Shown: one piece after another, positions 1-64,000 of the stretch
How positions within the stretch are numbered: position 1 is the stretch's first letter
Layout of the letters: every line of letters starts with the position of its first letter
Assembly (NCBI GenBank): GCA_044225175.1
Contig: JBGAJA010000002.1
Span: 146,917 to 210,916 of the forward strand
Direction of reading: 5' to 3'
Length of the DNA stretch: 64,000 nucleotides
Origin: Candidatus Omnitrophota bacterium
GTDB lineage: Bacteria > Omnitrophota > Gorgyraeia > Zapsychrales > Fredricksoniimonadaceae
Made by a program: the position numbers and the translations under genes
Notes under the pieces: model-generated
Seen by the model: the letters and a program-made list of their open reading frames with translations, nothing else
The model's database searches: none
Told to the model about the DNA's origin: nothing

Positions 1-96
1 TAAAATAGTCATTCCTCCAGTAATTAGTACTCCGCCACAAATCTTGGCGGATCCGCCACAATGTATGGCGGGAAAGTGTTCTATTATCCCTAAATT

Positions 97-1827
97 CTAT
101 TTCTTGTCAATAATCTGTTGTTTAAGCTTGGTTAAAAGGGTTGGGACATCCATCGCCCCTAAATCGCCCCCGCCATGAGCTCTTAATGAAACTTGTTTGC
201 TTTGAACTTCCTTTTCTCCAAGAATAATCTGATAAGGGATCTTAAGCATGGAGCCTTCACGAATTCTTTTGGATAACGATTCATTGCGGCTGTCCACGCT
301 GACTCTAAATCCTGCCGCTTTGAGCTCTTGACTGACTTCTTGGGCGAAAGCATTTTGTTCTTCTCTAATGGGTATGATCAAGATCTGATTAGGAGCAAGC
401 CATAGAGGAAAATGTCCGGCATAATGTTCAATTAATGTTCCGATGAATCTCTCCAACGACCCTAAAATAGCACGATGCAACATAATCGGCCTGACTTGCG
501 CGCCCGTTTCATCGATGTAGTTCATCTCAAAACGTTCAGGCAAGTTAAAATCACATTGAATGGTACCGCATTGCCATTGACGACCAATGGCATCTTTTAG
601 TTTAATATCGATCTTAGGACCATAGAATGCGCCGCCGCCTTCATCCACATCATATTTAATTCCTTTGGTCTCAAGAGCATCTTTTAACGCAGCGGTTGCC
701 TTGTCCCAATTTTCTTGGGCCCCCATAGAATCTTTAGGTTGAGTGGAAAGTTCAATGTGCAAATCGTGAAAACCAAAATCGTTCATGGTTTCAAATATAA
801 AATCAATGACTTTCAAAACTTCCGACTTAATTTGATCTGGACGTATAAATAAATGTGCGTCATCCTGAGTAAATCCTCGTACGCGAAGAAGCCCATGCAA
901 AACCCCCACCTTCTCTTGACGATACACAGTGCCTAATTCGAAATAACGAATGGGCAAATCGCGATAAGAACGCACTTGGGATTTATAAATCAAAATGTGC
1001 CCTGGGCAATTCATAGGTTTGACGGCGTAATCTTCTTCATCCACCTTAAAGTAGTACATGTTTTCTTTGTAATGACCAGAGTGCCCTGAAACATCCCAAA
1101 GCTTACCCTTAAGAATATTGGGAGTAACGACCAATTTGTACTCATGCTTCAAATGTTGTTCGCGAAGATAGTCTTCAATGACTTTACGAAGCATGGCGCC
1201 ATTAGGATGATAAAACACTAACCCTGCACCAGCAGTGTCATGGTAAATATGAAATAAATCTAGTTGTGTTGCGATCTTGCGATGGTCGCGCTTGGCAGCT
1301 TCTTCTAGCATCTTTAAATATTCATCGAGTTCTTTTTGAGAACCAAAGGCAGTTCCATAAATGCGCTGAAGCATGGCATTTTTCTCATCACCACGCCAAT
1401 ATGCACCTGCAACGGAAAGTAATTTAAAACCTTTGATCGCACTCACATTCTCAACATGAGGACCTTTGCATAAATCCAGCCATTGATCGCCTGTTTTATA
1501 AATTGTCACTTCTTGATCTGGGAGGCGTTCAATTAAATCAACTTTGTATGTTTCATTCTTAGAACGGAAGAACTCAATTGCCTTTTGGCGTGGCCATGAT
1601 TCAAAAGACATGGCTGGTTTCTTTTCAATGATTTGACGCATCCTCTTTTCGATTGCTTTTAAATCTTCGTCGGAAAATGACTCTTTTCGATCAAAATCAT
1701 AATAAAAACCATTATCAATCGCAGGACCTATCGTGACCTTTGTTTCAGGCCAAAGCTCTTGCACAGCCTGAGCCATGACGTGTGCACAGGTGTGGCGAAT
1801 TTTATCTATATCTTTTGAGTAATCCAT
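97..1827 (-). CDS. thrS: Threonine--tRNA ligase. At 576 aa it is short and lacks the N-terminal TGS region.
   Basis: The ORF translation has class II aaRS motifs and typical ThrRS editing and catalytic regions (HxxxH zinc site, 'GPHV', 'RPIMLHRAILGS'). Confidence 0.88.
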   Translation of the reverse strand: MDYSKDIDKIRHTCAHVMAQAVQELWPETKVTIGPAIDNGFYYDFDRKESFSDEDLKAIEKRMRQIIEKKPAMSFESWPRQKAIEFFRSKNETYKVDLIERLPDQEVTIYKTGDQWLDLCKGPHVENVSAIKGFKLLSVAGAYWRGDEKNAMLQRIYGTAFGSQKELDEYLKMLEEAAKRDHRKIATQLDLFHIYHDTAGAGLVFYHPNGAMLRKVIEDYLREQHLKHEYKLVVTPNILKGKLWDVSGHSGHYKENMYYFKVDEEDYAVKPMNCPGHILIYKSQVRSYRDLPIRYFELGTVYRQEKVGVLHGLLRVRGFTQDDAHLFIRPDQIKSEVLKVIDFIFETMNDFGFHDLHIELSTQPKDSMGAQENWDKATAALKDALETKGIKYDVDEGGGAFYGPKIDIKLKDAIGRQWQCGTIQCDFNLPERFEMNYIDETGAQVRPIMLHRAILGSLERFIGTLIEHYAGHFPLWLAPNQILIIPIREEQNAFAQEVSQELKAAGFRVSVDSRNESLSKRIREGSMLKIPYQIILGEKEVQSKQVSLRAHGGGDLGAMDVPTLLTKLKQQIIDKK

Positions 1828-1840
1828 AGGAGTGTAGGAA

Positions 1841-1917
1841 TGGTGGACCCGACAAGACTCGAACTTGTGACCTTTTCCATGTCAAGGAAACGCTCTAACC
1901 AACTGAGCTACGGGTCC
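1841..1917 (-). tRNA. tRNA-Val (anticodon GAC), CCA encoded
   Basis: Reverse complement folds as a cloverleaf: acceptor ggacccg/cgggtcc, anticodon arm tttcc-ttgacat-ggaaa, T-arm acaag-ttcgagt-cttgt, 3' CCA. Confidence 0.8.
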
Positions 1918-1928
1918 TTTTAAAATAG

Positions 1929-2012
1929 TGGGCGGGGAGGGAATTGAACCCTCACGGCCTTGCGGCCACAGGATTTTAAGTCCTGCGTGTATACCAATTC
2001 CACCACCCGCCC
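1929..2012 (-). tRNA. tRNA-Leu (anticodon TAA), type II with a long variable arm
   Basis: Reverse complement: acceptor gggcggg/cccgccc, anticodon arm cagga-cttaaaa-tcctg, long variable arm gccgcaaggccgt, T-loop ttcaatt. Confidence 0.75.
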
Positions 2013-2035
2013 GTTGGTGCTACATGTTTCTATAT

Positions 2036-2110
<75 letters not shown>

Positions 2111-2114
2111 ATCA

Positions 2115-2645
2115 TTACTTCTTTAAAACAACTTTAACTATATCTTCAACCTCAGCTAAGTGGCCGACTCCTGTGATTCCGCAGGCGAGTTTGCCCTTAA
2201 TGGGTTCTATAAATTTGATGCCGTGTTTTTTAAGTTTTGCACAATTATCTTGGACAATTGTATTGTTGTACATATCTTCATTCATAGCCGGAGCTATGAA
2301 TACGGGGGATTTCATACTGATGACTAATGTTGTAAGTAAGTCATCTGCCATTCCTGATGCTAATTTGGCAATGATGTTAGCTGTTGCAGGTGCAATGACA
2401 AGGGCATCTGCTTTAGCTAACTCCAAATGGCTCATCTTCCAGCCGTCTTTTTCAAACATATCTGTAGAAACATCTTTGCCGCTTAAACTTGCCAGAGTTA
2501 ATGGTGTGATAAATCGTTCTGCTTCTTTGGTCATCACGACGGAGACATCGCATTTTTGATCTTGAAAACGACGAATTAGATCGCCTGCTTTATAAGCTGC
2601 AATGGACCCCGTCACACCTAAAATTATTCTCTTTGGCGCAGACAT
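2115..2645 (-). CDS. coaC: Phosphopantothenoylcysteine decarboxylase-like flavoprotein (stand-alone CoaC domain, 176 aa)
   Basis: Flavoprotein-family motifs: 'GVTGSIAAYK', 'PAMN', 'ACGxxG'. It overlaps the rpoZ stop by 1 nt. Confidence 0.7.
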   Translation of the reverse strand: MSAPKRIILGVTGSIAAYKAGDLIRRFQDQKCDVSVVMTKEAERFITPLTLASLSGKDVSTDMFEKDGWKMSHLELAKADALVIAPATANIIAKLASGMADDLLTTLVISMKSPVFIAPAMNEDMYNNTIVQDNCAKLKKHGIKFIEPIKGKLACGITGVGHLAEVEDIVKVVLKK

Positions 2646-2896
2646 TACTTTGTTTTACGTGTTGGTTTGGGTGGTGTTGGTGTTGTTTCTCTGGTATGAA
2701 CACCGCTTTGATCATAAACTCTGCCTTGTCTAATTTCTTCTAAAGCAGTAGTTGCAATTTTTTGATCTATTGGAGATGTGATCATTTTACCGCCAGTTTC
2801 TGAGATTTCTAAGGCGCGTCTGGACGCTAAACGGACAAGACGGTAAATACTGAAATTTGCTTTTGGTAATAACTCTTCTAGTGGTTGATACGCCAT
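2645..2896 (-). CDS. rpoZ: DNA-directed RNA polymerase subunit omega
   Basis: 83 aa with the omega signature 'RLASRRALEI', and the right size. Confidence 0.75.
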   Translation of the reverse strand: MAYQPLEELLPKANFSIYRLVRLASRRALEISETGGKMITSPIDQKIATTALEEIRQGRVYDQSGVHTRETTPTPPKPTRKTK

Positions 2897-2967
2897 TAAA
2901 TCCTCCTTAAAACACTTAATACAATAAGAAACAGCCTTTTTATGAAGCGATATTTATAACATATGCT

Positions 2968-4200
2968 CTATGTATTGTCAATTGACTTAGGAGGGTTGAC
3001 AGAAACAGCCTCTGGCCTGTTTACTTCCCCTTGAAATAATCCATAAATCACTACCAATAACAATCCGGATGGCGCTGTAAAAACGGTGTAGATTCCTAAT
3101 GAACAAATCAAATGTGCTAAAAGACACGCAAAAAGAATGTTCAGCATTTTAGTTTTAGGAGTTCGAATATATTGAACAAAAAGATGGCCAATGATAGCCA
3201 TTAAGCTTAAAAAGCCTATAATTCCCATTTCAAACAAAATTTCGAGATAATCATTGTGCACATGTTCATAAAAACGCCCTGAATCTTTGGTGTTTCCTAG
3301 GATCATGGATCCATTCATTTCAAAGAATGGTGACATTTGTGTAAAAGTCCCTAACCCAAATCCTAAAAAAGGGTTGCAGTTTCGAGATTGAAAAGCCATT
3401 TCCATATTGTTATTAGGATCCCTGTATTGAAGGTCTACTTTTCCTTGGTATATGGACTGAATTACAAATTGATAAACATTTAATCTTTCTTGAATACTGT
3501 CTTTGAGTTTATATTCAAATTTTCCCAAGAATATGGCTGTTCCTAATACAATTACACAAGCAACGATCCACAATTTCTTTTTGTTTTTGCTTGCAAGAAA
3601 TAAGCTTGCCGTTCCAAAGGCTACCCATGCAGCAGTTGTTTTGGAACACCACAAACCAAAAATCGTAAAAGGTAATGCCCAGGGAAATAATACTGCTGTA
3701 GCCGGCCCGCTATCTGCCATAAACAAAGCCAATTGATTTTTACTTCCTAGAAATCCAACATTGTCTGAATGTTCCGGGGCATTGGGATTATAGAACAAAG
3801 GGTCCATGTTAAAATATTGTAGAATAACCCAGATTCCTTGAATTAAGGCTGATAAACAAATCGCTTTTACCACCCAAACACGACTCTTTGAATCCAAAAA
3901 ACTTATTCCCCACATGGCCAGTGAACACAAATAAATTTGTAATAGACATACAATAGAGTGTGGTTGTTGCTTTGCGATAAAAACAGTTGAAAAGAGGGCT
4001 AAAAGTGTGAATATTGAAATGTATTTGTTAAAGGCCCAAAGAATTATTGAAGCTGCAATAAAAAATAGCGTTGTTAAAACAAGGTATTGGGGATACCACG
4101 GATCATCTTCAAGTACAGGTAATATCGAAGACAAAGGAACCGCGATAATGCCAAAAATAAGCAGTATAAAAAGCGGCTTTTTCAATGATATCAGGTTCAT
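2968..4200 (-). CDS. Polytopic inner-membrane protein, possibly Wzy/O-antigen ligase family
   Basis: 410 aa with about 10-12 hydrophobic helices and a large loop. The family assignment is a guess from its architecture. Confidence 0.3.
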   Translation of the reverse strand: MNLISLKKPLFILLIFGIIAVPLSSILPVLEDDPWYPQYLVLTTLFFIAASIILWAFNKYISIFTLLALFSTVFIAKQQPHSIVCLLQIYLCSLAMWGISFLDSKSRVWVVKAICLSALIQGIWVILQYFNMDPLFYNPNAPEHSDNVGFLGSKNQLALFMADSGPATAVLFPWALPFTIFGLWCSKTTAAWVAFGTASLFLASKNKKKLWIVACVIVLGTAIFLGKFEYKLKDSIQERLNVYQFVIQSIYQGKVDLQYRDPNNNMEMAFQSRNCNPFLGFGLGTFTQMSPFFEMNGSMILGNTKDSGRFYEHVHNDYLEILFEMGIIGFLSLMAIIGHLFVQYIRTPKTKMLNILFACLLAHLICSLGIYTVFTAPSGLLLVVIYGLFQGEVNRPEAVSVNPPKSIDNT

Positions 4201-4215
4201 TTTAATTGTATGTAA

Positions 4216-4249
4216 AAGACAAGGGCAATCCTAAGATTGCCCTTGTCTT
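4216..4249. terminator. Perfect 15-bp stem / 4-nt loop hairpin downstream of the 4273..4878 gene
   Basis: aagacaagggcaatc-ctaa-gattgcccttgtctt. Confidence 0.5.
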
Positions 4250-4272
4250 AAACTTTAACTTTCAGTTCATTA

Positions 4273-4878
4273 TTAATATTCAGCTACCAGCTGAGTATCC
4301 GAGGTCTGTTCAATGATGTCGGCAATATTATCATTGTTTAAATCATATTCAGTTAAAGGTTTTTGAAAAACTGCTCCCCCTCTAATTGCTGGATAATTAA
4401 CATCATTGGACCAAATTGTGCTTCCATTTAATCCGCTTAATAAATTCTGTTGTCTATAGATTGTAAAGCTTGAAGTGGGGTTATCAAAGATGGCATAAAT
4501 ATCATCTATATGATCGCCATTTTTGTCTGGAACAGCTTGAAGATTAACCAATCTTCGTGCGGTAGAACCAGAGGCTGCGGTGGTAAAGACACGGAACCAA
4601 CTTGCTGATCCGCCCACAGGATTTAAAAAATAAACTGTAGATACGCTTTGACTTGGGCTAGAAACATGTGATCCAACAACTATTCCATATAAAGAATCTT
4701 GTAATACCAAAGACGGATAGTGAACATCACGTTTTTTTCTTAAATAATCAAAAGCTTTTACTGTTGCTCCGGAAGTCGTATTAAAAGTCCATAAAATGTG
4801 AGGGGCGGCAGACGCTTTGCCAGGTACAAATGCTCCTAAAAACACTGCTATTAAAACTAAGCTGATCTTTGTTCTCAT
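4273..4878 (-). CDS. Secreted hypothetical protein (signal peptide)
   Basis: N-terminus MRTKISLVLIAVFLGAFVPGKASA|A; no recognizable family. Confidence 0.4.
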   Translation of the reverse strand: MRTKISLVLIAVFLGAFVPGKASAAPHILWTFNTTSGATVKAFDYLRKKRDVHYPSLVLQDSLYGIVVGSHVSSPSQSVSTVYFLNPVGGSASWFRVFTTAASGSTARRLVNLQAVPDKNGDHIDDIYAIFDNPTSSFTIYRQQNLLSGLNGSTIWSNDVNYPAIRGGAVFQKPLTEYDLNNDNIADIIEQTSDTQLVAEY

Positions 4879-4962
4879 GAATTATTTCTCCTTGATATTG
4901 TTAATAATCTGTAGCGAAATATAGCATTCCAGTTGGTTTTATTCAATCTAATTAGTTCGAAC

Positions 4963-5571
4963 TTAAGTTTTCTTTAAAATCTTGGCTACCAGGCTTTCTA
5001 AATCTTTCTTGGCTTTATCCAAGTTGCCATTGATGATCACATGATCGTAATCTTTAGAGCTTTTAAGCTCTTGGGTGGCTACTTTAAGTCTTAAGGCGAG
5101 TGTTTCTTGGGTTTCTGAGGCCCGTAATTTAAGGCGTTTGTGGAGTTCTTTCATAGAAGGGGGTTTAATAAAAATCTTGATGGCTTGTGGAAATTCTTGG
5201 GCAATGTACTGGGCCCCTTTGACATCAATGCACAATAAAACATGCTTTCCCTTCTTTAATAAATTAAGGACTTGGATTTTAGGAGTTCCATAGAAATTAT
5301 CAAAGACTTTCTCCCACTCTAGAAAATAACCGCGAAGAATCCTTCTGGCAAAAATCTGAGGAGTTAAAAAGATATAATCCTTACCGTCACGCTCTCCCTC
5401 ACGTTTAGGACGTGTAGTTGCCGAAATCGACTTAACTAGCTTTTCTTTAAGTTTAGGGGAAGCTAAGAGCTCTTTGTGCAATGTGGTTTTACCTGAACCG
5501 GATGGGCCAGAGAGGATGATGATCTTTCCCTTAAGAGCATTTTGCAAATGTCTTTGTTTCTTACTCAACAT
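4963..5571 (-). CDS. gmk: Guanylate kinase
   Basis: 'GPSGSGKTTL' P-loop and 'TTRPKREGE' motif. Confidence 0.9.
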   Translation of the reverse strand: MLSKKQRHLQNALKGKIIILSGPSGSGKTTLHKELLASPKLKEKLVKSISATTRPKREGERDGKDYIFLTPQIFARRILRGYFLEWEKVFDNFYGTPKIQVLNLLKKGKHVLLCIDVKGAQYIAQEFPQAIKIFIKPPSMKELHKRLKLRASETQETLALRLKVATQELKSSKDYDHVIINGNLDKAKKDLESLVAKILKKT

Positions 5572-6379
5572 TGTTGGCTTGCTCCCTGATCTTTTCTACT
5601 TTGGATTTGAGAGCAATCACAGCTGCAGACACGTCTTTGTCCTGGACCTTTGAACCAATGGTATTGGTTTCTCTTTGCATTTCTTGGGCAATGAAATCCA
5701 ATTTTTTCCCGGCTTCAGTCGTTTTAAAGAGGGCCTTAGCTTGATCAATGTGGTGGACTAGTCTCGAGAGCTCTTCATGAATATCGTTGCTCTTTTGGAA
5801 ACTCAAAAATTCATCCGGCGTCAGTTTTGCTTTTTTCTCTTTAAGTAAAAAATTAGCACGATTCTTGATCTGAGTGATTCTCCCTGACATCCTCTTTAAT
5901 TGTTCGTTAATATCTGCCACTAGAGACTTTCCTTCCTTCTTTCTCATACTAACAACTGCAGTGACCGTCTTTTCGATGGTTTTCTCCAAAGAAGCCCATA
6001 TCTGCTGAGCTTCAATAAAAGTCTCTTTGGTCTCTACCACTCCTGGCATCTTAAGCAAGTCGCCCGTCGTCAAATCATTTTTAAGGTTCATTTCTTTAGA
6101 AAGCATTCGGGCAATGTCTACATATCGCTTCAAAGCTTCTTTATTTAAACTAATCGTCATCTGAGGCTTATCGGTAATCCTCACGGACACCGTCACCCTT
6201 CCTCGCTTGATCTGACGAGCCACTATCTTTTGGATTTTTTCTTCATAAGAAGAAAATCCCGACGGTAAATAATAAACCACATCTAAATACCGGTGGTTGA
6301 CGCTTTTAATCTCGACTGTGATCTTAACTTTATTAAACACCAAATCTGTACTGCCAAACCCTGTCATTCCATTAACCAT
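5561..6379 (-). CDS. yicC: YicC-family stress-induced protein
   Basis: N-terminal 'MTGFG' and YicC-like topology. It overlaps gmk by 11 nt, the usual yicC-gmk arrangement. Confidence 0.65.
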   Translation of the reverse strand: MVNGMTGFGSTDLVFNKVKITVEIKSVNHRYLDVVYYLPSGFSSYEEKIQKIVARQIKRGRVTVSVRITDKPQMTISLNKEALKRYVDIARMLSKEMNLKNDLTTGDLLKMPGVVETKETFIEAQQIWASLEKTIEKTVTAVVSMRKKEGKSLVADINEQLKRMSGRITQIKNRANFLLKEKKAKLTPDEFLSFQKSNDIHEELSRLVHHIDQAKALFKTTEAGKKLDFIAQEMQRETNTIGSKVQDKDVSAAVIALKSKVEKIREQANNVE

Positions 6380-6396
6380 GATTTCTCCTAAAAATC

Positions 6397-6840
6397 TTAA
6401 TTTAAAATCTCACTTTTTTTAAACCACAAAGGAATTTCTCGACGGGACTCTTCGGGGGAACTCGATACATGAACTACGTTTTCGAACAATCCCTTGGTGG
6501 TAATCCTTCCGTATTTACCCCTGATAGACCTGGGGTCAGCTTCTTCGGGGTTTGTTGCCCCAGCAATGGTGCGGCACCTTTTGACTACATCTTTGCCTTC
6601 AAACACCATGGCAACCACAGGGGAGCCGTTGTGAAACTTTCCTGTCAAATAGTCTACGATTTGCTTATAAAAAAATTTATCCTTAAGAAGAATGTAATGT
6701 TTTTTAACGAGGCTGTTGGAGGGTTTAACAATCTTGAGGGCCACAATTTTTAAATCACTATGAATAAATTGATTAAGGATGTCTCCTGCAATGGCCTTTT
6801 GCATTCCTTCAGGTTTAATTAAAACCAAAACTTGTTCCAT
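6397..6840 (-). CDS. ndk: Nucleoside diphosphate kinase
   Basis: 'IKPEG', 'RGxxGATNP', 'NxxHxSDS'-type motifs. Confidence 0.9.
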   Translation of the reverse strand: MEQVLVLIKPEGMQKAIAGDILNQFIHSDLKIVALKIVKPSNSLVKKHYILLKDKFFYKQIVDYLTGKFHNGSPVVAMVFEGKDVVKRCRTIAGATNPEEADPRSIRGKYGRITTKGLFENVVHVSSSPEESRREIPLWFKKSEILN

Positions 6841-6872
6841 GGTAATCCCTCTTATTTTTCTATGAGCGTTAA

Positions 6873-7793
6873 TTATACCCCTTTGGGCCCTCTTATAATT
6901 TCCAAAATTCTATCTAAATCATCGAGGGTGTAGTATTCAATAATAAGCTTGCCCTTGCCCTTCTTGTCTTCAACAAGAACTTTTGTTCCAAGAACCGTGC
7001 GTAATTCATCCTCGAGATTAGTAATGTCTGGGTCTTTGGCTTTCTGGGTCTTGCTTTTATTTGGGGTTTTAGTTGATGCTTGACGGACCAATCCTTCCAC
7101 GGAACGAACAGATAAACTTTGTTCAGTGATTTGAGTGGCCATTTTTAATTGAGCTTCTTCGCTATTCAATGCCAGAAGCGCCCTCGCATGGCCCATAGAA
7201 ATCTTCTCTTGAATGATTTGATCTTGAATTTTAATGGGGAGTTTAAGTAGTCTTAGTGTGTTAGCGACAGTTGTCCGGTCTTTTCCGACTGCTTGGGCGA
7301 TTTGATCTTGGGACAAGTGGAAACTGTCTTCTAATCGTTGAAAGGCTTTAGCCTCGTCGATAACATTCAGGTCTTGCCTTTGAATGTTTTCGATTAGAGC
7401 CAATAAAAGCGTCTCACTATCCGAAACTTCTTTAATAATAGCTGGGATGACGGTGAGCCCTGCTTTCTTGGACGCTCGCAATCGACGCTCACCCATGACA
7501 ACTTCATAAATTCCTGCATCTTTGGAAGGTCGTACCATGATGGGCTGTAAAATCCCTTTTTCTTTGATGGAAGCGGTCAGCTCATTAAGGGAGTCTTCAT
7601 CATAATTTTGTCGAGGCTGAAAGGGATTGTAATGAATATTTTCAATATATAACATCTGAGGGGTCAAATTAAACATGCCTTCTAGTTCTTGGCCTCCATC
7701 CTTTTCCTGAATGTGTTCTATTTTAACTTTCGCTTTTTCCTGAGCCTGTGAAATCAGCGCTGATAAACCCTTACCTAAAGCTTTATTTTCCAT
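6873..7793 (-). CDS. parB: Chromosome partitioning protein ParB/Spo0J
   Basis: ParB box 'VVMGERRLRAS', HTH, and origin-proximal position next to parA. Confidence 0.85.
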   Translation of the reverse strand: MENKALGKGLSALISQAQEKAKVKIEHIQEKDGGQELEGMFNLTPQMLYIENIHYNPFQPRQNYDEDSLNELTASIKEKGILQPIMVRPSKDAGIYEVVMGERRLRASKKAGLTVIPAIIKEVSDSETLLLALIENIQRQDLNVIDEAKAFQRLEDSFHLSQDQIAQAVGKDRTTVANTLRLLKLPIKIQDQIIQEKISMGHARALLALNSEEAQLKMATQITEQSLSVRSVEGLVRQASTKTPNKSKTQKAKDPDITNLEDELRTVLGTKVLVEDKKGKGKLIIEYYTLDDLDRILEIIRGPKGV

Positions 7794-7822
7794 GGGCGTC
7801 TCCCCTCAATTAACATGATTAT

Positions 7823-8620
7823 CTAATTGCTTTTGTGATCCCCTAAAACACTTGGCTTTTGTTCTATATTTGCCAAAAATTCTTTAGCCATTTCTCTGTA
7901 TTTAACCGCACCCGCTGAGCTTGGATCATAAATATGAATAGGCTTACCAAAACTAGGGGCTTCGCTTAAACGAATGTTTCTGGGAATTACCGATTGATAA
8001 ACTTTTTCATTGAAAAAGTTCTTAATCTCTTTAATAACTTCATTGGTTAAGTTGGTTCTGTAATCCGCCATGGTCATTAAGACGCCTTCTATTTCCAGAC
8101 TGGAATTCAAACTATCTTTGACAAGATTTATCGTGTTTAATAAACCACTTACTCCTTCCAAAGCATAAAATTCACATTGAATAGGTATAATAATGCTGTC
8201 TGCTGCTACAAGTGTATTTAATGTTAAAAGTCCCAGGGATGGTGGTGAGTCAATAAAAACAAAATCAAAATTTTCTTTAACAGAGTCAAGTGCTTTTTTA
8301 AGCCTCGTTTCACGAGACATGGCACCCACTAGCTCTATTTCTGCTCCAGTTAGATTGATATTACATGGCGCTATACTCAAATTCGCATAAGCTGTTTGAA
8401 GAATGGTATCGATGATATTATTTTTATGAATAAGCACGTCATAAATGGATGTTTTAATTTCGTTTTTGTTAATCCCCACCCCGCTAGTAGCATTGCCTTG
8501 GGGATCCATATCAACGATTAAAACTCTCTTTCCCATTTCAGCTAGAACTGCGGAAAGATTTACAGAGGTCGTGGTTTTACCAGTTCCCCCTTTTTGATTA
8601 CATATAGCAATTATTTTCAT
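7823..8620 (-). CDS. parA: Chromosome partitioning ATPase ParA/Soj
   Basis: Deviant Walker A 'KGGTGKTT' at the N-terminus, as in the ParA/MinD family. Confidence 0.85.
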   Translation of the reverse strand: MKIIAICNQKGGTGKTTTSVNLSAVLAEMGKRVLIVDMDPQGNATSGVGINKNEIKTSIYDVLIHKNNIIDTILQTAYANLSIAPCNINLTGAEIELVGAMSRETRLKKALDSVKENFDFVFIDSPPSLGLLTLNTLVAADSIIIPIQCEFYALEGVSGLLNTINLVKDSLNSSLEIEGVLMTMADYRTNLTNEVIKEIKNFFNEKVYQSVIPRNIRLSEAPSFGKPIHIYDPSSAGAVKYREMAKEFLANIEQKPSVLGDHKSN

Positions 8621-8633
8621 ATTACCTCCCTAT

Positions 8634-9119
8634 CTAGCAAGCTCCTGCAAATAATCCAACTCCAAAACAAGCACTTTGATTATTTGATCCGTCACCACTC
8701 AGAACTAGAATATCTTCAGCATTAGTAACTGATGTTGCGGCTATTGTCCATCCCTGACTGTCAGTGTCTATATTATACTCGTTTCCAGACATTGTGATGT
8801 ATTCATCAAAAATTTGGTATTTGAAATTAGGACTTCCTGGTGTTATATAATCCCAACACTGTGTGGGAGGTCCTCCCGTGAAGTTGCTAGAACAATGCTC
8901 CTGAGAAGAAAAACAGGCGTTTTCTGTCCCCACATGCGCTCTTAAACACGGGACTAACCATGACTTGATGGATGCTGCTGTCAACATTGCTTCTGCACTT
9001 TGACTTCTTTTAATCCAGCTAAAATACGCTGGTATAGCTAAAGATGCGAGCAATCCAAGAATGATTAGCACAACAATTAATTCAATGAGTGTGAAGCCTT
9101 TTGCTTTATTTTTTTTCAT
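8634..9119 (-). CDS. Type IV pilin / pseudopilin (class III prepilin signal)
   Basis: N-terminus KG|FTLIELIVVLIILGLLASLAIP (G-FTLIE motif). The C-terminal part is Cys-rich. Confidence 0.7.
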   Translation of the reverse strand: MKKNKAKGFTLIELIVVLIILGLLASLAIPAYFSWIKRSQSAEAMLTAASIKSWLVPCLRAHVGTENACFSSQEHCSSNFTGGPPTQCWDYITPGSPNFKYQIFDEYITMSGNEYNIDTDSQGWTIAATSVTNAEDILVLSGDGSNNQSACFGVGLFAGAC

Positions 9120-9136
9120 GTCCTTAAAAAATGTTG

Positions 9137-9583
9137 TTAGTCTTTGTCGTACTGTGTTTTATTTTTAGTATAAAAATCCACTAGTACATTCACACGTTTT
9201 AAAAAATCTTCTGCTAGCTCATCCCCTGGACGACTGGTAATAAGTCTTTTAGTCTTTCCTTCAATCACATCATCTAATTCTTTGATAATTCTTCCAAAAG
9301 GTCCCACAATACGATGTGAAATTACAAATGAGAAAATCATTGATAATAAAATGATGAAACAAAGTAAAAAAATAATTGTACCTGTAAAGGTGTAAACAAG
9401 ATTTGTTATTGAGCTGACGGAGCTATGAAAAACAGCCTGACTAATGATAGGGTTTCCTATAAAAACAATGGTGATGAATGCTAGAAAAATGAGTGTTGAG
9501 GGTAAAAAACTAAGTAAAACTATTTTATCTTGATACTTGTTAGCGGTTGAAAAAACATTTCTTTTTTTTGATTTATTTGTCAT
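9137..9583 (-). CDS. Small 2-TM membrane protein with a stand-alone HAMP-like domain (paralog A)
   Basis: Two hydrophobic helices, then 'HRIVGPFGRIIKELDDVIEGKTKRLITSRPGDELAEDFLKRVNVL', which matches the HAMP consensus (P-L/F, xGDLxxRI, DEIGxLAxxFNxM). Confidence 0.5.
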   Translation of the reverse strand: MTNKSKKRNVFSTANKYQDKIVLLSFLPSTLIFLAFITIVFIGNPIISQAVFHSSVSSITNLVYTFTGTIIFLLCFIILLSMIFSFVISHRIVGPFGRIIKELDDVIEGKTKRLITSRPGDELAEDFLKRVNVLVDFYTKNKTQYDKD

Positions 9584-9628
9584 TCTAACCCCTTGTCTAT
9601 ATATCGTATTTCTATAACTTTTGCTATT

Positions 9629-10063
9629 CTAAGACTTATGTTTTACATAAAATTCAACTAAAATATTCACTCTTTTAAGAAGAGATGCCGCTAAATCATC
9701 CCCTGGACGACTGGTAATAAGTTTTTTGGATTTTCCCGCGATAATATCATCTAGTTCTTTATTGATTCTTCCAAAAGGTCCTACGATATGATGCGAGATT
9801 ACAAAAGATATCATGATTGATACAAGCATGATTAAACATAATAAGAATATAATTATGCCCGTAAATACGTATACCATCTTTGTCATCGACGGTATGGATG
9901 TATGGAAAATGGCTTTGGTAATGACAGGGTTTCCTATGAATACAATCCCTATGAAAGCAAAAAATATTAACATTGAAGGAAGAAAGCTTAATAGAATAAT
10001 TTTATTTTGATATGGATTTGCTGTTAAAAAAATATTACGTGCTGGTTTTTTAGGCGTTGTCAT
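9629..10063 (-). CDS. Small 2-TM membrane protein with a stand-alone HAMP-like domain (paralog B, tandem duplicate)
   Basis: Co-linear with 9137..9583 over its whole length; the same HAMP-like motif is present. Confidence 0.5.
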   Translation of the reverse strand: MTTPKKPARNIFLTANPYQNKIILLSFLPSMLIFFAFIGIVFIGNPVITKAIFHTSIPSMTKMVYVFTGIIIFLLCLIMLVSIMISFVISHHIVGPFGRINKELDDIIAGKSKKLITSRPGDDLAASLLKRVNILVEFYVKHKS

Positions 10064-10093
10064 CTGTATCTCCTTTATTTAATCTCTTGACCA

Positions 10094-10588
10094 TCAATTA
10101 TATTCCCCTTTATATATACCCCAACCCAACAAAGTGTATGTCCCATCAAAATTGCGACAAAGGCTTATTCCGCTTCTGTTTCGATACTGTGTTTTACCGT
10201 CGGGGGAACACACCGGCTCTTCCCCACCTTCGTCTGAAATTGTGAGATCATGATCTGTTCTAATTGCGAAAATTTCATAGGAAATTTGCTGCGAAGAAAT
10301 GGTGATGTTCTTTCCCTCACAACACTTAAAATGAATTGTGTTTGCTTCTTGAACACTAGAATTGAATATGCAGTTATCAATGCTGTTGATGTCATTCTTA
10401 GCCATCATACAAAGTTCAATTTTACTTTTAACCGTCTTTAATTGATGAACTGCTTCTGCCCAATTAAGACTTTCAGACCATTTGATGTACCATTGGATTG
10501 AAAAATAACCCAGGTACCCTGCTACAATTAAGGCTAAAATGATATCGAATAAAGAAAGTCCTCTGTTATTTTTTTTTGTAATATACAA
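10094..10588 (-). CDS. Pilin-like protein with a divergent prepilin N-terminus
   Basis: N-terminus RG|LSLFDIILALIVAGYLGYF, which resembles a class III signal with D at +5. It has several Cys. Confidence 0.45.
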   Translation of the reverse strand: MYITKKNNRGLSLFDIILALIVAGYLGYFSIQWYIKWSESLNWAEAVHQLKTVKSKIELCMMAKNDINSIDNCIFNSSVQEANTIHFKCCEGKNITISSQQISYEIFAIRTDHDLTISDEGGEEPVCSPDGKTQYRNRSGISLCRNFDGTYTLLGWGIYKGEYN

Positions 10589-10729
10589 ATAAGACTCCCT
10601 TTAGGGACACAATTAATAAAGATAATTAGTGTTTATAATATAACATTACACTGTCTTTGCAATATTTTTCAAAATTATTTTTGTTTTCCACGTGGAAAGC
10701 TCTGGTGTTGGAGAAACTAGTTCTGAGGA

Positions 10730-10954
10730 TTATTTCTTAATTACTTTTATTTTAGCTTGCTTTGAGCCTCTCATGCCAAAAAGGCCCTTTTTCTCTTCAC
10801 AAACAACCTTAATTTTCATTTCTTCGCGATCTACACCTAATATCTTTTCAGCTTTTTTTATAGCTTCTTCAGTGGTGTATCCTTCAAATTCCGTTTCTTC
10901 ATTGTCACTAGGGATTGTGCCAAATAACATACCTGTTTCCTTACTTCGCATCAT
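10730..10954 (-). CDS. jag: Jag/KhpB N-terminal-domain protein (small)
   Basis: Position immediately downstream of yidC and the 'EAIKKAEKILGV' Jag_N-like motif. The start is placed at the internal Met, because the longer ORF overlaps yidC. Confidence 0.45.
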   Translation of the reverse strand: MMRSKETGMLFGTIPSDNEETEFEGYTTEEAIKKAEKILGVDREEMKIKVVCEEKKGLFGMRGSKQAKIKVIKK

Positions 10955-12548
10955 TTTCACGTGAAACTGTTTTTTGATTCCCCATTTTCCATTGGGTCCA
11001 AGTAGATAATCCATAGAAGACTGTAAAATAAAGAGATAGTCCGCTAGCAAATTTATAAAACATAAAGCCAATGAAAAATGGAAAAATGTATTTCATCATC
11101 TTCTGCTGCATGGCTTGTGTCTCGTCGGTAATCACCATATTTTTGGCAGTAAGTGTTTGTTGCAAGAACATGACGCCTGCCATTGTAATAGGCAAAATAT
11201 TAAATTCATTTCCTAAAAAGGGTATATTAAATGGCAGGATAAAAAGCCTGTCTGGTTGAGCTAAATCCTTAATCCATAAAAAGCTTTTGCCTTGAAAGTA
11301 ATAAGCGCGCCACAGAACCTGGTAAAGCGCAATAAAGATAGGCATTTGCAAAAGAAATGGCAGGCATCCGGCTAAAGGATTAACCCCTTCCCTTCTATAC
11401 AAATCAACCATTTCCGTGTTAAGCTTTGTGGGGTCGCCTTTATACCTTTTCTGAAGGGCAGCTATTTTAGGTTGTACCATTTGCATTTTCTTCATGGACA
11501 TCATGCTTTTGTAAGTCAAAGGATATGTAAGTCCATAAATCAATATGCTTACTAAAATAATGGACAGCCCCCAGCTGTGGCAAATAGAATGTAGAACAGG
11601 AACAGTATAATATATCGCCTTTCCTAAGATATCTAGTATCCACCAATTACTAAAAGCTACGATCTTTTCAAATCCCCTATTAAATCCTTTTAACCAACCA
11701 ATATTTTGATCCCCTGCAACTAGAGTAAAGTCATAGCTAAACGTTTCTCCGGGACCAATTCCCTTCTTTGGCTTGATATTGGCTGAAAGCTGACTTTCGT
11801 TAAGTACTTCATTTTCATAGGCTTTTGACTCAAATTCTGGTTTTATAAGCAACATATGGAAATGATCCCTATAACCTACCCAAGTCGCCTCTTTATTTTC
11901 CAATTTATTATCTTTAGAAGTAAATTTACTGGATGTACCTTTGCGAATAATCTTTTTATTTTCTTCCAGAATGGAAAGTTCATCTAACATGGAATTGCGT
12001 CCCATATGCTCTTCTGGACTGGGAACATTTACTTTTAATGTTTTAAACTCTATTTCTTCCAGTCTGGAAGAAATGTTTGTCATTTTAATATTTGCTTTAA
12101 TGGATTTATCTTTATTTACAGTAAATGTTTTAACTATTTTCCATTGTAAATCTTGATATCCATAAGAAATAGCTTCACTGTTTTGAAATATTGTCTGAAA
12201 TGGCACTTCTTCCAGTCCTTTGATGACTAAAAGATCTGTTGCAGGAAAAAGATAGGAACTGCCGTTGAATTCTATTTTGTGGAGCGTACCACCCATGTTT
12301 GTAAAATTTAAATTCAGTTCAGGGGTTTTTAATACTGTTTTTACTTCTTTTTTTTCGACTTGAGTGGTTTTTTGTGATTTTTCAGAGGTGACTAGAGAAG
12401 GGATTGTTGTTTTTTCTGTAACTGTATTGTTTTGAACGACTTGTGCGTTTTTAATCTTTTCTTTTTCTTTTGGAACTATAAAAAAACTTTGATATCCTAC
12501 CAAAACAAGGAACGATAAAGCCATTGCAATGAAGAAATTTCTATCCAT
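10941..12548 (-). CDS. yidC: Membrane protein insertase YidC
   Basis: 535 aa with a large periplasmic domain, then the conserved 'QKRYKGDPxKLNxEMxxLYRxxGVNPLxGCLPxLLQMPIFIALY' core. Confidence 0.9.
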   Translation of the reverse strand: MDRNFFIAMALSFLVLVGYQSFFIVPKEKEKIKNAQVVQNNTVTEKTTIPSLVTSEKSQKTTQVEKKEVKTVLKTPELNLNFTNMGGTLHKIEFNGSSYLFPATDLLVIKGLEEVPFQTIFQNSEAISYGYQDLQWKIVKTFTVNKDKSIKANIKMTNISSRLEEIEFKTLKVNVPSPEEHMGRNSMLDELSILEENKKIIRKGTSSKFTSKDNKLENKEATWVGYRDHFHMLLIKPEFESKAYENEVLNESQLSANIKPKKGIGPGETFSYDFTLVAGDQNIGWLKGFNRGFEKIVAFSNWWILDILGKAIYYTVPVLHSICHSWGLSIILVSILIYGLTYPLTYKSMMSMKKMQMVQPKIAALQKRYKGDPTKLNTEMVDLYRREGVNPLAGCLPFLLQMPIFIALYQVLWRAYYFQGKSFLWIKDLAQPDRLFILPFNIPFLGNEFNILPITMAGVMFLQQTLTAKNMVITDETQAMQQKMMKYIFPFFIGFMFYKFASGLSLYFTVFYGLSTWTQWKMGNQKTVSRENDAK

Positions 12549-12550
12549 AT

Positions 12551-12781
12551 TTATTTTTTCAGCCTAGAAGACTCTTTTACAGGGTCAAAGCCGCCTTTAG
12601 ATAGGGGAGAACAGCGTAAAACTCGCCATACACTTAAAGCCGATCCCTTTAAAGCTCCGTATTTAACGATAGCTTCTATAGCATAGTGCGAACATGACGG
12701 ATGAAACCGGCAAGTATTGATATTAAACAGCCGACTTATGCGTTGGTATGCTCTTATGGCAAAAAGCAGGGCTCTGGCCAT
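12551..12781 (-). CDS. yidD: Membrane protein insertion efficiency factor YidD
   Basis: 76 aa with 'CRFxPSCSxYAxEAIxxYG' and 'RCxPxxxGGxDPV'. Confidence 0.8.
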   Translation of the reverse strand: MARALLFAIRAYQRISRLFNINTCRFHPSCSHYAIEAIVKYGALKGSALSVWRVLRCSPLSKGGFDPVKESSRLKK

Positions 12782-12796
12782 GGGTGTATGCAGAGG

Positions 12797-12935
12797 ATTA
12801 TGGGATTAGTTGACGACGGCCCTTAGCTCTACGACGCGCCAAAACCTTGCGTCCATCTTGAGAAGCCATACGTTTTCTAAATCCGTGTTTTCTGACCCCG
12901 ACAATATTTGTTGGTGTTTTTAGATGCTTTTTCAT
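12797..12935 (-). CDS. rpmH: 50S ribosomal protein L34, reading frame disrupted by one extra A in an A5 run (12841..12845)
   Basis: Hand translation gives [31 protein letters not shown], then stops (FGAS*). Deleting one A restores '...[14 protein letters not shown]', the canonical L34 C-terminus. Confidence 0.65.
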
Positions 12936-13208
12936 GATTAATTTACTTGACTTATACTGGTTTTTTCTTTTCTTATCTACCGTTTATCGACGAGAAATGC
13001 CTTTAAAACGATAAACAACCGATGTAATGGGGAGGATTATAGCACAGGCTTACCCTTCGTCAAGCATTTTAGGTGGTTATCTTATACTAATAACCCCTTG
13101 AGAAAGCATAAGTTAAGTTTCAACTAAAATGCGACGGAAGTCTTTCCAATCTGGACTATCAAAATCTCAATTTTAAGCTATATGGCAAAAATACCGGGAA
13201 AAAAATAA

Positions 13209-13236
13209 TTGCATTGGGAAGATGCTTTGTTATAAT
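13209..13236 (+). promoter_or_regulatory. Candidate sigma70 promoter of dnaA (TTGCAT - 16 nt - TGtTATAAT, extended -10)
   Basis: Sequence match about 65 nt upstream of the dnaA start. Confidence 0.4.
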
Positions 13237-13255
13237 GCCCAACAATTAAGGAAAA

Positions 13256-13274
13256 CTATCCACAGCTGTGAATA
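13256..13274. promoter_or_regulatory. Palindromic DnaA-box pair cTATCCACAGCTGTGAATA
   Basis: TTATCCACA-like 9-mer plus its near-inverted copy around CAGCTG. The same 19-mer recurs at 14665..14683. Confidence 0.55.
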
Positions 13275-13298
13275 ACCTGTGTACTAAGCTCGTCGAAA

Positions 13299-14633
13299 AT
13301 GACTCTAACAGACATCTGGCAAAAAACTCAAACGACAATCAAAGAACAAATAGGCTCAACTAGCTATGACACCTGGCTTTCAGGCCTAAAGGTTTTGGAT
13401 AAAAACACCAACACTCTTATCCTCCAAGCGCCAGATGAATTTTTTAAAAATTGGATCGTTGAACATTATGCTTCTGCTATTTCGCGCTGCTTAACTCAAG
13501 AAGCGGGCAGGGAAGTGGCCCTAGAGTTCGAAGTTAGCGCCCAGCTTTTAGAGCCTGTCCCCAAAAAGCTTCAGTCTTTAGAAAAAAATTTCAGTCATGA
13601 GCCTTCTAAAACTAATATTAATTTAAACGCACGTTTTCTTTTTGAGAATTTTGTTGTTGGTTCATCCAATCGTTTTGCTTTTGCAGCAGCTCAAGCGGTG
13701 GCCGAAGCTCCCGCTAAGATGTACAATCCATTTTTTATTTATGGTTCCGTAGGATTAGGGAAAACCCACTTGTTGCAGGCAATTACCCAAGAAATTCTTC
13801 GCAAACATCCTGGACTTAAAATTTGTTATATCTCCTCTGAACAATTTACCAATGAATTAATTAATGCCATTCGACACCGTTCTGCTGAAAATTTTCGCCT
13901 TAAATATAGAAACATTGATGTCTTGTTAATTGATGATATTCATTTTATCGCCGGTAAAGAAAGCACTCAGGAAGAATTTTTCCACACCTTTAATACTCTT
14001 CACGACCATCACAAACAAATTATTATTTGTTCTGACAGGCCTCCTAAAGAAATTGCTCATCTGGAAGAACGATTAGTTTCGCGTTTTTGTTGGGGACTCA
14101 TTACAGATATTCAGCCGCCAGACTATGAAACACGCGTAGCCATTTTACGCAAAAAACTGGAATTAGAATCCGTGAACGTCCCTGATGATGTGATTGATTT
14201 TATTGCAGCGGAAATTAAAACCAATATCCGCGAGTTAGAGGGCGCTTTATTAAGAGTAGTTGCTTATGCCTTGTTGGAAGATAAAACAATAAGTCTTTCT
14301 GTTGCTAAATCTGTCCTTAAGGATATGGTTAAAGAAACTGTTAAAACTATTTCTGTAGAAATGGTCCAAAAAGAAGTGGCAGAATTTTTTAATCTTTCTT
14401 TACCAGAGCTTAAAAATAAGAGTCGTCATAAAAATATTATTGTTCCAAGGCAAGTGGCTATGTATCTATCTAGGAAGCTTACCAATCATTCTTTGCCAGA
14501 AATTGGAGCTGCTTTTGGTGGTAAAGATCACACTACAATTTTACATGCAGTAAAAAAAGTTGAAGAAGTTCTTTTAAAAGACGAACAAATAAGGAAAATA
14601 GTAGAAACTTTACGTAATGCCTTGTTGGTATAA
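13299..14633 (+). CDS. dnaA: Chromosomal replication initiator DnaA
   Basis: AAA+ 'GxxGLGKTHL', sensor motifs, and the C-terminal DNA-binding domain 'VAMYLSRKLT...LPEIGxxFGGKDHTTILHA'. Confidence 0.95.
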   Translation: MTLTDIWQKTQTTIKEQIGSTSYDTWLSGLKVLDKNTNTLILQAPDEFFKNWIVEHYASAISRCLTQEAGREVALEFEVSAQLLEPVPKKLQSLEKNFSHEPSKTNINLNARFLFENFVVGSSNRFAFAAAQAVAEAPAKMYNPFFIYGSVGLGKTHLLQAITQEILRKHPGLKICYISSEQFTNELINAIRHRSAENFRLKYRNIDVLLIDDIHFIAGKESTQEEFFHTFNTLHDHHKQIIICSDRPPKEIAHLEERLVSRFCWGLITDIQPPDYETRVAILRKKLELESVNVPDDVIDFIAAEIKTNIRELEGALLRVVAYALLEDKTISLSVAKSVLKDMVKETVKTISVEMVQKEVAEFFNLSLPELKNKSRHKNIIVPRQVAMYLSRKLTNHSLPEIGAAFGGKDHTTILHAVKKVEEVLLKDEQIRKIVETLRNALLV

Positions 14634-14796
14634 CTGGGGATAAGTTCTTTGACTTATACTCAAGTTATCCACAGCTGTGAATATTGTAAACTATTGAAAT
14701 TTAAGTGTTTTTGCGTGTTATTCAAAGTATCCACAGGCATTACTAATATTGCTTCTATCTTTAAAACGTTAACAAAACAGTTATATTAGCAAAGGT
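14634..14796. promoter_or_regulatory. Putative oriC segment between dnaA and dnaN
   Basis: DnaA boxes at 14665..14683 (TTATCCACAGCTGTGAATA) and 14727..14735 (GTATCCACA), followed by an AT-rich stretch. Confidence 0.5.
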
Positions 14797-15891
14797 GTGA
14801 GTATGAAAATTAAGGTGAATAAAGATCAGTTATTGGGGGCAATTGCAGTTGTTGGGAACATCGTTTCAACCAGAGCAACACTCCCAATACTCTCTAATAT
14901 GATGCTTGAAGCAAAGGATGATGTTTTAAAGTTAAACACAACCGATTTAGACATTGGAATATCCTGTGAATTGCCTGTGCATATCTATGAACAAGGCGCC
15001 ATAACTGTCCCAGCTAAGAAATTTAGTGATATTATTCGTGAGTTACCTTCAGGAGATATTGTTTTGATCGTTCGAAAGAATAATCAAGTAGAAATTGAAG
15101 GGACTAATTGCCGATTTAAATTAAATGGACTTCCTAAAGAAGAATTTCCTAAATTTCCTGAATTTAAAGATAAAGATGTTGTATTGATTGATCAGAAGAG
15201 TCTTAAAGAAATGATCCGCATGACAAGCTTTGCTGTTTCTTTTGAGGAATCCCGGTATGTGTTAAATGGAATCCTTTTAGAAATTGCAGGAGATAAAGTT
15301 CGAATGATTGCAACGGATGGACGTCGTTTAGCAAAAATTGAAAAAAAGCTTTTACAAAATAGTAATAAAGAATTAAGTATTATTATTCCTATTAAAGCGA
15401 TCGGTGAGATCAATCGTAACCTCAAAGACACCGGAGACTGTTCTATTATTTGTTCAACCAACCAAGTTCTATTTAATATTGACGGCATTTTAATTGCTAC
15501 GCGAATCATTGAAGGAGAATTCCCTAATTATAAACAAGTCATTCCAAAAGAGATTACAACAAAAACAAAGATAAAAACACAGGACCTATTATCAGCCATT
15601 CGCCGAGCAAACCTATTATCAACACCAGATTTTCAAGCCATCAAATTCGAATTATTCAAAGACAATATGGTTATTTCAAAGTCCACTCCCGATGTTGGAG
15701 AGTCCAGAGAAGAAATGCCAGTCGAGTATGGTCAACAGGAACTAATGGTGGGCTTTAACCCACAATTTTTTATCGATGTTCTTAAAAATATCGAAGACGA
15801 AAAAATCGATTTAGAATTCTTAGGTTCTGACAAGCCTTGTGTTTTAAGGTTACGCGATTATCTATATTTAGCTTTGCCCATGCGTCTATAA
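14797..15891 (+). CDS. dnaN: DNA polymerase III beta subunit (sliding clamp)
   Basis: 364 aa with three-domain clamp architecture, immediately after dnaA. Confidence 0.9.
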   Translation: MSMKIKVNKDQLLGAIAVVGNIVSTRATLPILSNMMLEAKDDVLKLNTTDLDIGISCELPVHIYEQGAITVPAKKFSDIIRELPSGDIVLIVRKNNQVEIEGTNCRFKLNGLPKEEFPKFPEFKDKDVVLIDQKSLKEMIRMTSFAVSFEESRYVLNGILLEIAGDKVRMIATDGRRLAKIEKKLLQNSNKELSIIIPIKAIGEINRNLKDTGDCSIICSTNQVLFNIDGILIATRIIEGEFPNYKQVIPKEITTKTKIKTQDLLSAIRRANLLSTPDFQAIKFELFKDNMVISKSTPDVGESREEMPVEYGQQELMVGFNPQFFIDVLKNIEDEKIDLEFLGSDKPCVLRLRDYLYLALPMRL

Positions 15892-15892
15892 G

Positions 15893-18603
<2,711 letters not shown>

Positions 18604-18621
18604 TACAGAAAGGTTTAAGCA

Positions 18622-21078
18622 ATGATGCGCGATGCAAATAAAAAAGAGAGAATAATTCCAATCTACATCGAAGATGAGATGAAGAATTCCTATTTGTCTT
18701 ATTCGATGTCGGTTATTGTTGGCCGAGCTTTACCTGATGTGCGTGATGGTTTAAAACCGGTTCACCGCCGTATCTTATATGCAATGAAGGAATTGAACCT
18801 GGAACATAATAAGCCCTATAAGAAAAGTGCTCGTATTGTTGGGGAAGTATTAGGTAAGTACCATCCTCATGGAGACACTGCTGTGTATGACACCATGGTT
18901 CGCATGGTGCAGGAATTCTCTCTTCGTTATCCTTTGATCGACGGCCAAGGAAACTTTGGTTCAATCGACGGGGATGCAGCCGCTGCGATGCGTTACACGG
19001 AAGCCCGTATGGCGTCCGTCTCAGAGATCATGCTTGAAGACATCGATAAAGAAACAGTCGAATTTTCTCCAAACTTTGACGGATCTCTCACTGAACCAGA
19101 TATTTTGCCTGCTTTAGTTCCAAATCTTTTAGTCAATGGTTCTTCTGGTATTGCGGTTGGTATGGCGACCAACATGGCACCTCACAATTTAGGGGAAGTC
19201 ATCGATGGAATCGTATTTCTTTTAGACAATCCAGAGGCCACCATCAAGGAATTGATGAAATTTGTTAAAGGTCCAGATTTTCCAACAGCAGGAATTATCT
19301 GCGGCCGTGATGGATTTACCAGTGCATATAATACTGGCCGCGGTAAGGTGATTATCCGTGCCAGAGCTAACATCGAAGCACAAAAGAGCAACAAGGAAGC
19401 GATCATCATTACTGAGCTTCCCTATCAAGTCAACAAAGCCAATTTGATTACCGCCATCGCAGACCAAGTTCAAAATAAACAAATCGACGGAATTACAGAC
19501 ATTCGTGATGAGTCGGACAAGGAAGGTATTCGAGTCGTTATCGAACTTCGTCGCGATGTGGATGCCAACATTGTTTTAAATTACCTCTTCAAACACACCC
19601 AAATGGAAGTAACTTTTGGGATTATTAACCTAGCACTCGTTAATAAGTCTCCTAAGGTCTTAACATTAAAGCAGATTATGCAGCAGTACATTACGCATCG
19701 CCGTCAGGTGATTCGTCGTCGTACACAGTTCGATCTAGATAAAGCCTTGCGTCGTGCGCATATCTTGGAAGGATTCAAGATTGCTTTTAAGCATTTGGAA
19801 GAAATCATCAAAACAATCCGCGCATCAAAATCAACAGCAGATGCCAAAGAAGCATTGATGAAGAAGTTTGATCTATCTGACGTTCAAGCCCAAGCCATTT
19901 TGGAAATGCAATTGCAACGTTTGGCTGCTTTGGAACGAGACAAGATTGAAGCTGAATATCAGCAACTTTTGAAAGATATTGAGAACTATCGAGGCATCCT
20001 AGCTTCTGAAAAAAGAGTCGATGCGATCATTAAAGAAGAACTCGCTGAGCTTAGAAAGAAATATGCGGATCCACGCCGCACGGAAATTGCCGCCAAAGCA
20101 GAAGATATTGAAATTGAAGACATGATTGCCGATGAAGACATGGCGATCACCATCAGCAATAAAGGATATATTAAAAGACTGAATATCGATGGATATCGTT
20201 CCCAGAAACGTGGCGGCAAGGGTGTGACTGCCATGACGACTTCCGACGAAGACTTTGTCGAAAGACTCTTTGTGGCCTCCTCTAAAGACTGTTTATTGAT
20301 TTTTTCAAATCAGGGAACAGTTCGATGGTTGAAAGTTTATGAGATCCCCGTTGCTTCAAGAACTGCCAGAGGCAAAGCCATTATTAACCTGCTTTCTTTT
20401 AAACCAGGTGAAATGATTAGCGCAATTGTGGCTGTCAAAGAGTTTAGAGATGATGAATTTTTAGTCTTTGCAACCAAACAAGGGTTGGTTAAAAAGACCA
20501 AGGTCTCTGCCTATAACAATCCACGTAAAGGTGGAATCGTTGGCATTGGTTTAGAAAAAGACGATGAATTAATTGGCGTTGCTCTAAGCAATGGCAAAGA
20601 AGACGTCCTTCTAGCGACGCACGATGGAATTTCATTAAGATTCCAAGAAAAACAACTTCGCGATATGGGACGTTCTGCCAAAGGTGTTCGTGGAATCAAT
20701 TTAGATAAAAAAGACTATGTGGTTGGCATGCTGGTTTTTGCTCCTGATGTGGACAAAACAGGCGCTAAGCTACTTACCATTTGCGAACTCGGATACGCTA
20801 AACGATCCGACTTTGCCGACTATAGAACGCAATCCAGGGGTGGTCGAGGAGTCATCAACGTTAAAATCACCGAGAAAAATGGTGATGTGGTCGGGGTTTT
20901 AACGGTTGCTGAAGGAGATGAGATCATGGCTGTTACCAAAAAAGGCATGGTTGTACGTTCTAATCCATCAGAAATTCGTGAAACAGGCCGCTCTGCTGTC
21001 GGGGTCAGGCTGATTTCTTTAGAATCAGGCGACAAAGTTTCTTCAGTAGGTCATCTTGTTTCCCGTGAGGACGAATAG
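18622..21078 (+). CDS. gyrA: DNA gyrase subunit A
   Basis: '[11 protein letters not shown]' active-site Tyr region and C-terminal beta-pinwheel repeats. Confidence 0.95.
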
Positions 21079-21137
21079 CACCACAACTATTTTGCTCTTG
21101 ACTGAAAGAAGTCGCTCATTATAATAGTCAACTCTTT

Positions 21138-21211
21138 GACCCTGTCGTCTAGCCTGGTCAGGACAAGAGGTTTTCAATCTCTCAGCACGGGTTCAAATCC
21201 CGTCAGGGTCA
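21138..21211 (+). tRNA. tRNA-Glu (anticodon TTC)
   Basis: Acceptor gaccctg/cagggtc, anticodon arm agagg-ttttcaa-tctct, T-loop ttcaaat; no CCA encoded. Confidence 0.8.
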
Positions 21212-21234
21212 CTAATATTTTTAAGGAGCTTCAC

Positions 21235-21882
21235 ATGCTCACCATCTATGGTTCGGAACTTTCAGGTCCTGCCAACAAAGTACGTTTCACAGCCAATTTT
21301 CTCCAGATCCCCTATGAATACCGCCGCCTTAACTTACGCGAAGGCGAGCAAAAGCAAGAATGGTTTTTAAAAATCAATCCAATTGGAAAAATACCAGCGA
21401 TGGATGATGCTGGTTTTTATCTTTTTGAAAGCGGGGCAATCTGTAAATATTTATGCAACAAATCAACAAACAATCTCTATCCTCAAGAAATTAAGCAACG
21501 GGCCATCGTCGATCAATGGACTGATTTTTCAACATTACATATAACAATCAATGTTTCGAAAGTCATCTACAACAAACTTTTTGCTCCTCGAATGAATAGA
21601 CCCGTCAGTCAAGAATCAATTGCAGACGGACTTAATTTCTTAGAGCAATACTTACCTGTTTTAGAAACACAACTTTCCCAACATAAATTTTTATGCGGGG
21701 CAACGATTACTCTGGCGGATTTAACTCTGCTAGCCGGGCTTGATCCTTGTGAACTAGCTGAGATTGATTTAGCCAAATACCCGCAATTGACGGCTTGGCG
21801 CACTTATTTAAAAACTCAAGAATTTTATACGCGTTGTCACAAGGAATATGGCGAAAGCTTAAAACAAAGCGTAGTCAAGTAA
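21235..21882 (+). CDS. Glutathione S-transferase-like protein
   Basis: GST N-terminal thioredoxin-like fold motifs ('KIPAMDD', 'ESGAIxKYL'). An AAGGAG RBS lies 6 nt upstream of the ATG at 21235. The longer ORF (start 21136) overlaps tRNA-Glu. Confidence 0.6.
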   Translation: MLTIYGSELSGPANKVRFTANFLQIPYEYRRLNLREGEQKQEWFLKINPIGKIPAMDDAGFYLFESGAICKYLCNKSTNNLYPQEIKQRAIVDQWTDFSTLHITINVSKVIYNKLFAPRMNRPVSQESIADGLNFLEQYLPVLETQLSQHKFLCGATITLADLTLLAGLDPCELAEIDLAKYPQLTAWRTYLKTQEFYTRCHKEYGESLKQSVVK

Positions 21883-21888
21883 GTTAAC

Positions 21889-22737
21889 ATGAAGGTTGCT
21901 CTGATACAATTTAATGCTTCTGCAGACAAAGGCGACAATCTTCGTCGGGCAAAGGCAATGGTTTTAGAAGCTATTGATCACAAGGCAAAATGGATTCTTT
22001 TGCCTGAGATTTTTAGCTTTCGAGGAAATCTGCAAAACAAAGACGTTCTGCAGCAAGCCGCTGAAGGTATTCCAGATACAACCACCAAAGAGTTTTCTAA
22101 AGTAGCTAAACTCAAGAGTGTGCATATTCTTTTGGGATCATTGTTTGAGAAGGCACCCAAAGGAAAAGCATATAACACATCGGTGGCAATTGCACCTGAC
22201 GGAAAGATAGTAAAATATCGTAAAATTCATTTATTCGACGCAAGATTAGGTGATAACATAATCCTTGAATCGAATTATATTGTTGCTGGCCAAAAACTTC
22301 AAACTGCTCTCGTAGGAGAATTTGAGGTAGGCTTAAGCGTTTGTTATGATTTAAGATTCCCTGCTCTTTATCAAGCATATGCCCATAAAGGTGCAACAGT
22401 AATGACCGTCCCTTCATGTTTTACTAAAATTACAGGGGAAGCTCACTGGGAAGCTCTTCTTCGCGCAAGGGCCATTGAGAATCTTTCTTATGTTTTGGCC
22501 CCCAATCAGGTGGGGAAGGATGCTAGAGGAGTTTTCAGTTTTGGAAACAGTTTAATTGTGGACCCTTGGGGAACAATCATAGCCCGAGGATCTAACGATC
22601 AAGAAGAAATTATTTACGCAGATATTCATCAAGAGAAAATTAAAGAAGCTCGCAGTAAACTACCGGGATTATTTTCCGCCACAAGCGGACCCGCCTCCGG
22701 CGGTCAACATAGGAGATCGAATGGCAAAAAGAATTAG
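21889..22737 (+). CDS. Carbon-nitrogen hydrolase family protein (nitrilase/amidase-like)
   Basis: Catalytic-triad context: Glu 'LPEIF', Lys 'YRKIHLFD', Cys '[11 protein letters not shown]'. Confidence 0.7.
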
Positions 22738-23701
22738 AGTTGCAGTAACAGGAGCTGCTGGACAAATTGGGTATGCTTTATTGTTTCGCATTGCCGCTGG
22801 AGAAATGTTTGGCAAGGACACCCAGATTGATTTGAATCTCTTGGAATTAGAAAAAGCTTTAGGCGCATTAAGTGGCGTTGTCATGGAACTAGAAGATTGC
22901 GCGTTTCCTTTATTACAAAGCATTACAGTTTCATCAAATCCTAACATAGCTTTTAAAGATGTCGATTGGGCCTTACTAGTAGGCAGTGTTCCGCGTAAAG
23001 AAGGCATGGAGCGTGCAGATTTATTAAAGATCAATGCAGGTGTATTCATTGAGCAAGGCAAAGCCCTTTCGGATAATGCTAAACCAACATGTAAAGTTCT
23101 TGTCGTCGGTAATCCATGCAACACGAATGCCTACATTGCTAAAGGTGTTTGTAAAAATATTCCAGCAAAAAACTTTTTTGCTATGACCATGTTGGACCAG
23201 AATCGGGCCGTTACACAATTAGCCCAGAAAGCTTCCGCGCCAGTTTCAGAGGTCAAAAAATTAGCTATTTGGGGAAATCATTCAGCAACCCAGTACCCAG
23301 ATTTTTATAATGCAGCAATCAAAGGAAAATCCATCCCCGAAAGCATTTCAGATTTAAACTGGCTTCAAACCACTTTTATTGAGATTGTTCAAAAACGTGG
23401 TGCAGCTATTATTAAAGCTCGAGGCCTTTCATCAGCCGCTTCAGCAGCTAATGCTATTATTGATACCGTAAGAGGACTTACTACCCCTACTCCATCAGGA
23501 GAATACTTTTCCGTAGCTGTGTGTTCAGATGGTAGTTATGGAGTTCCAGAAGGAATTATGTTTGGATATCCTATACAAAGTGATGGAACCAACTGGAAGA
23601 TTGTCCAAGGAATCACACACAATGATTTTGCTCAAGAAAAGATCAAATCCACGTTAAATGAGCTTTTGAGTGAAAAAGAAGCTGTCCAAAGCATGATTTA
23701 A
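22721..23701 (+). CDS. mdh: Malate dehydrogenase (NAD-dependent, cytosolic-type MDH family)
   Basis: '[14 protein letters not shown]' Rossmann motif, '[15 protein letters not shown]', '[12 protein letters not shown]'. Confidence 0.85.
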
Positions 23702-23789
23702 CAGGAATTTAATGTTTTTGTAAGGTATTGCAGGTCATTTAGTTGGAATATAAAGTGTTTGGCAAATAGTAAAATTTTTTGAGTCGGGG

Positions 23790-23818
23790 TTGCATACTGA
23801 CATTTTAGAGGGTATACT
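23790..23818 (+). promoter_or_regulatory. Candidate sigma70 promoter (TTGCAT - 17 nt - TATACT) for the PPIase gene
   Basis: Sequence match 30 nt upstream of a GGGAGG RBS and the ATG at 23850. Confidence 0.35.
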
Positions 23819-23849
23819 TAAATACATATTTTCTTTTAGGGAGGCTTTT

Positions 23850-24785
23850 ATGAAAGAAGTTTCTAACAAAATTTACATTTTAATGACTATTTGTTTATTA
23901 TCCGGGCTATTTTCCGGATGCGATTTATTCTTTCCCGCAAAAAAATCAGCACCTAAAGCTTCCAGTGAAGCTAAGACCATTGAAGAACCTGTTTCAACCC
24001 CCGCTGCTCCAAGCACAGATAACCAAGGACCACTACCAGCCGATGTTGTAGCTCGCGTAGGCAATTGGAGCATGACAATCGATGAATTTAACCAAAGACT
24101 TAAGTTGCTCAAACAAGGCATGCCAGATTTTAATGACAAGGATCCCCAAGTTAAAGCTTCCGTATTAAATGAACTTATTCGTCAGCAGCTTCTTGTCAAA
24201 GACGCTGAGGCTTCAGATATTAGCGAACAAAAAGATATTAAAGATGCACTTGAGGATTTTCGACGCACCTTGCTTGTTCAAGAATTAGCTCAACGATTGA
24301 CCAAAGGCATTTCAGCAACAGAAATGGATGCCCAAAAGTATTATGATCAAAACAAGAATCTTTTTATTAAGTGGAAGGTTCGTGAAATTGTTGTCCCAGA
24401 TGAAGCAACAGCCAAAAATATTTTGGTCCAAGTATTGCAAGGCGGAGATTTTGCCGCTCTGGCAACTGCCCAATCTAAAGGAAAATCTGCTGCAAAAGGT
24501 GGATTGATTGAAGATCCCGCCCAATCCCCCGTCGAAGTTCAAAAGAATATCACAGCTCTTGAGGCCGGTGGAACAAGCGCAGTATTTAAAGGGCAGGGAG
24601 GCTATTACATTGTGCATGTGGATGAGAAAACATTTGTTCCTTTTTCAGAAGTCAAAGACGAGTTAAAGAACAGACTTTCGGCACGTAAACAACAAGAGAC
24701 AATTTTGGAGCACATTAATCAATTGTCTCAAAAAACAAAAGTTGAAGTTAATAAAGAACTCCTTGGGATTAGCGGTACGAAATAA
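23850..24785 (+). CDS. Parvulin-type peptidyl-prolyl isomerase (SurA/PrsA-like), lipoprotein signal
   Basis: Lipobox 'LLSGLFSG|C' and a PpiC domain ('KVREIVV...', 'GGDFxxLA', 'GGxLxxxx'). The start is set at the internal Met after the RBS. Confidence 0.55.
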   Translation: MKEVSNKIYILMTICLLSGLFSGCDLFFPAKKSAPKASSEAKTIEEPVSTPAAPSTDNQGPLPADVVARVGNWSMTIDEFNQRLKLLKQGMPDFNDKDPQVKASVLNELIRQQLLVKDAEASDISEQKDIKDALEDFRRTLLVQELAQRLTKGISATEMDAQKYYDQNKNLFIKWKVREIVVPDEATAKNILVQVLQGGDFAALATAQSKGKSAAKGGLIEDPAQSPVEVQKNITALEAGGTSAVFKGQGGYYIVHVDEKTFVPFSEVKDELKNRLSARKQQETILEHINQLSQKTKVEVNKELLGISGTK

Positions 24786-24810
24786 TCTCATCTGGAGTCG
24801 GAGGTAAGGC

Positions 24811-25635
24811 ATGGCTATCGAAAATCAAAAACAAATCATTCTAATTGGAATTGCCGTTGTCGCTGGTATTGGGGCTGCGGTTTTAATTGGCAATTGGAAG
24901 ACCCAAGAAATCAATCAAAAAACACAAGAGTTGCACGATCAATACGAACAACAACAAAAACAAATGGCTGCTGAAATTCAAAAAAGCAGTGAACAGCAAG
25001 TAGCAGCAGTCAGAGAAGAGCTTAACCAAGTCCGTCAACAGCAGCAGGAAGCAATTGAACAGGCCATGAAATCTGCAAAAGAAGCAGAAGCACAAAAGGG
25101 AGCAAGGCTTTCAAACACTCTTTTAACTGCTAAGACTCCTGGTGGTAAAAGAGCTGTAACAGTCATGGTGGATTCATTGAATGCTGTTGGGGGGTTGCTC
25201 AATGCAGGGGATTATGTTGATGTGATTGCTCATCTTGATGTTCCCGATAATGCATCAGACAAGAAAAAGACTTTAACAGCCATGGTTTTTCAAGACCTTC
25301 AGGTGTTGGCCATCAACACTAATTTGGATCAACCTGGAAATTATGATCAACAACAAGGCGCTCCATTTTTAAAAGTAACATTCGCGGTTGATCCACAAGA
25401 AGCAGGCCTTCTAGCTTTTGCCAATAAAAATGGTAAGTTAGAACTAGCGCTTCGTCCTTCCAACGACAACGATAAACAAACAGTCAAAAGCTCCACATGG
25501 AGTACTTTAGCTGAGTATGTTTTACAAAATCAAGGGTCTTCTCTTGATCTTCCAGGGATGGAAGCAGCTTCCGAAAAGACAGAAACTACTAATAAACCGT
25601 ACATACAAATTTTTAGAGGCGGTAAGGAGCTTTAA
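24811..25635 (+). CDS. cpaB: Flp pilus assembly protein CpaB/RcpC-like
   Basis: N-terminal TM helix, coiled/Q-rich linker, and a C-terminal SAF-like domain. It sits directly upstream of the secretin. Confidence 0.5.
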   Translation: MAIENQKQIILIGIAVVAGIGAAVLIGNWKTQEINQKTQELHDQYEQQQKQMAAEIQKSSEQQVAAVREELNQVRQQQQEAIEQAMKSAKEAEAQKGARLSNTLLTAKTPGGKRAVTVMVDSLNAVGGLLNAGDYVDVIAHLDVPDNASDKKKTLTAMVFQDLQVLAINTNLDQPGNYDQQQGAPFLKVTFAVDPQEAGLLAFANKNGKLELALRPSNDNDKQTVKSSTWSTLAEYVLQNQGSSLDLPGMEAASEKTETTNKPYIQIFRGGKEL

Positions 25636-25638
25636 TTC

Positions 25639-27606
25639 ATGAAAAAACATCTAAATAAAAGTGCAAGTATTTTGGTCGCAACAGCTTTTATTCTTTGCCA
25701 AAATCTTCCTTTGTTAGCTCTAGCTCAAGAAGACATGTCTACCAATGCAGTTTCTGAAGATGAGCAAACACCTCAAGTAGAAAAAACAGAGCATATTAAT
25801 TTAGTTATAGGAGATGTTCAGTCCATTGAAACAAGCAATCTCACCAGAGTGGCTGTGACCAGTCCAGAGATTGTAGATATTTCTGATGCAAAATCCGACA
25901 AAGTTTTTGTAGTAGGCAAAAAGGCAGGACAAACAGAAGTTTTTATTTGGGATGATAATGGTAAACGAAGCATAAGTGTAGGCGTTGCCAGTGAAAATCT
26001 AGATGTTTTAACTTCACGTATAGAAGAAGTCATATCTAAGGCCCAGATCAAAGGAATTGTTGTTGAAAAGAATTTGTATGAAGGTAAGGTCATTCTCTCT
26101 GGTGCAGCCACCAAAGAGGATAAAGACATTCTTGATAGGATCATGGATCCCTACAGCGAGAAAATCATTAATCTCGTTAAAAGAGCTGTGAACGATGATT
26201 TAATCCAAATTGATTGCCAAGTGACTGAGTTAAGTCAAACACTAGTCAAACAATTGGGGATTAATTGGAGCAATGCTACAGGGTCTTCCAGTTCAACGTC
26301 TTCCTCAAATAATACCAATACCGTAAATTTACAACCTACGTATCAAGAAACACTTCCCACATCTAATGGTAAACCAGAAGACTGGTTTAAGATTGGAAAC
26401 TTTAATCGTACAACGGCATTGCAGGCCACCGTAGATGCTTTGATTACGGAAGGAAAGGGACGAATTTTATCTAAACCACGTCTAGTTGTTCTAAGTGGAA
26501 AAGAAGCAAGTTTCTTAGTTGGTGGGCAAGTCCCCATCCGCACAACGACATTTAATTCAACCAATAGTTCTTCTGGTGGGGCAGGAACAAGTCAGGAAAA
26601 TGTGACCTACAAGCAATACGGGGTCAACATGACAATCACACCAACCATCCGTGAAGGCAAGGTGGACATTGTTCTTAATGTACAAATCAATGATATTGAT
26701 AAATCGACTTCTGACTCTCAAGGGGACGTTGGTTTTATCTCTCGTGAAGCATCCACCCATTTATTTCTTGATGACAAGCAGACGATTATTTTAGCTGGAT
26801 TTATTAAACATTCCGATGGTCGTACTGTTAACCGAGTGCCTTTTTTAAGCAAAATTCCTGTTGTGGGAATGTTCTTTAGAAATGTGACCAACGGTAATCC
26901 AGATTCAGATACAGAAATGGTTATTTCTCTGACACCAACCATTTTAAAATCAAAGAAGATCGCCACAGAACAGACAGTGTTGCCTAGTAAACGAACAAAG
27001 AGTTTTGTTAAAGAAGTAGACACCAATTATGAAAAAGAAACAATTGATGGCCAACAATTGATTGAACCAAAGGCTGAAGAACCAAAGGCGCAAGAAAAAC
27101 CAGCTGCGGTTATAACTGCTACACCTCCAGTAGAACCTAAACAAAACTTTGGACCGCACAATGTCTCAGTAGAACCTAAAGCTACGGATACAAAGAAAGC
27201 CGAAGTAAGCGCTCCAGTTGCAGATGTTAAACCTATCGAAGAAAAACCTGTACAAATTATCAATCAACCACAGGATCCTTTGACAAGCTATGTCCGTTCC
27301 GTTCAAATGAGAATTTCACAGAAAATCACATATCCTTTTGAAGCTCTCCAAAATAATCAAGAAGGAACTGTGAAGCTTAGACTACGCATTCTTAAAGATG
27401 GATCTTTAGCAGATTGTGATCTTTTAGAGTCTTCCGGGAAAGATATTTTTGACAGGGATGCTTTGAATACCGCAAAAATAGTAGCTCCTTTTCAGGCTTT
27501 TCCAGAGAACTTGCATCAAGAAGATTTGATTTTGACAATTCCTATCGTCTATAATCAGCGAACAGAAGTTACGAATAATACACAAGCAGTCATGGCTTCT
27601 TATTAG
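25639..27606 (+). CDS. cpaC: Tad/Flp secretin (CpaC/RcpA family) with a C-terminal Pro-rich linker and TonB-C-like domain
   Basis: Signal peptide and a pilus-secretin N-domain. Secretin core 'LSKPRLVVLSGKEASFLVGGQVPI', 'VPFLSKIPVVGMFFRN', 'MVISLTPTIL'. The extra C-terminal 'EPKAEEPKAQEKP...' linker is followed by 'YPFEALQNNQEGTVKLRLRILKDGSL...SSG...AL', a TonB_C signature. Confidence 0.8.
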   Translation: MKKHLNKSASILVATAFILCQNLPLLALAQEDMSTNAVSEDEQTPQVEKTEHINLVIGDVQSIETSNLTRVAVTSPEIVDISDAKSDKVFVVGKKAGQTEVFIWDDNGKRSISVGVASENLDVLTSRIEEVISKAQIKGIVVEKNLYEGKVILSGAATKEDKDILDRIMDPYSEKIINLVKRAVNDDLIQIDCQVTELSQTLVKQLGINWSNATGSSSSTSSSNNTNTVNLQPTYQETLPTSNGKPEDWFKIGNFNRTTALQATVDALITEGKGRILSKPRLVVLSGKEASFLVGGQVPIRTTTFNSTNSSSGGAGTSQENVTYKQYGVNMTITPTIREGKVDIVLNVQINDIDKSTSDSQGDVGFISREASTHLFLDDKQTIILAGFIKHSDGRTVNRVPFLSKIPVVGMFFRNVTNGNPDSDTEMVISLTPTILKSKKIATEQTVLPSKRTKSFVKEVDTNYEKETIDGQQLIEPKAEEPKAQEKPAAVITATPPVEPKQNFGPHNVSVEPKATDTKKAEVSAPVADVKPIEEKPVQIINQPQDPLTSYVRSVQMRISQKITYPFEALQNNQEGTVKLRLRILKDGSLADCDLLESSGKDIFDRDALNTAKIVAPFQAFPENLHQEDLILTIPIVYNQRTEVTNNTQAVMASY

Positions 27607-27658
27607 AGAAGAATTGTAAAAGCATAGATATATGCAAAACTAGACTGATGACAAAACT

Positions 27659-27703
27659 AAAAACCGTGATACAATATTTTCTATTGTCCACGGTTTTTAG
27701 TTT
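27659..27703 (+). terminator. Rho-independent terminator after the secretin gene
   Basis: 10-bp stem aaaaaccgtg/cacggttttt with a 20-nt loop, followed by tttttagttttt. Confidence 0.5.
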
Positions 27704-27770
27704 TTGCAGTATCCTCCATTCTTCAGAGTCTCCGAGAAGAAAAGGCAATATCTAACATGAAAGATTAATT

Positions 27771-29930
27771 ATGTTGAGCAAAGTCATTACGGTTTTCAGC
27801 AATAAAGGTGGAGTTGGAAAAACTTTCGTTGCGGTCAACGTTGCAGCTGCTTTAACACTTAAAGGAAAGAAGGTGTTAGTTGTAGACTTAGATCTTCAGG
27901 CGGGTCAAAACATGGCCCGTATGTTTAACTTAACTCCTGCCCACTCTCTCGTCGATATTCTAGAAGCAATTAAAACCGACGACCATGAAATGGTCAAAAA
28001 ATTAGTTACAGCTCATTCTAGCGGACTTGATTTCCTTCCTGCTGTTATGAATCTTCGACAAGCTGGACGCATTACAGCTGACAATATACGGCATTTCTTT
28101 AAAATGGTTAGCTCCTTATATGATTATGTCATTGTGGATGCTGACAAAATGTTTACAGAAACGCTCATCAGTGTTTTAGACAATACAAATTTAATTCTTT
28201 TAGTCACAACTCCAGATATTCTAGCTGTTACCCAAGCGAAGAACAGCATCGATATTTTACAAAGTTTGCACTTTCCTTTGAAGATGTCCAGATTGATTCT
28301 AAATCGTGCGGAGAGTCGAGGGGGAGTTGCATGGCAGGAAGTCCAATCAGCCCTGCCCGCTGAAATATTCTCTTTGATCCCTTCTGATGGTAAAACGGTA
28401 GGATTGGCTCTCAACAGGGGCATTCCTTGCGTGATTGATAGTCCTCGCACAAGAGTTTCCGAAGTATTTTTTGAGATGGCAGACAAGCTCCAAGCTCACG
28501 ACATCTATGTAGCTTCCTCAGATGTGGTGAAAGTCCGAGCCAGCGATACGATTGCTGCTAAAGGAAATGAATTTTGGGAGAAATTTGGAATCGGTCTAGG
28601 AGGAGCTCCACAGGTTAAGGATGCTTTTAGAAAAGAAGAAGACGAAATTATCCGACTCAAAAAAGCCATCCATCACAAACTTGTTGATCGAATGAACTTG
28701 AAAAAGATTTCAACAGAAACGATTACAGACATTCAACAAGCGGCTAATATTCGAAAAGCCGCAGAAAAGATCGTAACAGATTTGCTGGCTGAAACATCTG
28801 GTTCCATCCTCTCATCCCATGAACAGCGTTCACGTTTAGTCCGTGAAATTGTTAATGAAGCCGTTGGGTTGGGTCCTTTAGAAGATTTTCTTGCTGATGG
28901 GGACATAACAGACATCATGGTGAATAATAAAGATGAAATATTCGTCGAGAAAAGCGGAAAAATACTTTTAACAAACAAACACTTTATTTCCAATGAGCAA
29001 GTTCGAGCAACCATCGATAGAATTATTGCTCCTTTAGGAAGACGTATTGATGAATCCACCCCCATGGTGGATGCTCGCCTTCCCGATGGTTCGCGTATCA
29101 ATGCCATTATTCCTCCGTTGTCTTTAAATGGTCCAATGATCACTATCCGTAAATTCTCCCAAGAAAGATATACGATTGATGACATGCTCAATAAATTTAA
29201 CTCCCTCTCTGCCCCCATGGCCGAGTTCTTAAATGTTTGTGTTATTGGGCGAAAGAACATGATTATCTCCGGCGGAACAGGCGCAGGAAAGACAACTCTT
29301 TTAAACATTGTTTCTCAATTCATCCCTGATAACGAACGCATCATTACAATTGAAGATGCTGCAGAGTTACGCTTGTCTAAAAGTCACTGGGCCCGTTTAG
29401 AATCCAGGCCTGTTAACATTGAAGGCAAGGGAAAGATCACGATCAGAGATCTTTTTACCAACACTCTTCGTATGAGACCAGATCGCATTATTATTGGGGA
29501 ATGCCGTGGACCAGAAGTTTTAGACATGTTGCAAGCGATGAATACAGGCCACGACGGGTCTTTAACCACATTGCATGCGAATTCACCAAGAGATGTTCTT
29601 TCGCGTCTTTCTTCGATGGTCTTGTTATCGGGAATCGAATTACCTATTAGAGCCGTTTATGAAATGACAGCTTCCGCCATCAACATTATTGTCCAAATTT
29701 CTAGATTCTCCGACGGCACACGTAAAATAACTGCAATCTCTGAACTCACTGGAAAAATGTTGGATACCATCCCTGAAATGAAAGACATTTTTGTCTTTAA
29801 GCATGCGGGCATTAATGCAGATGGTGTAGTTCTTGGAGAATATGTTCCAACAGGGTATGTCCCTAAATGCTACGATGATTTTATAACTCGCGGGCTTCCT
29901 CTTAACAAAGAGATATTCAATCCTTCATAA
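27771..29930 (+). CDS. Fused TadZ/CpaE-like (MinD/ParA-type) plus TadA/CpaF secretion ATPase, 719 aa
   Basis: N-terminal deviant Walker A 'SNKGGVGKTFVAVN' (MinD-like, no receiver domain). The C-terminal half carries CpaF motifs: Walker A 'GGTGAGKTTLLN', 'IITIEDAAEL', His-box 'MNTGHDGSLTTLHAN'. Confidence 0.8.
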   Translation: MLSKVITVFSNKGGVGKTFVAVNVAAALTLKGKKVLVVDLDLQAGQNMARMFNLTPAHSLVDILEAIKTDDHEMVKKLVTAHSSGLDFLPAVMNLRQAGRITADNIRHFFKMVSSLYDYVIVDADKMFTETLISVLDNTNLILLVTTPDILAVTQAKNSIDILQSLHFPLKMSRLILNRAESRGGVAWQEVQSALPAEIFSLIPSDGKTVGLALNRGIPCVIDSPRTRVSEVFFEMADKLQAHDIYVASSDVVKVRASDTIAAKGNEFWEKFGIGLGGAPQVKDAFRKEEDEIIRLKKAIHHKLVDRMNLKKISTETITDIQQAANIRKAAEKIVTDLLAETSGSILSSHEQRSRLVREIVNEAVGLGPLEDFLADGDITDIMVNNKDEIFVEKSGKILLTNKHFISNEQVRATIDRIIAPLGRRIDESTPMVDARLPDGSRINAIIPPLSLNGPMITIRKFSQERYTIDDMLNKFNSLSAPMAEFLNVCVIGRKNMIISGGTGAGKTTLLNIVSQFIPDNERIITIEDAAELRLSKSHWARLESRPVNIEGKGKITIRDLFTNTLRMRPDRIIIGECRGPEVLDMLQAMNTGHDGSLTTLHANSPRDVLSRLSSMVLLSGIELPIRAVYEMTASAINIIVQISRFSDGTRKITAISELTGKMLDTIPEMKDIFVFKHAGINADGVVLGEYVPTGYVPKCYDDFITRGLPLNKEIFNPS

Positions 29931-29953
29931 CCCCTTATGGGTGATGATTAGCC

Positions 29954-30304
29954 ATGTCCATTGTCAATCTGACCAAAGAAACAACATTAGCCAGTTATGT
30001 TGAAATTGCTGACAACCCTTTAAAAAGAATGACGGGACTATTAGGAAGAGTTTCGTTAGAGCAGGGGTATGCGCTTGTGATTACCAACTGCAGTAGCATA
30101 CACATGCTTTTTATGAAGTTTTCGATTGATGTTATTTTTGTCGACCAGAACAAAAGAGTGGTTGGTCTTGTTAAGAACATACAACCATTCAAATTCTCTC
30201 CTGTTTTCTGGAAATCTTCTTGCGCCATTGAATTGCCCGCTGGTACAATTGAGTCAACAAAGACGCAAATTGCAGACCAACTATCTGTTTGTACATCATG
30301 GTAA
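29954..30304 (+). CDS. DUF192-family small protein
   Basis: 'MTGLLGR...IHMLFMKFSIDVIFVD...AIELPAGT' matches the DUF192/COG1430 pattern as I recall it. Confidence 0.45.
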   Translation: MSIVNLTKETTLASYVEIADNPLKRMTGLLGRVSLEQGYALVITNCSSIHMLFMKFSIDVIFVDQNKRVVGLVKNIQPFKFSPVFWKSSCAIELPAGTIESTKTQIADQLSVCTSW

Positions 30305-30326
30305 AGGAAACCTTCTTCATTGACAT

Positions 30327-31730
30327 ATGGGTGTTGTTTATAAATTAACTCCAGAGATCAGTGCTTTTATTATTGAGCATAAACAGAGCAATCCAGCGAC
30401 GACATGTCAGGCATTGTCAGATATTGTTTTAGCTAAATTTGACCAGCACGTTTCAAAATCTTCGGTTCACGAACTTCTTAAACAAGCTCATGTCATTACT
30501 CCCAGGGTTCGCAAAGTTAAAGAAAAATTTCAGATTCCGACACACAAGAAACAACAAATTTCAAAAGCATTAGCTCCTTTTGTAGCCATTGGATCATCAA
30601 CACCTCCAAACATTTCCTTGGTGCAAACAGTCCCTACAAAAGTTGCTCCCCCTGAGATAATAGAAGAGATCATCCCAGAAGAACAACCCACTCAACAACC
30701 TAAAGAATACATATCTGGAAAAGGCGATATTTTTATTCAAAGTGCCCTATTTGATTTATCTAACAAACCCATTGTTGGGATCAGCGATTTCAACCAGATG
30801 GATTCCGTTGATCAAAATAAAATAAAAATGGAATGGGAGTATTTAACACAGCTAGTGTATGCCATTAAAATTGAGTTAGAAAGCGGATATGTTTTTTTCA
30901 TTGATCCCAGATTTCAGGGAATTTATGATTACAATCCCAATACACCAACATTGGCAGCTCCCATAGAACGAGCGGCCTATGAAGTGGCAGACTACATTTT
31001 AAATAATATTAAGCCTATAATTATTCGCAAATTTGATGCAAGTTGTTCAAATGATTTAACTTATGATATTTTTTCCGCTTTCCAAAACATCTCTCTTAAG
31101 AAGATTATCAAAATTGCGCTAATAGGGGCCAAAGATGAACAAATTGTTGAATTTAATCATCCCCTTGGAATTCAAAGAAATTTTATCATAGCAGTTGATT
31201 CACAAAACACTCAGTACCAATGGTTTATGAATAATTCAGCTGTGGAAACTACATGGAATTTGCCAATGAAGGATAATTCAACCTCTCCCACCGTAAGGCT
31301 CCTTAAAAAGTCTAACAAAATCATCATAACTAACTTAGAATCAATGACTTATGCAGAATCTGTTAAAATGTATGAGGAAAGACATCCAGGAGAAAGTCTT
31401 CAGTTAAGTGTAATTGAGAATCAAAAATCAGAACAGAGTACAGATTTCATTGTTTGGTTTAAAAATAAGCTTCAACAACGAGCATTAATGTTTTTTCCCC
31501 AGTCTTTTTCACGACAGGCGCTTGAAGATGCGACCCGCTTAGAGGGTTATGAACAAAAGATCGTCGACAAGAAGAAAAATTTGATAGAAATCAAAGTGCA
31601 TTTGAGGGTTTCTTCCAATCATCCTCAAATACAACAATTTCAAAGGGCTGCTGAAAATATTAACAGTCTAAATATTAGCGATTTTCAGGGAATGAAAAGA
31701 ACCGTAAAGTTAGATATTAGCAGCGAATAG
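30327..31730 (+). CDS. Hypothetical protein with an N-terminal HTH-like region
   Basis: 467 aa with no TM. The N-terminus 'LTPEISAFIIEHKQSNPATTCQALSDIVLAKFDQHVSKSSVHELLK' looks like a transposase-type HTH. The rest is unrecognizable. Confidence 0.35.
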   Translation: MGVVYKLTPEISAFIIEHKQSNPATTCQALSDIVLAKFDQHVSKSSVHELLKQAHVITPRVRKVKEKFQIPTHKKQQISKALAPFVAIGSSTPPNISLVQTVPTKVAPPEIIEEIIPEEQPTQQPKEYISGKGDIFIQSALFDLSNKPIVGISDFNQMDSVDQNKIKMEWEYLTQLVYAIKIELESGYVFFIDPRFQGIYDYNPNTPTLAAPIERAAYEVADYILNNIKPIIIRKFDASCSNDLTYDIFSAFQNISLKKIIKIALIGAKDEQIVEFNHPLGIQRNFIIAVDSQNTQYQWFMNNSAVETTWNLPMKDNSTSPTVRLLKKSNKIIITNLESMTYAESVKMYEERHPGESLQLSVIENQKSEQSTDFIVWFKNKLQQRALMFFPQSFSRQALEDATRLEGYEQKIVDKKKNLIEIKVHLRVSSNHPQIQQFQRAAENINSLNISDFQGMKRTVKLDISSE

Positions 31731-31773
31731 AGAAAGGGTTTTCTTGAAAACAGTCTGGGGTGGTTGACAGCCT

Positions 31774-31808
31774 ATATAATATATGGCATACTTTAGCTAA
31801 GAAAACAT
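31774..31808 (+). promoter_or_regulatory. Candidate promoter (TTGACA - 17 nt - CATACT) upstream of the first flp gene
   Basis: Sequence match only. Confidence 0.3.
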
Positions 31809-31943
31809 AAACATGACTTCGTTTTCATGTCCTTCTTCATGAAGGGCTTCACATAAATAATGACCCAATTCCACGTGACTTTATTTGGGATGAAATAAAG
31901 TCAGGGTCACAATCGCCTTTATGAAGCATCATAAGGAGCAACA

Positions 31944-32099
31944 ATGATTCGCCACAGAAACACACACGGACAAAATATTATCGAATATGCGATCATTGTA
32001 GCTTTAGTGACGGCCGCACTGGCTGCCATGAGTACTTATGTGTTTCGTTCCGTACAAGCAACTCAAAAGGCCGTTGAAGGGGCAGCTGCTAATCAATAA
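31944..32099 (+). CDS. flp: Flp-family pilin (51 aa). Not in the ORF track because it is shorter than 60 aa.
   Basis: Hand translation: MIRHRNTHG|QNIIEYAIIVALVTAALAAMSTYVFRSVQATQKAVEGAAANQ*. AAGGAG RBS 7 nt upstream. Flp motif G/xxxxEY plus a hydrophobic helix. Confidence 0.7.
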   Translation: MIRHRNTHGQNIIEYAIIVALVTAALAAMSTYVFRSVQATQKAVEGAAANQ

Positions 32100-32117
32100 A
32101 ACTAAGAGAGGGTGTCT

Positions 32118-32390
32118 ATGGTAAGAACAATCAAATACCACACAATCAAAGACAATAAGGGGCAAAGTACAATTGAATACATTGTTCTTGTGACCGCTGT
32201 TATTGCCATCATCATTTTGTTTATGACTGGTCAAAACAGCATGTTTGGAAATAAAATAACAAATACGTACTGCACAACGGCAGAAGGAATGTCTGAAAGA
32301 GCATCAGCATTGTCAGAGACACATAACTCAGAAGCTGGAAATCAAGCGAATTCCATTGTGACAGTGAATGTATTACAAAACCTTTTTTAA
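32118..32390 (+). CDS. Flp/TadE-family prepilin
   Basis: ...KG|QSTIEYIVLVTAVIAIIILF. Confidence 0.6.
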   Translation: MVRTIKYHTIKDNKGQSTIEYIVLVTAVIAIIILFMTGQNSMFGNKITNTYCTTAEGMSERASALSETHNSEAGNQANSIVTVNVLQNLF

Positions 32391-32424
32391 TTAATGACCA
32401 AGAAATTTCCTAACAGGAGGATTT

Positions 32425-32778
32425 ATGTTAAGACAATTAGCTAATAAAAAAGCCCAAAACACCGCCGAATACGCGCTTTTGATTGCCCTTGTTGTAGCCG
32501 GTGTTATTGCCATGCAAACATATGCCCAACGCGCTTTGCAAGCCCGCGTGAGAGACGCTTCCTTATACATGAGTAATACAACAAAGGAAATAGGAACAAC
32601 TAATCAATACGAGCCTTATTACACGCAAAGTAATTATGCTGTCTCCCGAGAATCAGAAAGCAATAAACAGCTAGCTGAAGGAACAGTAGCTCAAGGACAG
32701 GCAACCAATAGAACCCGTGCAAAGGGTGGTGAACAAAAATCCACATATGACAATGCAGTACTTCAAAGTGGTATTTAG
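32425..32778 (+). CDS. Flp/TadE-family prepilin (paralog of 33462..33866)
   Basis: ...KA|QNTAEYALLIALVVAGVIAM; AGGAGG RBS; shares 'QYEPYYxQS' with paralog 6. Confidence 0.6.
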   Translation: MLRQLANKKAQNTAEYALLIALVVAGVIAMQTYAQRALQARVRDASLYMSNTTKEIGTTNQYEPYYTQSNYAVSRESESNKQLAEGTVAQGQATNRTRAKGGEQKSTYDNAVLQSGI

Positions 32779-32830
32779 GCAAACAATTGTAACTGTACAC
32801 ATAGTTTAAGACATATTTTAAGGAGGATGT

Positions 32831-33169
32831 ATGATTACATATCTTAATGGTAGAAAAGGGCAAAGCACCCTCGAATATGCGGTATTAATCATTATTATTA
32901 TCGCAGCCTTAATTGCCATCCAAACGTATATCAAGCGTGGTGTCCAGGGGCGCCTTAAATCCGCTTCAGACGATATTGGCGATCAATTTTCCCCAGGTAA
33001 TACCAATGTCATATGGGCAGAAAAAACCAGAACCAATGAACAACAGACTTTTGGGATTCAAGGGCAGGGAGTCCAATCAACTACATTGTTGTCCAATGAA
33101 GTAACTAACACAATCATGAAGTCGTCCGTTGCTAAATCAGACCAAGAATATTGGGGCACAGATAAATAA
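32831..33169 (+). CDS. Flp/TadE-family prepilin (paralog of 34201..34539)
   Basis: ...KG|QSTLEYAVLIIIIIAALIAI; AAGGAGG RBS; shares 'KRGVQGRLKxxxDDIGDQ' with paralog 8. Confidence 0.6.
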   Translation: MITYLNGRKGQSTLEYAVLIIIIIAALIAIQTYIKRGVQGRLKSASDDIGDQFSPGNTNVIWAEKTRTNEQQTFGIQGQGVQSTTLLSNEVTNTIMKSSVAKSDQEYWGTDK

Positions 33170-33259
33170 GGAGAAGTTTTTTAAAAGTAATGGAAGCACA
33201 AGAGGGTTCGGAAATCTCATTTCGAACCCTCTACACTTTAACTAATATTAAGGATGATT

Positions 33260-33451
33260 ATGAAAAAAAAGGGCCAAAGTACTGTGGAATACATTTTGCT
33301 CGTGACAGCAGTTGTAGCCGTCATTATTGTCATTGTTAACGGAGACAAGTCGCCTTTTCGCAAAAAGTTAAACACGACGATCGACACCATCACTAATGGA
33401 ATGGAAGATAAGGCGTTCACGCTTACCAATATGATGGGTAATCAACAGTAG
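33260..33451 (+). CDS. Flp-family pilin (about 63 aa)
   Basis: MKKKG|QSTVEYILLVTAVVAVIIVIV. Confidence 0.6.
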   Translation: MKKKGQSTVEYILLVTAVVAVIIVIVNGDKSPFRKKLNTTIDTITNGMEDKAFTLTNMMGNQQ

Positions 33452-33461
33452 GTGATCAGAC

Positions 33462-33866
33462 ATGTTTAAAAGCCGCCAACAAGGAACGGTTTCTATCAGT
33501 GAATATATTTTGGTGTTCATACTTGTGGTTGCTGTGGTCGCTGCTATGGCCGTGTACATCCAAAGATCCCTTCAAGGTCGGCTGCGAGATGGCAGGCATT
33601 ATGCCATGACTAAATTTAGAGAAGAATGTGTGCGTACTAATTGCGTAGGTACAGGAGAAGTAGGAGAACAGTATGAACCATACTATCTCCAATCCAAGGC
33701 AAACATTGCTACAGACAGCCTTAAACACAAAGGACTGATGACATCCAAATTAGGAAGCTCGGGAATATTTGTCGCCAGAACTAGTTCTAATAATCAAAGC
33801 AATGCCCAGGCTACACAGCTTCCTCCAATGAATGCCATCAATGATCAAGTCCTGGGGAAAAAATAA
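33462..33866 (+). CDS. Flp/TadE-family prepilin
   Basis: ...QQG|TVSISEYILVFILVVAVVAAM. Confidence 0.55.
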   Translation: MFKSRQQGTVSISEYILVFILVVAVVAAMAVYIQRSLQGRLRDGRHYAMTKFREECVRTNCVGTGEVGEQYEPYYLQSKANIATDSLKHKGLMTSKLGSSGIFVARTSSNNQSNAQATQLPPMNAINDQVLGKK

Positions 33867-34183
33867 TGAAGAACCAGGGACAAACCATACTGGAATATGT
33901 CATGCTCTTGGGGTTAGTCACAATTGTTTTGGTCTATATGAGTGTCGACATGAAACGAGCCGTGCAAAGTATGGTGAAAGTAACGGCCGACCAACTGGGC
34001 AATCAAGTCAATGCCGACCAAGACTTTAATGGTCAAATCAAACAAGGCATTATGACCAAATCTATGACCAATACATGGCAAGGACAGCAGCAGCTTCGCA
34101 GCGAAAGAGAAGGAATCATTAATCAGCAAGTAGGGGATTTCACAGATACGAAAACTAATACGACAACGAAAATAGATAATTAG
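33866..34183 (+). CDS. Flp/TadE-family prepilin
   Basis: MKNQG|QTILEYVMLLGLVTIVLVYM; TAATG overlap with the previous gene. Confidence 0.6.
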   Translation: MKNQGQTILEYVMLLGLVTIVLVYMSVDMKRAVQSMVKVTADQLGNQVNADQDFNGQIKQGIMTKSMTNTWQGQQQLRSEREGIINQQVGDFTDTKTNTTTKIDN

Positions 34184-34200
34184 CATCCAGAAAGACATTC

Positions 34201-34539
34201 ATGCTTATGAAAAGATTATCCATTCAAAGAGGCCAAAGTTTAATCGAATACTCTATCCTGATTATTATTGTTATCGCTGTGTTTTTATCCATGAATAGCT
34301 ATTTTAAAAGAGGTATTCAAGGCCGCTGGAAAGCATCGATTGATGATTTAGGCGAACAATATGACCCGCGCACAACTAATTCTCTCATCAACTATGTCCT
34401 TAATAGCAGTTCGAATACTTCAATAGATGTGGTTCCAACGAGCAATGGAGATTTTTGGACCAACCGTGTGGACACTTCTTCTTCTTCCGAATCTAAGGGT
34501 GGACAAACGGTTGTAGGAGCCTTGCTCAACAAACTTTGA
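34201..34539 (+). CDS. Flp/TadE-family prepilin
   Basis: ...RG|QSLIEYSILIIIVIAVFLSM. Confidence 0.6.
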   Translation: MLMKRLSIQRGQSLIEYSILIIIVIAVFLSMNSYFKRGIQGRWKASIDDLGEQYDPRTTNSLINYVLNSSSNTSIDVVPTSNGDFWTNRVDTSSSSESKGGQTVVGALLNKL

Positions 34540-34545
34540 GAAGAT

Positions 34546-36171
34546 ATGTTTAATAGAAAATTCGTCAGATTCTTTAATGGCCCTTTCAAATCTCCACGCT
34601 CACAAAGCGGACAGGCTGTTATTGAAATTGCCCTTTTTGGCGCCATCCTGATCTTTTTAATAGGCGTTATTCTTCGCACTCATCTAAGTCATTCTTTTAG
34701 CACCAACCATCAAGTCAGGGCCATGAAGCTGGCTTTGCAGCAAAGTTATTTAGGCAGCGTCGGAAAGATTCCCAATAGTTCCAGAAACTCTGCCAGTATT
34801 CTCTTTATAGAAGACAGGCTCTCACCGGACTTAAATAAATTTGCAGCGATTGAAAGAAATCCATTTGTCGCCAATGGTTCAGGAACAATGACTGATCGAC
34901 TAAACTACCCAATCGATTTTGGGGAGGTAGGGCATAATCTTCCTATCATGGATATTTTTGTCAACGGCCAGCACTTCCCTTTGACGGTAGGGGCCTATGT
35001 CTTTAGAGTCATTTATCCGCAAAATGACACAGATGCAAAAGGAGATGCTTGTCCTCCTGATTTTATGGGGCCTGATCATGGTCCAGAATTTATCAGATGC
35101 CTTCGTCAGGAGCATGAATGGAAAGAAGGATCACCCACATTCTATCAACAGATTGTTAACGGAACACAAGACTATAACCCCCTCGCTTCCAAAGACAGTT
35201 GGGACCTATTACGCAATAATTGGGACAAAAATCGTCTCACTAAGCCTATTACGGGCAATGTTTTCTCGGATGATGTGGATGAAGGCATTATTCGTAATTA
35301 TATTGCCTGGCAGTGGAAGCCTATCAAAGGCGTAGGCTCAAGTCTTGACTTTGGTTCAGACGATAATCCTAACTATCCTTCAATGGACTTTTTAGGGAAT
35401 CTTAGAGAACAAACCGCTTATTATGTCAGTCAAAAACCTGTAGATAAATTATTGGCCATTTTAAGTTCACCTTCTCTGGCGTTTTATGAAATTAACCCTG
35501 GCGGCGGCGGTAGTTATGCAGCAGGAAACAGCGGGTACGTCTTATCGTTGACCGATGAATTGACTAATGCTCCAACAGGATTTAATTTTACAAACCCCAA
35601 AAGTTGTGACACAGGAAACGGTATGGGAGTTTTGTGCTTGACCCGCGCCCCATCGGCAGGAAATATTACAGGAGTTGTTGTTTTGGATAATCAGGCAGGA
35701 GATATTGATCTGGCCTATGATGATAAAACATCTCCTGGTCCTAAACCAGGTCTTATGCAGCAAATGGCCATTTACAGCTGGGTCGTTCCTCCGGATGGTA
35801 AAAAACAAGGAACATTCATGCAAATTAAAGAAGGAAAATTGTATAATCCTGAGACCCATCAAGTCGTGCGAAGCATTAGCAGCAAAGACCACGTGGATTT
35901 GATCTCACGCATGTTTCAACTGAGCAATAATACCCAGCGCTTTTGCAAGACAAGCATTATGTATGGATCAACTCCTGTTCCTTATTTGGCCGATCAAAGT
36001 CCTGATGCTAATCATCCTGTTCCAAATCCGGTTGAGGCATGTGGAGAGTGTAATAGTAAAAACATTAACAAAACTTGTTTTGATCCGGCCTCTCGGATTT
36101 TATTTATCAGGACATTGATAGGGGATGCAACCACACGCAAGTGGTTTACAGATGTAACCAAGGGATTATAA
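34546..36171 (+). CDS. TadG-like large pseudopilin (541 aa)
   Basis: Flp/TadE-like N-terminus '...SG|QAVIEIALFGAILIFLIG' followed by a roughly 480-aa domain. Its size matches TadG. Confidence 0.45.
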   Translation: MFNRKFVRFFNGPFKSPRSQSGQAVIEIALFGAILIFLIGVILRTHLSHSFSTNHQVRAMKLALQQSYLGSVGKIPNSSRNSASILFIEDRLSPDLNKFAAIERNPFVANGSGTMTDRLNYPIDFGEVGHNLPIMDIFVNGQHFPLTVGAYVFRVIYPQNDTDAKGDACPPDFMGPDHGPEFIRCLRQEHEWKEGSPTFYQQIVNGTQDYNPLASKDSWDLLRNNWDKNRLTKPITGNVFSDDVDEGIIRNYIAWQWKPIKGVGSSLDFGSDDNPNYPSMDFLGNLREQTAYYVSQKPVDKLLAILSSPSLAFYEINPGGGGSYAAGNSGYVLSLTDELTNAPTGFNFTNPKSCDTGNGMGVLCLTRAPSAGNITGVVVLDNQAGDIDLAYDDKTSPGPKPGLMQQMAIYSWVVPPDGKKQGTFMQIKEGKLYNPETHQVVRSISSKDHVDLISRMFQLSNNTQRFCKTSIMYGSTPVPYLADQSPDANHPVPNPVEACGECNSKNINKTCFDPASRILFIRTLIGDATTRKWFTDVTKGL

Positions 36172-36173
36172 AA

Positions 36174-36425
36174 ATGAAAAACAAAACAGCCCAATCCACG
36201 ATTGAATTTACTTTTGCCATGGTTGCGGTTGCTTTGTTGATTTTTTCTTTGGTCAAAACTTTTCGATGGGTGGGTATGGATTACGCCCAAAGCGCCTATC
36301 TTCAAGAACAGTCTAATATTTTTGTTCATAACGATAAGTGTGAACAAAGAGGCGACTGCTTTAGTTTAAACGCTGAAAACAATACGCGTGGACAGCGATT
36401 AGGTGCTTTTACAAGGAAGTATTAA
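36174..36425 (+). CDS. TadE-like pseudopilin
   Basis: MKNKTA|QSTIEFTFAMVAVALLIF (TadE 'QSTIEF' motif). Confidence 0.55.
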   Translation: MKNKTAQSTIEFTFAMVAVALLIFSLVKTFRWVGMDYAQSAYLQEQSNIFVHNDKCEQRGDCFSLNAENNTRGQRLGAFTRKY

Positions 36426-36426
36426 T

Positions 36427-39400
36427 ATGGATCAAAACACTAAGAAGAAAAAATATCGCGGACTATTATCATCATTTCAAAGAGGCCCCCAAGGGCAGAC
36501 ATCTTTGATTATGATTTTGATATTGGCTGCGGCTTTTATTTTTTATGCGATTTCCTTAAATTGGAGCAAAATTTCCAGTGTTAAAACAACGTTGTGGATG
36601 GCGAGTGTCACGGCCTCTGCTCAATCGGCGTCGATGTTTGCCAGCTATGGCGAAAGGGTCATTCAAGAGCAGCTTATTCCTTTAGGAGGCATTGAATACA
36701 ATAACGGGAATCTTAGGCATGAAGAAAATGGCCTAGGGGTCCTTATCTTTAAGATATTTATTATTATCGTTGTAGCTATTTTAACCTGGTATATGGGTGG
36801 GTATCCTGCGGCTATTCTTGTGGCAGCCATGATGACAACAAGTTTGGTCATTGAATACATGGTCATTCGGCCCATGACATTTTCGATGTGGAACAAGCTG
36901 CAGCAAAACCTTCAGCCTGTCGACCAATTCCGTGAGTCTGCAATCACGACGGGGATGCAGCAAATCGTCACCGACAGCGTAACTGTGCCGGACCGCTTTG
37001 ATTTAAATGTGAATGGTCTTTGGGGTGCATCGACAAATCCTTCGGACCCCATCAGTCGTTTTGCTTTGTTTTATACCGAACGATTAAAAGCCGTCAAACC
37101 ACCAGATACGGCAGGGATTGAAGCCTTTCAAACAGGCCTTAATAATTTAATCACTCAACCAACACCAGCTAATATCATGGGTCCAACACTAGAAGAGCCG
37201 GGACTTGGGTTTACCCCCTATTGCACAGGAAAAAATTCTTCCGACCCACAATGCAATCCTCAGTGCACAGGAATTTTCAATAGACCTGCACTAGGTAATA
37301 AATCTTCTGGGTTTGGATGGCGGTATACCAAAGATACTGACCAGATCACTTATTATGTTCCAGGACAATGTATTCAAGCTAATGGCACAAAGTATCGTCT
37401 GCAATATAATAGCGCAAAAGAAGGAGGCCCTAAAAAAGCTGATCCTAATGATCCAACTAATTCTTTTCGATACCGTTTAGGCTTCGACGACGAAATAGGA
37501 AAAAGTTTAAATAGCGACAAAACCAATGGCTCAATAGATGGCTCTCCCGTTTACCATCCGGCTACATCTTTAAAAAATGGACTTGTTTTTCCCATGCTTA
37601 ATCAAATGTATAAGATAGATCCTTCTATCTATGAGCCCGTGGCTCTTGGAGCTTTGAGTGCTGATCTTTCTAAAGAGGCTCAAGCGCAGTATTCAAAATT
37701 ATATACGGACAGCGTCACGCCCATGGCTAACTATTTGGCAGGTGATGTTGATTGCGCACAAATGAGAAACTCATCCGAAGGCTTTTATTGGAAAAAAGGG
37801 GCAGACCGCTATTGCTCAGGATTTGTGCAAAGCTATCCTTTAGAAGTAGCAAGTCTAGCCAATAAAAATGTCAGCTACGCTCCATCCACAGCAAGCCAAG
37901 AGCCTAATTATCATTGGCCATATTATCAGTGTCAATACATGCTTAACTCCCAAGGAGAAATTCAGCAATGCGCAGACAGTCCTAATAAGAAACTTTGGCC
38001 TCAAGACCGCATGGACAATTTGGTGTATCAAATCAACGAATTTATTCAATTTAACAATACCATTAAAGGGATGGACAAAAAAAGTTTGGTTGCTTCTTTT
38101 GATCAATGGTATCAAACTGTAATGCCTTTTATTGCTCCTCGATGTTCAGAAGGAAATAGTAATACGCCACTAGATCAATTTGTTTCGGTCAATTTTAAAC
38201 ACATGACGGTCTTTACAAGTGATGCGGCTATTTGCAATCCAGATGCTCAAGGATACATGTATCAATGGATTTATGATTTGCAGAATTGGCAGAAGCTGAT
38301 TAAAGACCCTGCGGACCCTAAAAAAGGGTGGATCAATCAAAGTTTTGGGGACCCAGCAAAAGATTTATGCAGTGGAAAACTTTCGAATTCGGACCCTATG
38401 AACCCAGGGATTGCAGAGTGTTTGGAGAATAAATCCATCTATACGAAACAATTGGATAAGTGCGATAATAATTTTCCTAAACCTACAGAACAGGATGAAC
38501 ATGGGCAATGGATTTATAGCAATGTGTATTTAAATCCAGAGTGCATTGAAGTCATGTACCATCGTCAAACCCAACCATCCAGATTTTTGACCACGTTATC
38601 AGGAACATTTACAAATATTCCTTCATTCCCGCCGCCTTCAGATTTTAAGTTTCCTGTGAATAATAAAGAAACCTATTTCGCTATTAAAGGCTGGGTTAAA
38701 GACAACCGTATCTTAATGGATGCAGTGTATAACAAGAAAATCGTTGTTCAGAATTTGTATAAGTATGCTCAGCAATCCGCTAGTCTTTTTGAAGAAGGGG
38801 CCCAAGAGTTTAGTCGATTCTTAGGTCTGGGAGCTCCGGCCTATGCACTGATGGATAGTGTTTCTGATCGCATAAGTTCGATCAAACGATTGCCTAGTTT
38901 TGCTATCTATGGGTGGAAGGACCATAAGGGACCTATTGGCAGTAATACCAATAATGAATTGTGGCATTTGGCACGTATTGAAGTGGCCCAGCCAGGTCGA
39001 TTGCCGTGGATTAAGATTACCAAACACGGGGCTTTAGGTTCTAATGTGCGCTATACCTATACCGATGGGCAGGGGGATGTTTTGGTCAGAGCCACCCGTT
39101 GGGACCAAAGTTTCGATGGAGGAATAGCCAATTTTGCTAATGGTCTTAAGATATGGAAATTTAGATATGGGAATCCTAAATATAAGGATACGGACACAAA
39201 CACCGGCGGAGAATTAGAGAATATGTGTATGGAGAAAGATACCGGTGCGGGAGGAGTAATATTTGGATATGGTCTTACTTCAGACACCAGAGCTGCATTG
39301 CAAGCGAATTTGCCTCATAATCCTTCTGTTCAAAGTAATTCTTCGGAAGGCAAGGCTTATTCAACGGCTTTCATGCTGAATTTAGATCCAAGAGCCAGCA

Positions 39401-39807
39401 CAGATAAGCTCACATCTCAGATCAAAGATCCAGTGCCTGATAAAAACACGTGCCATTTCGCAGATAAATGCGGAACATTAAATGACTATGCCGCATGCTG
39501 TGCGAAAGCGCCCTCGGGATATTATGGCAAAGACTGGCAGCAGTATTGTCAAAAAACAAATTTGGCTCGATGCCAGAAAAACAAGCAAATCAAAGAGATT
39601 ATTGATAATTTAAAAGACACAGAAGGTTGTTTTTATGGGGCTACAGATTTATTAAACACAGGAGTTCAATCTATTTCAGGGGCGCACTTTGGTGTCCCCA
39701 ATGAAAAACCCTATCACTTAGGTATATTCTTTCACAGTTCAGCAGACGCAAAAAAACAGGGAGTTTTTACAAGGGATACGTATAATGATCATTCCCAATA
39801 TGACTAA
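36427..39807 (+). CDS. Giant pilin-like protein (1126 aa): Flp/TadE-like N-terminal helix, a second TM segment, and a large Cys-rich extracellular domain
   Basis: N-terminus '...QG|QTSLIMILILAAAFIFYAI' after an AAGGAAG RBS. Second hydrophobic segment around aa 120-150. About 30 Cys, including a 'CCAKAPSGYYGKDWQQYCQKTNLARCQ' cluster at the C-terminus. Confidence 0.5.
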   Translation: MDQNTKKKKYRGLLSSFQRGPQGQTSLIMILILAAAFIFYAISLNWSKISSVKTTLWMASVTASAQSASMFASYGERVIQEQLIPLGGIEYNNGNLRHEENGLGVLIFKIFIIIVVAILTWYMGGYPAAILVAAMMTTSLVIEYMVIRPMTFSMWNKLQQNLQPVDQFRESAITTGMQQIVTDSVTVPDRFDLNVNGLWGASTNPSDPISRFALFYTERLKAVKPPDTAGIEAFQTGLNNLITQPTPANIMGPTLEEPGLGFTPYCTGKNSSDPQCNPQCTGIFNRPALGNKSSGFGWRYTKDTDQITYYVPGQCIQANGTKYRLQYNSAKEGGPKKADPNDPTNSFRYRLGFDDEIGKSLNSDKTNGSIDGSPVYHPATSLKNGLVFPMLNQMYKIDPSIYEPVALGALSADLSKEAQAQYSKLYTDSVTPMANYLAGDVDCAQMRNSSEGFYWKKGADRYCSGFVQSYPLEVASLANKNVSYAPSTASQEPNYHWPYYQCQYMLNSQGEIQQCADSPNKKLWPQDRMDNLVYQINEFIQFNNTIKGMDKKSLVASFDQWYQTVMPFIAPRCSEGNSNTPLDQFVSVNFKHMTVFTSDAAICNPDAQGYMYQWIYDLQNWQKLIKDPADPKKGWINQSFGDPAKDLCSGKLSNSDPMNPGIAECLENKSIYTKQLDKCDNNFPKPTEQDEHGQWIYSNVYLNPECIEVMYHRQTQPSRFLTTLSGTFTNIPSFPPPSDFKFPVNNKETYFAIKGWVKDNRILMDAVYNKKIVVQNLYKYAQQSASLFEEGAQEFSRFLGLGAPAYALMDSVSDRISSIKRLPSFAIYGWKDHKGPIGSNTNNELWHLARIEVAQPGRLPWIKITKHGALGSNVRYTYTDGQGDVLVRATRWDQSFDGGIANFANGLKIWKFRYGNPKYKDTDTNTGGELENMCMEKDTGAGGVIFGYGLTSDTRAALQANLPHNPSVQSNSSEGKAYSTAFMLNLDPRASTDKLTSQIKDPVPDKNTCHFADKCGTLNDYAACCAKAPSGYYGKDWQQYCQKTNLARCQKNKQIKEIIDNLKDTEGCFYGATDLLNTGVQSISGAHFGVPNEKPYHLGIFFHSSADAKKQGVFTRDTYNDHSQYD

Positions 39808-40243
39808 AAAGAACTTTAAGAACAATCAGGGAGCGAGTTTGATTGAGTATGCTTTTCTGATTATTCTTATTCTCTCAGCCATGTGGGTCATGAAAGACAT
39901 GATCAGTCGTGGAATTTTTGCCAAGTACAGGCAATCTGGAGAAAGTTTTGGATTTGGTCGTCAGTATGATGCTAAACGCACGAGTGTGTGCAGGCAGGAC
40001 GTCAAAAGTTATAAAGACGATGGTACAGTCAATGAAGTAAGCGAATTTTATGATGAAGATTGTTATCAAACCCGTGTTAGGCGTCCGGCGAGTTTCAATT
40101 TAGAAGCACCGGGAACCTGGAACACCGAAGGCGGATGCCCTGCATGTGACCCCGGCAACACATCGGATTCCAAAGCATGCTTTAAATGTGAGGATGACAT
40201 TAAAAAACAATGCGCTGTTGATCACGCATATTGTTTGCAATAG
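39800..40243 (+). CDS. Flp/TadE-family prepilin with a Cys-rich C-terminal domain
   Basis: ...QG|ASLIEYAFLIILILSAM; C-terminal 'CPACDPGNTSDSKACFKCEDDIKKQCAVDHAYC'. Confidence 0.55.
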   Translation: MTKKNFKNNQGASLIEYAFLIILILSAMWVMKDMISRGIFAKYRQSGESFGFGRQYDAKRTSVCRQDVKSYKDDGTVNEVSEFYDEDCYQTRVRRPASFNLEAPGTWNTEGGCPACDPGNTSDSKACFKCEDDIKKQCAVDHAYCLQ

Positions 40244-40249
40244 AATGAC

Positions 40250-40277
40250 GTAGAGACGCAAAATCTTGCGTCTCTAC
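40250..40277 (+). terminator. 12-bp perfect hairpin (gtagagacgcaa-aatc-ttgcgtctctac) closing the pilin gene array
   Basis: Strong stem but no T-tract. It may be a terminator or an RNA-processing element. Confidence 0.4.
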
Positions 40278-40295
40278 AGAAATATTTAAGGACAT

Positions 40296-41153
40296 ATGAT
40301 TACACTTATTTTATTTTTGATTTTTATTTCTTTTGCAGCATTGACGTATAGCCTTCTTCCCATCTTGACCAGAGGCGCAACAGACATCAATCAGCGTCAG
40401 GCCCAGCAGGTCTTAAATAATGCAGATCTTTATTTGCAAGATGCAGATTTGCAAAAGGCCCAACGCATTACGCTCGTCATGCCCGCTGTTCTGGCCATTT
40501 GTGGTTTCTTGTTTTTTCCAGAAAATCTTCGCGTTCCAGGGGCTATTATCGGAGTGATCGTTGGAATCATTATCCCGCGTATTTATGTTTCTAGCCTTAT
40601 CAGCAAAAGAAAAGAAAAGTTTAATGATCAGCTGGTTGATGCTCTGATGATTATGTCGAGTTCTTTTCGAGGGGGGCTTTCTTTGGTGCAGGCGATTGAG
40701 GCGGTCGTTGATGAAATGCCAGATCCTGTTAAGCGAGAGTTCGGAATTGTTTTGGGAGAAAATAAAATGGGCGTTTCTTTGGAAGAAAGCTTGACGCGTC
40801 TACAGGTTCGCATGCCATCGGTTGCCCTTCAACAAATGATTACAGCCATCTTGCTTGCTCGTGAAACAGGCGGTAATCTGCCTGTGATTTTCTCAAGGAT
40901 TGTCAGCACCATTCGAGAACGAAAGAAAATTGAACAAAATCTGAAGACATTAACCATTCAAGGAAAGATTCAAGCCGTTGTCATGACCCTCCTTCCTCTG
41001 TTCTTTGTGATGGGTGTTAGTGCGACGAATCCAAAGTTTTTTGATGTCATGTTTCGTCTCCCCGAAGGCAGGCAGATGTTAATGGTTTGTGTTGTTCTAT
41101 GGGTTGTTGGGGCTATATTAATTTGGAGAATCAGCAAATTTAAGGAAGTTTAA
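40296..41153 (+). CDS. tadB: Tad/Flp pilus inner-membrane platform protein TadB (T2SS-F family)
   Basis: 285 aa, polytopic, with a GspF-like cytoplasmic domain. It sits in the Tad locus. Confidence 0.75.
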   Translation: MITLILFLIFISFAALTYSLLPILTRGATDINQRQAQQVLNNADLYLQDADLQKAQRITLVMPAVLAICGFLFFPENLRVPGAIIGVIVGIIIPRIYVSSLISKRKEKFNDQLVDALMIMSSSFRGGLSLVQAIEAVVDEMPDPVKREFGIVLGENKMGVSLEESLTRLQVRMPSVALQQMITAILLARETGGNLPVIFSRIVSTIRERKKIEQNLKTLTIQGKIQAVVMTLLPLFFVMGVSATNPKFFDVMFRLPEGRQMLMVCVVLWVVGAILIWRISKFKEV

Positions 41154-41156
41154 TTT

Positions 41157-42062
41157 ATGTTAACCATGGCCATGTTGTTAGTTTTTCTAGCTATTTTTGC
41201 GGCGATCTTAGCTTTCATTCCTTTTGATAGTCGTCCCACATTAAAGTTGGACATGACATTGACGCCAAGCCCCTTTGGACAAGAAATACAGACCAAAAAG
41301 AAAAGCCCTCTTTCCGGTCTAGTAAGTCTTTTAAGAAAGGCGGCTTTTTTTAATAAGCCTTTTACCAAGTCGGATTTAGGACAAAGAATATTCAGAGATT
41401 TGTCCTTAAGTCAGACACCCATATCGACGGAAGAATTCCTTTTGATAAAACAAATTTTGGTTGTCGTCCTTATTTTGATTTCTATCAAGATCAATCCAGA
41501 CCCCTCCTTCTTAATGTTTTCTGTTTTAATGGCGGTTGCAGGTGGGTATATTCTTCCCGAATTCTGGCTACGTATGCGAGTTAAAAAAATTAAAGAGTCC
41601 ATTTTGCGTGATTTGCCAGATACGGTTGATCTTTTAGGTCTTTGCGTGAACGCTGGTCTTGATTTTATGATGGCCCTTCGTTATGTGGTGGAAAAGTCAC
41701 AACCCTCAGTCATCATCGAAGAGCTTAGGATCATGATGCAGGAAATCAATGTAGGTAAGCCTCGCAGGGATGCTCTGCGGGATTTATCTAGGAAATATGA
41801 AATGCCGGATTTGGCGACCTTCTCTCGTACCTTGATCCAAGCAGATCGCATGGGTACCTCGGTGTCAGAGGCCCTTAATATTCTCTCCGAAGATATGCGC
41901 GAAACCCGCTATCGCAGAGGCGAAGCCATGGCGCTCAAAGCCCCTCTTAAAATGCTTATTCCCCTGTTATTGTGCATTTTCCCAGTTGTGGCCCTTTTAG
42001 TCGCCGGCCCCATCTTCCTAGACTTCATGCACAACAACCCTCTACAGAACTTAGCCAAATAA
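41157..42062 (+). CDS. tadC: Tad/Flp pilus inner-membrane platform protein TadC (T2SS-F family)
   Basis: 301 aa, a paralog of TadB, in the locus position expected for tadC. Confidence 0.75.
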   Translation: MLTMAMLLVFLAIFAAILAFIPFDSRPTLKLDMTLTPSPFGQEIQTKKKSPLSGLVSLLRKAAFFNKPFTKSDLGQRIFRDLSLSQTPISTEEFLLIKQILVVVLILISIKINPDPSFLMFSVLMAVAGGYILPEFWLRMRVKKIKESILRDLPDTVDLLGLCVNAGLDFMMALRYVVEKSQPSVIIEELRIMMQEINVGKPRRDALRDLSRKYEMPDLATFSRTLIQADRMGTSVSEALNILSEDMRETRYRRGEAMALKAPLKMLIPLLLCIFPVVALLVAGPIFLDFMHNNPLQNLAK

Positions 42063-42083
42063 AAAGGTGTCAGACACCTTTTT
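42061..42083. repeat. REP-like palindrome copy 1: AAAAAGGTGTCAGACACCTTTTT
   Basis: Exact 23-mer, one of four copies. Confidence 0.75.
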
Positions 42084-42192
42084 ATTGACTATTTTTAGAT
42101 GAATAATTATCATTTTGTCATCTGATTCTCCCCATCAGAAGCAATCCATACCCCAATTGCTAAGTAATTTCAAAAAATCAAAATTCCTATCC

Positions 42193-42215
42193 AAAAAGGT
42201 GTCAGACACCTTTTT
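42193..42215. repeat. REP-like palindrome copy 2
   Basis: Identical 23-mer, 37 nt upstream of the RAYT start. Confidence 0.75.
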
Positions 42216-42251
42216 GACATTATCTAACCTCCCCGTTCAAGAAAGGTCAAT

Positions 42252-42935
42252 ATGCCTCGAAAACCACGAATCATCATCCCAGGAGAAATGTTTCATGTAA
42301 CCCAAAGAGGAAATTATCAACAACCTGTCTTTGAAGATGATCAAGACAGGGTAGTTTATTTAAAACTTTTACAAAAATATAAACAACAGCATGCTCTTAA
42401 TCTTTTTGCCTATTGCTTAATGAGTAATCATGTTCATTTGATTGTAAAACCAGAAGATCATACTTCCTTAGCTAAAACAATGGCCCATACCCATCAGAAC
42501 TATGCTCTTTATTTTCATAAAAGAAGAAAACGTCAAGGTCATTTATGGCAGCAAAGGTATTATTCCTGTTTGCTATATGGTCAGCATATTTTACAGGCCA
42601 TACGATATGTGGAAAGAAATCCAGTAAGGGCCGGTATGGTCGCTCAACCTTGGGAGTACGTTTGGTCCAGCGTTAACGCGCATCTAGGTAAAGTATATAA
42701 AATAATTACGTTAGAAGATAGTTCAGCTTTAATAAAAGATTCGGAATGGAAAGATTTTATTAGCTCTCCAGAAGACCTGACTCAAAATGATCAGCTTAGG
42801 CAAAGAACTCTCAAAGGATCTGTTTTAGGTGCGAAAGAAGACATTCAAGCTTTAGAAGAACGCCTAGGTCGCAAAGTCATCTTTATCCCTAAAAAAGTAA
42901 AGAAGATGTCAAAAAGGTGTCAGACACCTTTTTGA
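42252..42935 (+). CDS. IS200/IS605-family Y1 (HUH) transposase, REP-associated tyrosine transposase (RAYT)-like
   Basis: HUH motif 'SNHVHLIV', 'GHLWQQRYYS' catalytic-Tyr region, and about 60 aa of N-terminal similarity to TnpA_IS200. The C-terminus is translated through a REP copy. Confidence 0.8.
   Translation: MPRKPRIIIPGEMFHVTQRGNYQQPVFEDDQDRVVYLKLLQKYKQQHALNLFAYCLMSNHVHLIVKPEDHTSLAKTMAHTHQNYALYFHKRRKRQGHLWQQRYYSCLLYGQHILQAIRYVERNPVRAGMVAQPWEYVWSSVNAHLGKVYKIITLEDSSALIKDSEWKDFISSPEDLTQNDQLRQRTLKGSVLGAKEDIQALEERLGRKVIFIPKKVKKMSKRCQTPF
42912..42934. repeat. REP-like palindrome copy 3 (overlaps the RAYT 3' end)
   Basis: Identical 23-mer. Confidence 0.75.
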
Positions 42936-42984
42936 TGGTCTTAGGCAGGTCTTATTTGGGTGTAAATGGGTTTTACAGCTATTT

Positions 42985-43022
42985 TTCCAGTCTGGAACAT
43001 ATTTGGTTCATCCAGACTGGAA
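42985..43022. repeat. Inverted repeat ttccagtctggaa ... tccagactggaa (12-bp arms, roughly 13-nt spacer)
   Basis: Seen directly; function unknown. Confidence 0.4.
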
Positions 43023-43109
43023 ATTAGCTAAAAAGGTTATTTACGGTTAAATAATGGCCATTTAAGAAGATTATATAATTGCAGGCTGGCTTAATTGTAA
43101 AAATAGATC

Positions 43110-43132
43110 AAAAAGGTGTCTGACACCTTTTT
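43110..43132. repeat. REP-like palindrome copy 4 (central A to T variant)
   Basis: AAAAAGGTGTCTGACACCTTTTT. Its flank 'gattactattttta' resembles the copy-1 flank 'attgactattttta'. Confidence 0.7.
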
Positions 43133-43460
43133 GATTACTATTTTTAAGAAAGCCTTTTCTTGGAATGGGTGGATAAGAGGGGTTTTTTGGTTTCAAAAGG
43201 GGGTTGATATAAATTTAGGACGAACCGAAAAAAGCTTTCTTAGAAGGCACACCCCATCCTTTAAAAATAGATATTCCATAAACTATTTGATTTTAATAGG
43301 TTATAACTTAGAAAAAATAATTAAAGTGGTGGATGAAAATTATTTTTATGACATTTTATATATAAAAACTGATTTCAATTTTATTTTCTAGATTAATTTA
43401 AGTAGAATCGTAAACCATTGGTACTAAAGAGGATAAAATTGAAATAATATTTTGGAAAAT

Positions 43461-43488
43461 TTGCCATTTGTATATAATATGTTATACT
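43461..43488 (+). promoter_or_regulatory. Candidate promoter (TTGCCA - 16 nt - TATACT) about 50 nt upstream of the giant ORF
   Basis: Sequence match inside a roughly 400-nt AT-rich region with no ORFs. Confidence 0.3.
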
Positions 43489-43539
43489 CGTTGCATCAGG
43501 TAATTACCGTCGACAACTTGAAAATGTATCAAAAAATAA

Positions 43540-46500
43540 ATGGATAAAAACGAAGAATTCGAAAATCCAATTTCCTCTAACGAGGGCATCAAGTCTGATG
43601 GATCAGAGTCTGTATCTGCAGATAATATAGATATAGGCCACTCATCAGAATCTTCTTATTTGAAATTTCCAGAAAACCTTTCCCCCGTCGCTGCTAGTAC
43701 GAACCCCGAAGAAAGTTTTAATTCTATCGACGACAAAGACTTTAGAAATGGATCCGCCTTTGGCGGAGACCCAAGTCTCATTCAAATTCCACGCGCTGAT
43801 CAAAATCCATTTGTAAGTAACTTTAAACAATGGATCAAAGCGGTTGCTATTTTTGTATTAATAGTATTTATACCTGATCAAATAAGCTGGGCTTTTGGGT
43901 ATAATCCACAAGTCCTTTATAAAGATTTGCCTATTACAAGCGCCCCTATGTCATCGTCGGTGATGAATATGGCGGCCAATGACGCCGGCAAGATTTTACC
44001 TCACCAACAAATTTCCGGTTCCGTTGAATATTTGCTTAACCAAATCAAAGACAAAGAAAATCTTCGTGTGCAGTTGAACGTAGAGAATCCTAAAGATGCA
44101 AACAAATCCGCAGCTCATCAACTTGAAGTGGACACAAAGATTAAATTCGACAAACAAACCATTCAAGAAATTACAAAATGGTTGTCTCAAGAGAATCTAA
44201 ACATTCTTAATTGCGGTGTTTATTCCTTGCAAAAATTGCTTGAGCACAGAGGCATCAAACGCTCGCTGGAAGAAATTGCTGTTTTAACAATCGCCACCGA
44301 TTTAATGACCAACATTATTAAAATCGGTGAACCAAAACTCAAGACCACATTATTCTCAATGGCTAAAGTTGGAGATGCCTTAGGTTTAAATTACAAAGCC
44401 ATCAAGCTAGAGGCAAAAGACGAATTAACATTACCCACGCCTTTCATTGCCTCCATCAAAGGCGAACACTTTGTGACTGTCAAAAAAGTGACAGACACAC
44501 AAGTTTTTGTAGAGGACTTAGGCCAATCCAAAACATTAGATAGAAGAATTTTTGAAGACAGCCTGACTGGTTTTGCTTATGCCAATGTTGGCGAACATTT
44601 TAAATCTGAACTTTACGAAGTAGTCCCTGAAGCTTTGCAAGCATTTGTCTGGGGAGATAAATGGCGTGACCGCACCGGAGACTTGCCTGGATTGACCAAC
44701 TGGAACCAAGTCATTATTACTGGGGTCATTCAAGTGGCCATGTGCTTTATTCCCTTAGCTGGAGAATATGTGGGTGCATCGGCCGGAATCACAGCCACAA
44801 CAACCATGGAAGTCACCAATAGCGCAGGTGAATTAATTGCAGCCGGTGCTATCGCCATGGCTGCCAGCCAATTAGCCGGAAACATTGCAACAGTTTGTAC
44901 GATGAAAGGTGCCTGTAATGCCACGACGGGATTCTTATTAAGTACGGCGCTTTCTGTTGGTTTGACCATGGGAGCAAGCTCTGCTGCAGGTATAGCTCAC
45001 GGAGGATTTGCCAATAATATTTTAGGAAAAGAAGCTAATCCAGTTTCAAAGTTTGCCGTAGATTTTGCTTTTAATTTTTCTATGGGACTTGTCGCTGGTT
45101 ATGCCAGCCTTGAAGCAACCCGAGCTGTTCAAGAAGCCATTTGTAAAGATTCGAAAAAATGCTCAGGGACTCAAGCCATTCTCTCCCAAGCACTCGGCAC
45201 TATTGCTGGATCAGTTGCTTCCATTGCAGCAACCACAGTCACTGCCTATGGGCTATCTCAAATGCCTGGCAAATTTGGTGAAGCCGTTTCAGACACTTAT
45301 GGATTCAGAGAAAAGAATGCTGCCAAGGCCGCTCGCGAAAATGTGGTGAATAATCAACCTGAAATTAAGCAGAGTGGGGATGCTATCATTAAAGCAGCTA
45401 CCATAGATAATCTACCCGCTGACCAAGTCCTGCAAATAGATCCTCATTTTACAGACACACCTCAAAACAGGGCGATTGTTCAAGACTTGCAAAGTCCAAC
45501 TCCTGGAACTGTTAATGAAGCCATAGGTAAAGTCAGAGAAAGCCTTACTCAAGACTATAGAAATGAAGGTGTTGGCACATGGGCAGCGGATGATGCCATT
45601 AAAAATAATCCTGATTTGGCCCCCCAACGCGCAGAAATGATTAGAGACCTGAAATCCGGTGTGGTTTTAGGAAGTGATGGAAACTATAGTTTTAATAATC
45701 CAACTTTAGAACCAGCTGTTCTTCATGCCATGGACAATGCCAATGCCTGGCACAATACTTCTTTTGGCCAAGTGATGTCCGACATGGCCATCAGCCAATT
45801 GCCTGCGATCGCCGGACAGTTAACAGGAATGATTGCCCAAATCGTCGCCTACAAAGCAGGAGGCGTTGATCCTGATAGTGGAATGTCCCAAGGATTAAAT
45901 CAATTCTTTAGTTCAGCAGGAAGCTTGGCGGCAGGTTACGGCATGCAGCAATCAGGCATGGTCCCAAGAAGCACATCCGAAAATATTTCAGCAGCGATCA
46001 AAACAGGTCTTATCCGATCTGCCTTTGCCTTAGGTTTAGGAATTGTGGAAGATAAGATTATTGAGAAACCAGCCAAAGGGTCTTCCGCCCGCGCTCAATG
46101 GCGTTATGAAGAAAAATTGGCCCAGCTTCGCGCTTTCAATTTTGTGGCCTCCAGCTTTTTAACAGGGGCCATCATCGCAACCACCGATGAACAAAATACC
46201 GGTATCGAAGGCGTATCCGTAGACTCTATGAAGAACGCCATTGCCCAGCGTGCCCGAGCCAAAGCCTCTCAAGAAGCTGAAAACAATCCCTACATGATTA
46301 ATTATGCAACCCAAGAAACAGATACTCCACAAATGGATACGTCTAAGGGCCCATTATATGGAAAGATGATGGAAGATTTTAAAACTAAAGCAGGAGAAGA
46401 TGCTTACCAAGCAACCATGGACAGTATGAATGTTTCCTGGGGACGTCGAGCTTTGTTTTCAAGCCTTCATATAATGGGCAACACGGACAACAGCTTTGTG

Positions 46501-49500
46501 GCTAACTTCATGGGAATTCCTGAATCACGAAACTATTACACCAATGGCAGCTGGGGTCCAACCCAAGGAGCCTATGGAGTCACACCTGGACCCAACAATT
46601 TTGTGGCCTACAGTAATACACTACAGCAGTTAAGCGGATGGACAGTTAACATGGCCCTCCAAGCTGATCAAATGTGGAAAGACATGAAGGAGACCAATAA
46701 TTTGATCACAGGAATGCCAACGAGTGCAACTAATGTCGGCGGCCTAGTTGTGGCTGACTATATTGGCGCTCCTCAGAGAATGACCCAGGAACGCCTCCAT
46801 GATCAATGGGTGTTGCAATTATTCAGTTCCAAAATGTTAAATCCCAATCGATTGAATTACAGCTATATCAACTCGACTCTTCAAAATGCCAACATTGATA
46901 ATTATGGTCACTATTTGCCAGGGGCCATTGTAAGCGCCTTAACCAAACCAAAAGTTTATGATGTCACCAAGAATGAAGACGGAAGCTTCTCTTATATAAA
47001 CGAGGACAATCAGAAAGTTACTTTAGATAAACAAGAGGAACAAGATATTTCTTACAAACCTGTTTGGGATGATAAGGGCAATCAAACCACCGCTCCAATT
47101 TATGTCGATGATAAAGCCCAAATTGCTGCCATCAAATGGGGATTGCCTGTGGTTCGTATGGCAACGGTATTAGGTGACAATGGCGGATTTAATTTAGTGC
47201 AAGGCGATGTGACAACCATGAAAAGCGGCGTGACAGGTAAGGATGAAACTGTGTATGTGGGTCGAGGATTTAGAGGAGTTGAATTAGATGTGATCAATCA
47301 TCGCGGCAATGGATTCATTGAAAGAACTTGGGTCAATCCTAATGATGAGAGAAGAGAACATATCCGCATAGGCGGCAAAGCTTACGTCGATCCAGCAGAA
47401 TTAGAAAGCCAATTAGAAACGTTACGTAACGAAGGAAAGACGCTGGAGATTCAAGACCGCACAGGTAATCTTTTAACAATTACGGCTAAGACTGAGGAAG
47501 AACTCAAAAGTAAAATCGACAGCTTAGATGATGACACCGTCTCAAATTTTGCCACAAGCTATGGTCCATCAGTCAGCAATGAGGCTGTATCGCAAGAAGG
47601 CAGAGACAAGCTCAAACAAAAATTGAGTCAAGATTTCCAAGCTCAAAACAGCGGTCCTCAGAAATGGGGCTATGAATATGACGTCTCTGGACAAGCCATA
47701 GGTTTTAAAGATACAGACGGAGAAGCCATTGCGCTCAATCAAGTGACCCAGCGATTGGTTGAGAAACATAACCATCAAATGAATGAAGCAACCCAGGGAC
47801 TGGTACCTATTGTTAATGGGGCCATATCTGCTCCATTAGTCAATGCCGATGGACGTTCCTTAGCTGCAGAAAATGGAGGTAATAAAGCTGCTCAATTATT
47901 GGCTGGAAGAAATTTCTGGGTGGAAGGTACAACAGAAAGCCAAGAAATGCAAAAGTTCATCAAAACCTCCGGAGGCATTCACAATATTATTGGGGGAGAT
48001 GGACGAGGGTTTAATTTCAATTATAGAGGTACGTACGATAACTCCTCTTTAAACTTGCAGCTTCCAACAACTACCCATGAAATGAAGGATGGCAAAGCCC
48101 AGCCTGTATTCGTCAACCAAGCCATTTTTGGAAATAAAAATTTCAGCAGCATGTACATGACGGGGGCTATGTCGGATGGAACATTCTGGTCTACCAAGGA
48201 CGGCTCAGCCATTTCTTCGGCATTTTTAAGTTTCGATTCCCTAAGCGGAAGGATTGCAGGGTATAACGAGAGTATTGTAAGTTCGAAAGAAGGTCTTCAA
48301 TACAATGATTTCCAAAACGCTTATCAACAACAATTGGCCCCAGATCAAAAATTTGATTCTGCTCAAATGGCCGCAGCTGCTGGTCCTTTAGCTGCCCAAC
48401 GATATTTAGCTGCCCATGCGTTTGCGGCTCGCTTAGGGACTTTGAATGCTTCTCCAGCCAGTTCGATGGTTGCTTTCCAAGCCTTTGGACGTGATGACCA
48501 AAGGGTCACAGACACGCCGCTGTATGAGGACCAATTTGTCTACAGTCCTCAAGCTAAGCAAAATGCAGAAGAACCCGATACGTATGAAGGTTCAGCTATA
48601 CCTACATCTCACGTAGATAGCAAAAAGCTGAATATTCAAGGCCAAGGATTAGTGTATTCCTCGGCCAATCAAGCCAACATGTTTGCCATCAATAAAAGCG
48701 TTAATCAGAACAGTCGATTCACTTCTGGTTTGATGACCACATCGCCTTTGAATGTCCTCGATCAAGGAACACTAACAGCAACCGTTAATCATGGAGAAGT
48801 CGTTTTCAAATCATTTGCCGAAGATGCATCCGGTAACGTCACCGATTTCGCTGGGGCTCCATCTATTCAAGGAGATACCGCTACAAAATCCAAGGCATTC
48901 GCAAACCAATTACAAAGTCCAAGCCCGTTAATGTTGTCAGATGTACAAGCGGATAATGAGGCATGGAAAACTCAATTCCCAGCATTAGATATTTTCTCAA
49001 CTACCAATAGCAATTCTCCCCAATTGAAATCCATGATTGAGGAAGGTATCAAAAACACTAACCCAGAGAACTCTACTTTAACGGTTAATTTTAATAATGG
49101 ACGTTTGGCCAATATGAATTTCCAAGGATATTTCGGGACCCAAGCAGGATCATCCTCCAGTGGAATATTATATGAATCCCAGGAATCTTCTGGAGGCAGC
49201 AAGGATGAAGGTTGGAAAGGGGCCACAATCGCCCCATTTGTCTTTCCTTCTGAAGCTGCTTTGCAAAGCAATCCAACCTTACGTAAATTAGCGTTGAATG
49301 ACAACTCCCAGGTGGCCGCTACATTTAATTCTCAATCAGGCGGTTTACAGGTCAAGTTTGGTAAGGGAAGTATTCTATATTCTGACTCTACAGGTGGTTT
49401 GAATCCATTTAATCCAACATTAGATTATAAGGGCCAAGCGTATTCTCAAAATGAATACAACAGTGCTATTTATGTTGGCCAAAATTCCGATGGAAGCCCA

Positions 49501-52500
49501 ACGCACATGAGATTCGGGTGGGTGGCAGATAGAGATCAGAATGGAAACATTAAAAAAGATGCTCGAGGAAATACAGTTTTTTTAAGTCCTACATCTACGC
49601 TGTTAGTTGATAAAACTACATTTACCAATAAAGAAATATTTCTTAATAATACTTCTCGATTGGATTTAGAAACATTCACATCTGAAGAGTCCCACGTCTT
49701 TAAAGTCAATGATGCATCCAAGCCATTTGTCTGGAACAGCGGGAACTGGGAATTACCCGCTGATAGCAAGTCGCTATCTGTGGGTGTCAATTATGTCAAA
49801 AGTCAGTTAGGCAAAGATTTAACTGATCAGAAGAAAGTTGCGGACGCCAATGCCATGATGGCTTCCTCGCAATTAGGACTAACGCCAATTAGGGGTGTGA
49901 CTGAAGATGAACAAAAGAAATTCTATCAGGCTGTTTACAGCGATATCAAAGCTGGTCCAGGAGGTGTGTTCCTTTATCAACCTACGCCAAGTGAAACACA
50001 CAATCAGCTTTTAAGTAATATCTTTCTAAGTCCTGTTTTAAATACCAGCTTAAGCAATCCTTTATCTCAAATTGGAGTTGGTCAAGTCATCAATAATATG
50101 GAAGGAAGTGTATCTAATACAGGAGATTTTGCCCAAAGTGGTTCTCATTCCATTTTGCATGATTTAAGAAGCAAATTCGATCAAAATCAATCCCCGCAGC
50201 CAACAGCTAATGCTGATCAGGCGCCCGCAAGTGTTCGTCTTCCTGCTGGAGACAAAGCCACAACAACCATTAATCCGCTTGTTCAAGGCTATGTTAATCG
50301 TGTGGACACGACAGCTGGAGGCGTGTGGTATGGAGAAAGTTCAAGGTCTTTACATAACAATGTGACAAGTGAAAACAGTCTTATACTAGAGAATGAACCT
50401 GAATATGCCATCTTAGGACAGGCCCAATTTAATGTGGGAGATCAAACACATTCATTTAGCGCAACAACATATTTTAGACCCAATAGTACAAGGATTGTCG
50501 GTCAATTAGGTCAAAACGGATACACATTAAGAGGTGTAGGCAATGCAGAATCAGCGATGGATATGTTTGACGGTGGATATTTAGCTGTTTCAGATAATGG
50601 GCCACATCCAGGTTTAGGGTTGGGATATGCTCGAACCATTGGCATTGATCGCGTGACGAAAAATGGCCAGGAAATTTCCAATGGTTTATGGACAGCTAAT
50701 GTGGGCTCTGTTCGAAAAGCAATTGGTTCTATTCTAGGATTTCCAGGACGCAGCGATGGTTCATTTAGTTTAGAAGACGGAAAGATGGTTGTTTCCTCAG
50801 ATACCGCAACCAACAATCTTCTAGAAGGCAAAGCTTCGTTCCAAGGATTTGCCCGTGCCGAAAATGGTGTGGAAGATGTAGCCATGAATTTCAACAGTCT
50901 TCAATATACGCCTAATAATGAAATCATGTTTGTAGCAACTGCTAAAGATAATGCCCAAGAAGGTAAATTCCCTATTTCTGGAGAAGCTTTTATAGGGGGA
51001 GCAAATCCTTCTAATGGCGCAGCTGGAGCAGCTGCAGAAAAAACAGATCCTGGTATTGCTAATATCGCCCGCCTTAGAAATCCACAAGGAAACAAAGATG
51101 TAGTCTTGGCCCTCGTCGGGGGTACAGGTGGAAATGCCAATGAACAATTAGGTGTTCTTTACTCGACCAATGGATTTACATTTAATCCTAATGCGGAAGG
51201 TTCCAAGTATTCATTTGTTAATGGAACCAACAACAGCAATCGAGTTTATTTTGGAGACCACAATTCCGCTTGGGGGCTTGGTTTTGGTATTGAAGGTGGA
51301 CGTAAAGTAGGATTAGAGGGTAGCGAACCAACCTATTTCAATAACACCCGCCAAATCAATGAAGCTGGAACAATCACCGACGAGGAACAAGGTTTCACAT
51401 ATGTCTTTGAAGGGGACGCCAAGAAGGGTTCATGGAATTTAGCTAAAGAAGACAGCTTGTTCCCAGACACGATGAATAAAGGTTTGACTCCACAAAGACA
51501 GGCCGTAATTTATAGTGGAAAAGCTAAGGGTATTGGGATCACTCAGAATTATGTTGATTTCATGATGAACCAAGAAGGAACGCTTCAGTATCTACCTTTA
51601 AATGCTAACCATGCTAAAATTCCAAGAACAGTCGTGGCAGACACACCCATTGATTCTTCTTTAGATTTTGAAACTTCCCAAGGCATTGCAGCCCGCGCTA
51701 GCGCGGATACGGGGATTGGTCTGACTGCGTTCAATGCACCAGCAGAGTTATCGACTCAAAACACTGCGGAATTTACAAGTCCAAATTCATTTGGAGATAG
51801 TACACCTAAAACAAACAACACGTCTTTAATTGAAACAGCCCTAAGTTCCAAACCAGTTTCCCAAACAAATGATCTGGGTATTGATTTACTTTTACCTCGA
51901 CAAGCATCTTCTGCCATATCCAACATGGATTCAAGCAGATCTCCTCAACAAATTTTGACCGCTCCTGAAGACCCTGCTTTTGAATCAGTCACAGGAAGTG
52001 GACTTACACGCCAGGTTGGCACAACAGCTAATGGTACTCCTATCTATGAAACAGAAATATCTTCGGATGACAGTTTGGTTGCAAGGGCCCCAGAAAGTGT
52101 AAGAGACGTAAATCAAATCACATTGTCCTATGCCCCTATGTATCAGGGTTTTAACCATCTTTTTGAAGGTCAATTCCAAGCTGAAAAATTAGGCAGCAAA
52201 AACCAATTCATTTCCGGTGTCCAAACGGATGCTCAAGGCAATTTAACAGGTGGTTATATCGTGGCTGCTGAAAACCATGAGTATAACAATCCAGCCAGCT
52301 TGACCAATCGTCCTTTGGCAGGATATCAAGTGTGGTTAGGCCAAGACGGATTTGCCAAACGCGGCATGAGAAGCGGCTGGGTGAACATGACAGCCACAGG
52401 TACAGCTAACCTAGCATTAAAAACAGGCGGTGTTGTTCAGGCAGAAGGATTGTTAAGCGGCATTAATTTTATGGCGGTTGAGGGTGTCGGTCAGCCTAAG

Positions 52501-55500
52501 TTTTTAAATTTCAATGTAGCTCAAGCCCAGATCGATGGCAGAAATTTTGATGTCACATCCGGTGTTTATAGCGAAGGGGTTAATAGCGGCAAACCTTTTG
52601 TGGATGTAACAGGCGAACATATGCCTCTTGTCTTATCAGAGATGTCTGCCCCACGATCTGTTCCAAGTGCATCTTCACCAACAGACAGTGAACATACCGA
52701 TACACAAAATCCTTACCGTGATCCTAAGATCACTGGACAATTAATGGTCGATGCCACAAGCAATGAATTTATGACAGCTGCTCAAAAGGCAGGATACAGG
52801 ACCATGAATGTTGTTAATGGTACAAGCGATGTCACAGAGGTCAATGGTCAAGAACGTGTTAGTGTAGGGATATCTAATCTTAATAATCCATCATTAGGAT
52901 TCTCAGGAGATTTTACCAACACGGTCATTGGCACACAAGGAAATCAACCCTTGACATATGGTGTGCAAGTGGATTCAACAGGCAAACCATTAGCACGATT
53001 CTATGCACAAAACGACAATGCAATCAATGATCTGATTGCCTTTGATTCCAGTGCAACGCCTGTCAATATCGGCGGCGGGGCCCGTGGCGTTGGCGGCAAT
53101 GAAGTTGTATTCCTTCATCAAGCCACTGTTCAAGGCCAAGACGGCAGGGCGCAACAAACCAAATATGCCCTTTCTCAAGGTGTGAACGTTAAATGGAATG
53201 CTCAAGGGGCTATTGAACAATTAAATGGATTCAACCATGTAGCCACAGATAATGAGGGGACAGGGGCTAATGCCACACCTAACTGGCAATTGGCCACATC
53301 CAAGATTGACAATGGCAAAGCTGTATTCTCTTTAATAGGAGACAATGCTCATGGAAGTTTCTTCTTACCTCAAAGTGTCTCCTCTTCGGATGATGCAAAG
53401 CAAGCTGGTAACCCAAATCAACCCAAAGCGCAGGATATTAATGCTACACAATTAAGTGCTTCTATTGCGGATGGTGTAGTTGGACTTCGTGGAGACGGAC
53501 TAGCTTATGATTTGACATTCGGCCATAAAGGAACAGGCTCTATTCAAACGGATTTAAGGAATGTCAACATTGACAACAATACTGGACTCACTGATTTGGC
53601 CTATGGCTTACAAACCAATATCAACTCCAAAGACCAAACAAGCACAACAAATGCTTTGATTGCAGATAATGAACGTCAATTGTCATTTAACGGGGAAGGA
53701 CAAATTTTAAATAAAAATGTTTCTGCCAAACCAGCTGATATGGATTCAACTACCTATCGTGAGTTGGCTTCCACCAGGGCCAATTTGATCGGCGATGTCC
53801 AAAGCGCTTACCAAGCATTCGATGCTGTTAAGACAAGTAAGAACGATGATCAAAGACAAGCTGCAGCCAAAGAATTGGTCACGGCTTTAGGGGAACTTCA
53901 AAACTTTTCTTTGACCGACGGAAAATTCTTTAATCATGCCTCCGAGCTATCTTCCAATATTTCTTTTGCCATAAGCGAAGTTGAAAAAGCAGCCGCTAGC
54001 CCTGTGCAATCTCAGAATAACCAAGAGCAAGCCGTGCACAGTATTTATTTAAATGAAATCAAAGATCTTCAGAATAAAAAAGCCCAACTCTCTCAAACGC
54101 CAACCGTCCAAGAGTTAGTTGATAAAGGTGATAATGATCCAATTAAGAGACAAAAAGCCGATGAAAACAGGAAAGAACTGGACCAAGTGGAAGAACGTTT
54201 AAACCGCTTGATCAATGGCGGGGAATCCATTACGGAAATGGAGCATGTGAATGACATCGCCAGCGGCAATTTAGATATTTCGACCATACAACAGAACAGC
54301 TTCTTAAGCGCTTTGGGGGCCATGAAAACATATGACACGGCTGTTGCTACTCAAGACATGGGCAAAGATAAAATGGGCGAGGCTTCTCAAGCAGCGTTCT
54401 CACAAGCTTTTGCAGACCATGCAGCAGGGACGGCCTTATCCAATTTAAATAATGATGATATGTACAACACCGTGCATCATGAATTTCAACACCAAAACAT
54501 CAATCCTGGACAGGGAGAAATTGTTGCCTTCAACAAATTGTCTAATCTCTTCTCAGCAGATCCAAATAGCTTTAATGCCTTTGTTCCAAAAGAATACACA
54601 GATTCTCCGTATGAACGACGAGTGATGGCTGAGAGAATCATTGCCGCTAATCAAAACGGCGATTATGCCGCAGAAGTGGCTATGGAAGGTTTGGGATATT
54701 CGCAGCATAAATTATTGACTCTGGCAGGTTCTCTTTCAGACTTAGCCTCCATTGCAGGAATCCACGTAAGCAATCCAATTGCATTTAACACTTATCGCCA
54801 AACAGATAATGAACGATTCATTGAAGATGTGGTCAGTGGAAAAATTGCATTGAATGGTAATTTCGGTTTGTTAGATCAAATGGATCGCATCAAACAAGAT
54901 GAATTAACTGGAGTTTCAGGTGGAGTTACCAAAGCTGCCCAATGGGTCTCAAATTTTGGATACACATTCTTTGTCCCAACGGATGATGCGTTAAGTCAGA
55001 TGACGAATACCGGCATGGCCCTTCATGCCTCTGGTCCTGCTTCCTTAATTGCATCAGTAGTCACCGCACCTATTTCATTGGCAGCCGCTGGTTCTAATGC
55101 GGCTAGAATTACAGCCACAGAAATTGCAACGGAAGCTGCTGCAAATTCTGGAGTCAGAGCCGCAGGTAGTGCCGTTACAGAGGCTGCTTTGAATACAGGA
55201 GCTAAGAGTGCAGCGAAGTTTTGGTCTACATCGGTTAATCCAATGAATGTGGTAAATTCACTTTCTGGAATCAATTCTGCCAGAGGACTTAGTACAGCAG
55301 CCCTTTATCCTGTGATGAGAAGAGTAGGATTTACCGCAGGTAGTGTGGGAATTGCTAACGTGAGCAATTACATCGCTCACGGCGAGGCCTTATCTTCGGC
55401 CGAAAGCGGTATGGTGGCTGCCGGTGCTTTTGGTACAGCAACTGCCTTTGATGTGTTAGGGCAAGCCAATATGTTTAAAGTTAATGCAGCTGGTCAAACA

Positions 55501-58500
55501 TCTAATTCTGGGATAGCTGGAAGATTAGTCACCAAAGCAACTGGTTTAGAATCAGGAGCAGGTTATCAGTCTTTAGTATTTGGAACACGGTTGGCTGCAA
55601 GTGAAGCTCTCACGGTAGGTGTTCCTAATGCGATCAGCTTCCTTAATACGGGACATGGCCTATCCTCTAAAACAAACTGGACATTGGCAGGGATTGGTTT
55701 GTCTTATCCTATCGCTCGTGTGGTCACATCGTCTTCATTCGTCCCAGTCGTCTTTAGCAGACGATTGACAGACGCTCCAAGCGTGTTTGGTACGGTCGCT
55801 CGAATGGGACAATCAGCAGTGTCTCAAGGATTACTCTGGGGCCAAATTGATGCCTCTGTGGCTGCAGCTCATTCAGCCATGGGCAATGGATCAATCACCG
55901 CCAGCGATGTATTCTTCAAAAATTATCTTCCTGGATTAGGCACAGGTGCGGCCTTTGGAGCTGTGACTGGTTCTATGCGCGGTGTAGTGGAAAGACCTAT
56001 GACGCCTGATACGATGTTGAAAAAATATGCAGCTGCAGCCAGTATTGGGGCCACTGCTAATATTTTAAACGGCTGGATCAATCACGGTTCAAACTATAGC
56101 ACCAAACAGATGTTAGAAGATGCAACTGTAGGCGTTGGCATGGGCCTATTTGGAATGGCTGCTTTGAAGAATCCAGAATGGTTCAAAAGTTTATCAACGA
56201 CTAACAAACTGCTTGTAGGAGCTGGTGTAGGAAGCATAGCAAGAATAACAGATCAAGCGGTCTTTCATTCAGACTCTATTATTGGTTGGGAATCAGAAAA
56301 AGACCATCATTATACAAAGGGAAGAGCTTTAACGGATGCAATCGTAGGTGCAGGCATGGGAGCTTTAGGGGCCCACTTCATTGGGGGTACCAAATTAGGG
56401 GGGGCAAGTGCTGAAAGTGAAATTGCTAAAAAGATGCTTCCAGAGAACCTATTGTCCACAGCTACCTCAGGGGCATTGAAATGGACCTATGTTTCTCCCG
56501 CCTTCACATTAGGACAATCAATTTGGCAAGGAAGATTAGACAAATTAACAGCCAGAGAACTCATCGACTCTTCCATCGAAGGTCCTAGATCCGGTCGCTG
56601 GATGGGTGTTGCCTTTGATGCGGCCCAAGTCCATGGCACAGCCAGAAGTGTAGCCCAATTAGAAGAAGCAGGGTATTCGAAATTCGGCGCCAGAATGGTG
56701 GCTGGATTTGAAAATACCGTGATGAATATGCAAAAAGGCCCATGGGAAGGAAATTTAGGCAAGCACATTTGGAGCAACATCATTTACATGCCAGGGCTGA
56801 TGAAAACCGTGGATGCTTTTACTCAAGCGGCAGATATTGGATTTGAAGTCAATGGTCAAAAGGTTTTTGGAGGATTGACAGACTTAAGAAACTCCATTGA
56901 CGGCACCCAAAATTTACAACCTGTGATTGGCCGCTATGTCGTCAATGACAGAGGTGAGGCCACATACGCTCCTGATACAAAAACATCTCAATACTTTAGT
57001 TTTGGGGTCATGACCGCTTTGCCTGCTTATCAGCCAGGTGTTAGTTCATCTAATCAAGCAAGAACAATCGTGGATCTTTTAAGAACTCCAAATAGAACCG
57101 AGGGGGCTGCAGAACAAGGATGGTTTAAAAAGGTTGTCGGCAAAACAAGGTCTTATATCAGTGATCTTTCTAGAACTCAAAGACGAGGTGCGTTTTATAC
57201 AGGATGGATTCCTTCCCGATTTTCTTCTTCGACTAATAATGTCGAACGAGCTAAGAAGGTGGTGGAAGCTTCGCCTCAAGCTAAGAGCACAACGCCCACA
57301 GAACTATCAACGGCTTCAAAGGTCACCTCAGCTATCGAAAGCTATAGAGCTTCTATGGGCTCACAAACAGCAGAGCAATTGACCATCGACCAGGCCCATA
57401 TGGCAGCTGAATTCTCCAAGCTATCTGCCACTGACACAGATTTGCATGCGGCCGTTGGAGGAGATGTCGTTAGTTTCTTAAGAGATGTAAGACAAGCTTC
57501 TCAAAGACAATCGGTTACCGAAGCTTTAAGAGGGTTAAGTGACGGTACAAAAAGAACAATTTTAGGTAATGTCGACGCACCATCAGGCAGTATTGCAAAG
57601 CTTTTTGAAGCTAAAATTAAAGGTCTTGATTTCAACAATCTTCCCAAGGACATTGATCCAACTTTAAGAAGAACAATCAAAGATACCCAAAGTGCCCATG
57701 ACCAATACACCAAAGACCTCAATGACGCATTTCGTTTAAGGACTGCAGTGCAATTCATTAAAGGAAGCCAAGGTATGACAGATCAAAGAGCTCGGGCCTA
57801 TGAGTTCTTTAGAATTTTGGGAGCTATGCCTGAAAAAGGAGCTGAGGGACTTGGGAATGCTCAAGTCAAAGACATCGAAGCCGAACGAGTGACGCTTGAA
57901 CGCTTGCACCAACAATACTTAGCTGAAGGTGGACCAGTAGAACGGTTCATTGGCGAGATTGTAGGCAGTTCACAAAGAGATTTGGTTAGAAAAGCCATGC
58001 AATTGACCAAAAAAGCATTTAGTGGTGGAAGCAGCGATGCTAGAAATCTTGATACACAAAATGTCCTTACAAAAATCCGCAATATCCTTGTAGACAATAT
58101 GCAGTCACGTCTTCAAGTGAGCCTTCAAGACTTAGGGATCAGGGTGGATTCCCATACTGTAGATGGCAAGAAGATACTTACCTTAAAAGATGCAACCAAT
58201 GAGAATAGAGCGCTCACAGACAAAGAAAAAGCCCAGGCTTTTGACAGAGTTTTAAGATCAAACATTTCATTTGAACAAAAGGTCTTTGAACTTTTAATCC
58301 TCTCTAAATCAGAACAAGGCCAAAGCTGGGACATTGATTTAAATGACATTGCGTCCATCATGGATTTTCATGCTGTAGCCAAAGAAGCCAAAGATAACCG
58401 CACTCAATTAGCTGTCTTAGATAAATACATGGGGGGTGGTAAATCAGAAATCGCAACCATGTTGGCCTTAGCTGCCTTCCATGATAGTGGAAATAGCTTC

Positions 58501-61500
58501 CTTAAAGGCAGGACCCTGGTGTTGGCAAGTAAAGACGGATCATTGCTAAGCAAATGGTTAAAATTGACAGAAAAAGACAATAGTATCTTTAATTTTAAAC
58601 CAGCCCCATTGGTGGAAGTCACGATCCCAACCTCTAGATTTTCAACAGAAGTGTTAGAGCAATTACAACAAAGAGGCATTGTAGAAAATGTCGAAGGCAC
58701 CACCACCCAAGTGAGACTTAAAGCAGAGAATTTGAATAGAGATGTAATCAAAGACATTGCCAAGTCAGAAGCTGAGGATGTTTGGAAGACATTAGAAAAT
58801 GCCAAGGAAGCTCAAGATGCCAAGCGCATTGATTTCAATGAACGCTTACCAGAGGGGATCGTCGTTTTAGATTATAAACAAATCTTTGAATACGTCTTAA
58901 ATGGTTTGGAAACTGGACACTCTCATTTTAAGAATTCGGTGTTAATTGGAGATGAAATCCATGAATTGCTTTCATCCGCTCCTTTGATTTCTGGGGTATC
59001 CATGGAAGTCATTTCCAAGGGTATTGAAGAAATGAGAAAAGATCCAAAATTAAGCGCTGCCCTTGAAAATGACCGTATTTTTGAACTGGCCACAGCCAAA
59101 GCATCCACCCAGACCCAAGAGAGTTTAAGCAAACGAGTACTTGCATCCCATGTGGAAAAAGCTGGGTTTAATTATAGTCAGTTGATGGGTGAGATTGAAC
59201 GATTAGGCTATGTGCAAAAAGACGCGCAAGGAAATTATCGAGTAACGGACAGCTTTAAGAAGGACAAGAACACATTGAAAGACCAGTTATCTGGCCAATA
59301 CTCTCAAGATCAAATCTCTCATGTGGAATGGATGCTTGATCGCTCTCAAAATGATGCATTCTATAATTTAGTGACCCATAAAGACGGCGGGCGATTTGCC
59401 CCTGAATTTACCAAAGAAGCCCAAGAAGCCATTCAAGAACAATTAACGGCCCAAAGGGAAATAGAAAATCCTTACTCCGACGCAGGTGGAGCCGATAAGT
59501 TTAAAGATTTTCTAGATAAGCTTGCCTGGATTTCATTGGCCAGAAGTGAAAAGGCTGATGGGACCATGGTGGATTTCTTCAAAGACAAAGATGGCAAACT
59601 TAATTTCACTCCTGCTGATCCATTCAATGGAGGCAAGAAAAATGTTGGCCAGGTATGGAATGATGATCAATTAGTTCGTGCTGCATTTGCGTATGAAGGA
59701 GCCCGAGGCGAGCAAGTGAATGCTACAGATCGTTTGGAAAAGGTCTACCATCAAATGGGTCTTCAGGCCACATCCAGTGATGTTATTAAGGCCTTTGACC
59801 AGGTCTTTGGGTTAACAGGGACCATGAATGAAAGTCCTAACGTGTCTTTGTTTGCTTCCAAGGTCAACCGATTTGTCCGCTCCATCACATCCAGAGACGT
59901 GCAAACAACATTTAGATTAGGCGGCAATGAAACAATCCGTACTTCATGGAATAACTTCCTTTCCAAGATCAATGGGAAATTAGGTTTTGGAATCATCCAT
60001 AAAATTGGTAAAGAATCCGTAAAGGCCTTAAATGACCAAATCCTTGAAAGCACAGATCACGCAGGCAGGTTAGTGAAAGATAAAAATGGAGAATATGAGC
60101 TTCAAGTTGAAATTTCTAAAGGTGAATGGGTCAAAGCAAGTGAAGAACAAGCAGCTAAAATTAAAACCGTAGTCATTATGGCTGAGAATCAAGAAAGCTG
60201 GGGGCAAGACCAAGCAGCCAGCATGAAAGGTCAAGAAAACACTGTCATTACATTTGCCGATATTGCGGACATCACTAAGGAATGGAAATCTGTCATTAAA
60301 AACTCAGAAGAATTAACTGGAGTGCTTAAACTCTTGTCGGGTAAGAATATCTTGGCCATTGGACAATTTGGTCCTGGGTTAAGTATTGAAGCGGTAGATG
60401 GCTATCGCGGGCTTGAAATCATTACATCACCTACAAGCTCGGATCGTATCTTGCAGCAATCCACCCGTATGAACACGTTAAATTCAAAGGGTAAGAAATC
60501 TTTTGCCGTGTCTCGTATGGAAGGTGAAGTTGAAGTGATTTTAGATGGCAATGAATTCCATCTTTCCAGCAATCAAACACAAACATTAAGATTACAGCAA
60601 GCCAAATTAGACAGGGCCCAAGAGAAAGTCAATGCCAATCCAAATGACACGCAAGCCAAGGCAGAATTAGAAAACGCTCAAAGAGAACATCGAGAAGCAT
60701 TTGAAGGGACATTCAGAGAAATTGGTAAAGGGATCATTTCCACAAGCATTGTCTCAACCATGGCCCATCAAAAAGGCGGTTCATTTGAACAAGCCATTCA
60801 TCGACTCAATCAAATTTATGAACACTTAGATGCCAATGCCGCACGTTTGCAGATGAAGTCCACCAATTTGCCTCAAGCTTATTTGCTTAACCCTATGGGG
60901 GTCGGGGTATTTAATGTTTATAGTGAAGGAAAGACCCAATTCAAATCAGGGGTCAAAAATGCCGCAACAATCGTCACTCCCGGCAGCCAATTGGCTCTGG
61001 ATCAATTTGGCAATATCATTTATGGCGGCCAACATGGGGTTGTGGTTGATCCAATGAGTGGATGGATTTATGACCTTCAAGATTACCAAAAAGACCCAAC
61101 TTTAAAAGGAGTGCAAGCATTAGGTAGTATTGTGGATGTTGATCAGCCAACAACCATTCAAGGATTTAATGGTACATTCACCACAGAAAAAGCTAAAGCA
61201 GTTATGCTTTTTGATGACTCTTCTTTAGAAGGCGCTGCGGAAAGCAAAGCTAGGGTGGGTCGTGTGATGACAAAGGCTGTTTTGAATGGGACCAATCAAA
61301 TGGTGGATATTGAAGACTCATGGGTATCTCCTCACCAAACAGGCGCACCAGAACATGCCGGTGGAACAATCAAGAATGCTGCCCTTTTTGGATTACCAGC
61401 CAACATTAAAGTTTCCAAAGTCCAAACAACCAAGCATGGAACAGCCTATCGATTGGTTTATTCCCAACATGATGGTCAAGATGAATTGCATGCGGCTATT

Positions 61501-64000
61501 GTCGATGGCCAAATGTATATGCTTAAAAAGATCAATGAAAAGACTGGTGAAAATTTAAAGACCGTTTACAGGTTCCAACACAAAGCGATTGAAGAAATAC
61601 GACAAAAAGATTTAGTATCTGCCAGAGCAGTCATGGAGCGTGATTTTGAAATCACCGAGAATCCAAGCTCACAAACAGGATATGAAGTTAAGGCTGATCA
61701 AGGAAGGTTCTTAGGGTTTGCCAGTTCAGCGAAGAACTTGAGTGTTAATCTTAAACCTGGACAACAATGGGAAAATAATTTTAATGATCAAGAGCAAAAA
61801 CAATGGACCATTGTTCGTGATGACAAGGGTAACATTACCTCTGGGATCTTAGATGGCAATGTCTACAACGCCGACAATTATGGACGATTAGTTGCTAATA
61901 ACTTTAATTTCAAATACCGCTATAAAGATGACAAGGGTGAAAAACAAACAGTCCTTTTGTCAACCACAGACAGATATTCCATGCAAGACAATGTGATGAC
62001 CAGAAACCGCATGGCCTGGCAAGTGTCCAGTGAACAGCTTAAGCATTTATCCGCTAAATTCCCAAGATTTAACACGAATAATTGGATTGATCCAAGGACA
62101 GGAGTCATTCATGACAATCAAGGTGCTATTGGTTTAATTTATGATGGCATGATTTTACCTTTGGCAGAAGATGGGACTTTGGATATTGAATTAAATATGC
62201 GCGGGGTAGACATGCTAAGGGCTGCAGGTATTTTGGTGCCTGGTTCATCTTATATGCAAAATCTAGAAGAATTGACGGGTAATTGGAACGATTATGCTAA
62301 AACGATTGAAAGACCTTCTCAGAGCGGATTTAAGTCGATTAATATCAAGTATACTGACTTGCAACAGGGAATTGAAAACGCCAAACAAGAGCAAGACAAA
62401 GCCTTAAGAATGAAAGAGCAGCTTAAGGATTCTAAATTAAACGATGTGGAACGTACCAGGATTGCCCAAGAATTTAACACTTTGATTGAAGCCAAAGCCA
62501 AACAGCAGGGCTTTGTGCTTACTCAAGGAACAGATGGCATGTTAACGATTGAAACAGGAACAGCGTTAGGTTCACACCCATTGGCTGAACTCATCAATGA
62601 GGTGAACAAACTTAAAGGCTTAGGTAAAGAAGAAGGTTCTCAGGAAATCCCTGCTGTCCGTATCAATTCTCATTTGGATGCTGAAGGTGTGGCTGCCAAC
62701 ATGAACAATAAAGAAATGCAAATCGGGCCAAGTACATTGATCTCTGCCTTATTTAGTGTAAGCACACTGGAAGCCGGGGTTTTGAACCACGAAGTGCACC
62801 ATGGTCAAGAACGTTTGGCCAGATGGGTTGGAGAAAAGAAGATTTTGGGTCAGTCTCGTATTGATAATCAAACTGGCTGGTATGTGGATTACAACCGTGG
62901 TGTGTACCATACCAATTTCTCCGTGAACGAATATGCGACCCATGTCATTGAAGCCCATGGTAAATATAGAGAATATGTGAAGCTCATGCAAGATGGAGAT
63001 TGGGAAGAAGCCCGCCATTATGCTTCTGAAGCAGCCAAAGTATTAAATCGCGGACGTAACATTGCTTTGACCAATCATGATATTTATCGCATGGCTAGAC
63101 AGGTAGTTTCCAAGAATTTCTCGAATGTGATTATTGAGGAAGATATTGATCCAGTCAGTAAAGAACGACAAGGACATGGGCATGTGGCCCACATTTTTAT
63201 TCCTAATTCTCAGCAAGAAATTGTTGCCCAATTGGAAATGGCTTTGCCTAAAGATTTGTCGTCTGATCCAGATGCTAGAAAAACATTGATTTTAAAAATG
63301 ATCGATGATTCCTTGGTTGTTTTAAAGGAAGCCCAGGCAGCCATGGGATTAAAAGCCGCTATTTATGAATATTTTCCAGAAGATGAACGTGTGCAAGCCT
63401 TGGAAGCCAAGGTCAATGGCGCAATCGACATTAAAGACACCAACAACTTAGCGACATGGAAATTAACCAGAGAGATTCGCCAAAAATTTGCAGGTAAGGC
63501 CAACGATGATCAGGACGTCAGGCTAATTCTGGAGAACATTTTTAGTCAAACAACTATCCCTGAGAAAACCTCAGCAGGCTATGTTTACACGAATAGCAAA
63601 AATGGCTTTAGCATCACATTAAAAGACAATGGCGACATTTTCAAAGTGGATTTACCGCAAGATTACAGATCACGCATGGTCAGCTTCATGAGAGATTTTG
63701 AAGCAAAAGTCGAACAACGAAAGAGTGAATCAAACGCCATCAGTCAAGACAACAGGGCCAAGTTCTATGCTCAATTAAAGACAGCTTCGCCTCAAGAATT
63801 AGAAAACGGAAAAGAAGAACTCCTTACCTATCAATTGCCTAAAGACCAGGTAGTTAGTTGGTTGAAATATGGTCAAGACCAACGTTATGCCATGGTCCTG
63901 GGAGGAGATAGAAACCTATTTGTCCAAACAGCCGGCTTACTGCACGTTAAATTTGGGACAGACAAGGGTAAAGACAATCAAGCGATTGATGACAGAGACA
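43540..64000 (+). CDS. Giant protein, at least 6820 aa and truncated by the window end: membrane anchor, C39-like papain-fold peptidase domain, Gly/Ala-rich hydrophobic tracts, SF2/SecA-like ATPase motifs
   Basis: I hand-translated the frame from the ATG at 43540 to position 64000 and met no stop. The ORF track shows no stop-delimited plus-strand ORF anywhere in 43392..64000 in this frame, and the other frames are chopped. The sequence is protein-like throughout. Confidence 0.8.
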   Translation, partial: MDKNEEFENPISSNEGIKSDGSESVSADNIDIGHSSESSYLKFPENLSPVAASTNPEESFNSIDDKDFRNGSAFGGDPSLIQIPRADQNPFVSNFKQWIKAVAIFVLIVFIPDQISWAFGYNPQVLYKDLPITSAPMSSSVMNMAANDAGKILPHQQISGSVEYLLNQIKDKENLRVQLNVENPKDANKSAAHQLEVDTKIKFDKQTIQEITKWLSQENLNILNCGVYSLQKLLEHRGIKRSLEEIAVLTIATDLMTNIIKIGEPKLKTTLFSMAKVGDALGLNYKAIKLEAKDELTLPTPFIASIKGEHFVTVKKVTDTQVFVEDLGQSKTLDRRIFEDSLTGFAYANVGEHFKSELYEVVPEALQAFVWGDKWRDRTGDLPGLTNWNQVIITGVIQVAMCFIPLAGEYVGASAGITATTTMEVTNSAGELIAAGAIAMAASQLAGNIATVCTMKGACNATTGFLLSTALSVGLTMGASSAAGIAHGGFANNILGKEANPVSKFAVDFAFNFSMGLVAGYASLEATRAVQEAICKDSKKCSGTQAILSQALGTIAGSVASIAATTVTAYGLSQMPGKFGEAVSDTYGFREKNAAKAARENVVNNQPEIKQSGDAIIKAATIDNLPADQVLQIDPHFTDTPQNRAIVQDLQSPTPGTVNEAIGKVRESLTQDYRNEGVGTWAADDAIKNNPDLAPQRAEMIRDLKSGVVLGSDGNYSFNNPTLEPAVLHAMDNANAWHNTSFGQVMSDMAISQLPAIAGQLTGMIAQIVAYKAGGVDPDSGMSQGLNQFFSSAGSLAAGYGMQQSGMVPRSTSENISAAIKTGLIRSAFALGLGIVEDKIIEKPAKGSSARAQWRYEEKLAQLRAFNFVASSFLTGAIIATTDEQNTGIEGVSVDSMKNAIAQRARAKASQEAENNPYMINYATQETDTPQMDTSKGPLYGKMMEDFKTKAGEDAYQATMDSMNVSWGRRALFSSLHIMGNTDNSFVANFMGIPESRNYYTNGSWGPTQGAYGVTPGPNNFVAYSNTLQQLSGWTVNMALQADQMWKDMKETNNLITGMPTSATNVGGLVVADYIGAPQRMTQERLHDQWVLQLFSSKMLNPNRLNYSYINSTLQNANIDNYGHYLPGAIVSALTKPKVYDVTKNEDGSFSYINEDNQKVTLDKQEEQDISYKPVWDDKGNQTTAPIYVDDKAQIAAIKWGLPVVRMATVLGDNGGFNLVQGDVTTMKSGVTGKDETVYVGRGFRGVELDVINHRGNGFIERTWVNPNDERREHIRIGGKAYVDPAELESQLETLRNEGKTLEIQDRTGNLLTITAKTEEELKSKIDSLDDDTVSNFATSYGPSVSNEAVSQEGRDKLKQKLSQDFQAQNSGPQKWGYEYDVSGQAIGFKDTDGEAIALNQVTQRLVEKHNHQMNEATQGLVPIVNGAISAPLVNADGRSLAAENGGNKAAQLLAGRNFWVEGTTESQEMQKFIKTSGGIHNIIGGDGRGFNFNYRGTYDNSSLNLQLPTTTHEMKDGKAQPVFVNQAIFGNKNFSSMYMTGAMSDGTFWSTKDGSAISSAFLSFDSLSGRIAGYNESIVSSKEGLQYNDFQNAYQQQLAPDQKFDSAQMAAAAGPLAAQRYLAAHAFAARLGTLNASPASSMVAFQAFGRDDQRVTDTPLYEDQFVYSPQAKQNAEEPDTYEGSAIPTSHVDSKKLNIQGQGLVYSSANQANMFAINKSVNQNSRFTSGLMTTSPLNVLDQGTLTATVNHGEVVFKSFAEDASGNVTDFAGAPSIQGDTATKSKAFANQLQSPSPLMLSDVQADNEAWKTQFPALDIFSTTNSNSPQLKSMIEEGIKNTNPENSTLTVNFNNGRLANMNFQGYFGTQAGSSSSGILYESQESSGGSKDEGWKGATIAPFVFPSEAALQSNPTLRKLALNDNSQVAATFNSQSGGLQVKFGKGSILYSDSTGGLNPFNPTLDYKGQAYSQNEYNSAIYVGQNSDGSPTHMRFGWVADRDQNGNIKKDARGNTVFLSPTSTLLVDKTTFTNKEIFLNNTSRLDLETFTSEESHVFKVNDASKPFVWNSGNWELPADSKSLSVGVNYVKSQLGKDLTDQKKVADANAMMASSQLGLTPIRGVTEDEQKKFYQAVYSDIKAGPGGVFLYQPTPSETHNQLLSNIFLSPVLNTSLSNPLSQIGVGQVINNMEGSVSNTGDFAQSGSHSILHDLRSKFDQNQSPQPTANADQAPASVRLPAGDKATTTINPLVQGYVNRVDTTAGGVWYGESSRSLHNNVTSENSLILENEPEYAILGQAQFNVGDQTHSFSATTYFRPNSTRIVGQLGQNGYTLRGVGNAESAMDMFDGGYLAVSDNGPHPGLGLGYARTIGIDRVTKNGQEISNGLWTANVGSVRKAIGSILGFPGRSDGSFSLEDGKMVVSSDTATNNLLEGKASFQGFARAENGVEDVAMNFNSLQYTPNNEIMFVATAKDNAQEGKFPISGEAFIGGANPSNGAAGAAAEKTDPGIANIARLRNPQGNKDVVLALVGGTGGNANEQLGVLYSTNGFTFNPNAEGSKYSFVNGTNNSNRVYFGDHNSAWGLGFGIEGGRKVGLEGSEPTYFNNTRQINEAGTITDEEQGFTYVFEGDAKKGSWNLAKEDSLFPDTMNKGLTPQRQAVIYSGKAKGIGITQNYVDFMMNQEGTLQYLPLNANHAKIPRTVVADTPIDSSLDFETSQGIAARASADTGIGLTAFNAPAELSTQNTAEFTSPNSFGDSTPKTNNTSLIETALSSKPVSQTNDLGIDLLLPRQASSAISNMDSSRSPQQILTAPEDPAFESVTGSGLTRQVGTTANGTPIYETEISSDDSLVARAPESVRDVNQITLSYAPMYQGFNHLFEGQFQAEKLGSKNQFISGVQTDAQGNLTGGYIVAAENHEYNNPASLTNRPLAGYQVWLGQDGFAKRGMRSGWVNMTATGTANLALKTGGVVQAEGLLSGINFMAVEGVGQPKFLNFNVAQAQIDGRNFDVTSGVYSEGVNSGKPFVDVTGEHMPLVLSEMSAPRSVPSASSPTDSEHTDTQNPYRDPKITGQLMVDATSNEFMTAAQKAGYRTMNVVNGTSDVTEVNGQERVSVGISNLNNPSLGFSGDFTNTVIGTQGNQPLTYGVQVDSTGKPLARFYAQNDNAINDLIAFDSSATPVNIGGGARGVGGNEVVFLHQATVQGQDGRAQQTKYALSQGVNVKWNAQGAIEQLNGFNHVATDNEGTGANATPNWQLATSKIDNGKAVFSLIGDNAHGSFFLPQSVSSSDDAKQAGNPNQPKAQDINATQLSASIADGVVGLRGDGLAYDLTFGHKGTGSIQTDLRNVNIDNNTGLTDLAYGLQTNINSKDQTSTTNALIADNERQLSFNGEGQILNKNVSAKPADMDSTTYRELASTRANLIGDVQSAYQAFDAVKTSKNDDQRQAAAKELVTALGELQNFSLTDGKFFNHASELSSNISFAISEVEKAAASPVQSQNNQEQAVHSIYLNEIKDLQNKKAQLSQTPTVQELVDKGDNDPIKRQKADENRKELDQVEERLNRLINGGESITEMEHVNDIASGNLDISTIQQNSFLSALGAMKTYDTAVATQDMGKDKMGEASQAAFSQAFADHAAGTALSNLNNDDMYNTVHHEFQHQNINPGQGEIVAFNKLSNLFSADPNSFNAFVPKEYTDSPYERRVMAERIIAANQNGDYAAEVAMEGLGYSQHKLLTLAGSLSDLASIAGIHVSNPIAFNTYRQTDNERFIEDVVSGKIALNGNFGLLDQMDRIKQDELTGVSGGVTKAAQWVSNFGYTFFVPTDDALSQMTNTGMALHASGPASLIASVVTAPISLAAAGSNAARITATEIATEAAANSGVRAAGSAVTEAALNTGAKSAAKFWSTSVNPMNVVNSLSGINSARGLSTAALYPVMRRVGFTAGSVGIANVSNYIAHGEALSSAESGMVAAGAFGTATAFDVLGQANMFKVNAAGQTSNSGIAGRLVTKATGLESGAGYQSLVFGTRLAASEALTVGVPNAISFLNTGHGLSSKTNWTLAGIGLSYPIARVVTSSSFVPVVFSRRLTDAPSVFGTVARMGQSAVSQGLLWGQIDASVAAAHSAMGNGSITASDVFFKNYLPGLGTGAAFGAVTGSMRGVVERPMTPDTMLKKYAAAASIGATANILNGWINHGSNYSTKQMLEDATVGVGMGLFGMAALKNPEWFKSLSTTNKLLVGAGVGSIARITDQAVFHSDSIIGWESEKDHHYTKGRALTDAIVGAGMGALGAHFIGGTKLGGASAESEIAKKMLPENLLSTATSGALKWTYVSPAFTLGQSIWQGRLDKLTARELIDSSIEGPRSGRWMGVAFDAAQVHGTARSVAQLEEAGYSKFGARMVAGFENTVMNMQKGPWEGNLGKHIWSNIIYMPGLMKTVDAFTQAADIGFEVNGQKVFGGLTDLRNSIDGTQNLQPVIGRYVVNDRGEATYAPDTKTSQYFSFGVMTALPAYQPGVSSSNQARTIVDLLRTPNRTEGAAEQGWFKKVVGKTRSYISDLSRTQRRGAFYTGWIPSRFSSSTNNVERAKKVVEASPQAKSTTPTELSTASKVTSAIESYRASMGSQTAEQLTIDQAHMAAEFSKLSATDTDLHAAVGGDVVSFLRDVRQASQRQSVTEALRGLSDGTKRTILGNVDAPSGSIAKLFEAKIKGLDFNNLPKDIDPTLRRTIKDTQSAHDQYTKDLNDAFRLRTAVQFIKGSQGMTDQRARAYEFFRILGAMPEKGAEGLGNAQVKDIEAERVTLERLHQQYLAEGGPVERFIGEIVGSSQRDLVRKAMQLTKKAFSGGSSDARNLDTQNVLTKIRNILVDNMQSRLQVSLQDLGIRVDSHTVDGKKILTLKDATNENRALTDKEKAQAFDRVLRSNISFEQKVFELLILSKSEQGQSWDIDLNDIASIMDFHAVAKEAKDNRTQLAVLDKYMGGGKSEIATMLALAAFHDSGNSFLKGRTLVLASKDGSLLSKWLKLTEKDNSIFNFKPAPLVEVTIPTSRFSTEVLEQLQQRGIVENVEGTTTQVRLKAENLNRDVIKDIAKSEAEDVWKTLENAKEAQDAKRIDFNERLPEGIVVLDYKQIFEYVLNGLETGHSHFKNSVLIGDEIHELLSSAPLISGVSMEVISKGIEEMRKDPKLSAALENDRIFELATAKASTQTQESLSKRVLASHVEKAGFNYSQLMGEIERLGYVQKDAQGNYRVTDSFKKDKNTLKDQLSGQYSQDQISHVEWMLDRSQNDAFYNLVTHKDGGRFAPEFTKEAQEAIQEQLTAQREIENPYSDAGGADKFKDFLDKLAWISLARSEKADGTMVDFFKDKDGKLNFTPADPFNGGKKNVGQVWNDDQLVRAAFAYEGARGEQVNATDRLEKVYHQMGLQATSSDVIKAFDQVFGLTGTMNESPNVSLFASKVNRFVRSITSRDVQTTFRLGGNETIRTSWNNFLSKINGKLGFGIIHKIGKESVKALNDQILESTDHAGRLVKDKNGEYELQVEISKGEWVKASEEQAAKIKTVVIMAENQESWGQDQAASMKGQENTVITFADIADITKEWKSVIKNSEELTGVLKLLSGKNILAIGQFGPGLSIEAVDGYRGLEIITSPTSSDRILQQSTRMNTLNSKGKKSFAVSRMEGEVEVILDGNEFHLSSNQTQTLRLQQAKLDRAQEKVNANPNDTQAKAELENAQREHREAFEGTFREIGKGIISTSIVSTMAHQKGGSFEQAIHRLNQIYEHLDANAARLQMKSTNLPQAYLLNPMGVGVFNVYSEGKTQFKSGVKNAATIVTPGSQLALDQFGNIIYGGQHGVVVDPMSGWIYDLQDYQKDPTLKGVQALGSIVDVDQPTTIQGFNGTFTTEKAKAVMLFDDSSLEGAAESKARVGRVMTKAVLNGTNQMVDIEDSWVSPHQTGAPEHAGGTIKNAALFGLPANIKVSKVQTTKHGTAYRLVYSQHDGQDELHAAIVDGQMYMLKKINEKTGENLKTVYRFQHKAIEEIRQKDLVSARAVMERDFEITENPSSQTGYEVKADQGRFLGFASSAKNLSVNLKPGQQWENNFNDQEQKQWTIVRDDKGNITSGILDGNVYNADNYGRLVANNFNFKYRYKDDKGEKQTVLLSTTDRYSMQDNVMTRNRMAWQVSSEQLKHLSAKFPRFNTNNWIDPRTGVIHDNQGAIGLIYDGMILPLAEDGTLDIELNMRGVDMLRAAGILVPGSSYMQNLEELTGNWNDYAKTIERPSQSGFKSINIKYTDLQQGIENAKQEQDKALRMKEQLKDSKLNDVERTRIAQEFNTLIEAKAKQQGFVLTQGTDGMLTIETGTALGSHPLAELINEVNKLKGLGKEEGSQEIPAVRINSHLDAEGVAANMNNKEMQIGPSTLISALFSVSTLEAGVLNHEVHHGQERLARWVGEKKILGQSRIDNQTGWYVDYNRGVYHTNFSVNEYATHVIEAHGKYREYVKLMQDGDWEEARHYASEAAKVLNRGRNIALTNHDIYRMARQVVSKNFSNVIIEEDIDPVSKERQGHGHVAHIFIPNSQQEIVAQLEMALPKDLSSDPDARKTLILKMIDDSLVVLKEAQAAMGLKAAIYEYFPEDERVQALEAKVNGAIDIKDTNNLATWKLTREIRQKFAGKANDDQDVRLILENIFSQTTIPEKTSAGYVYTNSKNGFSITLKDNGDIFKVDLPQDYRSRMVSFMRDFEAKVEQRKSESNAISQDNRAKFYAQLKTASPQELENGKEELLTYQLPKDQVVSWLKYGQDQRYAMVLGGDRNLFVQTAGLLHVKFGTDKGKDNQAIDDRD

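Follow-up and report, generated by a model that had tools for sequence, protein, structure and literature searches.

A large cysteine-rich prepilin-like protein of the Omnitrophota Tad cassette as a candidate divergent TadG/CpaL/KilN-class tip subunit

Gene order of the Tad cassette

The window (the whole stretch of 64,000 nucleotides that was analysed, from a Candidatus Omnitrophota contig) contains a Tad cassette in the order CpaB, secretin, TadZ-CpaF, eight Flp-like pilins, three Glu+5 minor pilins around the gene under study (hereafter the target), TadB and TadC. The coordinates of these genes, and of the segments distinguished within the target, are given in Table 1. No prepilin peptidase was found within the window by Pfam search.

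Table 1. Genes of the cassette and segments of the target protein (positions in the window).
Feature	Position	Strand	Basis
RcpC/CpaB, secretin with TonB_C domain, TadZ-CpaF fusion ATPase, DUF192 and a 467-aa protein of unknown type	24811..31730	+	Pfam
Eight Flp-like prepilin genes, all [GA]|Q...E+5, 51–134 aa	31944..34539	+	N-termini; weak Class_IIIsignal and TadF matches
541-aa Glu+5 minor pilin ('SGQAVIEIALFG'), candidate tip-complex partner	34546..36171	+	N-terminus, orthologues
Small Glu+5 TadE-like minor pilin ('AQSTIEFTFAMV')	36141..36425	+	N-terminus, conserved orthologues
Target, 1126 aa, a TadG/CpaL/KilN-like candidate for the apical minor-pilin-like subunit	36427..39807	+	ORF, translation, homologous clusters, synteny
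Basic cytoplasmic leader (aa 1–23), ending at putative prepilin-peptidase site G23|Q24	36427..36495	+	Motif counts; cleavage inferred
Alpha1-like helix (aa 24–86): TM1 (aa ~24–45) and conserved amphipathic extension	36496..36684	+	Motif statistics, AlphaFold, hhalign
Beta-hairpin (aa 89–98)	36691..36720	+	AlphaFold strands E89–92, E95–98
Predicted hydrophobic helical hairpin (aa ~100–148), uncharged G/S/T/W turn	36724..36870	+	Hydropathy, AlphaFold
Acidic loop (aa 188–207; 'PDRFDLNVNGLWG...D'), DxDxDG-like, putative Ca2+-binding site	36988..37047	+	Conservation
Variable Cys-rich middle region (aa ~244–740): conserved Cys framework, many lineage-specific insertions	37156..38646	+	Column occupancy, Cys columns
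Two long helices (aa 747–817) and conserved five-stranded beta-sheet (aa 825–893)	38665..39171	+	AlphaFold, conservation
C-terminal Cys 'knot' (aa 1013–1050), insertion specific to close subfamily	39463..39576	+	Alignment occupancy
Conserved C-terminal module (aa ~1061–1105): long-helix end and two beta-strands	39607..39741	+	Conservation, AlphaFold
152-aa Cys-rich Glu+5 minor pilin ('QGASLIEYAFLI')	39785..40243	+	ORF, N-terminus, orthologues
TadB and TadC platform proteins, directly 3' of the pilin block	40296..42062	+	ORFs; T2SSF domains in orthologous genes

The reading frame of the target is uninterrupted from the ATG at 36427 to the stop at 39807. An alternative GTG start at 36403 would lengthen the protein by 8 aa; the sequence AAGGAAG lies 8–9 nt 5' of the ATG, and homologues start at the equivalent position. 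At both ends the gene adjoins or overlaps a pilin gene: the small TadE-like pilin, likely starting at ATG 36174 (83 aa), stops 1 nt short of the target ATG, and the 152-aa minor pilin overlaps the target 3' end by 23 nt.

Homologues of the target were found to co-occur with Tad loci, and the gene order (550-aa pilin, ~85-aa pilin, target, ~130-aa pilin, TadB, TadC) was kept in all eight loci with enough flank, namely the window, L001, L002, L005, L010, L012, L018 and L019, which include both near and distant members. Orthologues of the 541-aa minor pilin, a protein that shows no paralogy to the target, measure 553–684 aa and keep their position in L001, L002, L005, L010, L013, L018 and L019. 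Those of the 152-aa pilin measure 137, 128, 121 and 118 aa in the equivalent slot of L001, L002, L018 and L019, respectively, and a Glu+5 ORF was also observed at this position in L005, L010 and L012. Identity between orthologues was 33–39% for the target, the lowest of the locus, compared to 78–85% for the ATPase and 61–74% for TadB and TadC. The target is a constant and until now unnamed part of the Omnitrophota Tad cassette.

Behind the cassette lies a giant ORF of at least 6820 aa in the window, 19,166 aa in L001 and 25,126 aa in L019. No giant gene was present in the fetched flank of L002 or L018.

Protein family and N-terminal region

Homologous sequences formed 592 clusters at 50% identity, 291 of them at E ≤ 1e-30. 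Their lengths range from about 900 to 1900 aa, conserved motifs are distributed along the whole chain, and all named relatives are hypothetical proteins of Candidatus Omnitrophota. In Pfam, NCBIfam and PDB profile searches no family exceeded the threshold, PF13400 included, and for ten members the PF13400 and NCBIfam TadG models gave no match even at E ≤ 10. When RHS/YD repeats were considered, a single sub-threshold RHS_repeat stretch was observed (aa 866–893, E = 0.022, 15.6 bits with the cut-off at 22), in one of ten members.

The AlphaFold model (pLDDT 75.5, pTM 0.77) begins with an N-terminal helix and a beta-hairpin; two long helices and a five-stranded sheet come later in the chain, and the strands near its end are conserved. 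Foldseek comparison of this model with PDB and BFVD gave no match, pilin folds included. The best rows include the alpha-pore-formers Cry6Aa, YaxAB and SmhB at statistically meaningless values (E ≥ 0.66, probability ≤ 0.06, TM ≤ 0.27), and an alpha-pore-forming toxin of the ClyA/YaxAB/Smh/Cry6A type is not supported by the fold comparison (E 0.8–6.3). Homology to a non-pilus family was also looked for and none was found. The preliminary description of this DNA had assigned the protein to no known family; this holds for sequence and fold databases but overlooks the TadG/CpaL/KilN class, which is the most alike by position and N-terminus.

Two ORFs encode the protein in L010 and L012, and the C-half begins with a canonical Sec signal peptide and an AxA site. 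The occurrence of N- and C-halves as separate ORFs would suit a misannotated gene or a two-gene fusion in decay, a reading to which practically no probability is given and which is effectively ruled out: the frame is intact, hundreds of clusters are full-length, and the motifs extend along the entire chain. The split forms, too, consist of intact ORFs that overlap at ATGA, and their signal peptide is a proper one; they are regarded as natural fissions and not as decay. The target gene is not a pseudogenised fusion but a genuine, intact and conserved ORF.

The prepilin-type N-terminus reported earlier, together with its lack of Glu+5, was confirmed, the G|Q site being kept in homologues. All strings quoted at that time were also recovered ('RGPQGQTSLIMILILAAAFIFYAI', aa 19–42; the second hydrophobic block, aa 106–147; 'CTGKNSSDPQCNPQCTG', aa 266–282; the Cys string, aa 1013–1050). 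According to motif statistics, glycine occupies position −1 in 141 of 145 members and glutamine position +1 in all 145, while position +5 is Ile or Val in 138, mostly Leu or Met otherwise, and never Glu. The target itself reads G|QTSLIM, with Ile at +5, and does not conform to the Flp/TadE/TadF motif G|xxxxE[YF]; in contrast, all 11 other pilin-like ORFs of the array follow [GA]-x4-E-[YFI], with the [GA]|Q site in common. TM1 is continued by the amphipathic extension 'LN.GR..Q.KT..T.AAN..AS.LAS.MASYG', and both fall within the 65-residue N-terminal helix of the AlphaFold model (H21–86). In comparison with TadE/TadF pseudopilins and Flp pilins (PF07811, PF04964), the target has the leader, the G|Q site and the hydrophobic helix in common with the 11 co-encoded prepilins (hhalign P = 1e-4), whereas it lacks Glu+5 and Tyr/Phe+6, is about ten times bigger and carries an extra hairpin.

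A second transmembrane segment had been proposed previously. A hydrophobic block does exist after TM1, but it is long enough for two helices and is modelled as a hairpin (H104–121 and H128–145, low pLDDT). By hydropathy it is present in 145 of 145 members, with a median span of 60 aa, and no such block follows TM1 in any of 26 canonical TadG sequences, 22 of which have a single hydrophobic segment and the others one extra short segment elsewhere. Judged by these hydropathy profiles, the predicted hairpin is a family-defining trait without counterpart in canonical TadG. Such a hairpin would hinder membrane extraction and passage through the secretin, and it has no precedent in TadG/CpaL.

The hydrophobic segments raise the question of a static inner-membrane part of the Tad machine, anchored by TM1 and the hairpin, whose periplasmic domain would scaffold or align the platform, CpaB and the secretin without ever leaving the cell. 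Three hydrophobic helices in 145 of 145 members would be hard to extract, the target lacks Glu+5 and is constant and single-copy in the cassette, and the Sec-exported C-half of the split forms would be just as consistent with a periplasmic protein; Aggregatibacter TadG is reportedly an inner-membrane protein. However, the machine parts of the locus (ATPase, TadB/C) are 61–85% identical as against 33–39% for the target, which varies two-fold in length, a mere anchor would not need an invariant G|Q site, and the gene sits among minor pilins and not among platform genes. Carbohydrate-binding (CBM60) and Ig-like inserts, present in some relatives, also make little sense in the periplasm, and this role is considered rather unlikely.

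Cysteine-rich ectodomain

The number of cysteines in the target, previously put at roughly 30, was found to be 22, all located C-terminal to aa 149. Across the family the median Cys content is 3.6%, and because the count is even in 112 of 142 members (p = 2.5e-12), the ectodomain cysteines are probably disulfide-bonded. In 81% of relatives a Cys occupies the position of H98 of the target and co-varies with one at the R875 position (phi = 0.96), the pair being lost jointly in about five unrelated lineages. This covariation suggests that the beta-hairpin is tied to the beta-sheet.

Within the acidic loop, D189, D192, [DN]194 and [DN]196 are each conserved in 100% of 72 members, D207 in 93% and G197 in 72%; from its motif, the loop is a putative Ca2+ site. 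In some relatives, Big_7 (Ig-like) or CBM60 modules were observed.

The region of aa 747–893 was modelled with pLDDT mostly between 61 and 93 per 10-residue block, and its five-stranded sheet carries the motif 'IYGW.D...WH..R.E...TRWD'. The C-terminal Cys knot of the preliminary description is present as a string but is not a family feature, as its columns are occupied in only 11–15% of the 72-member alignment; it is found in P0002–P0007. In the C-terminal module, the strands E1080–1089 and E1099–1103 reached pLDDT values of 85–91. By analogy, this module may be a counterpart of the CpaL C-terminal complementing strand (PMC12918778).

Comparison with known tip proteins and proposed role

Large minor-pilin-like tip proteins of the TadG/CpaL/KilN type form a known class (PMC12075869, PMC12918778), with TadG/CpaL as the apical subunit of Tad tips (PMC12918778). 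Like members of this class, the target is encoded in a tad locus together with TadE/TadF-like minor pilins, and its N-terminal helix is prepilin-like, position −1 being a small residue and position +5 Ile/Val and not Glu; authentic TadG of Burkholderia and Sulfitobacter has Ile at this position. As in that class, no other protein of the pilin block is as big or as variable, and the target combines long helices with a beta-scaffold that has no PDB homologue and a conserved C-terminal strand. A post-TM motif lies in register with that of TadG (LN.GR...K....AAN.A against LD.GK...R....ADA.A), although the conserved Asp of TadG is replaced by Asn in the target family. Comparison of the target profile with PF13400-positive TadG N-termini by hhalign gave a suggestive value below significance (probability 39–39.5%, P = 3e-4, 44–58 ungapped in-register columns), confined to the N-terminal ~50 residues, which are largely transmembrane; the local Glu+5 pilins gave no alignment with TadG (P = 0.013).

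The differences are also considerable. There is no significant profile match, the hhalign similarity being limited to the N-terminus; with TadG at ~420 aa and CpaL at ~600 aa, the target is two to three times bigger, and its family has the extra hydrophobic hairpin after alpha1 and 22–83 cysteines. The ectodomain shows no relationship to vWA-type or other known TadG C-domains.

GspK is an apical subunit without Glu5, and PilY1 has a Ca2+ site, of which the DxDxDG-like loop of the target is reminiscent. The target resembles PilK/GspK in lacking Glu5 and PilY1/PilC as a candidate tip-associated adhesin of about 1000 aa, but it belongs to a Tad system and not to a T4aP or T2SS machine. PilY1/PilC is a separate Sec-exported chain, whereas the target is a single chain with a prepilin N-terminus; instead of a beta-propeller, a mixed alpha/beta fold with long helices is predicted by AlphaFold, and no Pfam, PDB-sequence or Foldseek match between PilY1/PilC and the target was found. 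Tip versions in cis (CpaL/GspK) and in trans (PilK plus PilY1) both exist (PMC12918778). The fused target would be of the cis-like kind, and the split forms of L010 and L012, with their Sec-exported C-half, of the trans-like kind.

On this basis, the target is with some reserve favoured as a divergent apical tip subunit and adhesin of the TadG/CpaL/KilN class in the Omnitrophota Tad pilus, a class whose functional analogues are GspK and the pair PilK plus PilY1. Speaking against it are the sub-threshold profile searches, the shortness of the TadG similarity, the extra hairpin and the absence of a prepilin peptidase gene from the window. It is most likely a large disulfide-rich pilus-tip protein contacting a host or prey cell. 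The tip adhesin proposed earlier gains indirect support from the translationally coupled Glu+5 minor-pilin block in every locus examined and from the G|Q site without Glu+5, the absence of Glu+5 favouring and not opposing a tip role. The probably disulfide-bonded ectodomain, the position as the fastest-evolving gene of the locus, and the Big_7/CBM60 modules in relatives point in the same direction, while the other earlier suggestion, a secretin-associated component, received no specific support.

As such a tip subunit, the protein would be inserted into the inner membrane by an N-terminus made up of a basic leader, the invariant G|Q motif and TM1, which would serve as alpha1N, with the remaining chain outside the cytoplasm, where the cysteines would form disulfides, and prepilin peptidase would cleave after G23. 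Because it lacks Glu+5, it could presumably only be the first, top subunit of a filament. Together with the three Glu+5 minor pilins translated alongside it (541 aa, ~83–94 aa and 152 aa) it may form an initiation or tip complex, onto which the TadZ-CpaF/TadB/TadC motor would polymerise Flp pilins. The complex would then be pushed through the CpaC secretin, so that the ~100-kDa ectodomain would come to lie at the distal tip. The model suggests a pilin-like core split in sequence, in which alpha1 and the beta-hairpin (aa 24–98) may pair with the C-terminal sheet (aa 825–893 and 1080–1103), with the large variable Cys-rich module inserted between the two halves. This fast-evolving module, with its conserved Ca2+-type loop, may bind the host or prey surface, and the hydrophobic hairpin (aa 100–148) would be an extra membrane-embedded element. 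Membrane insertion, the split core and the binding module draw on the observations described above, whereas cleavage and tip assembly are proposals that go beyond them.

Omnitrophota are tiny and probably predatory bacteria. Their Tad system has been linked to predation or parasitism (PMC10066038). In Bdellovibrio, tadG is required for prey invasion, and the tad loci resemble that of the target in having a TadZ-TadA fusion and no TadV (10.64898/2026.07.08.737194). These reports count in favour of the tip reading.

In the T2SS, contact is made by GspK-I-J. The target might correspondingly cap a secretion pseudopilus in a GspK-like manner, its ectodomain docking cargo of a T2SS-like exporter, such as the adjacent giant protein, and not prey. 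The giant ORF after the cassette in the window, L001 and L019 would suit this function, and West-Roberts et al. have described it as a T2SS-like locus that is conserved ahead of giant genes, with a matching association reported in a 2026 preprint. However, a secretin would scarcely let folded proteins of 7,000–25,000 aa pass, RcpC, TadZ and eight Flp-type pilins are Tad-specific parts typical of extended pili, and two loci have no giant gene in the fetched flank. The association may also just reflect co-regulation of an attack apparatus, and the secretion reading is regarded as improbable.

Within the favoured reading of a pilus-tip protein, the hairpin might insert into the host or prey envelope, archaeal or bacterial, on tip contact, the tip then being a structurally new fusion of apical pilin and adhesin that serves as a membrane-breaching or anchoring device; the chance of this is judged to be low. 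Slightly lower still is that of a translocon- or alpha-pore-former-like device whose hairpin enters the prey membrane and aids contact-dependent killing. The hairpin is universal, its short turn is uncharged (G/S/T/W), the segments before and after it are extracytoplasmic and disulfide-linked, and the least-bad Foldseek rows include alpha-pore-formers; moreover, Myxococcus Tad pili mediate contact-dependent killing and a predatory or parasitic lifestyle has been proposed for Omnitrophota. The values of those rows (E ≥ 0.66) are nevertheless meaningless, plain inner-membrane anchoring accounts for the hairpin equally well, and the device is purely inferred. If envelope insertion did occur, the pilus tip could possibly prepare the way for the adjacent giant proteins.

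The open reading frame and its Tad cassette

The 1126-aa open reading frame singled out in the preliminary description is real, with an intact, uninterrupted frame from ATG to stop. The motif AAGGAAG was found 8–9 nt 5' of the ATG, and an alternative GTG start at 36403 would add 8 aa. All four strings quoted from the protein were recovered, at aa 19–42, 106–147, 266–282 and 1013–1050; the cysteine count, put at about 30, was corrected to 22, every one located after residue 149.

The gene lies within a 17-kb single-strand Tad cassette, about 4 kb past dnaA-dnaN-gyrB-gyrA. A single nucleotide separates its start from the preceding stop, and its last 23 nt are shared with the next gene.

Table. 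Coordinates of the Tad cassette and flanking features in the window
Feature	Position	Strand
Probable replication origin	~12500–21100	
SurA-like PPIase (Rotamase_2)	23790–24785	
RcpC/CpaB	24811–25635	+
Secretin fused to TonB_C domain	25639–27606	+
TadZ(ParA)-CpaF fusion ATPase	27771–29930	+
DUF192	29954–30304	+
467-aa protein without assigned family	30327–31730	+
Eight small Flp-like prepilins	31944–34539	+
541-aa pilin-like protein	34546–36171	+
~83–94-aa pilin-like protein	end 36425	+
1126-aa protein	36427–39807	+
152-aa pilin-like protein	39785–40243	+
TadB and TadC	40296–42062	+
REP/RAYT-like element	42062–43131	
IS200-like Y1 transposase ORF (PF01797)	42252–42935	
Giant ORF	from ATG 43540, open at window end 64000	+

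The gene order was kept at every other-genome locus with a family member and enough flank, namely L001, L002, L005, L010 and L012 and the distant L018 and L019: TadZ-CpaF, DUF192, a 370–550-aa protein, six to eight pilins, a 550–680-aa pilin, an ~85-aa pilin, the family member, a ~120–150-aa pilin, TadB and TadC. The family member occupied the same slot each time. Given this strict synteny, the protein is a core, single-copy component of the cassette rather than an accident of one genome. A pseudogenised fusion was rejected, and beside the intact frame an artefact or decaying fusion is scarcely credible.

Several features of the cassette were recorded separately. TadZ (ParA/MinD-like) and the CpaF/TadA ATPase form one 719-aa protein, a fusion recurring in all Omnitrophota loci fetched with gene calls. 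The TonB_C domain of the CpaC/RcpA-type secretin spans aa 562–639, and this fusion was also present in L002 and L018. Because each of the eight tandem Flp-like prepilins (51–134 aa) is kept as a distinct orthologue across loci, the array suggests a filament that may be heteropolymeric or switchable, rather than recent gene duplication. In every locus the ATPase gene was followed by DUF192 and the 370–550-aa protein, which has no Pfam match and only a faint HTH_32-like N-terminus. The SurA-like PPIase gene, directly upstream of CpaB, was noted as part of the conserved locus by West-Roberts et al. No prepilin peptidase was found within the window. The frequency of promoter-like sites did not exceed that in shuffled sequence. 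Terminator-like sites numbered 17 versus 10.9 ± 3.5 and were mostly REP-like palindromes, and the pilin block contained no informative site.

A word-indexed search yielded 11 relatives, among which the only Pfam domain was Big_7 (PF17957), in P0011, and the only named protein was a hypothetical protein of 'Candidatus Omnitrophica'; a second, profile-based word-indexed search added no further relatives. When 1.84 billion cluster representatives were searched exhaustively with a profile, 592 proteins passed E ≤ 1e-3, of which 291 also passed E ≤ 1e-30; among the 150 matches listed of the 592, most were ~900–1900 aa long. All named members were hypothetical proteins of Candidatus Omnitrophota or Omnitrophica. 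Twelve loci were found by a scan of GTDB genomes, six in Omnitrophota MAGs and six in MAGs labelled 'uncultured Planctomycetales'.

No Pfam or NCBIfam model reached threshold in the 1126-aa protein. When it was analyzed together with 10 close and 36 long distant relatives, these libraries gave only sporadic Big_7, CBM60 and Y_Y_Y hits and one sub-threshold RHS_repeat (aa 866–893 of the 1126-aa protein, E = 0.022). PDB searches with 10- and 72-member profiles reached a best E of 0.77, and BLASTP against the 541-aa neighbour indicated no paralogy (E = 0.44). The protein was rejected as an RHS/YD protein, as an alpha-pore-forming toxin homologue and as a PilY1 homologue.

Comparison of the N-terminus with TadG

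Across 145 members the N-terminus followed the motif [KR]-G-Q-[VAT]-A-[LIV]-[IV]-L-I-L..A.ALIFYAV[ST]LN[LW]GR..Q.KT.T..AAN..AS.LAS.MASYG[EQ], numbered from the putative cleavage site G23/Q24 (a slash marks cleavage). Q+1, N+22 and S+46 were invariant, while G-1 and K+30 were each present in 141/145. Position +5 was Ile or Val in 138 members and Glu in none. The reported absence of Glu+5 was confirmed, the 1126-aa protein alone having Ile at +5, unlike the 11 other pilin-like ORFs of the window, all of which read [GA]/Q-x-x-x-E-[YFI]. The leaders before the cleavage site were long in relatives P0013–P0155 (median 21 aa, maximum 56); many distant members shared a semi-conserved start, M-[IF]-[RQ]-x-[LI]-N-K, which was absent from the subfamily of the 1126-aa protein.

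As reference, annotated TadG proteins were taken from tad loci on plasmids of Burkholderia pyrrocinia and Sulfitobacter dubius, with PF13400 confirmed in the Burkholderia family. Genuine TadG N-termini (RG/AVAIIVGLALAVMIGFVGLALDLGKLYVTRSELQNSADACAL) aligned without gaps to the family consensus, with G0, A3, I4, I5, L8, A11, F16, L21, D/N22, L23, G24, K/R25, R/K30, A37, D/N38 and A41 in common. In profile–profile comparison, the family matched TadG with 39% probability (P = 3e-4) over 44–58 columns of the N-terminus only, and the co-encoded Glu+5 pilins with P = 1e-4; the latter pilins against TadG gave P = 0.013 and no real alignment. On the in-register alignment and these comparisons, the N-terminus is therefore prepilin-like and of TadG flavour. 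At 39% the match lies below significance, and membership in PF13400 is not formally established.

Hydrophobic hairpin, ectodomain and split forms

A second hydrophobic block was observed in all 145 members, ~39 residues past TM1; its span had a median of 60 aa, and in 140 members no hydrophobic segment followed it. The preliminary description had recognized this block but read it as a single TM segment, whereas its length fits two helices, and AlphaFold placed a hairpin there (H104–121 and H128–145). The turn between the helices is uncharged and rich in G/S/T/W. In contrast, canonical TadG had a single hydrophobic segment in 22/26 sequences and a comparable block after TM1 in 0/26.

Of 142 members, 112 had an even number of cysteines in the mature chain (p = 2.5e-12; median 3.6% Cys), which indicates disulfide pairing outside the cytoplasm. 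The positions of H98 and R875, occupied by Cys in 81% and 79% of members, respectively, co-varied with phi = 0.96. About five unrelated lineages have lost both residues jointly, and a single sequence is discordant; additional co-varying column pairs were 443–515 and 1085–1105. The 98–875 pair would tie the conserved C-terminal beta-sheet to the beta-hairpin located past the N-terminal helix. It also places both ends of the hydrophobic hairpin on the oxidising side. A tip-mounted device that inserts into membranes through the hairpin has a slim probability. The C-terminal cysteine 'knot' pointed out earlier is present in the 1126-aa protein but not family-wide, its columns being filled in only 11–15% of 72 relatives, and is a subfamily insertion.

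Conservation was highest at aa 21–80, 141–220, 340–356, 441–463, 521–540, 661–680, 821–915 and 1061–1105. Directly past the hairpin lies an acidic loop with D189, D192, [DN]194 and [DN]196 each at 100%, followed by G197 (72%), [FWY]199, G200 and D207 (93%). It matches the DxDxDG calcium-loop pattern and constitutes a putative Ca2+ site.

AlphaFold with 10 sequences gave a model too poor for use (pLDDT 50.9), while 72 sequences yielded a mean pLDDT of 75.5 and a pTM of 0.77. The model opened with an N-terminal helix of 65 residues and a beta-hairpin. The hydrophobic hairpin, predicted at low confidence, came next and led into a region of mixed alpha/beta structure, after which came two long helices (aa 747–817), a five-stranded sheet (825–893), a 43-residue helix and two conserved terminal strands. 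The predicted fold appears to be new, with no solved relative.

The family was naturally split at two loci, into ORFs of 730 aa and 804 aa that overlap at ATGA in L010 (6927–11530) and of 926 aa and 981 aa in L012 (7941–13692). The N-part retained its prepilin-like end together with the hairpin and the domain at aa 150–280. The C-part, which contains equivalents of aa ~527–985 and the conserved C-terminus, opened with a Sec signal peptide of canonical type (MRKVLIQFGLCWSVLHLGAAAWA/QT in L010, MRYLWFLIMLIIIPAAASA/EG in L012), direct evidence for export of the C-half. The splits also show two modules able to work in trans.

At three orthologous loci the 1126-aa protein was the most divergent cassette product, with 33–39% identity, compared with 78–85% for TadZ-CpaF, 61–74% for TadB/TadC, 39–76% for the pilins and 43–55% for the 541-aa neighbour. 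Occasional long relatives carried Big_7 Ig-like domains, and one a CBM60 carbohydrate-binding module; both are surface-adhesin features.

Candidate apical role and genomic surroundings

By the GspK rule, a pilin without Glu+5 is placed only at the top of the filament; lacking this residue, the protein would be confined there. It would probably be processed at G23/Q24 and could form an initiation/tip complex with the three neighbouring Glu+5 minor pilins. It would be exposed at the tip of the pilus, where its variable, disulfide-rich and probably Ca2+-binding ectodomain may touch host or prey.

We lean, with modest confidence, towards a highly divergent, enlarged apical subunit of the TadG/CpaL/KilN class. 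The position and N-terminus are those of this class; the sequence model and the second hydrophobic block set the protein apart from it. The earlier tip-adhesin proposal accordingly survives as the most likely reading, without the PF13400 match or the single TM of TadG, and the statement that no known family is matched holds at Pfam and NCBIfam thresholds but not for the protein as a variant of the TadG/CpaL/KilN kind. A static inner-membrane or periplasmic component of the machine, which would suit a core cassette protein with two hydrophobic blocks, is unlikely.

Myxococcus KilL/M/N, homologues of TadE/F/G, form a heterotrimeric pilus tip, and TadG has been proposed as the tip backbone in many bacteria (PMC12075869). 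In Tad pili the analogue of PilK/GspK is TadG/CpaL, which gives the C-terminal complementing strand in cis, whereas PilY1/PilC give it in trans (PMC12918778). The fused and split family forms echo these cis (CpaL/GspK) and trans (PilK+PilY1) arrangements of apical pilin and adhesin, and add a data point on the construction of type IV filament tips. In Bdellovibrio, a TadZ-TadA fusion and tad loci without TadV were reported, and tadG was required for prey invasion (10.64898/2026.07.08.737194); the ATPase fusion and the lack of a prepilin peptidase gene are common to the window cassette.

Omnitrophota are ubiquitous, uncultured and ultra-small, and are thought to be predators or parasites; the main genomic clues to their attack on other cells are the Tad cassette and the giant genes. 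Their Tad systems are known through TadB/C and RcpA and have been tied to predation or parasitism (PMC10066038). West-Roberts et al. placed the cassette, which they termed a conserved 'T2SS-like locus', upstream of giant genes and noted its other proteins as poorly conserved. Prior publications named only generic parts (secretin, ATPase, TadB/C, RcpC), treating all other products as hypothetical proteins of poor conservation, and the present family is not described in the cited literature on Omnitrophota, Myxococcus, Bdellovibrio or Tad tips. The largest cassette hypothetical now represents a phylum-wide family of 592 clusters at the TadG/CpaL/KilN position, distinguished by a predicted new fold, a conserved Ca2+-type loop (motif only), a hydrophobic hairpin unique to it and the natural occurrence of both fused and split forms. 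This makes it a specific candidate for the molecule that contacts the host, relevant to research on Omnitrophota predation and on the tips of type IV filaments.

The giant ORF, of at least 6820 aa, begins ~1.5 kb downstream of TadC, and giant genes were placed likewise in L001 (19,166 aa) and L019 (25,126 aa); their link to the Tad cassette has been published (West-Roberts 2023; 2026 preprint). A GspK-like cap docking cargo such as this neighbouring giant protein is improbable compared with the apical subunit.

Gene orientation flips between 12548 and 13299, which is also the site of the minimum in cumulative GC skew; dnaA, dnaN, gyrB and gyrA follow. With the probable origin there, the Tad cassette is origin-proximal, as is the similarly sized Tad locus of Velamenicoccus archaeovorus LiM, at 12.4–29.8 kb of its genome (PMC10066038).

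The palindrome AAAAGGTGTC[A/T]GACACCTTTT occurred in four copies, at 42062, 42194, 42912 and 43111 (chance expectation 0), flanking the Y1 transposase ORF; this REP/RAYT-like element is an insertion that separates TadC from the giant gene.

Follow-up and report, generated by a model that had tools for sequence, protein, structure and literature searches.

One class of RAYT-family HUH/Y1 transposases has been described under three names, as TIRtrons or TIRYT, as subclass 2.1 and as Group 1 (Di Nocera et al. 2013, PMC3733652; Quentin et al. 2018, PMC6006769; Bertels et al. 2017, PMC5581495). Subclass 2.1 proteins have a median length of 238 aa and are recognized by an NHVH or NH[YF]H motif, W[EQ], a YIELNP-like motif, an SS tail and a C-terminal extension (PMC6006769, Table 1). 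A tyrosine motif of the form Y...NP is typical of class 2 and Y...Q of class 1, and REP-like structures are reported to be absent for subclass 2.1 (PMC6006769). According to PMC3733652, a GGGGWSAS motif marks the terminal inverted repeats (TIRs) of TIRtrons. No RAYT group is larger than Group 1/subclass 2.1, for which the most detailed survey recorded no REP-like structures. No biochemical data on any TIRYT/Group 1 enzyme were found in the literature searched, and string searches of the literature for the repeat sequences returned nothing relevant.

The locus described here lies in a 64-kb window (64,000 nt, the whole stretch of Omnitrophota DNA that was analysed), between a Tad pilus operon and a giant gene. 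The operon ends with tadC (41157–42062, + strand), a T2SSF-family gene taken from the ORF list whose homologues are annotated as TadC or type II secretion F in Candidatus Omnitrophota and which matches Pfam PF00482. The giant gene starts at 43540 on the + strand, encodes at least 6,820 aa and is open to the window end at 64000; it is context and lies outside the element. Between the two are a Y1 transposase gene and four exact copies of the 23-mer AAAAAGGTGTC(A/T)GACACCTTTTT, starting at 42061, 42193, 42911 and 43110. An earlier sequence-only reading had described four such copies bracketing a Y1 gene, with none in the remaining 62 kb, and this description holds; three of its positions also stand, and the third copy moves by one nucleotide from 42912. 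A scan of the whole 64 kb allowing up to three mismatches gave no 23-mer matches beyond the four copies, and 100 shuffled controls gave 0, in keeping with a chance expectation of none. The same tolerance applied to a 15-nt core in the 64 kb added one match only, at chance level.

The loop bases of copies 1–4 are A, A, A and T, so the fourth copy has the opposite orientation to the first three. Four identical hairpin-forming repeats thus bracket the gene in both orientations, forward upstream, forward at the 3′ end of the ORF and inverted downstream. Copy 1 (42061–42083, +, loop A) forms with its flanks a 29-nt perfect palindrome (AAT...ATT), and its first bases overlap the tadC stop codon TAA (42060–42062). 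It folds as single-stranded DNA at −11.1 kcal/mol (z −5.8) and was flagged in a terminator-pattern scan. The earlier statement that it directly follows tadC and doubles as a terminator-like hairpin is correct as to position, its terminator-like part being a pattern match. Copy 2 (42193–42215, +, loop A) is followed by the ORF start 36 nt downstream. Copy 3 (42911–42933, +, loop A) lies, as had been noticed, inside the 3′ end of the transposase ORF, within its last 25 nt and before the stop codon TGA, where it codes for the terminal residues KRCQTPF. Copy 4 (core 43110–43132, loop T on the + strand, hence − orientation) is the center of a longer imperfect palindrome, TAAAAATAGATC-[23-mer]-GATTACTATTTTTA (43088–43154), which folds at −19.3 kcal/mol (z −8.6). 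The repeats are stable hairpins as single-stranded DNA, and RNA folds of the copies range from −14 to −22 kcal/mol. An unrelated extra hairpin with a 13-bp perfect stem and a 14-nt loop lies between copies 3 and 4 (42984–43023, no strand assigned; −16.3 kcal/mol, z −9.5). The Rfam search gave no family at threshold for it, and sub-threshold matches, for example to miRNA models, were rejected as chance.

Similarity among the copies extends into their flanks. An inverted repeat of 23 nt (100%) links copy 1 to copy 4, copies 3 and 4 are complementary over 28 nt (100%), and copy 2 with its right flank forms a 34-nt inverted repeat with copy 3 and its left flank (91%). The hairpin foot is an A5/T5 tract, outside which TC...GA is found at copies 3 and 4 and C...GA at copy 2. 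The only doublet in the window is formed by copies 3 and 4, with an unusually long spacer of 176 nt. The extended flanks of copies 1 and 4, previously proposed to be the limits of an inserted unit, are real (37 nt, 89% identity), but they lie on the same side of their hairpins as direct repeats, one inside and one outside the unit, and are therefore not symmetrical insertion limits. A target-site duplication was also rejected as their explanation, the candidate being 13–14 nt long, imperfect and 3′ of the hairpin in both cases. A sigma-70-like match, TTGACT-17-TATCAT (42085–42113, +; 10/12 matches), abuts copy 1, and its −35 element falls within the flank common to copies 1 and 4; TTGAC(A/T) also directly follows the upstream hairpin in the homologous loci L025 and L075. 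Although promoter-like matches across the region are not more numerous than in shuffles, this one may be the promoter from which the transposase is expressed. The flanks shared by copies 1 and 4 look like a duplicated module of hairpin plus −35-like TTGACT. The identity of all four copies suggests recent copying or homogenization.

The transposase gene (42252–42935, +) is an intact ORF of 227 aa, whose assignment as a RAYT/TIRYT-type Y1 HUH protein draws on Pfam, NCBIfam, alignment and fold. The Pfam Y1_Tnp model, which the earlier reading had named as a check, matched at 2e-15 (57.4 bits versus a cut-off of 23). NCBIfam NF047646 (REP_Tyr_transpos) passed marginally (80.6 bits versus 80), and NF033573 (transpos_IS200) failed (20.8 bits versus 55). 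Across an alignment of 25 homologues, H60/H62, W99/Q100 and Y119 (YVERNP) were invariant, and a profile search aligned them with H59/H61, W94/Q95 and Y115 (YIYINP) of 4ER8. The HUH motif claimed before is confirmed as H60-V-H62, but GHLWQQRYY is the conserved W-Q motif, and the catalytic tyrosine, whose presence an alignment was to decide, is Y119 in RYVERNP. The AlphaFold2 model had a pLDDT of 89.5 and a pTM of 0.86, and its best Foldseek match was 4er8_A, E. coli TnpA_REP in complex with a REP hairpin (E 1.5e-8, target-normalised TM 0.71), with chains of IS608, ISDra2 and IS200 ranking lower. 4ER8 was the best PDB match by profile as well as by fold; a PDB search with the single sequence missed it, and the profile search was required. 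Judged by these residues, the gene is shown to be intact and catalytically complete. The C-terminal GRPKK motif of the family is replaced by PKKVKKMSKRCQTPF, so the window protein may be functionally altered. A search of 5.8 billion proteins gave about 7,900 homologues, the nearest only 59–62% identical, and placed the exact protein on a single contig, so there is no sign of recent spread; the gene is present once in the 64 kb.

The best-fitting class for this element is TIRtron/TIRYT (subclass 2.1 of Quentin et al., Group 1 of Bertels et al.) rather than a canonical GTAG-REP REPtron, an assignment to subclass 2.1 that is based on motifs and length. The window protein has SNHVH, LWQ, YVERNP, the tail motif WSS (W138-S139-S140), a conserved C-terminal part of about 85 aa and a length of 227 aa. 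The half-palindrome GGTGTCAG agrees with GGGGWSAS at 7/8 positions, and the base paired with the deviating one has changed too (GACACC). Homologues on proteobacterial plasmids (34–42% identity) carry 8/8 matches, GGGGTCAG or GGGGACAG, within inverted repeats at their flanks. Terminal inverted repeats as in TIRtrons are present, including the overlap of copy 3 with the ORF end. The GT[AG]G tetranucleotide was not present at the hairpin foot of the window copies. Of the IS200/IS605 hallmarks of multiple copies or a tnpB, the window showed neither a second copy nor, between tadC and the giant gene, an adjacent ORF longer than 91 aa. The designation REPtron-like made at first sight is thus right in that a RAYT-type Y1 gene with cognate palindromes is present, as supported by the HMMs, the alignment of catalytic residues, the fold and the comparative loci, but without the GT[AG]G tag TIRtron/TIRYT fits better. 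We conclude that the feature is real and adds one more, unexceptional member to a class that is known but has received little study. A 2026 preprint on Omnitrophota giant proteins contains neither 'IS200' nor 'palindrom', and the passages of it that were covered do not mention the element.

Homologous loci repeat this arrangement. Four close Omnitrophota loci (L001, L125, L128 and L129) have the layout of the window with the core GTGACAGGCAC, and L139, whose sequence begins inside the left palindrome, has the same layout with the core GTGCCAGGCAC. A hairpin overlapping the 3′ end of the gene was also found in L001, L128, L108, L075 and L139. In L108, a pair of copies precedes the gene, a third overlaps its 3′ end and a fourth, inverted, follows it; the loops read A/A/T, for all but the second upstream copy. 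An identical GGTGTCNGACACC flanks distant homologues (28–33% identity) from Bacteroidales, Pirellulaceae, a Planctomycetota SAG, Syntrophomonadaceae and Phycisphaerae, and in R. rubrum the palindrome AAAAGGGGTCAGACCCCTT has loop A upstream and T downstream. The core shared across these loci, in Omnitrophota and other phyla, is A-tract / G(T/G)G / N-CAG-N / C(A/C)C / T-tract. In L001 and L125, inverted doublets of the GTGACAGGCAC type occur away from the gene, one of them in frame in valS, indicating that this enzyme family does spread its repeats. The rule proposed earlier, that hundreds of dispersed copies unassociated with Y1 genes would reduce the palindromes to a generic REP, was mis-specified, because REP/RAYT systems predict dispersed copies.

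When a genome collection was scanned for the 19-nt core AAAGGTGTCNGACACCTTT, at least 118 stretches were obtained. Genomes of at least six phyla, ranging in G+C from 34% to 77%, carry the core without change, even though the adjacent enzymes are only about 30% identical. The core is dispersed in many genomes, and in other phyla identical cores occur on at least three to at least six separate contigs per genome. Among the matches listed, 5 of 118 unrelated 8-kb blocks from other phyla had the core within ~100 nt of the ends of a Y1 gene. Both-side changes were seen in 8 of 12 stem pairs; pairing cells amounted to 79.7%, compared with 67.7% in shuffles and 33–53% in slid controls, and the stem reached past the conserved 19-mer by a mean of 2.9 bp versus 0.9 in controls. 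A duplex palindrome bound by a symmetric dimer would yield the same covariation as a hairpin. The open-frame test for intergenic dispersed copies gave medians of 705 versus 1401 nt; it is a weak test, since frames without stops are long at high GC, and is given no weight here. A metagenome scan with a lineage-specific 26-mer gave one match, on an unrelated high-GC contig, and no dispersed copies attributable to the lineage.

At the tadC locus itself, the comparison with relatives lacking the insertion, suggested in the earlier reading, found the cassette after tadC in three lineages and no cassette there in three others. The same slot in relatives holds a RAYT, a RAYT plus hipBA, hipBA alone or glycosylation genes, with giant genes at the matching relative position. 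The RAYT clade of the window protein also occurs in at least four other gene contexts. Three tadC-linked RAYTs are mutually 57–72% identical, whereas those of L001 and L125, which lie at other loci, are 76–77% identical to the tadC-linked P0005, a pattern that favors relocation over purely vertical inheritance. For genome annotation, the 1.1-kb interval that separates the giant gene from the Tad pilus operon can be labeled a RAYT/TIRYT cassette in a variable slot.

Taken together, we consider it probable (roughly 80%) that the locus is the home of a RAYT-family single-strand DNA endonuclease/transposase (HUH/Y1) of the TIRYT/subclass 2.1/Group 1 type and of the DNA sites that this enzyme recognizes. 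We infer binding, strand choice and cleavage sites from other enzymes. By analogy with E. coli TnpA_REP and the TnpA proteins of IS608 and ISDra2, the protein would bind the repeat once it has folded out into a hairpin where DNA is single-stranded, such as on the template of the lagging strand, read its G(T/G)G...CAG core, and cleave and rejoin DNA nearby through a 5′-phosphotyrosine link at Y119. Over evolutionary time, such activity could move repeats, as the inverted doublets in sister genomes would reflect, and occasionally the whole gene cassette. The AT-hook-like GRPKK tail of the family, degenerate here, plausibly holds the A/T tract at the foot of the stem, and the hairpins might work in both directions as terminator-like structures that separate the Tad operon, the transposase gene and the giant gene from one another. 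The window copies are confined to the gene flanks, and mobilization of the repeat in the source genome is thus hypothetical.

The alternative that survives best, although we regard it as unlikely, is a domesticated, immobile RAYT with a host function, whose hairpins would be local regulatory or terminator sites (autoregulation, or insulation of the giant gene from the Tad operon) and which would mobilize nothing. The single gene copy and the confinement of the repeats to one place in the 64 kb agree with this, as do the recurrence of the tadC-linked position in two other lineages (proteins 57–61% identical), the promoter-like site abutting copy 1 here as in L025 and L075, the fit of the hairpins to a terminator pattern and the loss of the AT-hook-like tail; RAYTs in general, moreover, behave like housekeeping genes (PMC5581495). 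Set against it are the dispersed inverted doublets of the sister genomes, including the one in frame in valS, the closer relationship of L001 and L125 to P0005 than of the tadC-linked proteins to one another, and the identity of all four copies.

A recent insertion of an autonomous IS200/IS605-type element carrying tnpA only, with copies 2 and 3 as same-strand subterminal end hairpins, appears improbable. Copies 2 and 3 do share their orientation and surround the ORF with the 34-nt extended inverted flank, as IS200 ends might; the Y1_Tnp match and a cassette of ~0.73 kb that is present or absent between tadC and hipA in relatives point the same way, and Group 1 is the most IS-like of the RAYT groups (PMC5581495). 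However, the IS200 model score is far below its cut-off, the tyrosine motif is that of class 2 and not class 1 (PMC6006769), neither tnpB nor a second copy is found in the 64 kb, the closest homologue is distant and the exact protein confined to one contig, and the outer copies 1 and 4, as well as an inverted downstream copy, are foreign to IS200. That the palindromes are generic intrinsic terminators or operators, next to the Y1 gene by coincidence, is very improbable: their A-tract / GC stem / T-tract shape suits a bidirectional terminator, as do the RNA folding energies and the place of copy 1 directly after tadC, but four identical copies fall within 1.1 kb and none at other operon ends in the 64 kb, one copy is inside the ORF, the stem has only 5–6 G/C-containing pairs, and 5 of 118 core-containing blocks near Y1 ends are far above chance for a gene with about one copy per genome.

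Returning to the TIRYT reading, we tentatively propose, at somewhat less than even odds, that the hairpin A-tract / G(T/G)G / N-CAG-N / C(A/C)C / T-tract is the general cognate element of Group 1/subclass 2.1, and that the A-tract of the enzyme's own 3′ binding site may code for the AT-hook-like GRPKK. If so, the evolution of protein and site would be coupled. The locus bears on no long-standing open question. TIRYT/Group 1 is not known to have been studied experimentally, and a short, perfect and deeply conserved palindrome whose loop base marks its orientation, together with a compact 227-aa enzyme whose structure is predicted with high confidence, would make a convenient system for biochemistry.

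Compared with IS200/IS605 elements (IS608, ISDra2; subclass 1.1), the locus shares the catalytic fold, the use of DNA hairpins as recognition elements and, by analogy, a likely single-strand mechanism. It differs in the failed HMM cut-off, in Y...NP instead of Y...Q, in having no tnpB or multicopy signature, and in a protein ~75 aa longer. With the E. coli REPtron (TnpA_REP, also RayT/YafM, PDB 4ER8, with REP/BIME; subclass 2.2/Group 2) it has in common the HUH/Y1 fold, aligned H-u-H, W-Q and Y...NP motifs, and hairpin repeats flanking the gene both ways round. In contrast, the proteins are only ~16% identical, the window protein is extended at its C terminus by a helical domain of ~85 aa, and the E. 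coli GT[AG]G at the hairpin foot is missing from the window repeats; the GTAG-reading residues E100/H101/R104 are not conserved and correspond to S105/C106/Y109 in the window protein (4ER8 alignment; PMC6006769); high-copy dispersal was not seen within the window. The Pseudomonas REPIN-RAYT systems (Bertels and Rainey 2011; Groups 2/3) are paralleled by the inverted hairpin doublets off the gene in L001 and L125, and by the gene 3′ end there, which makes a doublet of this kind with the inverted copy downstream, but they involve another RAYT group and another repeat sequence.

The closest likeness is to TIRtrons/TIRYT. Differences from that class are a host, Omnitrophota, outside those surveys, a degenerate C-terminal GRPKK, a repeat that is a perfect 23-nt palindrome in four copies, and one motif base with a compensating change on the opposite arm (GGTGTC/GACACC versus GGGGTC/GACCCC). 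REP-like structures are absent from the class according to Quentin et al., yet the window and the sister genomes have clear hairpins, with REPIN-like doublets in the sisters. Shared features are NHVH, WQ, Y-x-E-x-NP and the W-SS tail in a protein of ~230 aa, inverted repeats at the gene flanks in place of GTAG REPs, and, at 7/8 positions, a GGGGWSAS-like motif in the repeat, here GGTGTCAG. As in the window, the class includes repeats that pair with themselves and repeats that extend into the gene's 3′ end, with low to moderate copy numbers elsewhere, and its plasmid members (R. rubrum, Iodobacter, Skermanella and P. aeruginosa) carry their GGGGTCAG or GGGGACAG repeats in matching positions.

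The palindromic 23-mer AAAAAGGTGTC(A/T)GACACCTTTTT occurred exactly four times in the 64 kb, at 42061, 42193, 42911 and 43110. Allowing up to three mismatches brought no additional match in the whole stretch, and the repeat was absent from 100 dinucleotide-preserving shuffles, confirming the count in the sequence-only reading. Its positions were right for three copies, and the third begins at 42911, not 42912. A looser search of the window for a 15-nt core gave one extra, chance-level match. The central base, the sole asymmetric one, was A in copies 1 to 3 (forward) and T in copy 4, indicating that copy 4 is inverted relative to the others. As expected from this, copies 3 and 4 with their flanks were 100% complementary over 28 nt; copy 2 with its right flank and copy 3 with its left flank were 91% complementary over 34 nt. 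Copy 1 overlaps the stop codon of tadC, copy 3 occupies the last 25 nt of the transposase ORF (42252-42935) and encodes its terminal residues KRCQTPF, and copy 4 lies inside a longer imperfect palindrome (43088-43154). Folding as single-stranded DNA gave -10 to -11 kcal/mol per copy (z about -6) and -19.3 kcal/mol for the extended copy 4. By pattern match, copies 1, 3 and 4 may behave like terminators. A separate hairpin with a 13-bp perfect stem and a 14-nt loop was located between copies 3 and 4 (42984-43023; -16.3 kcal/mol as single-stranded DNA, z -9.5); it was not followed by a T run, matched no Rfam family and was not found in the sister loci.

The 227-aa product of the ORF matched Pfam Y1_Tnp (2e-15), the HMM check proposed with the sequence-only reading. 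It barely passed the NCBIfam 'REP-associated tyrosine transposase' model (80.6 bits, cut-off 80), and the IS200/IS605 model gave 20.8 bits, under its cut-off of 55. When the protein was aligned with 24 homologues, H60 and H62 (HUH, in SNHVH), W99-Q100, Y119 (in RYVERNPVRA) and W138-S139-S140 were invariant. The proposed HUH motif was therefore borne out, but 'GHLWQQRYY' proved to be the W-Q motif, the catalytic tyrosine lying instead in YVERNP. The protein withstands the refutation named in that reading, lack of a catalytic Tyr on alignment, because Y119 is present in YVERNP. The best solved relative by profile of the alignment was E. coli TnpA_REP (4ER8), in which H59/H61, W94/Q95 and Y115 are the aligned partners of H60/H62, W99/Q100 and Y119. 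Foldseek likewise ranked 4ER8 first (E 1.5e-8) for an AlphaFold model (pLDDT 89.5, pTM 0.86), with IS608, ISDra2 and IS200 transposase chains all behind. With four exact copies and an intact HUH/Y1 gene, the feature is real and was correctly spotted.

The TadC homologues carried the names Candidatus Omnitrophica/Omnitrophota, and the nearest RAYT homologues were just 52-62% identical to the window protein. All four homologue loci whose DNA was examined (L001, L125, L128 and L129) showed an anatomy like the window's, with the sister core GTGACAGGCAC. Forward copies lay upstream, the leftmost overlapping the preceding gene's stop codon. A forward copy covered the 3′ end of the ORF in L001 and L128; only a remnant was present in L125, and none in L129. 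Inverted copies, GTGCCTGTCAC, followed the gene in L001, L128 and L129, and that of L125 was part of a separate doublet past the next gene. At the related locus L139 a 38-nt perfect palindrome with the core GTGCCAGGCAC flanked the gene on either side. The aligned cores read GTG-TCAGA-CAC in the window versus GTG-ACAGG-CAC and GTG-CCAGG-CAC. These results show an intact RAYT-type HUH/Y1 enzyme whose cognate hairpin-forming repeats keep a conserved arrangement and orientation.

The L139 contig starts inside the 38-nt palindrome that is also found 3′ of the gene (1-39 and 737-777). Because the assembly break falls there, that genome may hold further copies of the palindrome. More inverted doublets of the sister repeat were found away from the gene in L001 and L125, so the enzyme family does disperse its repeats as REPIN-like units. 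Repeat density outside the gene flanks was zero in the window; L001 had three clusters in 10.7 kb. In that metagenomic contig a REPIN-like inverted doublet, GTGACAGGCAC ... GTGCCTGTCAC, was in frame within valS (1290-1345), adding about 20 residues (…ISDRHYFSEVSSGEKIVPVT…) with the reading frame unbroken. A metagenome scan for a lineage-specific 26-mer returned a single, unrelated match.

The most interesting by-product, which reaches past the window, is the deep cross-phylum conservation of the repeat core in a subclass reported to be REP-less. When one genome per species was scanned for AAAGGTGTCNGACACCTTT, at least 118 stretches with at least 134 copies were found, where about ten were expected by chance (arithmetic estimate; 18 fixed bases, 596 Gb). 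The listed matches came from Pirellulaceae, Phycisphaerae, Solirubrobacteraceae, Syntrophomonadaceae, Prevotellaceae/Bacteroidales and others, with host G+C of 34 to 77%, and in several genomes the repeat was on at least three to at least six separate contigs. The lineage-specific extension of the stem past the 19-mer averaged 2.9 bp versus 0.9 bp with flanks re-paired. In 5 of the 118 listed 8-kb blocks a gene encoded a clear homologue (28-33% identity) of the window protein, each time with the palindrome within about 100 nt of the gene ends. The Phycisphaerae locus L108 had the window's layout, with two copies upstream, one over the 3′ end and one inverted downstream; the three copies read had loops A, A and T. 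Across 11 loci with 23 repeat copies, both sides had changed in 8 of 12 stem pairs, and 79.7% of cells paired versus 67.7% in shuffles and 33-53% with the partner slid. Positions G13, G15, C17-A18-G19, C21 and C23 were invariant. This pattern speaks for a conserved hairpin or palindrome whose core is sequence-specific, and would suit a single-strand hairpin or a symmetric duplex site alike. Two Planctomycetota loci, L025 and L075, shared one imperfect 3′ repeat, AAAGGTACCTGACACCTTT, with GGTACC in place of GGTGTC, which suggests that left and right ends differ systematically in that lineage.

The family's C-terminal P-x-GRPKK tail, which resembles an AT-hook, could bind the A/T tract of the repeat. 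The window protein has lost the GRP of GRPKK (alignment A1, with its homologues). In L075 (3630-3670) the A-tract of the 3′ hairpin supplies the codons for the near-invariant GRPKK (…GGC CGC CCC AAA AAA GGT ACC TGA), the PKKG codons consisting of the A-tract and the first stem bases of the 3′ repeat. Short C-terminal tails of many homologues in A1 also look hairpin-encoded (SDRH, GVCP, VTGT, RCQTPF).

Among five relatives whose TadC was 69-76% identical to the window's, a Y1 gene was directly 3′ of tadC in two (contigs of proteins P0123 and P0131) and absent there in three. On the P0124 contig hipBA lies 32 nt past tadC, ahead of a giant gene; in L121 five other genes precede a 17,991-aa gene, and in L123 other genes follow tadC. 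The P0131-type and P0124-type contigs differed by about 0.73 kb, matching the palindrome-RAYT-palindrome of L139; the cassette thus appears to be a discrete element, present or absent as a unit, and its slot between Tad operon and giant gene is variable. This agrees with the inserted unit of the sequence-only reading, but not with its limits. Copies 1 and 4 with their right flanks were indeed similar (37 nt, 89%), but these flanks repeat each other directly, on the same side of their hairpins, and therefore mark no symmetric ends. They include a -35-like TTGACT, which with TATCAT 17 nt downstream forms a promoter-like site 3′ of copy 1. Similar TTGAC(A/T) elements lie 3′ of the upstream hairpin in L025 and L075, which is only suggestive of a promoter beside copy 1.

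The tadC-linked Y1 proteins were 57-72% identical among themselves, and that of L139 was 76-77% identical to proteins at the unrelated loci L001 and L125; this makes simple vertical descent a less likely account than relocation over evolutionary time. Across the window (42062-43540), L121, L123, L139 and the contigs of P0123, P0124 and P0131, the slot held RAYT alone, RAYT with hipBA, hipBA alone, or five glycosylation/methyltransferase-type genes. Type II toxin-antitoxin genes (hipBA, Doc with antitoxin, MazEF, HipA) adjoined RAYT/TIRYT genes at four unrelated loci (L139, L132, L135, L136), perhaps because both kinds of gene reside in variable regions, or through a real linkage. The giant ORF, with its ATG at 43540, is still open at the window end (at least 6,820 aa); the 17,991-aa gene of L121 occupies the corresponding place. 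Positions 97-18603 carry thrS, yidC, dnaA (13299-14633) and gyrB, placing the region in the origin-proximal chromosome, and the Tad operon, transposase gene and giant gene are all directed away from dnaA.

The biochemistry of TnpA_REP and of IS608/ISDra2 (structures 4ER8, 2VJV, 2XM3) provides the basis for a mechanism. By analogy, the enzyme would bind the hairpin extruded on single-stranded DNA, with Y119 cleaving and rejoining DNA and H60/H62 holding the metal. Repeats would be copied or moved and, rarely, the cassette too.

Subclass 2.1 (Bertels Group 1) is characterized by NHVH or NH[YF]H, W[EQ], a YIELNP-like motif, an SS tail motif and a conserved C-terminal extension (median 238 aa), and has been equated with the TIRYTs of Di Nocera et al., PMC3733652 (Quentin et al., PMC6006769, Table 1). 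TIRYT genes are flanked by inverted repeats with a common GGGGWSAS, not GTAG REPs; self-complementary repeats occur among them, as do repeats that extend over the gene's 3′ end and families of moderate abundance (PMC3733652). A literature search found no experimental work on TIRYTs. The window protein fits subclass 2.1 by motif and length, and its half-palindrome GGTGTCAG matches GGGGWSAS at 7 of 8 positions. Plasmid homologues (34-42% identity) had comparable repeats: AAAAGGGGTCAGACCCCTT upstream and an inverted copy, loop T, directly after the stop in Rhodospirillum rubrum; a 21-nt exact inverted repeat, AATAACTGGGGTCAGAGCAAA, in Iodobacter; three upstream copies of ATGGGGTCAGAG in Skermanella; and a 30-nt repeat beginning AAAGGGGACAG over the gene's 3′ end in P. 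aeruginosa. In E. coli TnpA_REP, GTAG is read by E100, H101 and R104, which are replaced by S105, C106 and Y109 in the window protein, in keeping with a repeat without GTAG. 'REPtron-like' thus holds only in a loose sense. The R. rubrum repeat has GGGGTC/GACCCC where the window has GGTGTC/GACACC, a compensated change. The element fits best with the TIRtrons and adds a new member to the TIRYT/Group 1 RAYT class, from a phylum that had not been surveyed for it.

Follow-up and report, generated by a model that had tools for sequence, protein, structure and literature searches.

A very long reading frame behind a Tad-like locus: a probable new member of the Omnitrophota giant-gene class

The window, by which we mean the whole stretch of DNA analysed (64,000 nt), ends in a genuine, single and very long gene that is still open at its last base. 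With a probability of roughly 0.6, its product is best explained as the first at least 6820 residues of a Tad/T2SS-linked Omnitrophota giant membrane protein, for which a mechanism can be proposed from the arrangement of its parts. Judged by its sequence, the gene is a new and largely sequence-unique representative of a class already described in ultra-small Omnitrophota, and its product would function as a Tad-coupled surface machine for contact with a host or prey.

43540..64000, plus strand: giant ORF of at least 6820 codons, open at the window end (no in-frame stops, gene-like codon-position GC)

Translation of positions 43540..63999 gave 6820 codons without a stop, which upholds the claim of the first-pass annotation that one uninterrupted ORF of more than 20.4 kb runs out of the window. 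Over this 20.46-kb stretch, stops numbered 395 and 576 in the remaining plus frames and 291-444 in each of the minus frames. The stop frequency predicted from base composition is 0.062 per codon, at which the probability of 6820 stop-free codons is ∼1e-190, and 200 shuffles produced no stop-free run longer than 233 codons. A chance ORF or an antisense artefact was thus ruled out, given the 291-576 stops in the other frames and shuffled runs of at most 233 codons. Furthermore, every 3-kb slice was gene-like by codon-position GC (GC1 0.50-0.52, GC3 0.31-0.39), and the window contained no N bases. A TAA at 43537-43539 directly abuts the ATG at 43540; this stop had been missed previously, while the in-frame TGA reported upstream of the start is indeed present, albeit seven codons away and not six. 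The start is well supported because the N-termini of relatives begin similarly (MDKNEEFENP in the giant ORF, MAKNEDFTNQ in P0001 and MNKNEDFNKQ in L085). As had been noted by eye, long tandem repeats were absent: TRF detected none in the DNA of the giant gene, and self-BLASTP revealed no internal repeats in the 6820-aa protein. A repeat-type giant adhesin or RTX protein was rejected, as neither tandem DNA repeats nor self-BLASTP matches nor repeat Pfam families were found.

The N-terminal module of the protein (membrane helix, C39 peptidase domain and hydrophobic block) recurred in 52 metagenome loci and was conserved in seven proteins. The label 'uncharacterized', in the sense of an unknown kind of protein, therefore had to be dropped, since the gene belongs to the described Omnitrophota giant-gene class and has at least 52 N-terminal relatives. 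By sequence comparison, a conserved N-terminal chassis, composed of the acidic tail, the membrane helix, C39 and the Ala/Gly-rich block, was shown to be shared by dozens of independent assemblies. TadB and TadC were located upstream in 44 of the 52 loci. The frame left the fetched DNA without a stop in 48 of them, 18 of which displayed at least 3400 aa. In L082, a stop follows the N-terminal module and the gene is present as separate ORFs of 1251 aa and 4628 aa, while L084 is split into 1459, 128 and 2806 aa. Because these two relatives encode the N-terminal module apart from the rest, a single polypeptide is not obligatory. As far as aa 6570, the conserved modules occur in the same order in independent assemblies, with a variable region between them. 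The genome itself was shown by protein similarity to be of an Omnitrophota lineage: GyrA was 84-89% identical to MAGs titled Candidatus Omnitrophota (next bands at 71-73%, 59-65% and about 52-58%), and the N-terminal homologues of the giant protein carry the NCBI names Omnitrophota or Omnitrophica. The close GyrA relatives, at 88% identity, include contigs JAYTXU010000002.1 (102 kb), CAZABZ010000001.1 (119 kb) and JABDCU010000014.1, and SRR28480388 is among the samples that contain the lineage. Some of the close GyrA MAGs bear automatic 'Planctomycetales' labels.

The region upstream of the giant gene, all on the plus strand, contains the following features.

23790..42062, plus strand: Tad/T2SS-like locus (Pfam; homologues in the same order in L082-L084)
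23790, plus strand: Rotamase_2 PPIase (Pfam)
24811, plus strand: RcpC (Pfam)
25639, plus strand: secretin with TonB_C (Pfam)
27771, plus strand: CpaE/CpaF fusion ATPase, T2SSE (Pfam)
31944-33866, plus strand: at least six Flp-type pilins (G/xxxxEY pilin N-termini)
within 23790..42062, plus strand: DUF192 and unassigned 541-aa and 1134-aa proteins
40296-41153, plus strand: TadB, T2SSF (Pfam)
41157-42062, plus strand: TadC, T2SSF (Pfam)
42062..43131, plus strand: insertion between TadC and the giant gene (transposase and hairpins)
42252-42935, plus strand: IS200-like Y1 transposase (Pfam Y1_Tnp, E 2e-15)

The giant gene does lie directly after the Tad locus, as the first-pass annotation had proposed, with TadB and TadC preceding it and only the IS200-like insertion in between. 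What had been called a transposase island, on the other hand, amounts to a single IS200-like Y1 transposase with four copies of one hairpin, AAAAGGTGTCWGACACCTTTT, flanking it (4 matches versus 0 expected). L082 and L083 have just about 290-430 bp separating TadC from the giant gene, and the transposase, hairpins included, seems to have been inserted locally into this intergenic spacer. The exact TadC protein was found elsewhere only on one 2.3-kb Logan contig.

An IS200-like transposase adjoining the giant gene, together with the frequent flanking of giant genes by mobile elements, could suggest that the gene is foreign toxin or adhesin cargo, acquired horizontally along with the transposase. 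Two compositional measures point the same way, as the GC content of the giant gene (42.7%) is a bit above that of most neighbours (35-43%) and its RSCU correlation with the neighbours (0.84-0.87) is a little under the baseline of 0.91-0.93. However, the neighbours span 34.6-43.0% GC, and GC3 of the giant gene is ordinary (0.361, within the neighbours' 0.27-0.47). The excess resides at codon position 2 (0.41 versus 0.30-0.41 in neighbours), where the extra GC is attributable to amino-acid composition because the protein is rich in Ala, Gly, Ser and Thr. Moreover, 44 other loci also have this gene behind TadB/TadC, mostly without a comparable insertion, and the transposase with its hairpins has the appearance of a spacer insertion. 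We therefore consider foreign cargo very unlikely, and the earlier suggestion of a foreign origin or a distinct codon regime was not sustained in view of the ordinary GC3, the excess at position 2 and the post-TadC position elsewhere. The hand-counted GC contrast on which it had been based was accurate for dnaA (about 37%; 36.9% by computation), but the Tad ATPase is at 41.3%, not about 37%, and neighbours reach 43.0%.

The N-terminal part of the protein has the following features.

43540..43830, plus strand: acidic N-terminal tail, aa 1-97, net charge -11 (composition; start conserved in P0001 and L085)
43831..43896, plus strand: membrane helix or signal anchor, aa 98-119 (Kyte-Doolittle peak 1.99)
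44209..44574, plus strand: C39 cysteine peptidase domain, aa 224-345 (Pfam PF03412, E 2.2e-10)
44641..45339, plus strand: AFVWGDKWRD...LPG motif (aa 368-384) and Ala/Gly-rich hydrophobic block 1 (aa 390-600) (invariant columns, composition)

In the anchor region, F95, W98, A103, F110, P112, Q114, S116 and W117 were invariant in eight sequences. The Peptidase_C39 match (PF03412) scored 40.9 bits against a curated cut-off of 22, and N224, C225, H310 and D326 were invariant in alignment A1 (8 sequences). C39 peptidases follow a motif pattern of CG..., HF or HY, and D. Cys225, His310 and Asp326 are assigned as the putative catalytic residues by this pattern; the domain would accordingly carry an intact Cys-His-Asp triad and is active-looking. 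Hydrophobic block 1 has Kyte-Doolittle peaks at aa 390-408, 432-450 and 546-564 and holds five of the six cysteines of the whole protein. By a crude hydropathy scan of the whole protein, two clear helices were observed, in addition to a total of three weak peaks inside the two Ala/Gly-rich blocks.

Exporters of the PCAT1/HlyB type combine a C39 or C39-like domain with a six-helix membrane domain. An AlphaFold model of aa 61-1260 from the 8-sequence alignment (pLDDT 38.6) displayed long helices over block 1 at low confidence, and when this low-confidence model was compared with the PDB by Foldseek, PCAT1 and HlyB were the best matches (E 3e-4 to 1e-2), the alignments to the poor model covering about 410-430 columns. 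The model lends weak support to a resemblance of the N-terminus to C39/PCAT proteins. The C39 fold, the Cys-His-Asp triad and the long hydrophobic helices after the peptidase are shared features. In contrast to these exporters, the giant protein has a membrane helix before the peptidase and its chain runs more than 6000 residues further, while neither a double-glycine substrate gene nor an MFP/TolC partner is located nearby. A PCAT-type ABC transporter was rejected, as the 6820 aa gave no ABC_tran or ABC_membrane match in Pfam and contain no nucleotide-binding domain.

The intact and invariant C39 triad also raises the question of whether the protein cuts itself. If the giant protein were a polyprotein, its own C39 peptidase, perhaps with the HExxH domain described below, would cut the precursor into separately acting proteins, and 'giant' would describe the gene and not the mature product. 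Supporting this idea, L082 and L084 encode the N-terminal module and the rest as separate ORFs, an indication that the parts can work as separate chains, and West-Roberts et al. raise the polyprotein possibility too (10.1101/2023.11.21.568195). Nevertheless, these splits could be sequencing frameshifts, the L084 contig being of unknown error rate, and 48 of the 52 loci are unsplit within the visible stretch. Furthermore, we identified no double-glycine motif for cleavage that is conserved; the sole GG near the N-terminus (aa 75-76) lies within an insertion that is missing from relatives. We regard a polyprotein as a minority prospect, and one that overlaps with the Tad-linked giant membrane protein and does not exclude it.

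Beyond the N-terminal module, conserved regions alternate with a variable one.

45637..47289, plus strand: second conserved region, aa ∼700-1250, no known domain (tblastn, 7-13 related loci, 25-35% identity)
47290..55224, plus strand: variable region, aa ∼1251-3895, Cys-free and rich in Asn, Gln, Ser, Thr and Gly (composition; tblastn)
55225..57030, plus strand: conserved hydrophobic module 2, aa ∼3896-4497, Ala/Gly-rich, weak membrane-helix signal (colinear tblastn matches)
58432..60519, plus strand: putative SF2/DEAD-like NTPase region (motifs; sub-threshold Pfam DEAD)
62692..63249, plus strand: conserved HExxH region, aa 6385-6570 (HEVHH at 6417, E-x-x-T-H downstream)

Neither the region at aa ∼700-1250 nor the variable region at aa ∼1251-3895 had a match in Pfam or NCBIfam, and among the 55 related loci fetched, the latter was matched by L097 only (aa 1845-2482, 24%). 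Module 2 was matched by tblastn in L093 (36% identity over 600 aa), L100 (30%), L104 and L122 (27%) and L082 (26%). By composition, the second Ala/Gly-rich hydrophobic block spans aa 3801-4330, with a Kyte-Doolittle peak at 3834-3852. The HExxH region had no match in Pfam, and its comparison with L082 gave 26% identity over 200 aa (pairwise E 5e-9), with HExxH and ExxTH aligned; L082 was matched here by tblastn as well. The protein is depleted of cysteine, with six Cys per 6820 aa and none beyond aa 541. Likewise, the relatives have 0.06% Cys past aa 650, versus 0.8-1.2% in the genes neighbouring the giant gene. Since the putatively cytoplasmic part is depleted too, Cys depletion alone does not mark an exported segment.

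Database searches with the distal part returned next to nothing. No matches were obtained for aa 4901-6100 in an index of 5.8 billion proteins, no homologues for aa 4850-6049 in a full HMMER search of 1.84 billion representative proteins, and no matches for the distal part of L082 in the protein index. A PDB sequence search with the whole protein yielded chance nanobody matches only (aa 4515-4576, E 0.002 or weaker). Pfam at E ≤10 (five sub-regions) and NCBIfam (all ten chunks) gave nothing meaningful, a scan of genome contigs with aa 5821-6820 found no relatives, and the exact 70-mer of the window end was absent from the metagenome contigs searched. Because automatic searches are mostly empty, annotation of such proteins must use gene order and position-shared short motifs. 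A distal half without detectable homologues in the protein-index and HMMER searches is also what might be seen if the frame were an assembly chimera, or a decaying pseudogene that is open by chance. We assign this reading a negligible chance: the probability of such a stop-free run was given above, all slices share a uniform codon-position signal, the sequence offers no repeats that could be misassembled, the modules are colinear with independent assemblies to aa 6570, and relatives from many samples have long open frames as well.

A putative ATPase region follows hydrophobic module 2. From aa 4965 onward it contains the motifs GGGKS (4965), RTLVLASKDG, VVLDYKQ, DEIH (5138) and GLTGT (5424); a possible second lobe extends to about aa 5660, this second RecA-like lobe having been recognized by eye only. 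Pfam DEAD (PF00270) matched aa 4965-5146 below threshold (E 0.024). The positional equivalent in L100 matched DEAD (E 2.6e-5) and ResIII (E 0.001), likewise below the curated thresholds, and that in L082b contains GGGKT, VLDYKQ and QFFGRG. Motifs I, Ia, Ib and II were common to three proteins, with motif II degenerate (SEYD) in one relative. In the MAFFT alignments A2 and A3 the P-loop motifs were misplaced. A 3-sequence profile from alignment A4, for which an insertion of ∼85 aa was cut by hand from the giant protein, gave weak and only indicative matches to the Brr2 helicase at motif I-Ia (E 0.07-0.11). PDB sequence searches returned no SecA and no helicase other than this weak Brr2, the putative second lobe had marginal matches to ribosomal uS3 and ClpC only, and the motor region of L082 had none. 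The AlphaFold model of aa 4930-5700, computed with no alignment, had a pLDDT of 37.7. As in SecA and SF2 DEAD-box motors, motif I (GxGKS/T), Ia, Ib, II (DExH) and the TGT motif III follow one another in the same order and at the same spacing; on the other side, all scores are below curated thresholds, and SecA was matched neither in the PDB nor in Pfam, where SecA_DEAD gave no match even at E ≤10. Residues 4965 to ∼5660 thus bear a putative, weak DEAD/SF2-type P-loop signature that is position-shared with relatives. Taken together, the mosaic previously read from the translation was largely borne out with respect to the acidic N-terminus, the TM helix, C39, the Ala/Gly-rich hydrophobic blocks and the ATPase-like motifs.

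These features agree with what has been described for Omnitrophota giant genes. According to West-Roberts 2023, the giant genes follow a T2SS/Tad-like locus that comprises over 10 genes, including GspD/E/F-like genes, RcpC, a Rotamase_2 PPIase and small genes with class-III signals (10.1101/2023.11.21.568195). The proteins of that set exceed 30,000 aa, the type example being the 39,678-aa protein of Velamenicoccus archaeovorus LiM; in these full-length giants the N-terminal region is domain-free save for a C39 (or S8) peptidase near the signal or anchor, transmembrane helices are numerous, and 'most' members have a divergent SecA_DEAD helicase domain (10.1101/2023.11.21.568195). The present gene resembles them in its Omnitrophota genome, in the Rotamase_2 PPIase, RcpC, secretin, GspE-like ATPase, class-III-signal small genes and GspF-like genes upstream, in a C39 domain beside the anchor, in its predicted membrane segments, in a putative divergent DEAD-type P-loop region past the membrane block, and in its very low similarity to anything else. 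It differs in that SecA_DEAD is undetectable and in that at least 6820 aa are visible here versus more than 30,000 aa. If the gene follows the published pattern, PilZ, solute-binding proteins and glycosyl hydrolases would be encoded downstream of it.

In a second study, Nielsen & Lui 2026, secretion or pilus genes adjoined 13 of 14 giants, transposases were found there too, a Peptidase_C39 cluster (24 proteins, each at least 10,000 aa long) was among the two largest architecture clusters, and 80% of clusters at 30% identity were singletons (10.64898/2026.06.07.730766). The giant protein, with at least 6820 aa visible versus at least 10,000, is likened to these 24 proteins by description only: it has C39 as its sole Pfam domain, is encoded next to Tad/T2SS-F genes and transposases, and has a unique sequence. 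With regard to subtypes, the archaeovorin domains (glycosyl transferase, methyltransferase, glycosyl hydrolase, NUDIX and HEAT) were unmatched in Pfam and NCBIfam over aa 1-6820, the rest of the gene lying outside the window, and over the same residues no Pfam match to dockerin or TSP3 and no internal repeats were found. The domains behind the published hypothesis of cell-wall degradation are thus missing from these 6820 aa, which counts against the reading that we prefer. The leading published hypothesis for the class is a cell-surface role in a host-dependent bacterium, and the surface role suggested in the first-pass annotation would be in agreement with it.

For the giant membrane protein that we prefer, we propose the following mechanism. 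The protein would be made together with the Tad pilus, and its two hydrophobic blocks would anchor it in the cell envelope. The Cys-free, fast-diverging middle (aa ∼1250-3900) would be exposed and make lineage-specific contact with the surface of a host or prey, and the chain would re-enter the cytoplasm via hydrophobic block 2; in this model, aa ∼600-3800 are predicted to lie outside and aa ∼4400-6800 inside. There, a divergent SF2/DEAD-type P-loop NTPase (SecA-like in the literature) could power export or remodelling, and the C39 peptidase, possibly together with the HExxH domain, may process the giant protein itself or partner proteins.

Omnitrophota giant genes are among the longest of any organism, and their function is still guesswork. 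The present case adds little in kind but sharpens a known class, in which the N-terminal module with anchor helix, C39 and hydrophobic block marks the whole, almost Cys-free family, commonly with TadB/TadC upstream. The modules at aa 700-1250 and 3900-4500, the DEAD-like P-loop and the HExxH region keep their order, while the large middle is almost unmatched in relatives. Tentatively, the protein may consist of a conserved chassis (anchor, C39, block 1, 700-1250, block 2, P-loop NTPase and HExxH) and a replaceable, genome-specific ectodomain of ∼2600 residues (aa ∼1250-3900), although we rate this as doubtful. If true, Omnitrophota would recognise a host or prey through a hypervariable cassette carried by an export scaffold that is Tad-coupled and self-energised, and hence have a bacterial surface-variation system inside one gene, beyond a very long enzyme string.

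The reading frame opening at the ATG at 43540 on the forward strand was translated through to the window end and yielded 6820 sense codons with zero stops, whereas each of the remaining five frames across the identical 20.46 kb contained 291–576 stops. At the stop frequency of 0.062 per codon expected from base composition, the probability of finding no stop in 6820 codons is ∼1e-190, and open runs in 200 shuffles reached 233 codons at most. This was in full agreement with the stop-free frame (43540–64000) described in the first-pass annotation. The reported absence of long tandem repeats also held, as there were no tandem DNA repeats in the gene and no internal repeats in the 6820-residue protein. 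The in-frame TGA reported upstream is present, but it lies seven rather than six codons 5′ of the ATG, which a TAA directly abuts. The start at 43540 is credible because relatives begin with almost identical residues. No obvious Shine-Dalgarno sequence was found 5′ of the ATG. A sigma-70-like site (43461–43488; TTGCCA, 16 nt, TG-TATACT) lies ∼50 nt upstream, 3′ of an inserted transposase gene; it is a consensus match only, the count of such sites in the region being not above shuffle expectation. Furthermore, codon-position GC per 3-kb slice (GC1 ∼0.50–0.52, GC3 ∼0.31–0.39) followed the pattern of the neighbouring genes.

The first 1100 residues matched seven proteins from Omnitrophota MAGs and metagenomes with 35–46% identity, and all of these contain a C39 peptidase domain. 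Scanning metagenomes with the N-terminal alignment retrieved 52 loci, including a few duplicates of one contig or near-identical ones, so that the independent cases are somewhat fewer. The matching frame ran stop-free to the edge of the fetched DNA in 48 of the 52, and in 18 of these 48 it comprised at least 3400 uninterrupted codons, a ceiling set by the 10-kb flank. Since the long open frame is reproducible across many assemblies, it is unlikely that the gene is an assembly artefact. Two loci carry a divided gene, broken behind the N-terminal module (membrane helix, C39 and hydrophobic block), into 1251 and 4628 aa (L082, 10001–23756) and into 1459, 128 and 2806 aa (L084, 10001–23949); these splits could be real or could be sequencing errors. 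The giant gene is a genuine gene in an Omnitrophota genome.

With respect to lineage, GyrA of the window was 84–89% identical to that of MAGs titled 'Candidatus Omnitrophota bacterium' and equally close to that of co-assembly bins with automatic 'Planctomycetales' labels. Lower identity bands followed at 71–73%, at 59–65% (still including Omnitrophota-titled MAGs) and at ∼52–58% (other phyla). NCBI gives the names Omnitrophota or Omnitrophica to proteins homologous to the N-terminus of the giant protein, and these names and the GyrA identities together place the genome in the Omnitrophota lineage. The window spans the chromosomal origin region (thrS, parA, parB, yidC, dnaA, dnaN, gyrB, gyrA), with the cumulative GC skew minimum at ∼12–14 kb. 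DnaA-box-like sites are grouped on both sides of dnaA, just upstream (13256–13275) and in the dnaA-dnaN spacer (14635–14735), the latter including one perfect TTATCCACA. Judged by such signals, the segment 12548–14800 is likely the replication origin. The giant gene lies ∼30 kb from this putative origin and is co-oriented with replication.

As the first-pass annotation had stated, the giant gene follows a Tad pilus locus.

Genes of the Tad locus upstream of the giant gene, all on the same (forward) strand
23790: Rotamase_2 peptidyl-prolyl isomerase
24811: RcpC/CpaB
25639–27606: secretin (Secretin and T2SS-T3SS_pil_N) with a C-terminal TonB_C domain (E 2e-16)
27771–29930: CpaE-CpaF fusion ATPase of 719 aa (ParA/MinD-like CpaE, aa 3–240; CpaF-type T2SSE, aa 364–642)
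Between the fusion ATPase and the pilins: DUF192
31944–33866: at least six paralogous small Flp-type prepilin genes (N-terminal G/xxxxEY, then a hydrophobic helix)
Between the pilins and TadB: proteins of 541 and 1134 aa with no assigned identity
40296: TadB
41157: TadC

More paralogous small ORFs lie 3′ of the Flp-type genes (up to 34539, and at 39785–40243), and homologues of this small-gene cluster are kept in order in L082 and L084. The secretin-TonB_C fusion (25639–27606) is unusual; TonB-domain genes adjoin some giant genes (Nielsen & Lui, bioRxiv 10.64898/2026.06.07.730766). The upstream locus matches the gene set reported before Omnitrophota giant genes, namely GspD/E/F-like genes, RcpC, a Rotamase_2 isomerase and many small genes with class-III signals (West-Roberts et al., bioRxiv 10.1101/2023.11.21.568195). 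Likewise, 13 of 14 giants were found flanked by secretion or pilus genes, including Tad cassettes, and transposases were frequent (Nielsen & Lui). The contigs of the seven N-terminal homologues showed the order TadB, TadC, C39 gene, and the remaining Tad locus in relatives is homologous with conserved order. TadB and/or TadC homologues (43–84% identity) were detected upstream in 44 of the 52 loci; seven of the other eight have little or no upstream DNA, and one (L100) has the full 10 kb with no Tad match. The position of the giant gene at the end of the Tad locus is fixed.

The 'transposase island' noted before the giant gene was reduced to one IS200-like Y1 transposase gene (42252–42935) in the spacer that separates TadC from the giant gene. 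The corresponding spacer measures only ∼290–430 bp in L082 and L083, and the transposase is therefore a local insertion and not the vehicle of the giant gene. It is flanked by the palindromic hairpin AAAAGGTGTCWGACACCTTTT, which occurs four times (at 42062, 42194, 42912 and 43111) where chance would give 0. The layout (42062–43131) resembles that of a REP-associated tyrosine transposase and its REP elements, and the hairpins were in addition scored as terminator-like in both directions. The spacer extends to 3.5–5.7 kb in L085, L090, L095, L114 and L123 versus ∼0.3–0.5 kb in most others, which suggests a recurrent insertion point. L084 carries a PemK-type toxin pair in this spacer.

A foreign origin or distinct codon regime had been proposed from the GC content, which is 42.7% in the giant gene versus 34.6–43.0% in its neighbours. 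The difference sits at codon position 2 (0.41 versus 0.30–0.41), because the content of Ala, Gly, Ser and Thr is high, while GC3 (0.361) falls within the neighbours' range (0.27–0.47). Synonymous codon usage correlated at 0.84–0.87 with housekeeping and Tad genes, the baseline between halves of one gene set being 0.91–0.93. Together with the fixed place behind TadC, these data leave a recent foreign origin unsupported, and it is unlikely that the gene is foreign cargo.

Peptidase_C39 (PF03412; aa 224–345, E 2.2e-10, 40.9 bits, cut-off 22) was the sole curated Pfam domain of the giant protein, and NCBIfam and PDB sequence searches contributed nothing further. The acidic N-terminus, membrane helix, C39 peptidase and Ala/Gly-rich blocks listed in the earlier annotation were all recovered.

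Modules of the giant protein, with evidence and conservation
aa 1–97: acidic tail, net charge -11 (composition)
aa 98–119: clear membrane helix (hydropathy)
aa 224–345: C39 domain with Cys225, His310 and Asp326 (Pfam, alignment with relatives)
aa 368–384: invariant AFVWGDKWRD...LPG motif (alignment)
aa 390–600: Ala/Gly-rich hydrophobic block with five of the protein's six cysteines (hydropathy, composition); aa 80–600 matched by 33–50 related loci, fewer past aa 500
aa ∼700–1250: second conserved region, no fold assigned (relatives); matched by 7–13 loci
aa ∼1250–3900: long Cys-free Asn/Gln/Ser/Thr/Gly-rich stretch (composition); matched by one locus, at aa 1845–2482 only
aa ∼3900–4500: second Ala/Gly-rich hydrophobic module (hydropathy, composition, relatives); matched by 2–4 loci
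aa ∼4950–5660: P-loop region (motifs)
aa 6385–6570: HExxH region (comparison with L082); matched by one locus, the sole relative that could be followed to this point

The N-terminal module with its intact C39 triad defines the family. Module order was constant in all relatives and inter-module distances varied. Conserved modules in the same order flank a large part almost unmatched in relatives. In the sole relative reaching the HExxH region, the HExxH and a downstream ExxTH were aligned. Cysteine is absent after residue 541; past residue 650 it amounts to 0.06% in relatives versus 0.8–1.2% in the window's other genes, and the depletion is thus common to the family. Two AlphaFold predictions on parts of the protein were of low confidence (pLDDT 37.7 and 38.6), the second reaching 50–71 in the C39 core only. 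In the PDB, the structures closest to this second model were those of PCAT1 and HlyB (E 3e-4 to 1e-2, ∼410–430 aligned columns, poor TM-scores). These agree with the Pfam C39 assignment and hint, with little weight, that the predicted post-peptidase helices resemble an exporter membrane domain. Residues 4515–4576 (57082–57267; …GWFKKVVGKTRSYISDLS…YTGWIPSRFSSS…) produced numerous marginal hits to framework 2–3 of camelid nanobodies (E 0.002–1), which we judged a chance resemblance.

A divergent SecA_DEAD domain has been reported for most giant proteins (West-Roberts et al.). Pfam SecA_DEAD gave no match in our protein even at E up to 10, and aa 4850–6049 had no homologue at E ≤ 0.001 among 1.84 billion representative proteins, nor had aa 4901–6100 in a word-indexed protein collection. 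The ATPase-like motifs noted earlier are nevertheless present in order: GGGKS (4965), RTLVLASKDG, VVLDYKQ, DEIH (5138) and GLTGT (5424). At the equivalent place after the second hydrophobic module, the distal part of L082 (L082b) carries GGGKT, PLILVPADK, VLDYKQ, SEYD and later QFFGRG, and L100 carries GTGVGKT, LIVIPKAEN, LIIVDSAQ and DDFH. The L100 segment matched Pfam DEAD (PF00270) at E 2.6e-5 (24.4 bits, just below the cut-off of 26) and ResIII at E 0.001. In the giant protein, DEAD reached only E 0.024, over aa 4965–5146, exactly motif I to motif II. A three-sequence profile against PDB found Brr2 helicase at motif I-Ia only (E 0.07–0.11). From these results, a divergent SF2/DEAD-type P-loop domain is likely present within aa ∼4950–5660. 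The SecA-like label, resting on the literature and on what we take to be SecA motifs V and VI, is a lead.

In the most probable mechanism, the giant protein would be expressed together with the Tad pilus and have an envelope anchor, its variable Cys-free middle being exposed and touching the surface of a host or prey cell. Towards the C-terminal side, the putative P-loop NTPase and the HExxH domain would act on the cytoplasmic side or have a processing role, and the C39 peptidase would cut its own giant chain or partner proteins; a polyprotein reading is a live variant. This mechanism is modelled on the published hypothesis for the class (West-Roberts et al.; Nielsen & Lui). Carbohydrate-active domains, the basis of the published cell-wall-degradation hypothesis, were not found in the first 6820 residues with Pfam or NCBIfam, and these residues give no placement in the published archaeovorin or dockerin subtypes. 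Giant proteins of this kind are already known (West-Roberts et al., 2023; Nielsen & Lui, 2026), with earlier accounts by Kizina (2022) and Seymour (2023) as referred to in a citing paper. The giant gene joins this class as a new member whose sequence is largely unique, as is usual there: 80% of the clusters of long proteins are singletons (Nielsen & Lui). The ORF is striking, yet a specialist would expect it in Omnitrophota; what it adds is an N-terminal family signature, a map of conserved and unmatched modules, cysteine depletion and motif-level evidence for an NTPase.

Follow-up and report, generated by a model that had tools for sequence, protein, structure and literature searches.

The DNA analysed in this study, a stretch of 64,000 nucleotides hereafter termed the window, ends within a giant open reading frame that was already recognised as such in a first-pass annotation and that proceeds in a single frame from its ATG for more than 6,820 residues without encountering a stop (at least 20,460 nt, with the final full codon ending at position 63999; Table 1). 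Upon alignment, the same start is kept in the homologue P0001. The gene runs past the window, and our scan for domains refers to the first 6,820 residues of its product. In this part, Peptidase_C39 is the sole Pfam domain, and no Pfam match was obtained for SecA_DEAD, glycosyl-transferase or other enzyme domains. The same part contains six cysteines, at positions 225, 402, 453, 459, 535 and 541 with none beyond, and clusters of moderately hydrophobic helices, located at residues 390–572, 751–883 and 3725–4281. The relatives of the giant protein all belong to Omnitrophota MAGs, the nearest in the databases sharing 46–59% identity with the window sequence, and in 28 of 31 related loci the reading frame stays open to the end of the available sequence, reaching more than 3,700 residues. 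One homologue, P0041, is an apparent fusion of T2SSF with the N-terminus of the protein and looks like an assembly chimera.

The giant gene closes a conserved Tad/T2SS-like pilus-secretion locus comprising RcpC/CpaB, a secretin with TonB_C, a TadZ-TadA fusion, DUF192, Flp-type pilins, large TadG-like reading frames and TadB/TadC-like genes, whose Pfam matches downstream of Rotamase_2 include RcpC, secretin, T2SSE and two T2SSF genes. The order pilins, o541, o1134, o152, TadB, TadC and giant gene is kept in about 20 related loci, with TadB/TadC directly 5' of the giant gene, and in the window a RAYT/REP insertion is located between tadC and the giant gene. The leaders of the pilins are short and end in K/R/Q/S-G rather than in Gly-Gly. 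An A24 (TadV-type) prepilin peptidase was not detected in those ORFs of the window that were scanned. The presence of a type IV pilin gene with N_methyl motif (8634–9119) implies that the genome encodes a conventional A24 peptidase at another place.

Table 1. Features of the giant gene and its upstream locus in window coordinates, with residue numbers of the giant protein.
Feature	Position	Strand	Description
Rotamase_2 PPIase gene	23790-24785		ahead of RcpC; Pfam
Tad/T2SS-like pilus-secretion locus	24811..42062	+	Pfam; Flp motifs G-xxxx-E-Y
Five Flp-type pilin genes	32425-34539	+	G-xxxx-E-Y motifs
Further Flp-type gene	39785-40243	+	
TadB/TadC-like genes	40296-42062	+	
Giant ORF	43540..64000	+	starts at ATG 43540; no stop through window end
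Acidic N-terminal tail	43540..43821	+	aa 1-94; 7 K/R versus 18 D/E
TM1 hydrophobic helix	43822..43896	+	aa 95-119; AF2 helix; hydropathy peak 1.99 at aa 101-119
Juxtamembrane motif SWAFGYNP	43885..43908	+	aa 116-123; conserved to at least 95% (30 sequences)
Family-specific N-terminal extension of C39 domain	43999..44184	+	aa 154-215; AF2 helix, beta-hairpin, helix
Peptidase C39 core	44209..44574	+	aa 224-345; Pfam PF03412 match
Cys225 codon TGC	44212..44214	+	motif L-N-C-G-V-Y; predicted catalytic; aligns with LahT Cys27
His310 codon CAC	44467..44469	+	motif E-H-F-V-T-V; predicted catalytic; aligns with LahT His101
Asp326 codon GAC	44515..44517	+	His+16; likely third triad residue; aligns with LahT Asp117
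Post-domain motif QAFVWGDKWRDRTGDLPG (QAFVWGDKWRD..LPG)	44638..44691	+	aa 367-384, just ahead of TM2
TM2 hydrophobic helix	44701..44781	+	aa 388-414; AF2 helix; hydropathy 1.85 at aa 390-408
Five Ala/Gly-rich helices of moderate hydrophobicity	44824..45345	+	aa 429-602; contain Cys453-x5-Cys459

Close to its N-terminus, the protein contains what is almost certainly a C39 peptidase domain. A C39-like domain with papain fold had been proposed in the first-pass annotation from two translated segments, ...TKWLSQENLNILNCGVYSLQKLLEHRGIK... and ...ASIKGEHFVTVKKVTDTQVFVEDLGQ, which were both reproduced from positions 44152–44545 of the forward strand, and the assignment is upheld by a PF03412 match above its cut-off, by the resemblance to solved C39 folds and by a Cys, a His and an Asp in register. 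The span initially assigned (residues 205–335) covers the core but cuts the domain short, since the Pfam match extends to residue 345 and the confidently modelled globular unit of about 230 residues comprises approximately residues 148–377 (43981–44670). Depending on the stretch that was scanned, PF03412 scores 37.9–46.9 bits at a gathering cut-off of 22, and the profile scan that had been suggested as a check returned Peptidase_C39, with 46.9 bits and an E-value of 3.1e-12 for the isolated domain. No other Pfam family matches the domain even at E-values up to 10, which includes the C39_2, C70 and transglutaminase profiles that had been put forward as alternatives. The AF2 model (pLDDT 83.9, pTM 0.81, core above 90) shows the fold of solved C39 peptidases and contains an N-terminal extension composed of a helix (residues 154–168), two strands (residues 176–181 and 193–198) and a further helix (residues 205–215), all modelled with a pLDDT of 79–96. 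In Foldseek, the best matches are PCAT1, LahT150 and ComA with a probability of 1.0 and target TM-scores of 0.72–0.73, and every PDB entry found at an E-value up to 0.001 is a C39 or C39-like domain, the list comprising these three peptidases as well as the C39-like domains of HlyB and Vibrio. On the level of sequence, a phmmer search with the single domain against PDB sequences gave zero matches, and a profile of the family reached LahT150 with an E-value of 0.014. Matches of the linker helix to the ribosomal protein eS17 were weak (E 0.07–1) and are taken as chance.

The codons of the putative catalytic Cys and His are located in the translation exactly where they had been placed initially. 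Both residues are essentially invariant across the family, as is the Asp: among database homologues (n=38), Cys225 is found in 36/36, His310 in 34/34 and Asp326 in 33/34 sequences, and in a set of 30 sequences comprising 29 species-level loci and the window, the corresponding counts are 30/30, 30/30 and 29/30, with a single Glu as the exception for Asp326. In the profile alignment with LahT150, the stretch containing His and Asp reaches a marginal 16.6 bits (whole-sequence E 0.014) and that containing the Cys has a negative score; both place the triad on Cys27/His101/Asp117, which are the triad residues of LahT (PMC6363468). The canonical Gln at position Cys-6 is absent from the window protein, where the equivalent position 219 is variable in the homologue alignment (N/E/D/G/S/K/Q), whereas Asn224, which directly precedes the Cys, is invariant. 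An oxyanion-hole role of this Gln has itself been doubted for LahT (PMC6363468). That a single Cys is kept here, while the protein is otherwise almost devoid of this residue, argues for a functional thiol, and we consider it probable that the domain is catalytically competent.

The domain was initially described as residing just after a membrane anchor, which agrees with the strongly hydrophobic stretch that precedes it, and a second hydrophobic helix follows on its C-terminal side. The tail ahead of TM1 varies in length between 34 and 99 residues in the 12 sequences listed. The motif SWAFGYNP at the end of TM1 is invariant in one of the homologue alignments (A2). In the motif ahead of TM2, Q367–W375, D377, P383 and G384 are invariant in another (A1) and at least 95% conserved in the 30 sequences, and up to about residue 377 this segment is modelled against the domain with a pLDDT of 70–95. 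The conservation of SWAFGYNP and AFVWGDKW..LPG equals that of the triad, and the location of these two aromatic motifs on the domain side of TM1 and TM2 suggests that the active site would be held near the membrane surface. In the helices following TM2, the pair Cys453 and Cys459 shows a conservation of 80% or more (30 sequences). We have considered whether the helices after the domain form a PCAT-like membrane domain; their inclusion lengthens the Foldseek alignment, but with an rmsd of 24 Angstrom to PCAT1 and with neither TM-score nor E-value improved, this assignment was rejected. The positive-inside rule was also discarded as a guide to the membrane side of the domain, since the counts around TM1 and TM2 give opposite answers.

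Our search for a cleavage site of the kind recognised by C39 peptidases did not reveal any conserved double-glycine site within the first 6,820 residues of the giant protein. The sequence SAFGGD (residues 72–77) was rejected as a leader site, since it is part of an insertion specific to the window protein that its homologues lack. Leader-like sites, defined by hydrophobic residues at -4/-7/-12/-15, an acidic residue at -8 and a subsequent G-G/A/S with a score of at least 4, are not enriched in these 6,820 residues, with 1 observed compared to 1.3 expected from shuffled sequences. The single good candidate, at residue 3794, was dismissed because it resides in a stretch to which none of the related loci could be matched, the sole alignment (locus L011) beginning about 100 residues downstream. 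No Gly-Gly was found in the conserved block encompassing residues 985–1140.

The N-terminal C39 domain of Omnitrophota giant proteins and the locus upstream of their genes have already been described, and either the giant proteins or other substrates have been proposed as targets of cleavage by these domains (West-Roberts et al., 2023, 10.1101/2023.11.21.568195). An architecture cluster with PF03412 has been defined for such proteins (bioRxiv 10.64898/2026.06.07.730766), and the names of homologues at NCBI already read 'C39 domain-containing'. The window gene is thus a further example of a known Omnitrophota feature. As in the 'Archaeovorin'-type giants, a reading frame of at least 20 kb encodes an N-terminal C39 domain beside a signal-peptide-like or transmembrane segment and is preceded by a T2SS/Tad-like locus with Rotamase_2 PPIase, RcpC, secretin, ATPase, GspF/TadBC and small genes with class-III signals. 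The described giants contain SecA_DEAD and enzyme domains further along and many transmembrane clusters (West-Roberts et al., 2023); in the visible 6,820 residues of the window protein, whose gene continues beyond the window, neither SecA_DEAD nor a glycosyl-transferase was found. The window gene differs in being separated from tadC by the RAYT/REP insertion. With the peptidase domains of PCAT/AMS exporters (PCAT1, 4RY2/6V9Z; LahT150, 6MPZ; ComA, 3K8U), the domain shares its fold (target TM 0.72), the register of Cys, His and Asp and the spacing of 16 between His and Asp. It differs from them in the spacing between Cys and His (85 compared to 74), in the lack of a conserved Gln at Cys-6, in a transmembrane helix ahead of the domain and an extra N-terminal helix and hairpin, and in a sequence identity of just 17–22%; moreover, there is no ABC_membrane or ABC_tran match in the 6,820 residues. 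The fold is equally that of the C39-like domain (CLD) of RTX exporters such as HlyB (3ZUA, 7SGR), which is linked to the export of very large proteins. The CLD of HlyB is said to lack the catalytic Cys, as Lecher et al. reportedly described in 2012, in contrast to the window family where this residue is invariant, and we have thus not classed the domain as a CLD. FapD and FilB (NCBIfam NF058616 and NF050078) resemble the window domain in that they, too, are C39 peptidases of an extracellular fibre or pilus locus. Both stand alone, whereas the window domain forms part of a giant protein, and their scores are marginal (FapD, 14.6 bits, E 0.014, cut-off 330; FilB, 12.4 bits, E 0.076, cut-off 475).

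With the identity and fold of the domain, its conserved triad, its bracketing by membrane helices and its synteny established, its most likely nature is that of an active, membrane-tethered processing protease. We propose, with a probability of roughly 0.6, that it constitutes an active C39 module which is anchored in the membrane on either side and carries out limited proteolysis, with the giant protein as preferred substrate. In PCAT exporters, the cargo polypeptide is cut by the C39 domain upon entry into the translocation path. By analogy, the globular unit, tethered via TM1 and TM2, would most likely act in proximity of the membrane by cutting a polypeptide after a site formed by small residues. 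The substrate would preferably be the giant protein itself, processed in cis or by another copy while it inserts and matures. Such autoprocessing had been suggested in the first-pass annotation, and we place the odds that it is the main role somewhat below even.

The conserved order of Flp-type pilins, TadB, TadC and giant gene would also be compatible with a protease that acts in trans on the maturation of neighbouring Tad/T2SS-like products, such as Flp-type pilins, pseudopilins or secreted cargo, instead of the giant protein, which is a role allowed by West-Roberts et al. (10.1101/2023.11.21.568195) under 'other protein substrates'. The lack of an A24 peptidase among the scanned ORFs and the weak similarity to FapD and FilB point in the same direction, although the latter scores are far below their cut-offs. 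We regard this as rather unlikely, since the pilin leaders lack the amphipathic helix that is recognised by C39 domains (PMC6363468), and replacement of a missing TadV prepilin peptidase by the C39 domain was rejected on the basis of this misfit and of the A24 peptidase implied elsewhere in the genome. It is considerably less probable that the domain is a catalytically dead CLD, which would tether or chaperone an unfolded polypeptide as in the RTX exporter HlyB. This option was raised in the same study (10.1101/2023.11.21.568195) and would be consistent with the missing Gln, with the presence of HlyB and its CLD (7sgr, 3zua) among the fold matches and with a target TM-score of 0.66 for the isolated CLD (3zua), but it conflicts with a triad that is kept in full and with the retention of the lone Cys.

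The first-pass annotation had further suggested a deubiquitinase or transglutaminase-like effector, which would be delivered to a prey or host. Despite the clan CA folds shared by both kinds of enzymes and the view of Omnitrophota as predators or parasites, this proposal has found no backing in our analysis and appears highly improbable: neither these families nor C39_2 or C70 gave a Pfam match, deubiquitinase-like structures emerge in Foldseek only at E-values above 0.07 with TM-scores of about 0.2, and the domain, instead of being placed on a deliverable end, has a membrane helix of the producer's own protein on either side. Moreover, the prey organisms that are known or suspected are archaea and bacteria lacking ubiquitin. 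Equally improbable is the hydrolysis of a non-peptide substrate by a C39 fold, for example by a glycosidase-like activity on cell-wall polymers. A glycosidase activity is reported for a C39-like archaeal protein in a 2026 paper (PMC13642728), and Omnitrophota giants have been linked to cell-wall degradation (10.1101/2023.11.21.568195). However, the archaeal protein is described there with a Q-C-H motif, whereas the window family lacks the Gln and contains a full Cys-His-Asp triad, and the solved structures that resemble it most are without exception domains that process peptides.

Collectively, our analysis favours an active, membrane-tied C39 module that processes the giant protein. How bacterial proteins of 10,000 to more than 100,000 residues are made, exported and used is an open question, for which a conserved protease with intact triad at the start of the chain offers the most obvious experimental handle. 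Concrete targets are Cys225, His310 and Asp326, a soluble construct of about residues 148–377 and the two invariant flanking motifs. As a tentative extension, which we consider possible but doubtful, the giant gene might encode a polyprotein, with the membrane-clamped C39 domain as a built-in maturation protease that would cut its own or a neighbour's chain, either nascent or inserted, at the face of the membrane and at sites of a non-canonical type, and the released pieces could be passed to the co-encoded Tad/T2SS-like secretin machine. In this case, the invariant QAFVWGDKW would be part of a substrate-handling or autoregulatory surface and the 'giant proteins' of Omnitrophota would be precursors rather than single functional chains. 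Should the giant chain be cut by the domain, such proteins would be polyproteins, and their length would be a poor guide to the size of their functional units.

The domain near the N-terminus of the giant protein is supported as a C39 cysteine peptidase domain, as had been proposed in the first-pass annotation, whose peptide strings from 44152-44545 (plus strand) were reproduced exactly upon translation and whose codons for the putative catalytic residues Cys225 and His310 were correctly placed. In a Pfam scan, the isolated domain matches Peptidase_C39 (PF03412) with 46.9 bits (E 3.1e-12; cut-off 22), compared to 37.9-42.1 bits in longer contexts, and this is its sole family match even at E-values up to 10. 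NCBIfam contributes only marginal matches, to the C39-bearing families NHLM exporter, FapD, HlyB and FilB. The papain-type C39 fold is found in an AlphaFold2 model of residues 118-392 built from 38 family sequences (mean pLDDT 83.9, pTM 0.81, core above 90), for which all 20 PDB matches detected by Foldseek at E ≤0.001 are C39 peptidase or C39-like domains, including PCAT1, LahT150, ComA, a Vibrio C39-like domain and HlyB, with a target-normalised TM-score of about 0.72 for isolated domains. The core is preceded by a family-specific, confidently modelled helix/beta-hairpin/helix unit (residues 154-215).

The putative triad residues Cys225, His310 and Asp326 fall on the published triad Cys27, His101 and Asp117 of LahT (PMC6363468), as defined by an alignment of the family profile with LahT150, where LNCGVYAL pairs with LECGAASL and EHFVTV...D with NHFVVL...D, both in register; the score is marginal for the His/Asp stretch (E 0.014) and below zero for the Cys stretch. 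Among 38 database homologues, Cys is retained in 36/36, His in 34/34 and Asp in 33/34 of the sequences covering the respective site, and a set of 30 sequences, comprising the window and 29 loci each from a different GTDB species, contains Cys and His throughout and Asp in 29, with a single Glu. The canonical Gln six residues ahead of the Cys is not conserved in the family, which instead shows an invariant Asn224 at position -1. The absence of this Gln is not taken as disqualifying, since the LahT structure paper questions its role in the oxyanion hole (PMC6363468). The retention of Cys225 is notable because the giant protein contains only six cysteines in 6,820 residues (0.1%), all within the first 541. 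Orthologues are likewise poor in cysteine (0.08-0.3%), and this scarcity suggests an extracytoplasmic or export-constrained polypeptide.

The giant reading frame opens with an ATG directly 3' of a stop codon and encodes more than 6,820 residues, with no stop by base 64000; its candidate start is supported by the similar beginning (MAKNEDF...) of the aligned homologue P0001. Around the domain, only two segments are strongly hydrophobic by hydropathy (residues 101-119 and 390-408), the former confirming the described position of the protease just after a membrane anchor. In a second AlphaFold2 model, helices at 95-119 (TM1) and 388-414 (TM2) bracket the C39 domain, and five further Ala/Gly-rich helices follow up to residue 602; the helices after the domain show no three-dimensional resemblance to the membrane domain of PCAT. 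Positive-inside counts in 30 sequences are contradictory, with TM1 suggesting an outside and TM2 an inside position of the domain. Signal peptides have been predicted beside C39 domains of Omnitrophota giant proteins (West-Roberts et al., 10.1101/2023.11.21.568195). A conserved Cys-x5-Cys pair, which sits past the C39 module where a short loop connects two hydrophobic helices, could form a disulfide or metal site. Further downstream, Gly/Ala-rich helices of moderate hydrophobicity cluster at residues 3725-4281, in a block shared with related loci, and are possibly a second membrane-anchoring region.

Features of the window and of the giant protein it encodes
Feature	Window position	Residues	Strand	Basis or remark
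Type IV pilin/pseudopilin gene	8634-9119		-	N_methyl motif; near parA/parB, apart from Tad-like locus
Chromosome-origin neighbourhood	10.9-21 kb			yidC, dnaA, dnaN, gyrB, gyrA
Tad/T2SS-like locus	23.8-42 kb			Pfam and Flp motifs; Rotamase_2 PPIase, RcpC/CpaB, secretin+TonB_C, TadZ-like ParA+TadA ATPase, DUF192, five small Flp-signature (G-xxxx-E-Y) genes, two large TadG-like ORFs, another Flp-type gene, TadB/TadC-like genes
Unusual fusion	25639-27606			Secretin with C-terminal TonB_C
Unusual fusion	27771-29930			TadZ-like ParA/MinD ATPase joined to TadA (T2SSE) ATPase
Six small paralogous genes	32425-34539; 39785-40243			Flp-type class III signals, mostly G-(Q/A)-x-x-x-E-Y; Ala replaces motif Gly in first (32425)
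RAYT/REP element	42058-43136			Between tadC and giant gene
RAYT gene	42252-42935			NCBIfam NF047646, 80.6 bits (cut-off 80); Pfam Y1_Tnp
19-nt palindrome AAAGGTGTCWGACACCTTT	42063; 42195; 42913; 43112			Four copies around RAYT gene, no further copy in 64 kb
Giant ORF	ATG 43540 to window end		+
SWAFGYNP		116-123	+	End of TM1; among most conserved outside C39 core
Cys225 codon TGC	44212-44214	225	+
His310 codon CAC	44467-44469	310	+
Asp326 codon GAC	44515-44517	326	+	Likely third triad residue
QAFVWGDKWRD..LPG		367-384	+	Just before TM2; among most conserved outside C39 core
Cys-x5-Cys pair (C..KGAC)	44896-44916	453-459	+	At least 80% conserved in family
Cysteine-free stretch	45163-63999	542-6820	+	6,279 consecutive residues
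Shared block	55200-57000	~3900-4500	+	Shared with loci L011 (38% identity), L003 and L017; no Pfam match

Scanning a single genome from each GTDB species gave 31 related loci with best identities of 58-59%. They are labelled mostly as Omnitrophota/Omnitrophica, while eight bear a Planctomycetales label, one is labelled Elusimicrobia and another simply "bacterium". About 20 of them share with the window the order pilins, o541, o1134, o152, TadB, TadC and giant gene, and in 28 of the 31 the giant frame stays open to the end of the available DNA. Since the element with the REP-associated tyrosine transposase (RAYT) gene is missing from all 31, it appears to be an insertion specific to the window. 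The named homologues of the N-terminus in the databases all stem from Omnitrophota MAGs, except one labelled Elusimicrobia, and two have already been named "cysteine peptidase family C39 domain-containing protein" by NCBI. When 1.84 billion representative proteins were searched with a profile, 204 clusters were returned at E ≤1e-30, many being fragments of 2,000-7,800 residues. A protein of the representative library, the 3,237-residue fragment P0079, contains several internal copies of a related C39 module (VVNCASxxL ... DHAVVVTK), set among repeats of an Rhs/YD-like kind; in such proteins, C39 modules are thus not confined to the N-terminus.

We predict an active, membrane-tethered C39 protease, which would act by limited proteolysis at the face of the membrane. 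A catalytically dead role, as in the C39-like domain of the RTX exporter HlyB, is unlikely because the triad is invariant in the family, and the deubiquitinase or transglutaminase-like effector function, which had been suggested alongside the protease assignment, is not supported, the Pfam scan of the domain giving no match to transglutaminase, C39_2 or C70 profiles. Self-processing of the giant chain would be the most likely role (probability about 0.4). No substrate site emerged from the sequence searches: the Gly-Gly of the N-terminal tail is not conserved among homologues, canonical leader-like sites are not enriched in the 6,820 residues, nothing matching the one good leader-like site could be detected in related loci, and a conserved downstream block contains no Gly-Gly. 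Maturation of partner proteins from the neighbouring secretion system ranks second and appears rather improbable: it is favoured by the scan of the window ORFs, which revealed no A24 prepilin peptidase gene, but the type IV pilin gene implies such a peptidase elsewhere in the genome, and the Flp leaders do not fit the C39 recognition mode (PMC6363468).

An N-terminal C39 domain has already been described for Omnitrophota giant proteins, with the proposal that it cleaves these proteins or other substrates, and a conserved T2SS-like locus comprising gspD/E/F, rcpC, a Rotamase_2 PPIase and small class-III-signal genes has been reported to lie ahead of the giant genes (West-Roberts et al., 10.1101/2023.11.21.568195). 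In addition, a 24-protein PF03412 architecture cluster was described among Omnitrophota long proteins (2026 preprint, 10.64898/2026.06.07.730766). The Tad locus of V. archaeovorus, at 12-30 kb of its chromosome (Seymour et al. 2023), shows a similar layout to that of the window. In light of the reports on domain and upstream locus, our finding is a correct rediscovery, and the domain is of the published kind, with at most 59% identity to known sequences. To this, our study adds the negative results on canonical double-glycine sites and the lack of the canonical Gln, together with two invariant flanking motifs, the two-helix membrane bracket and the invariance of the triad across the family.
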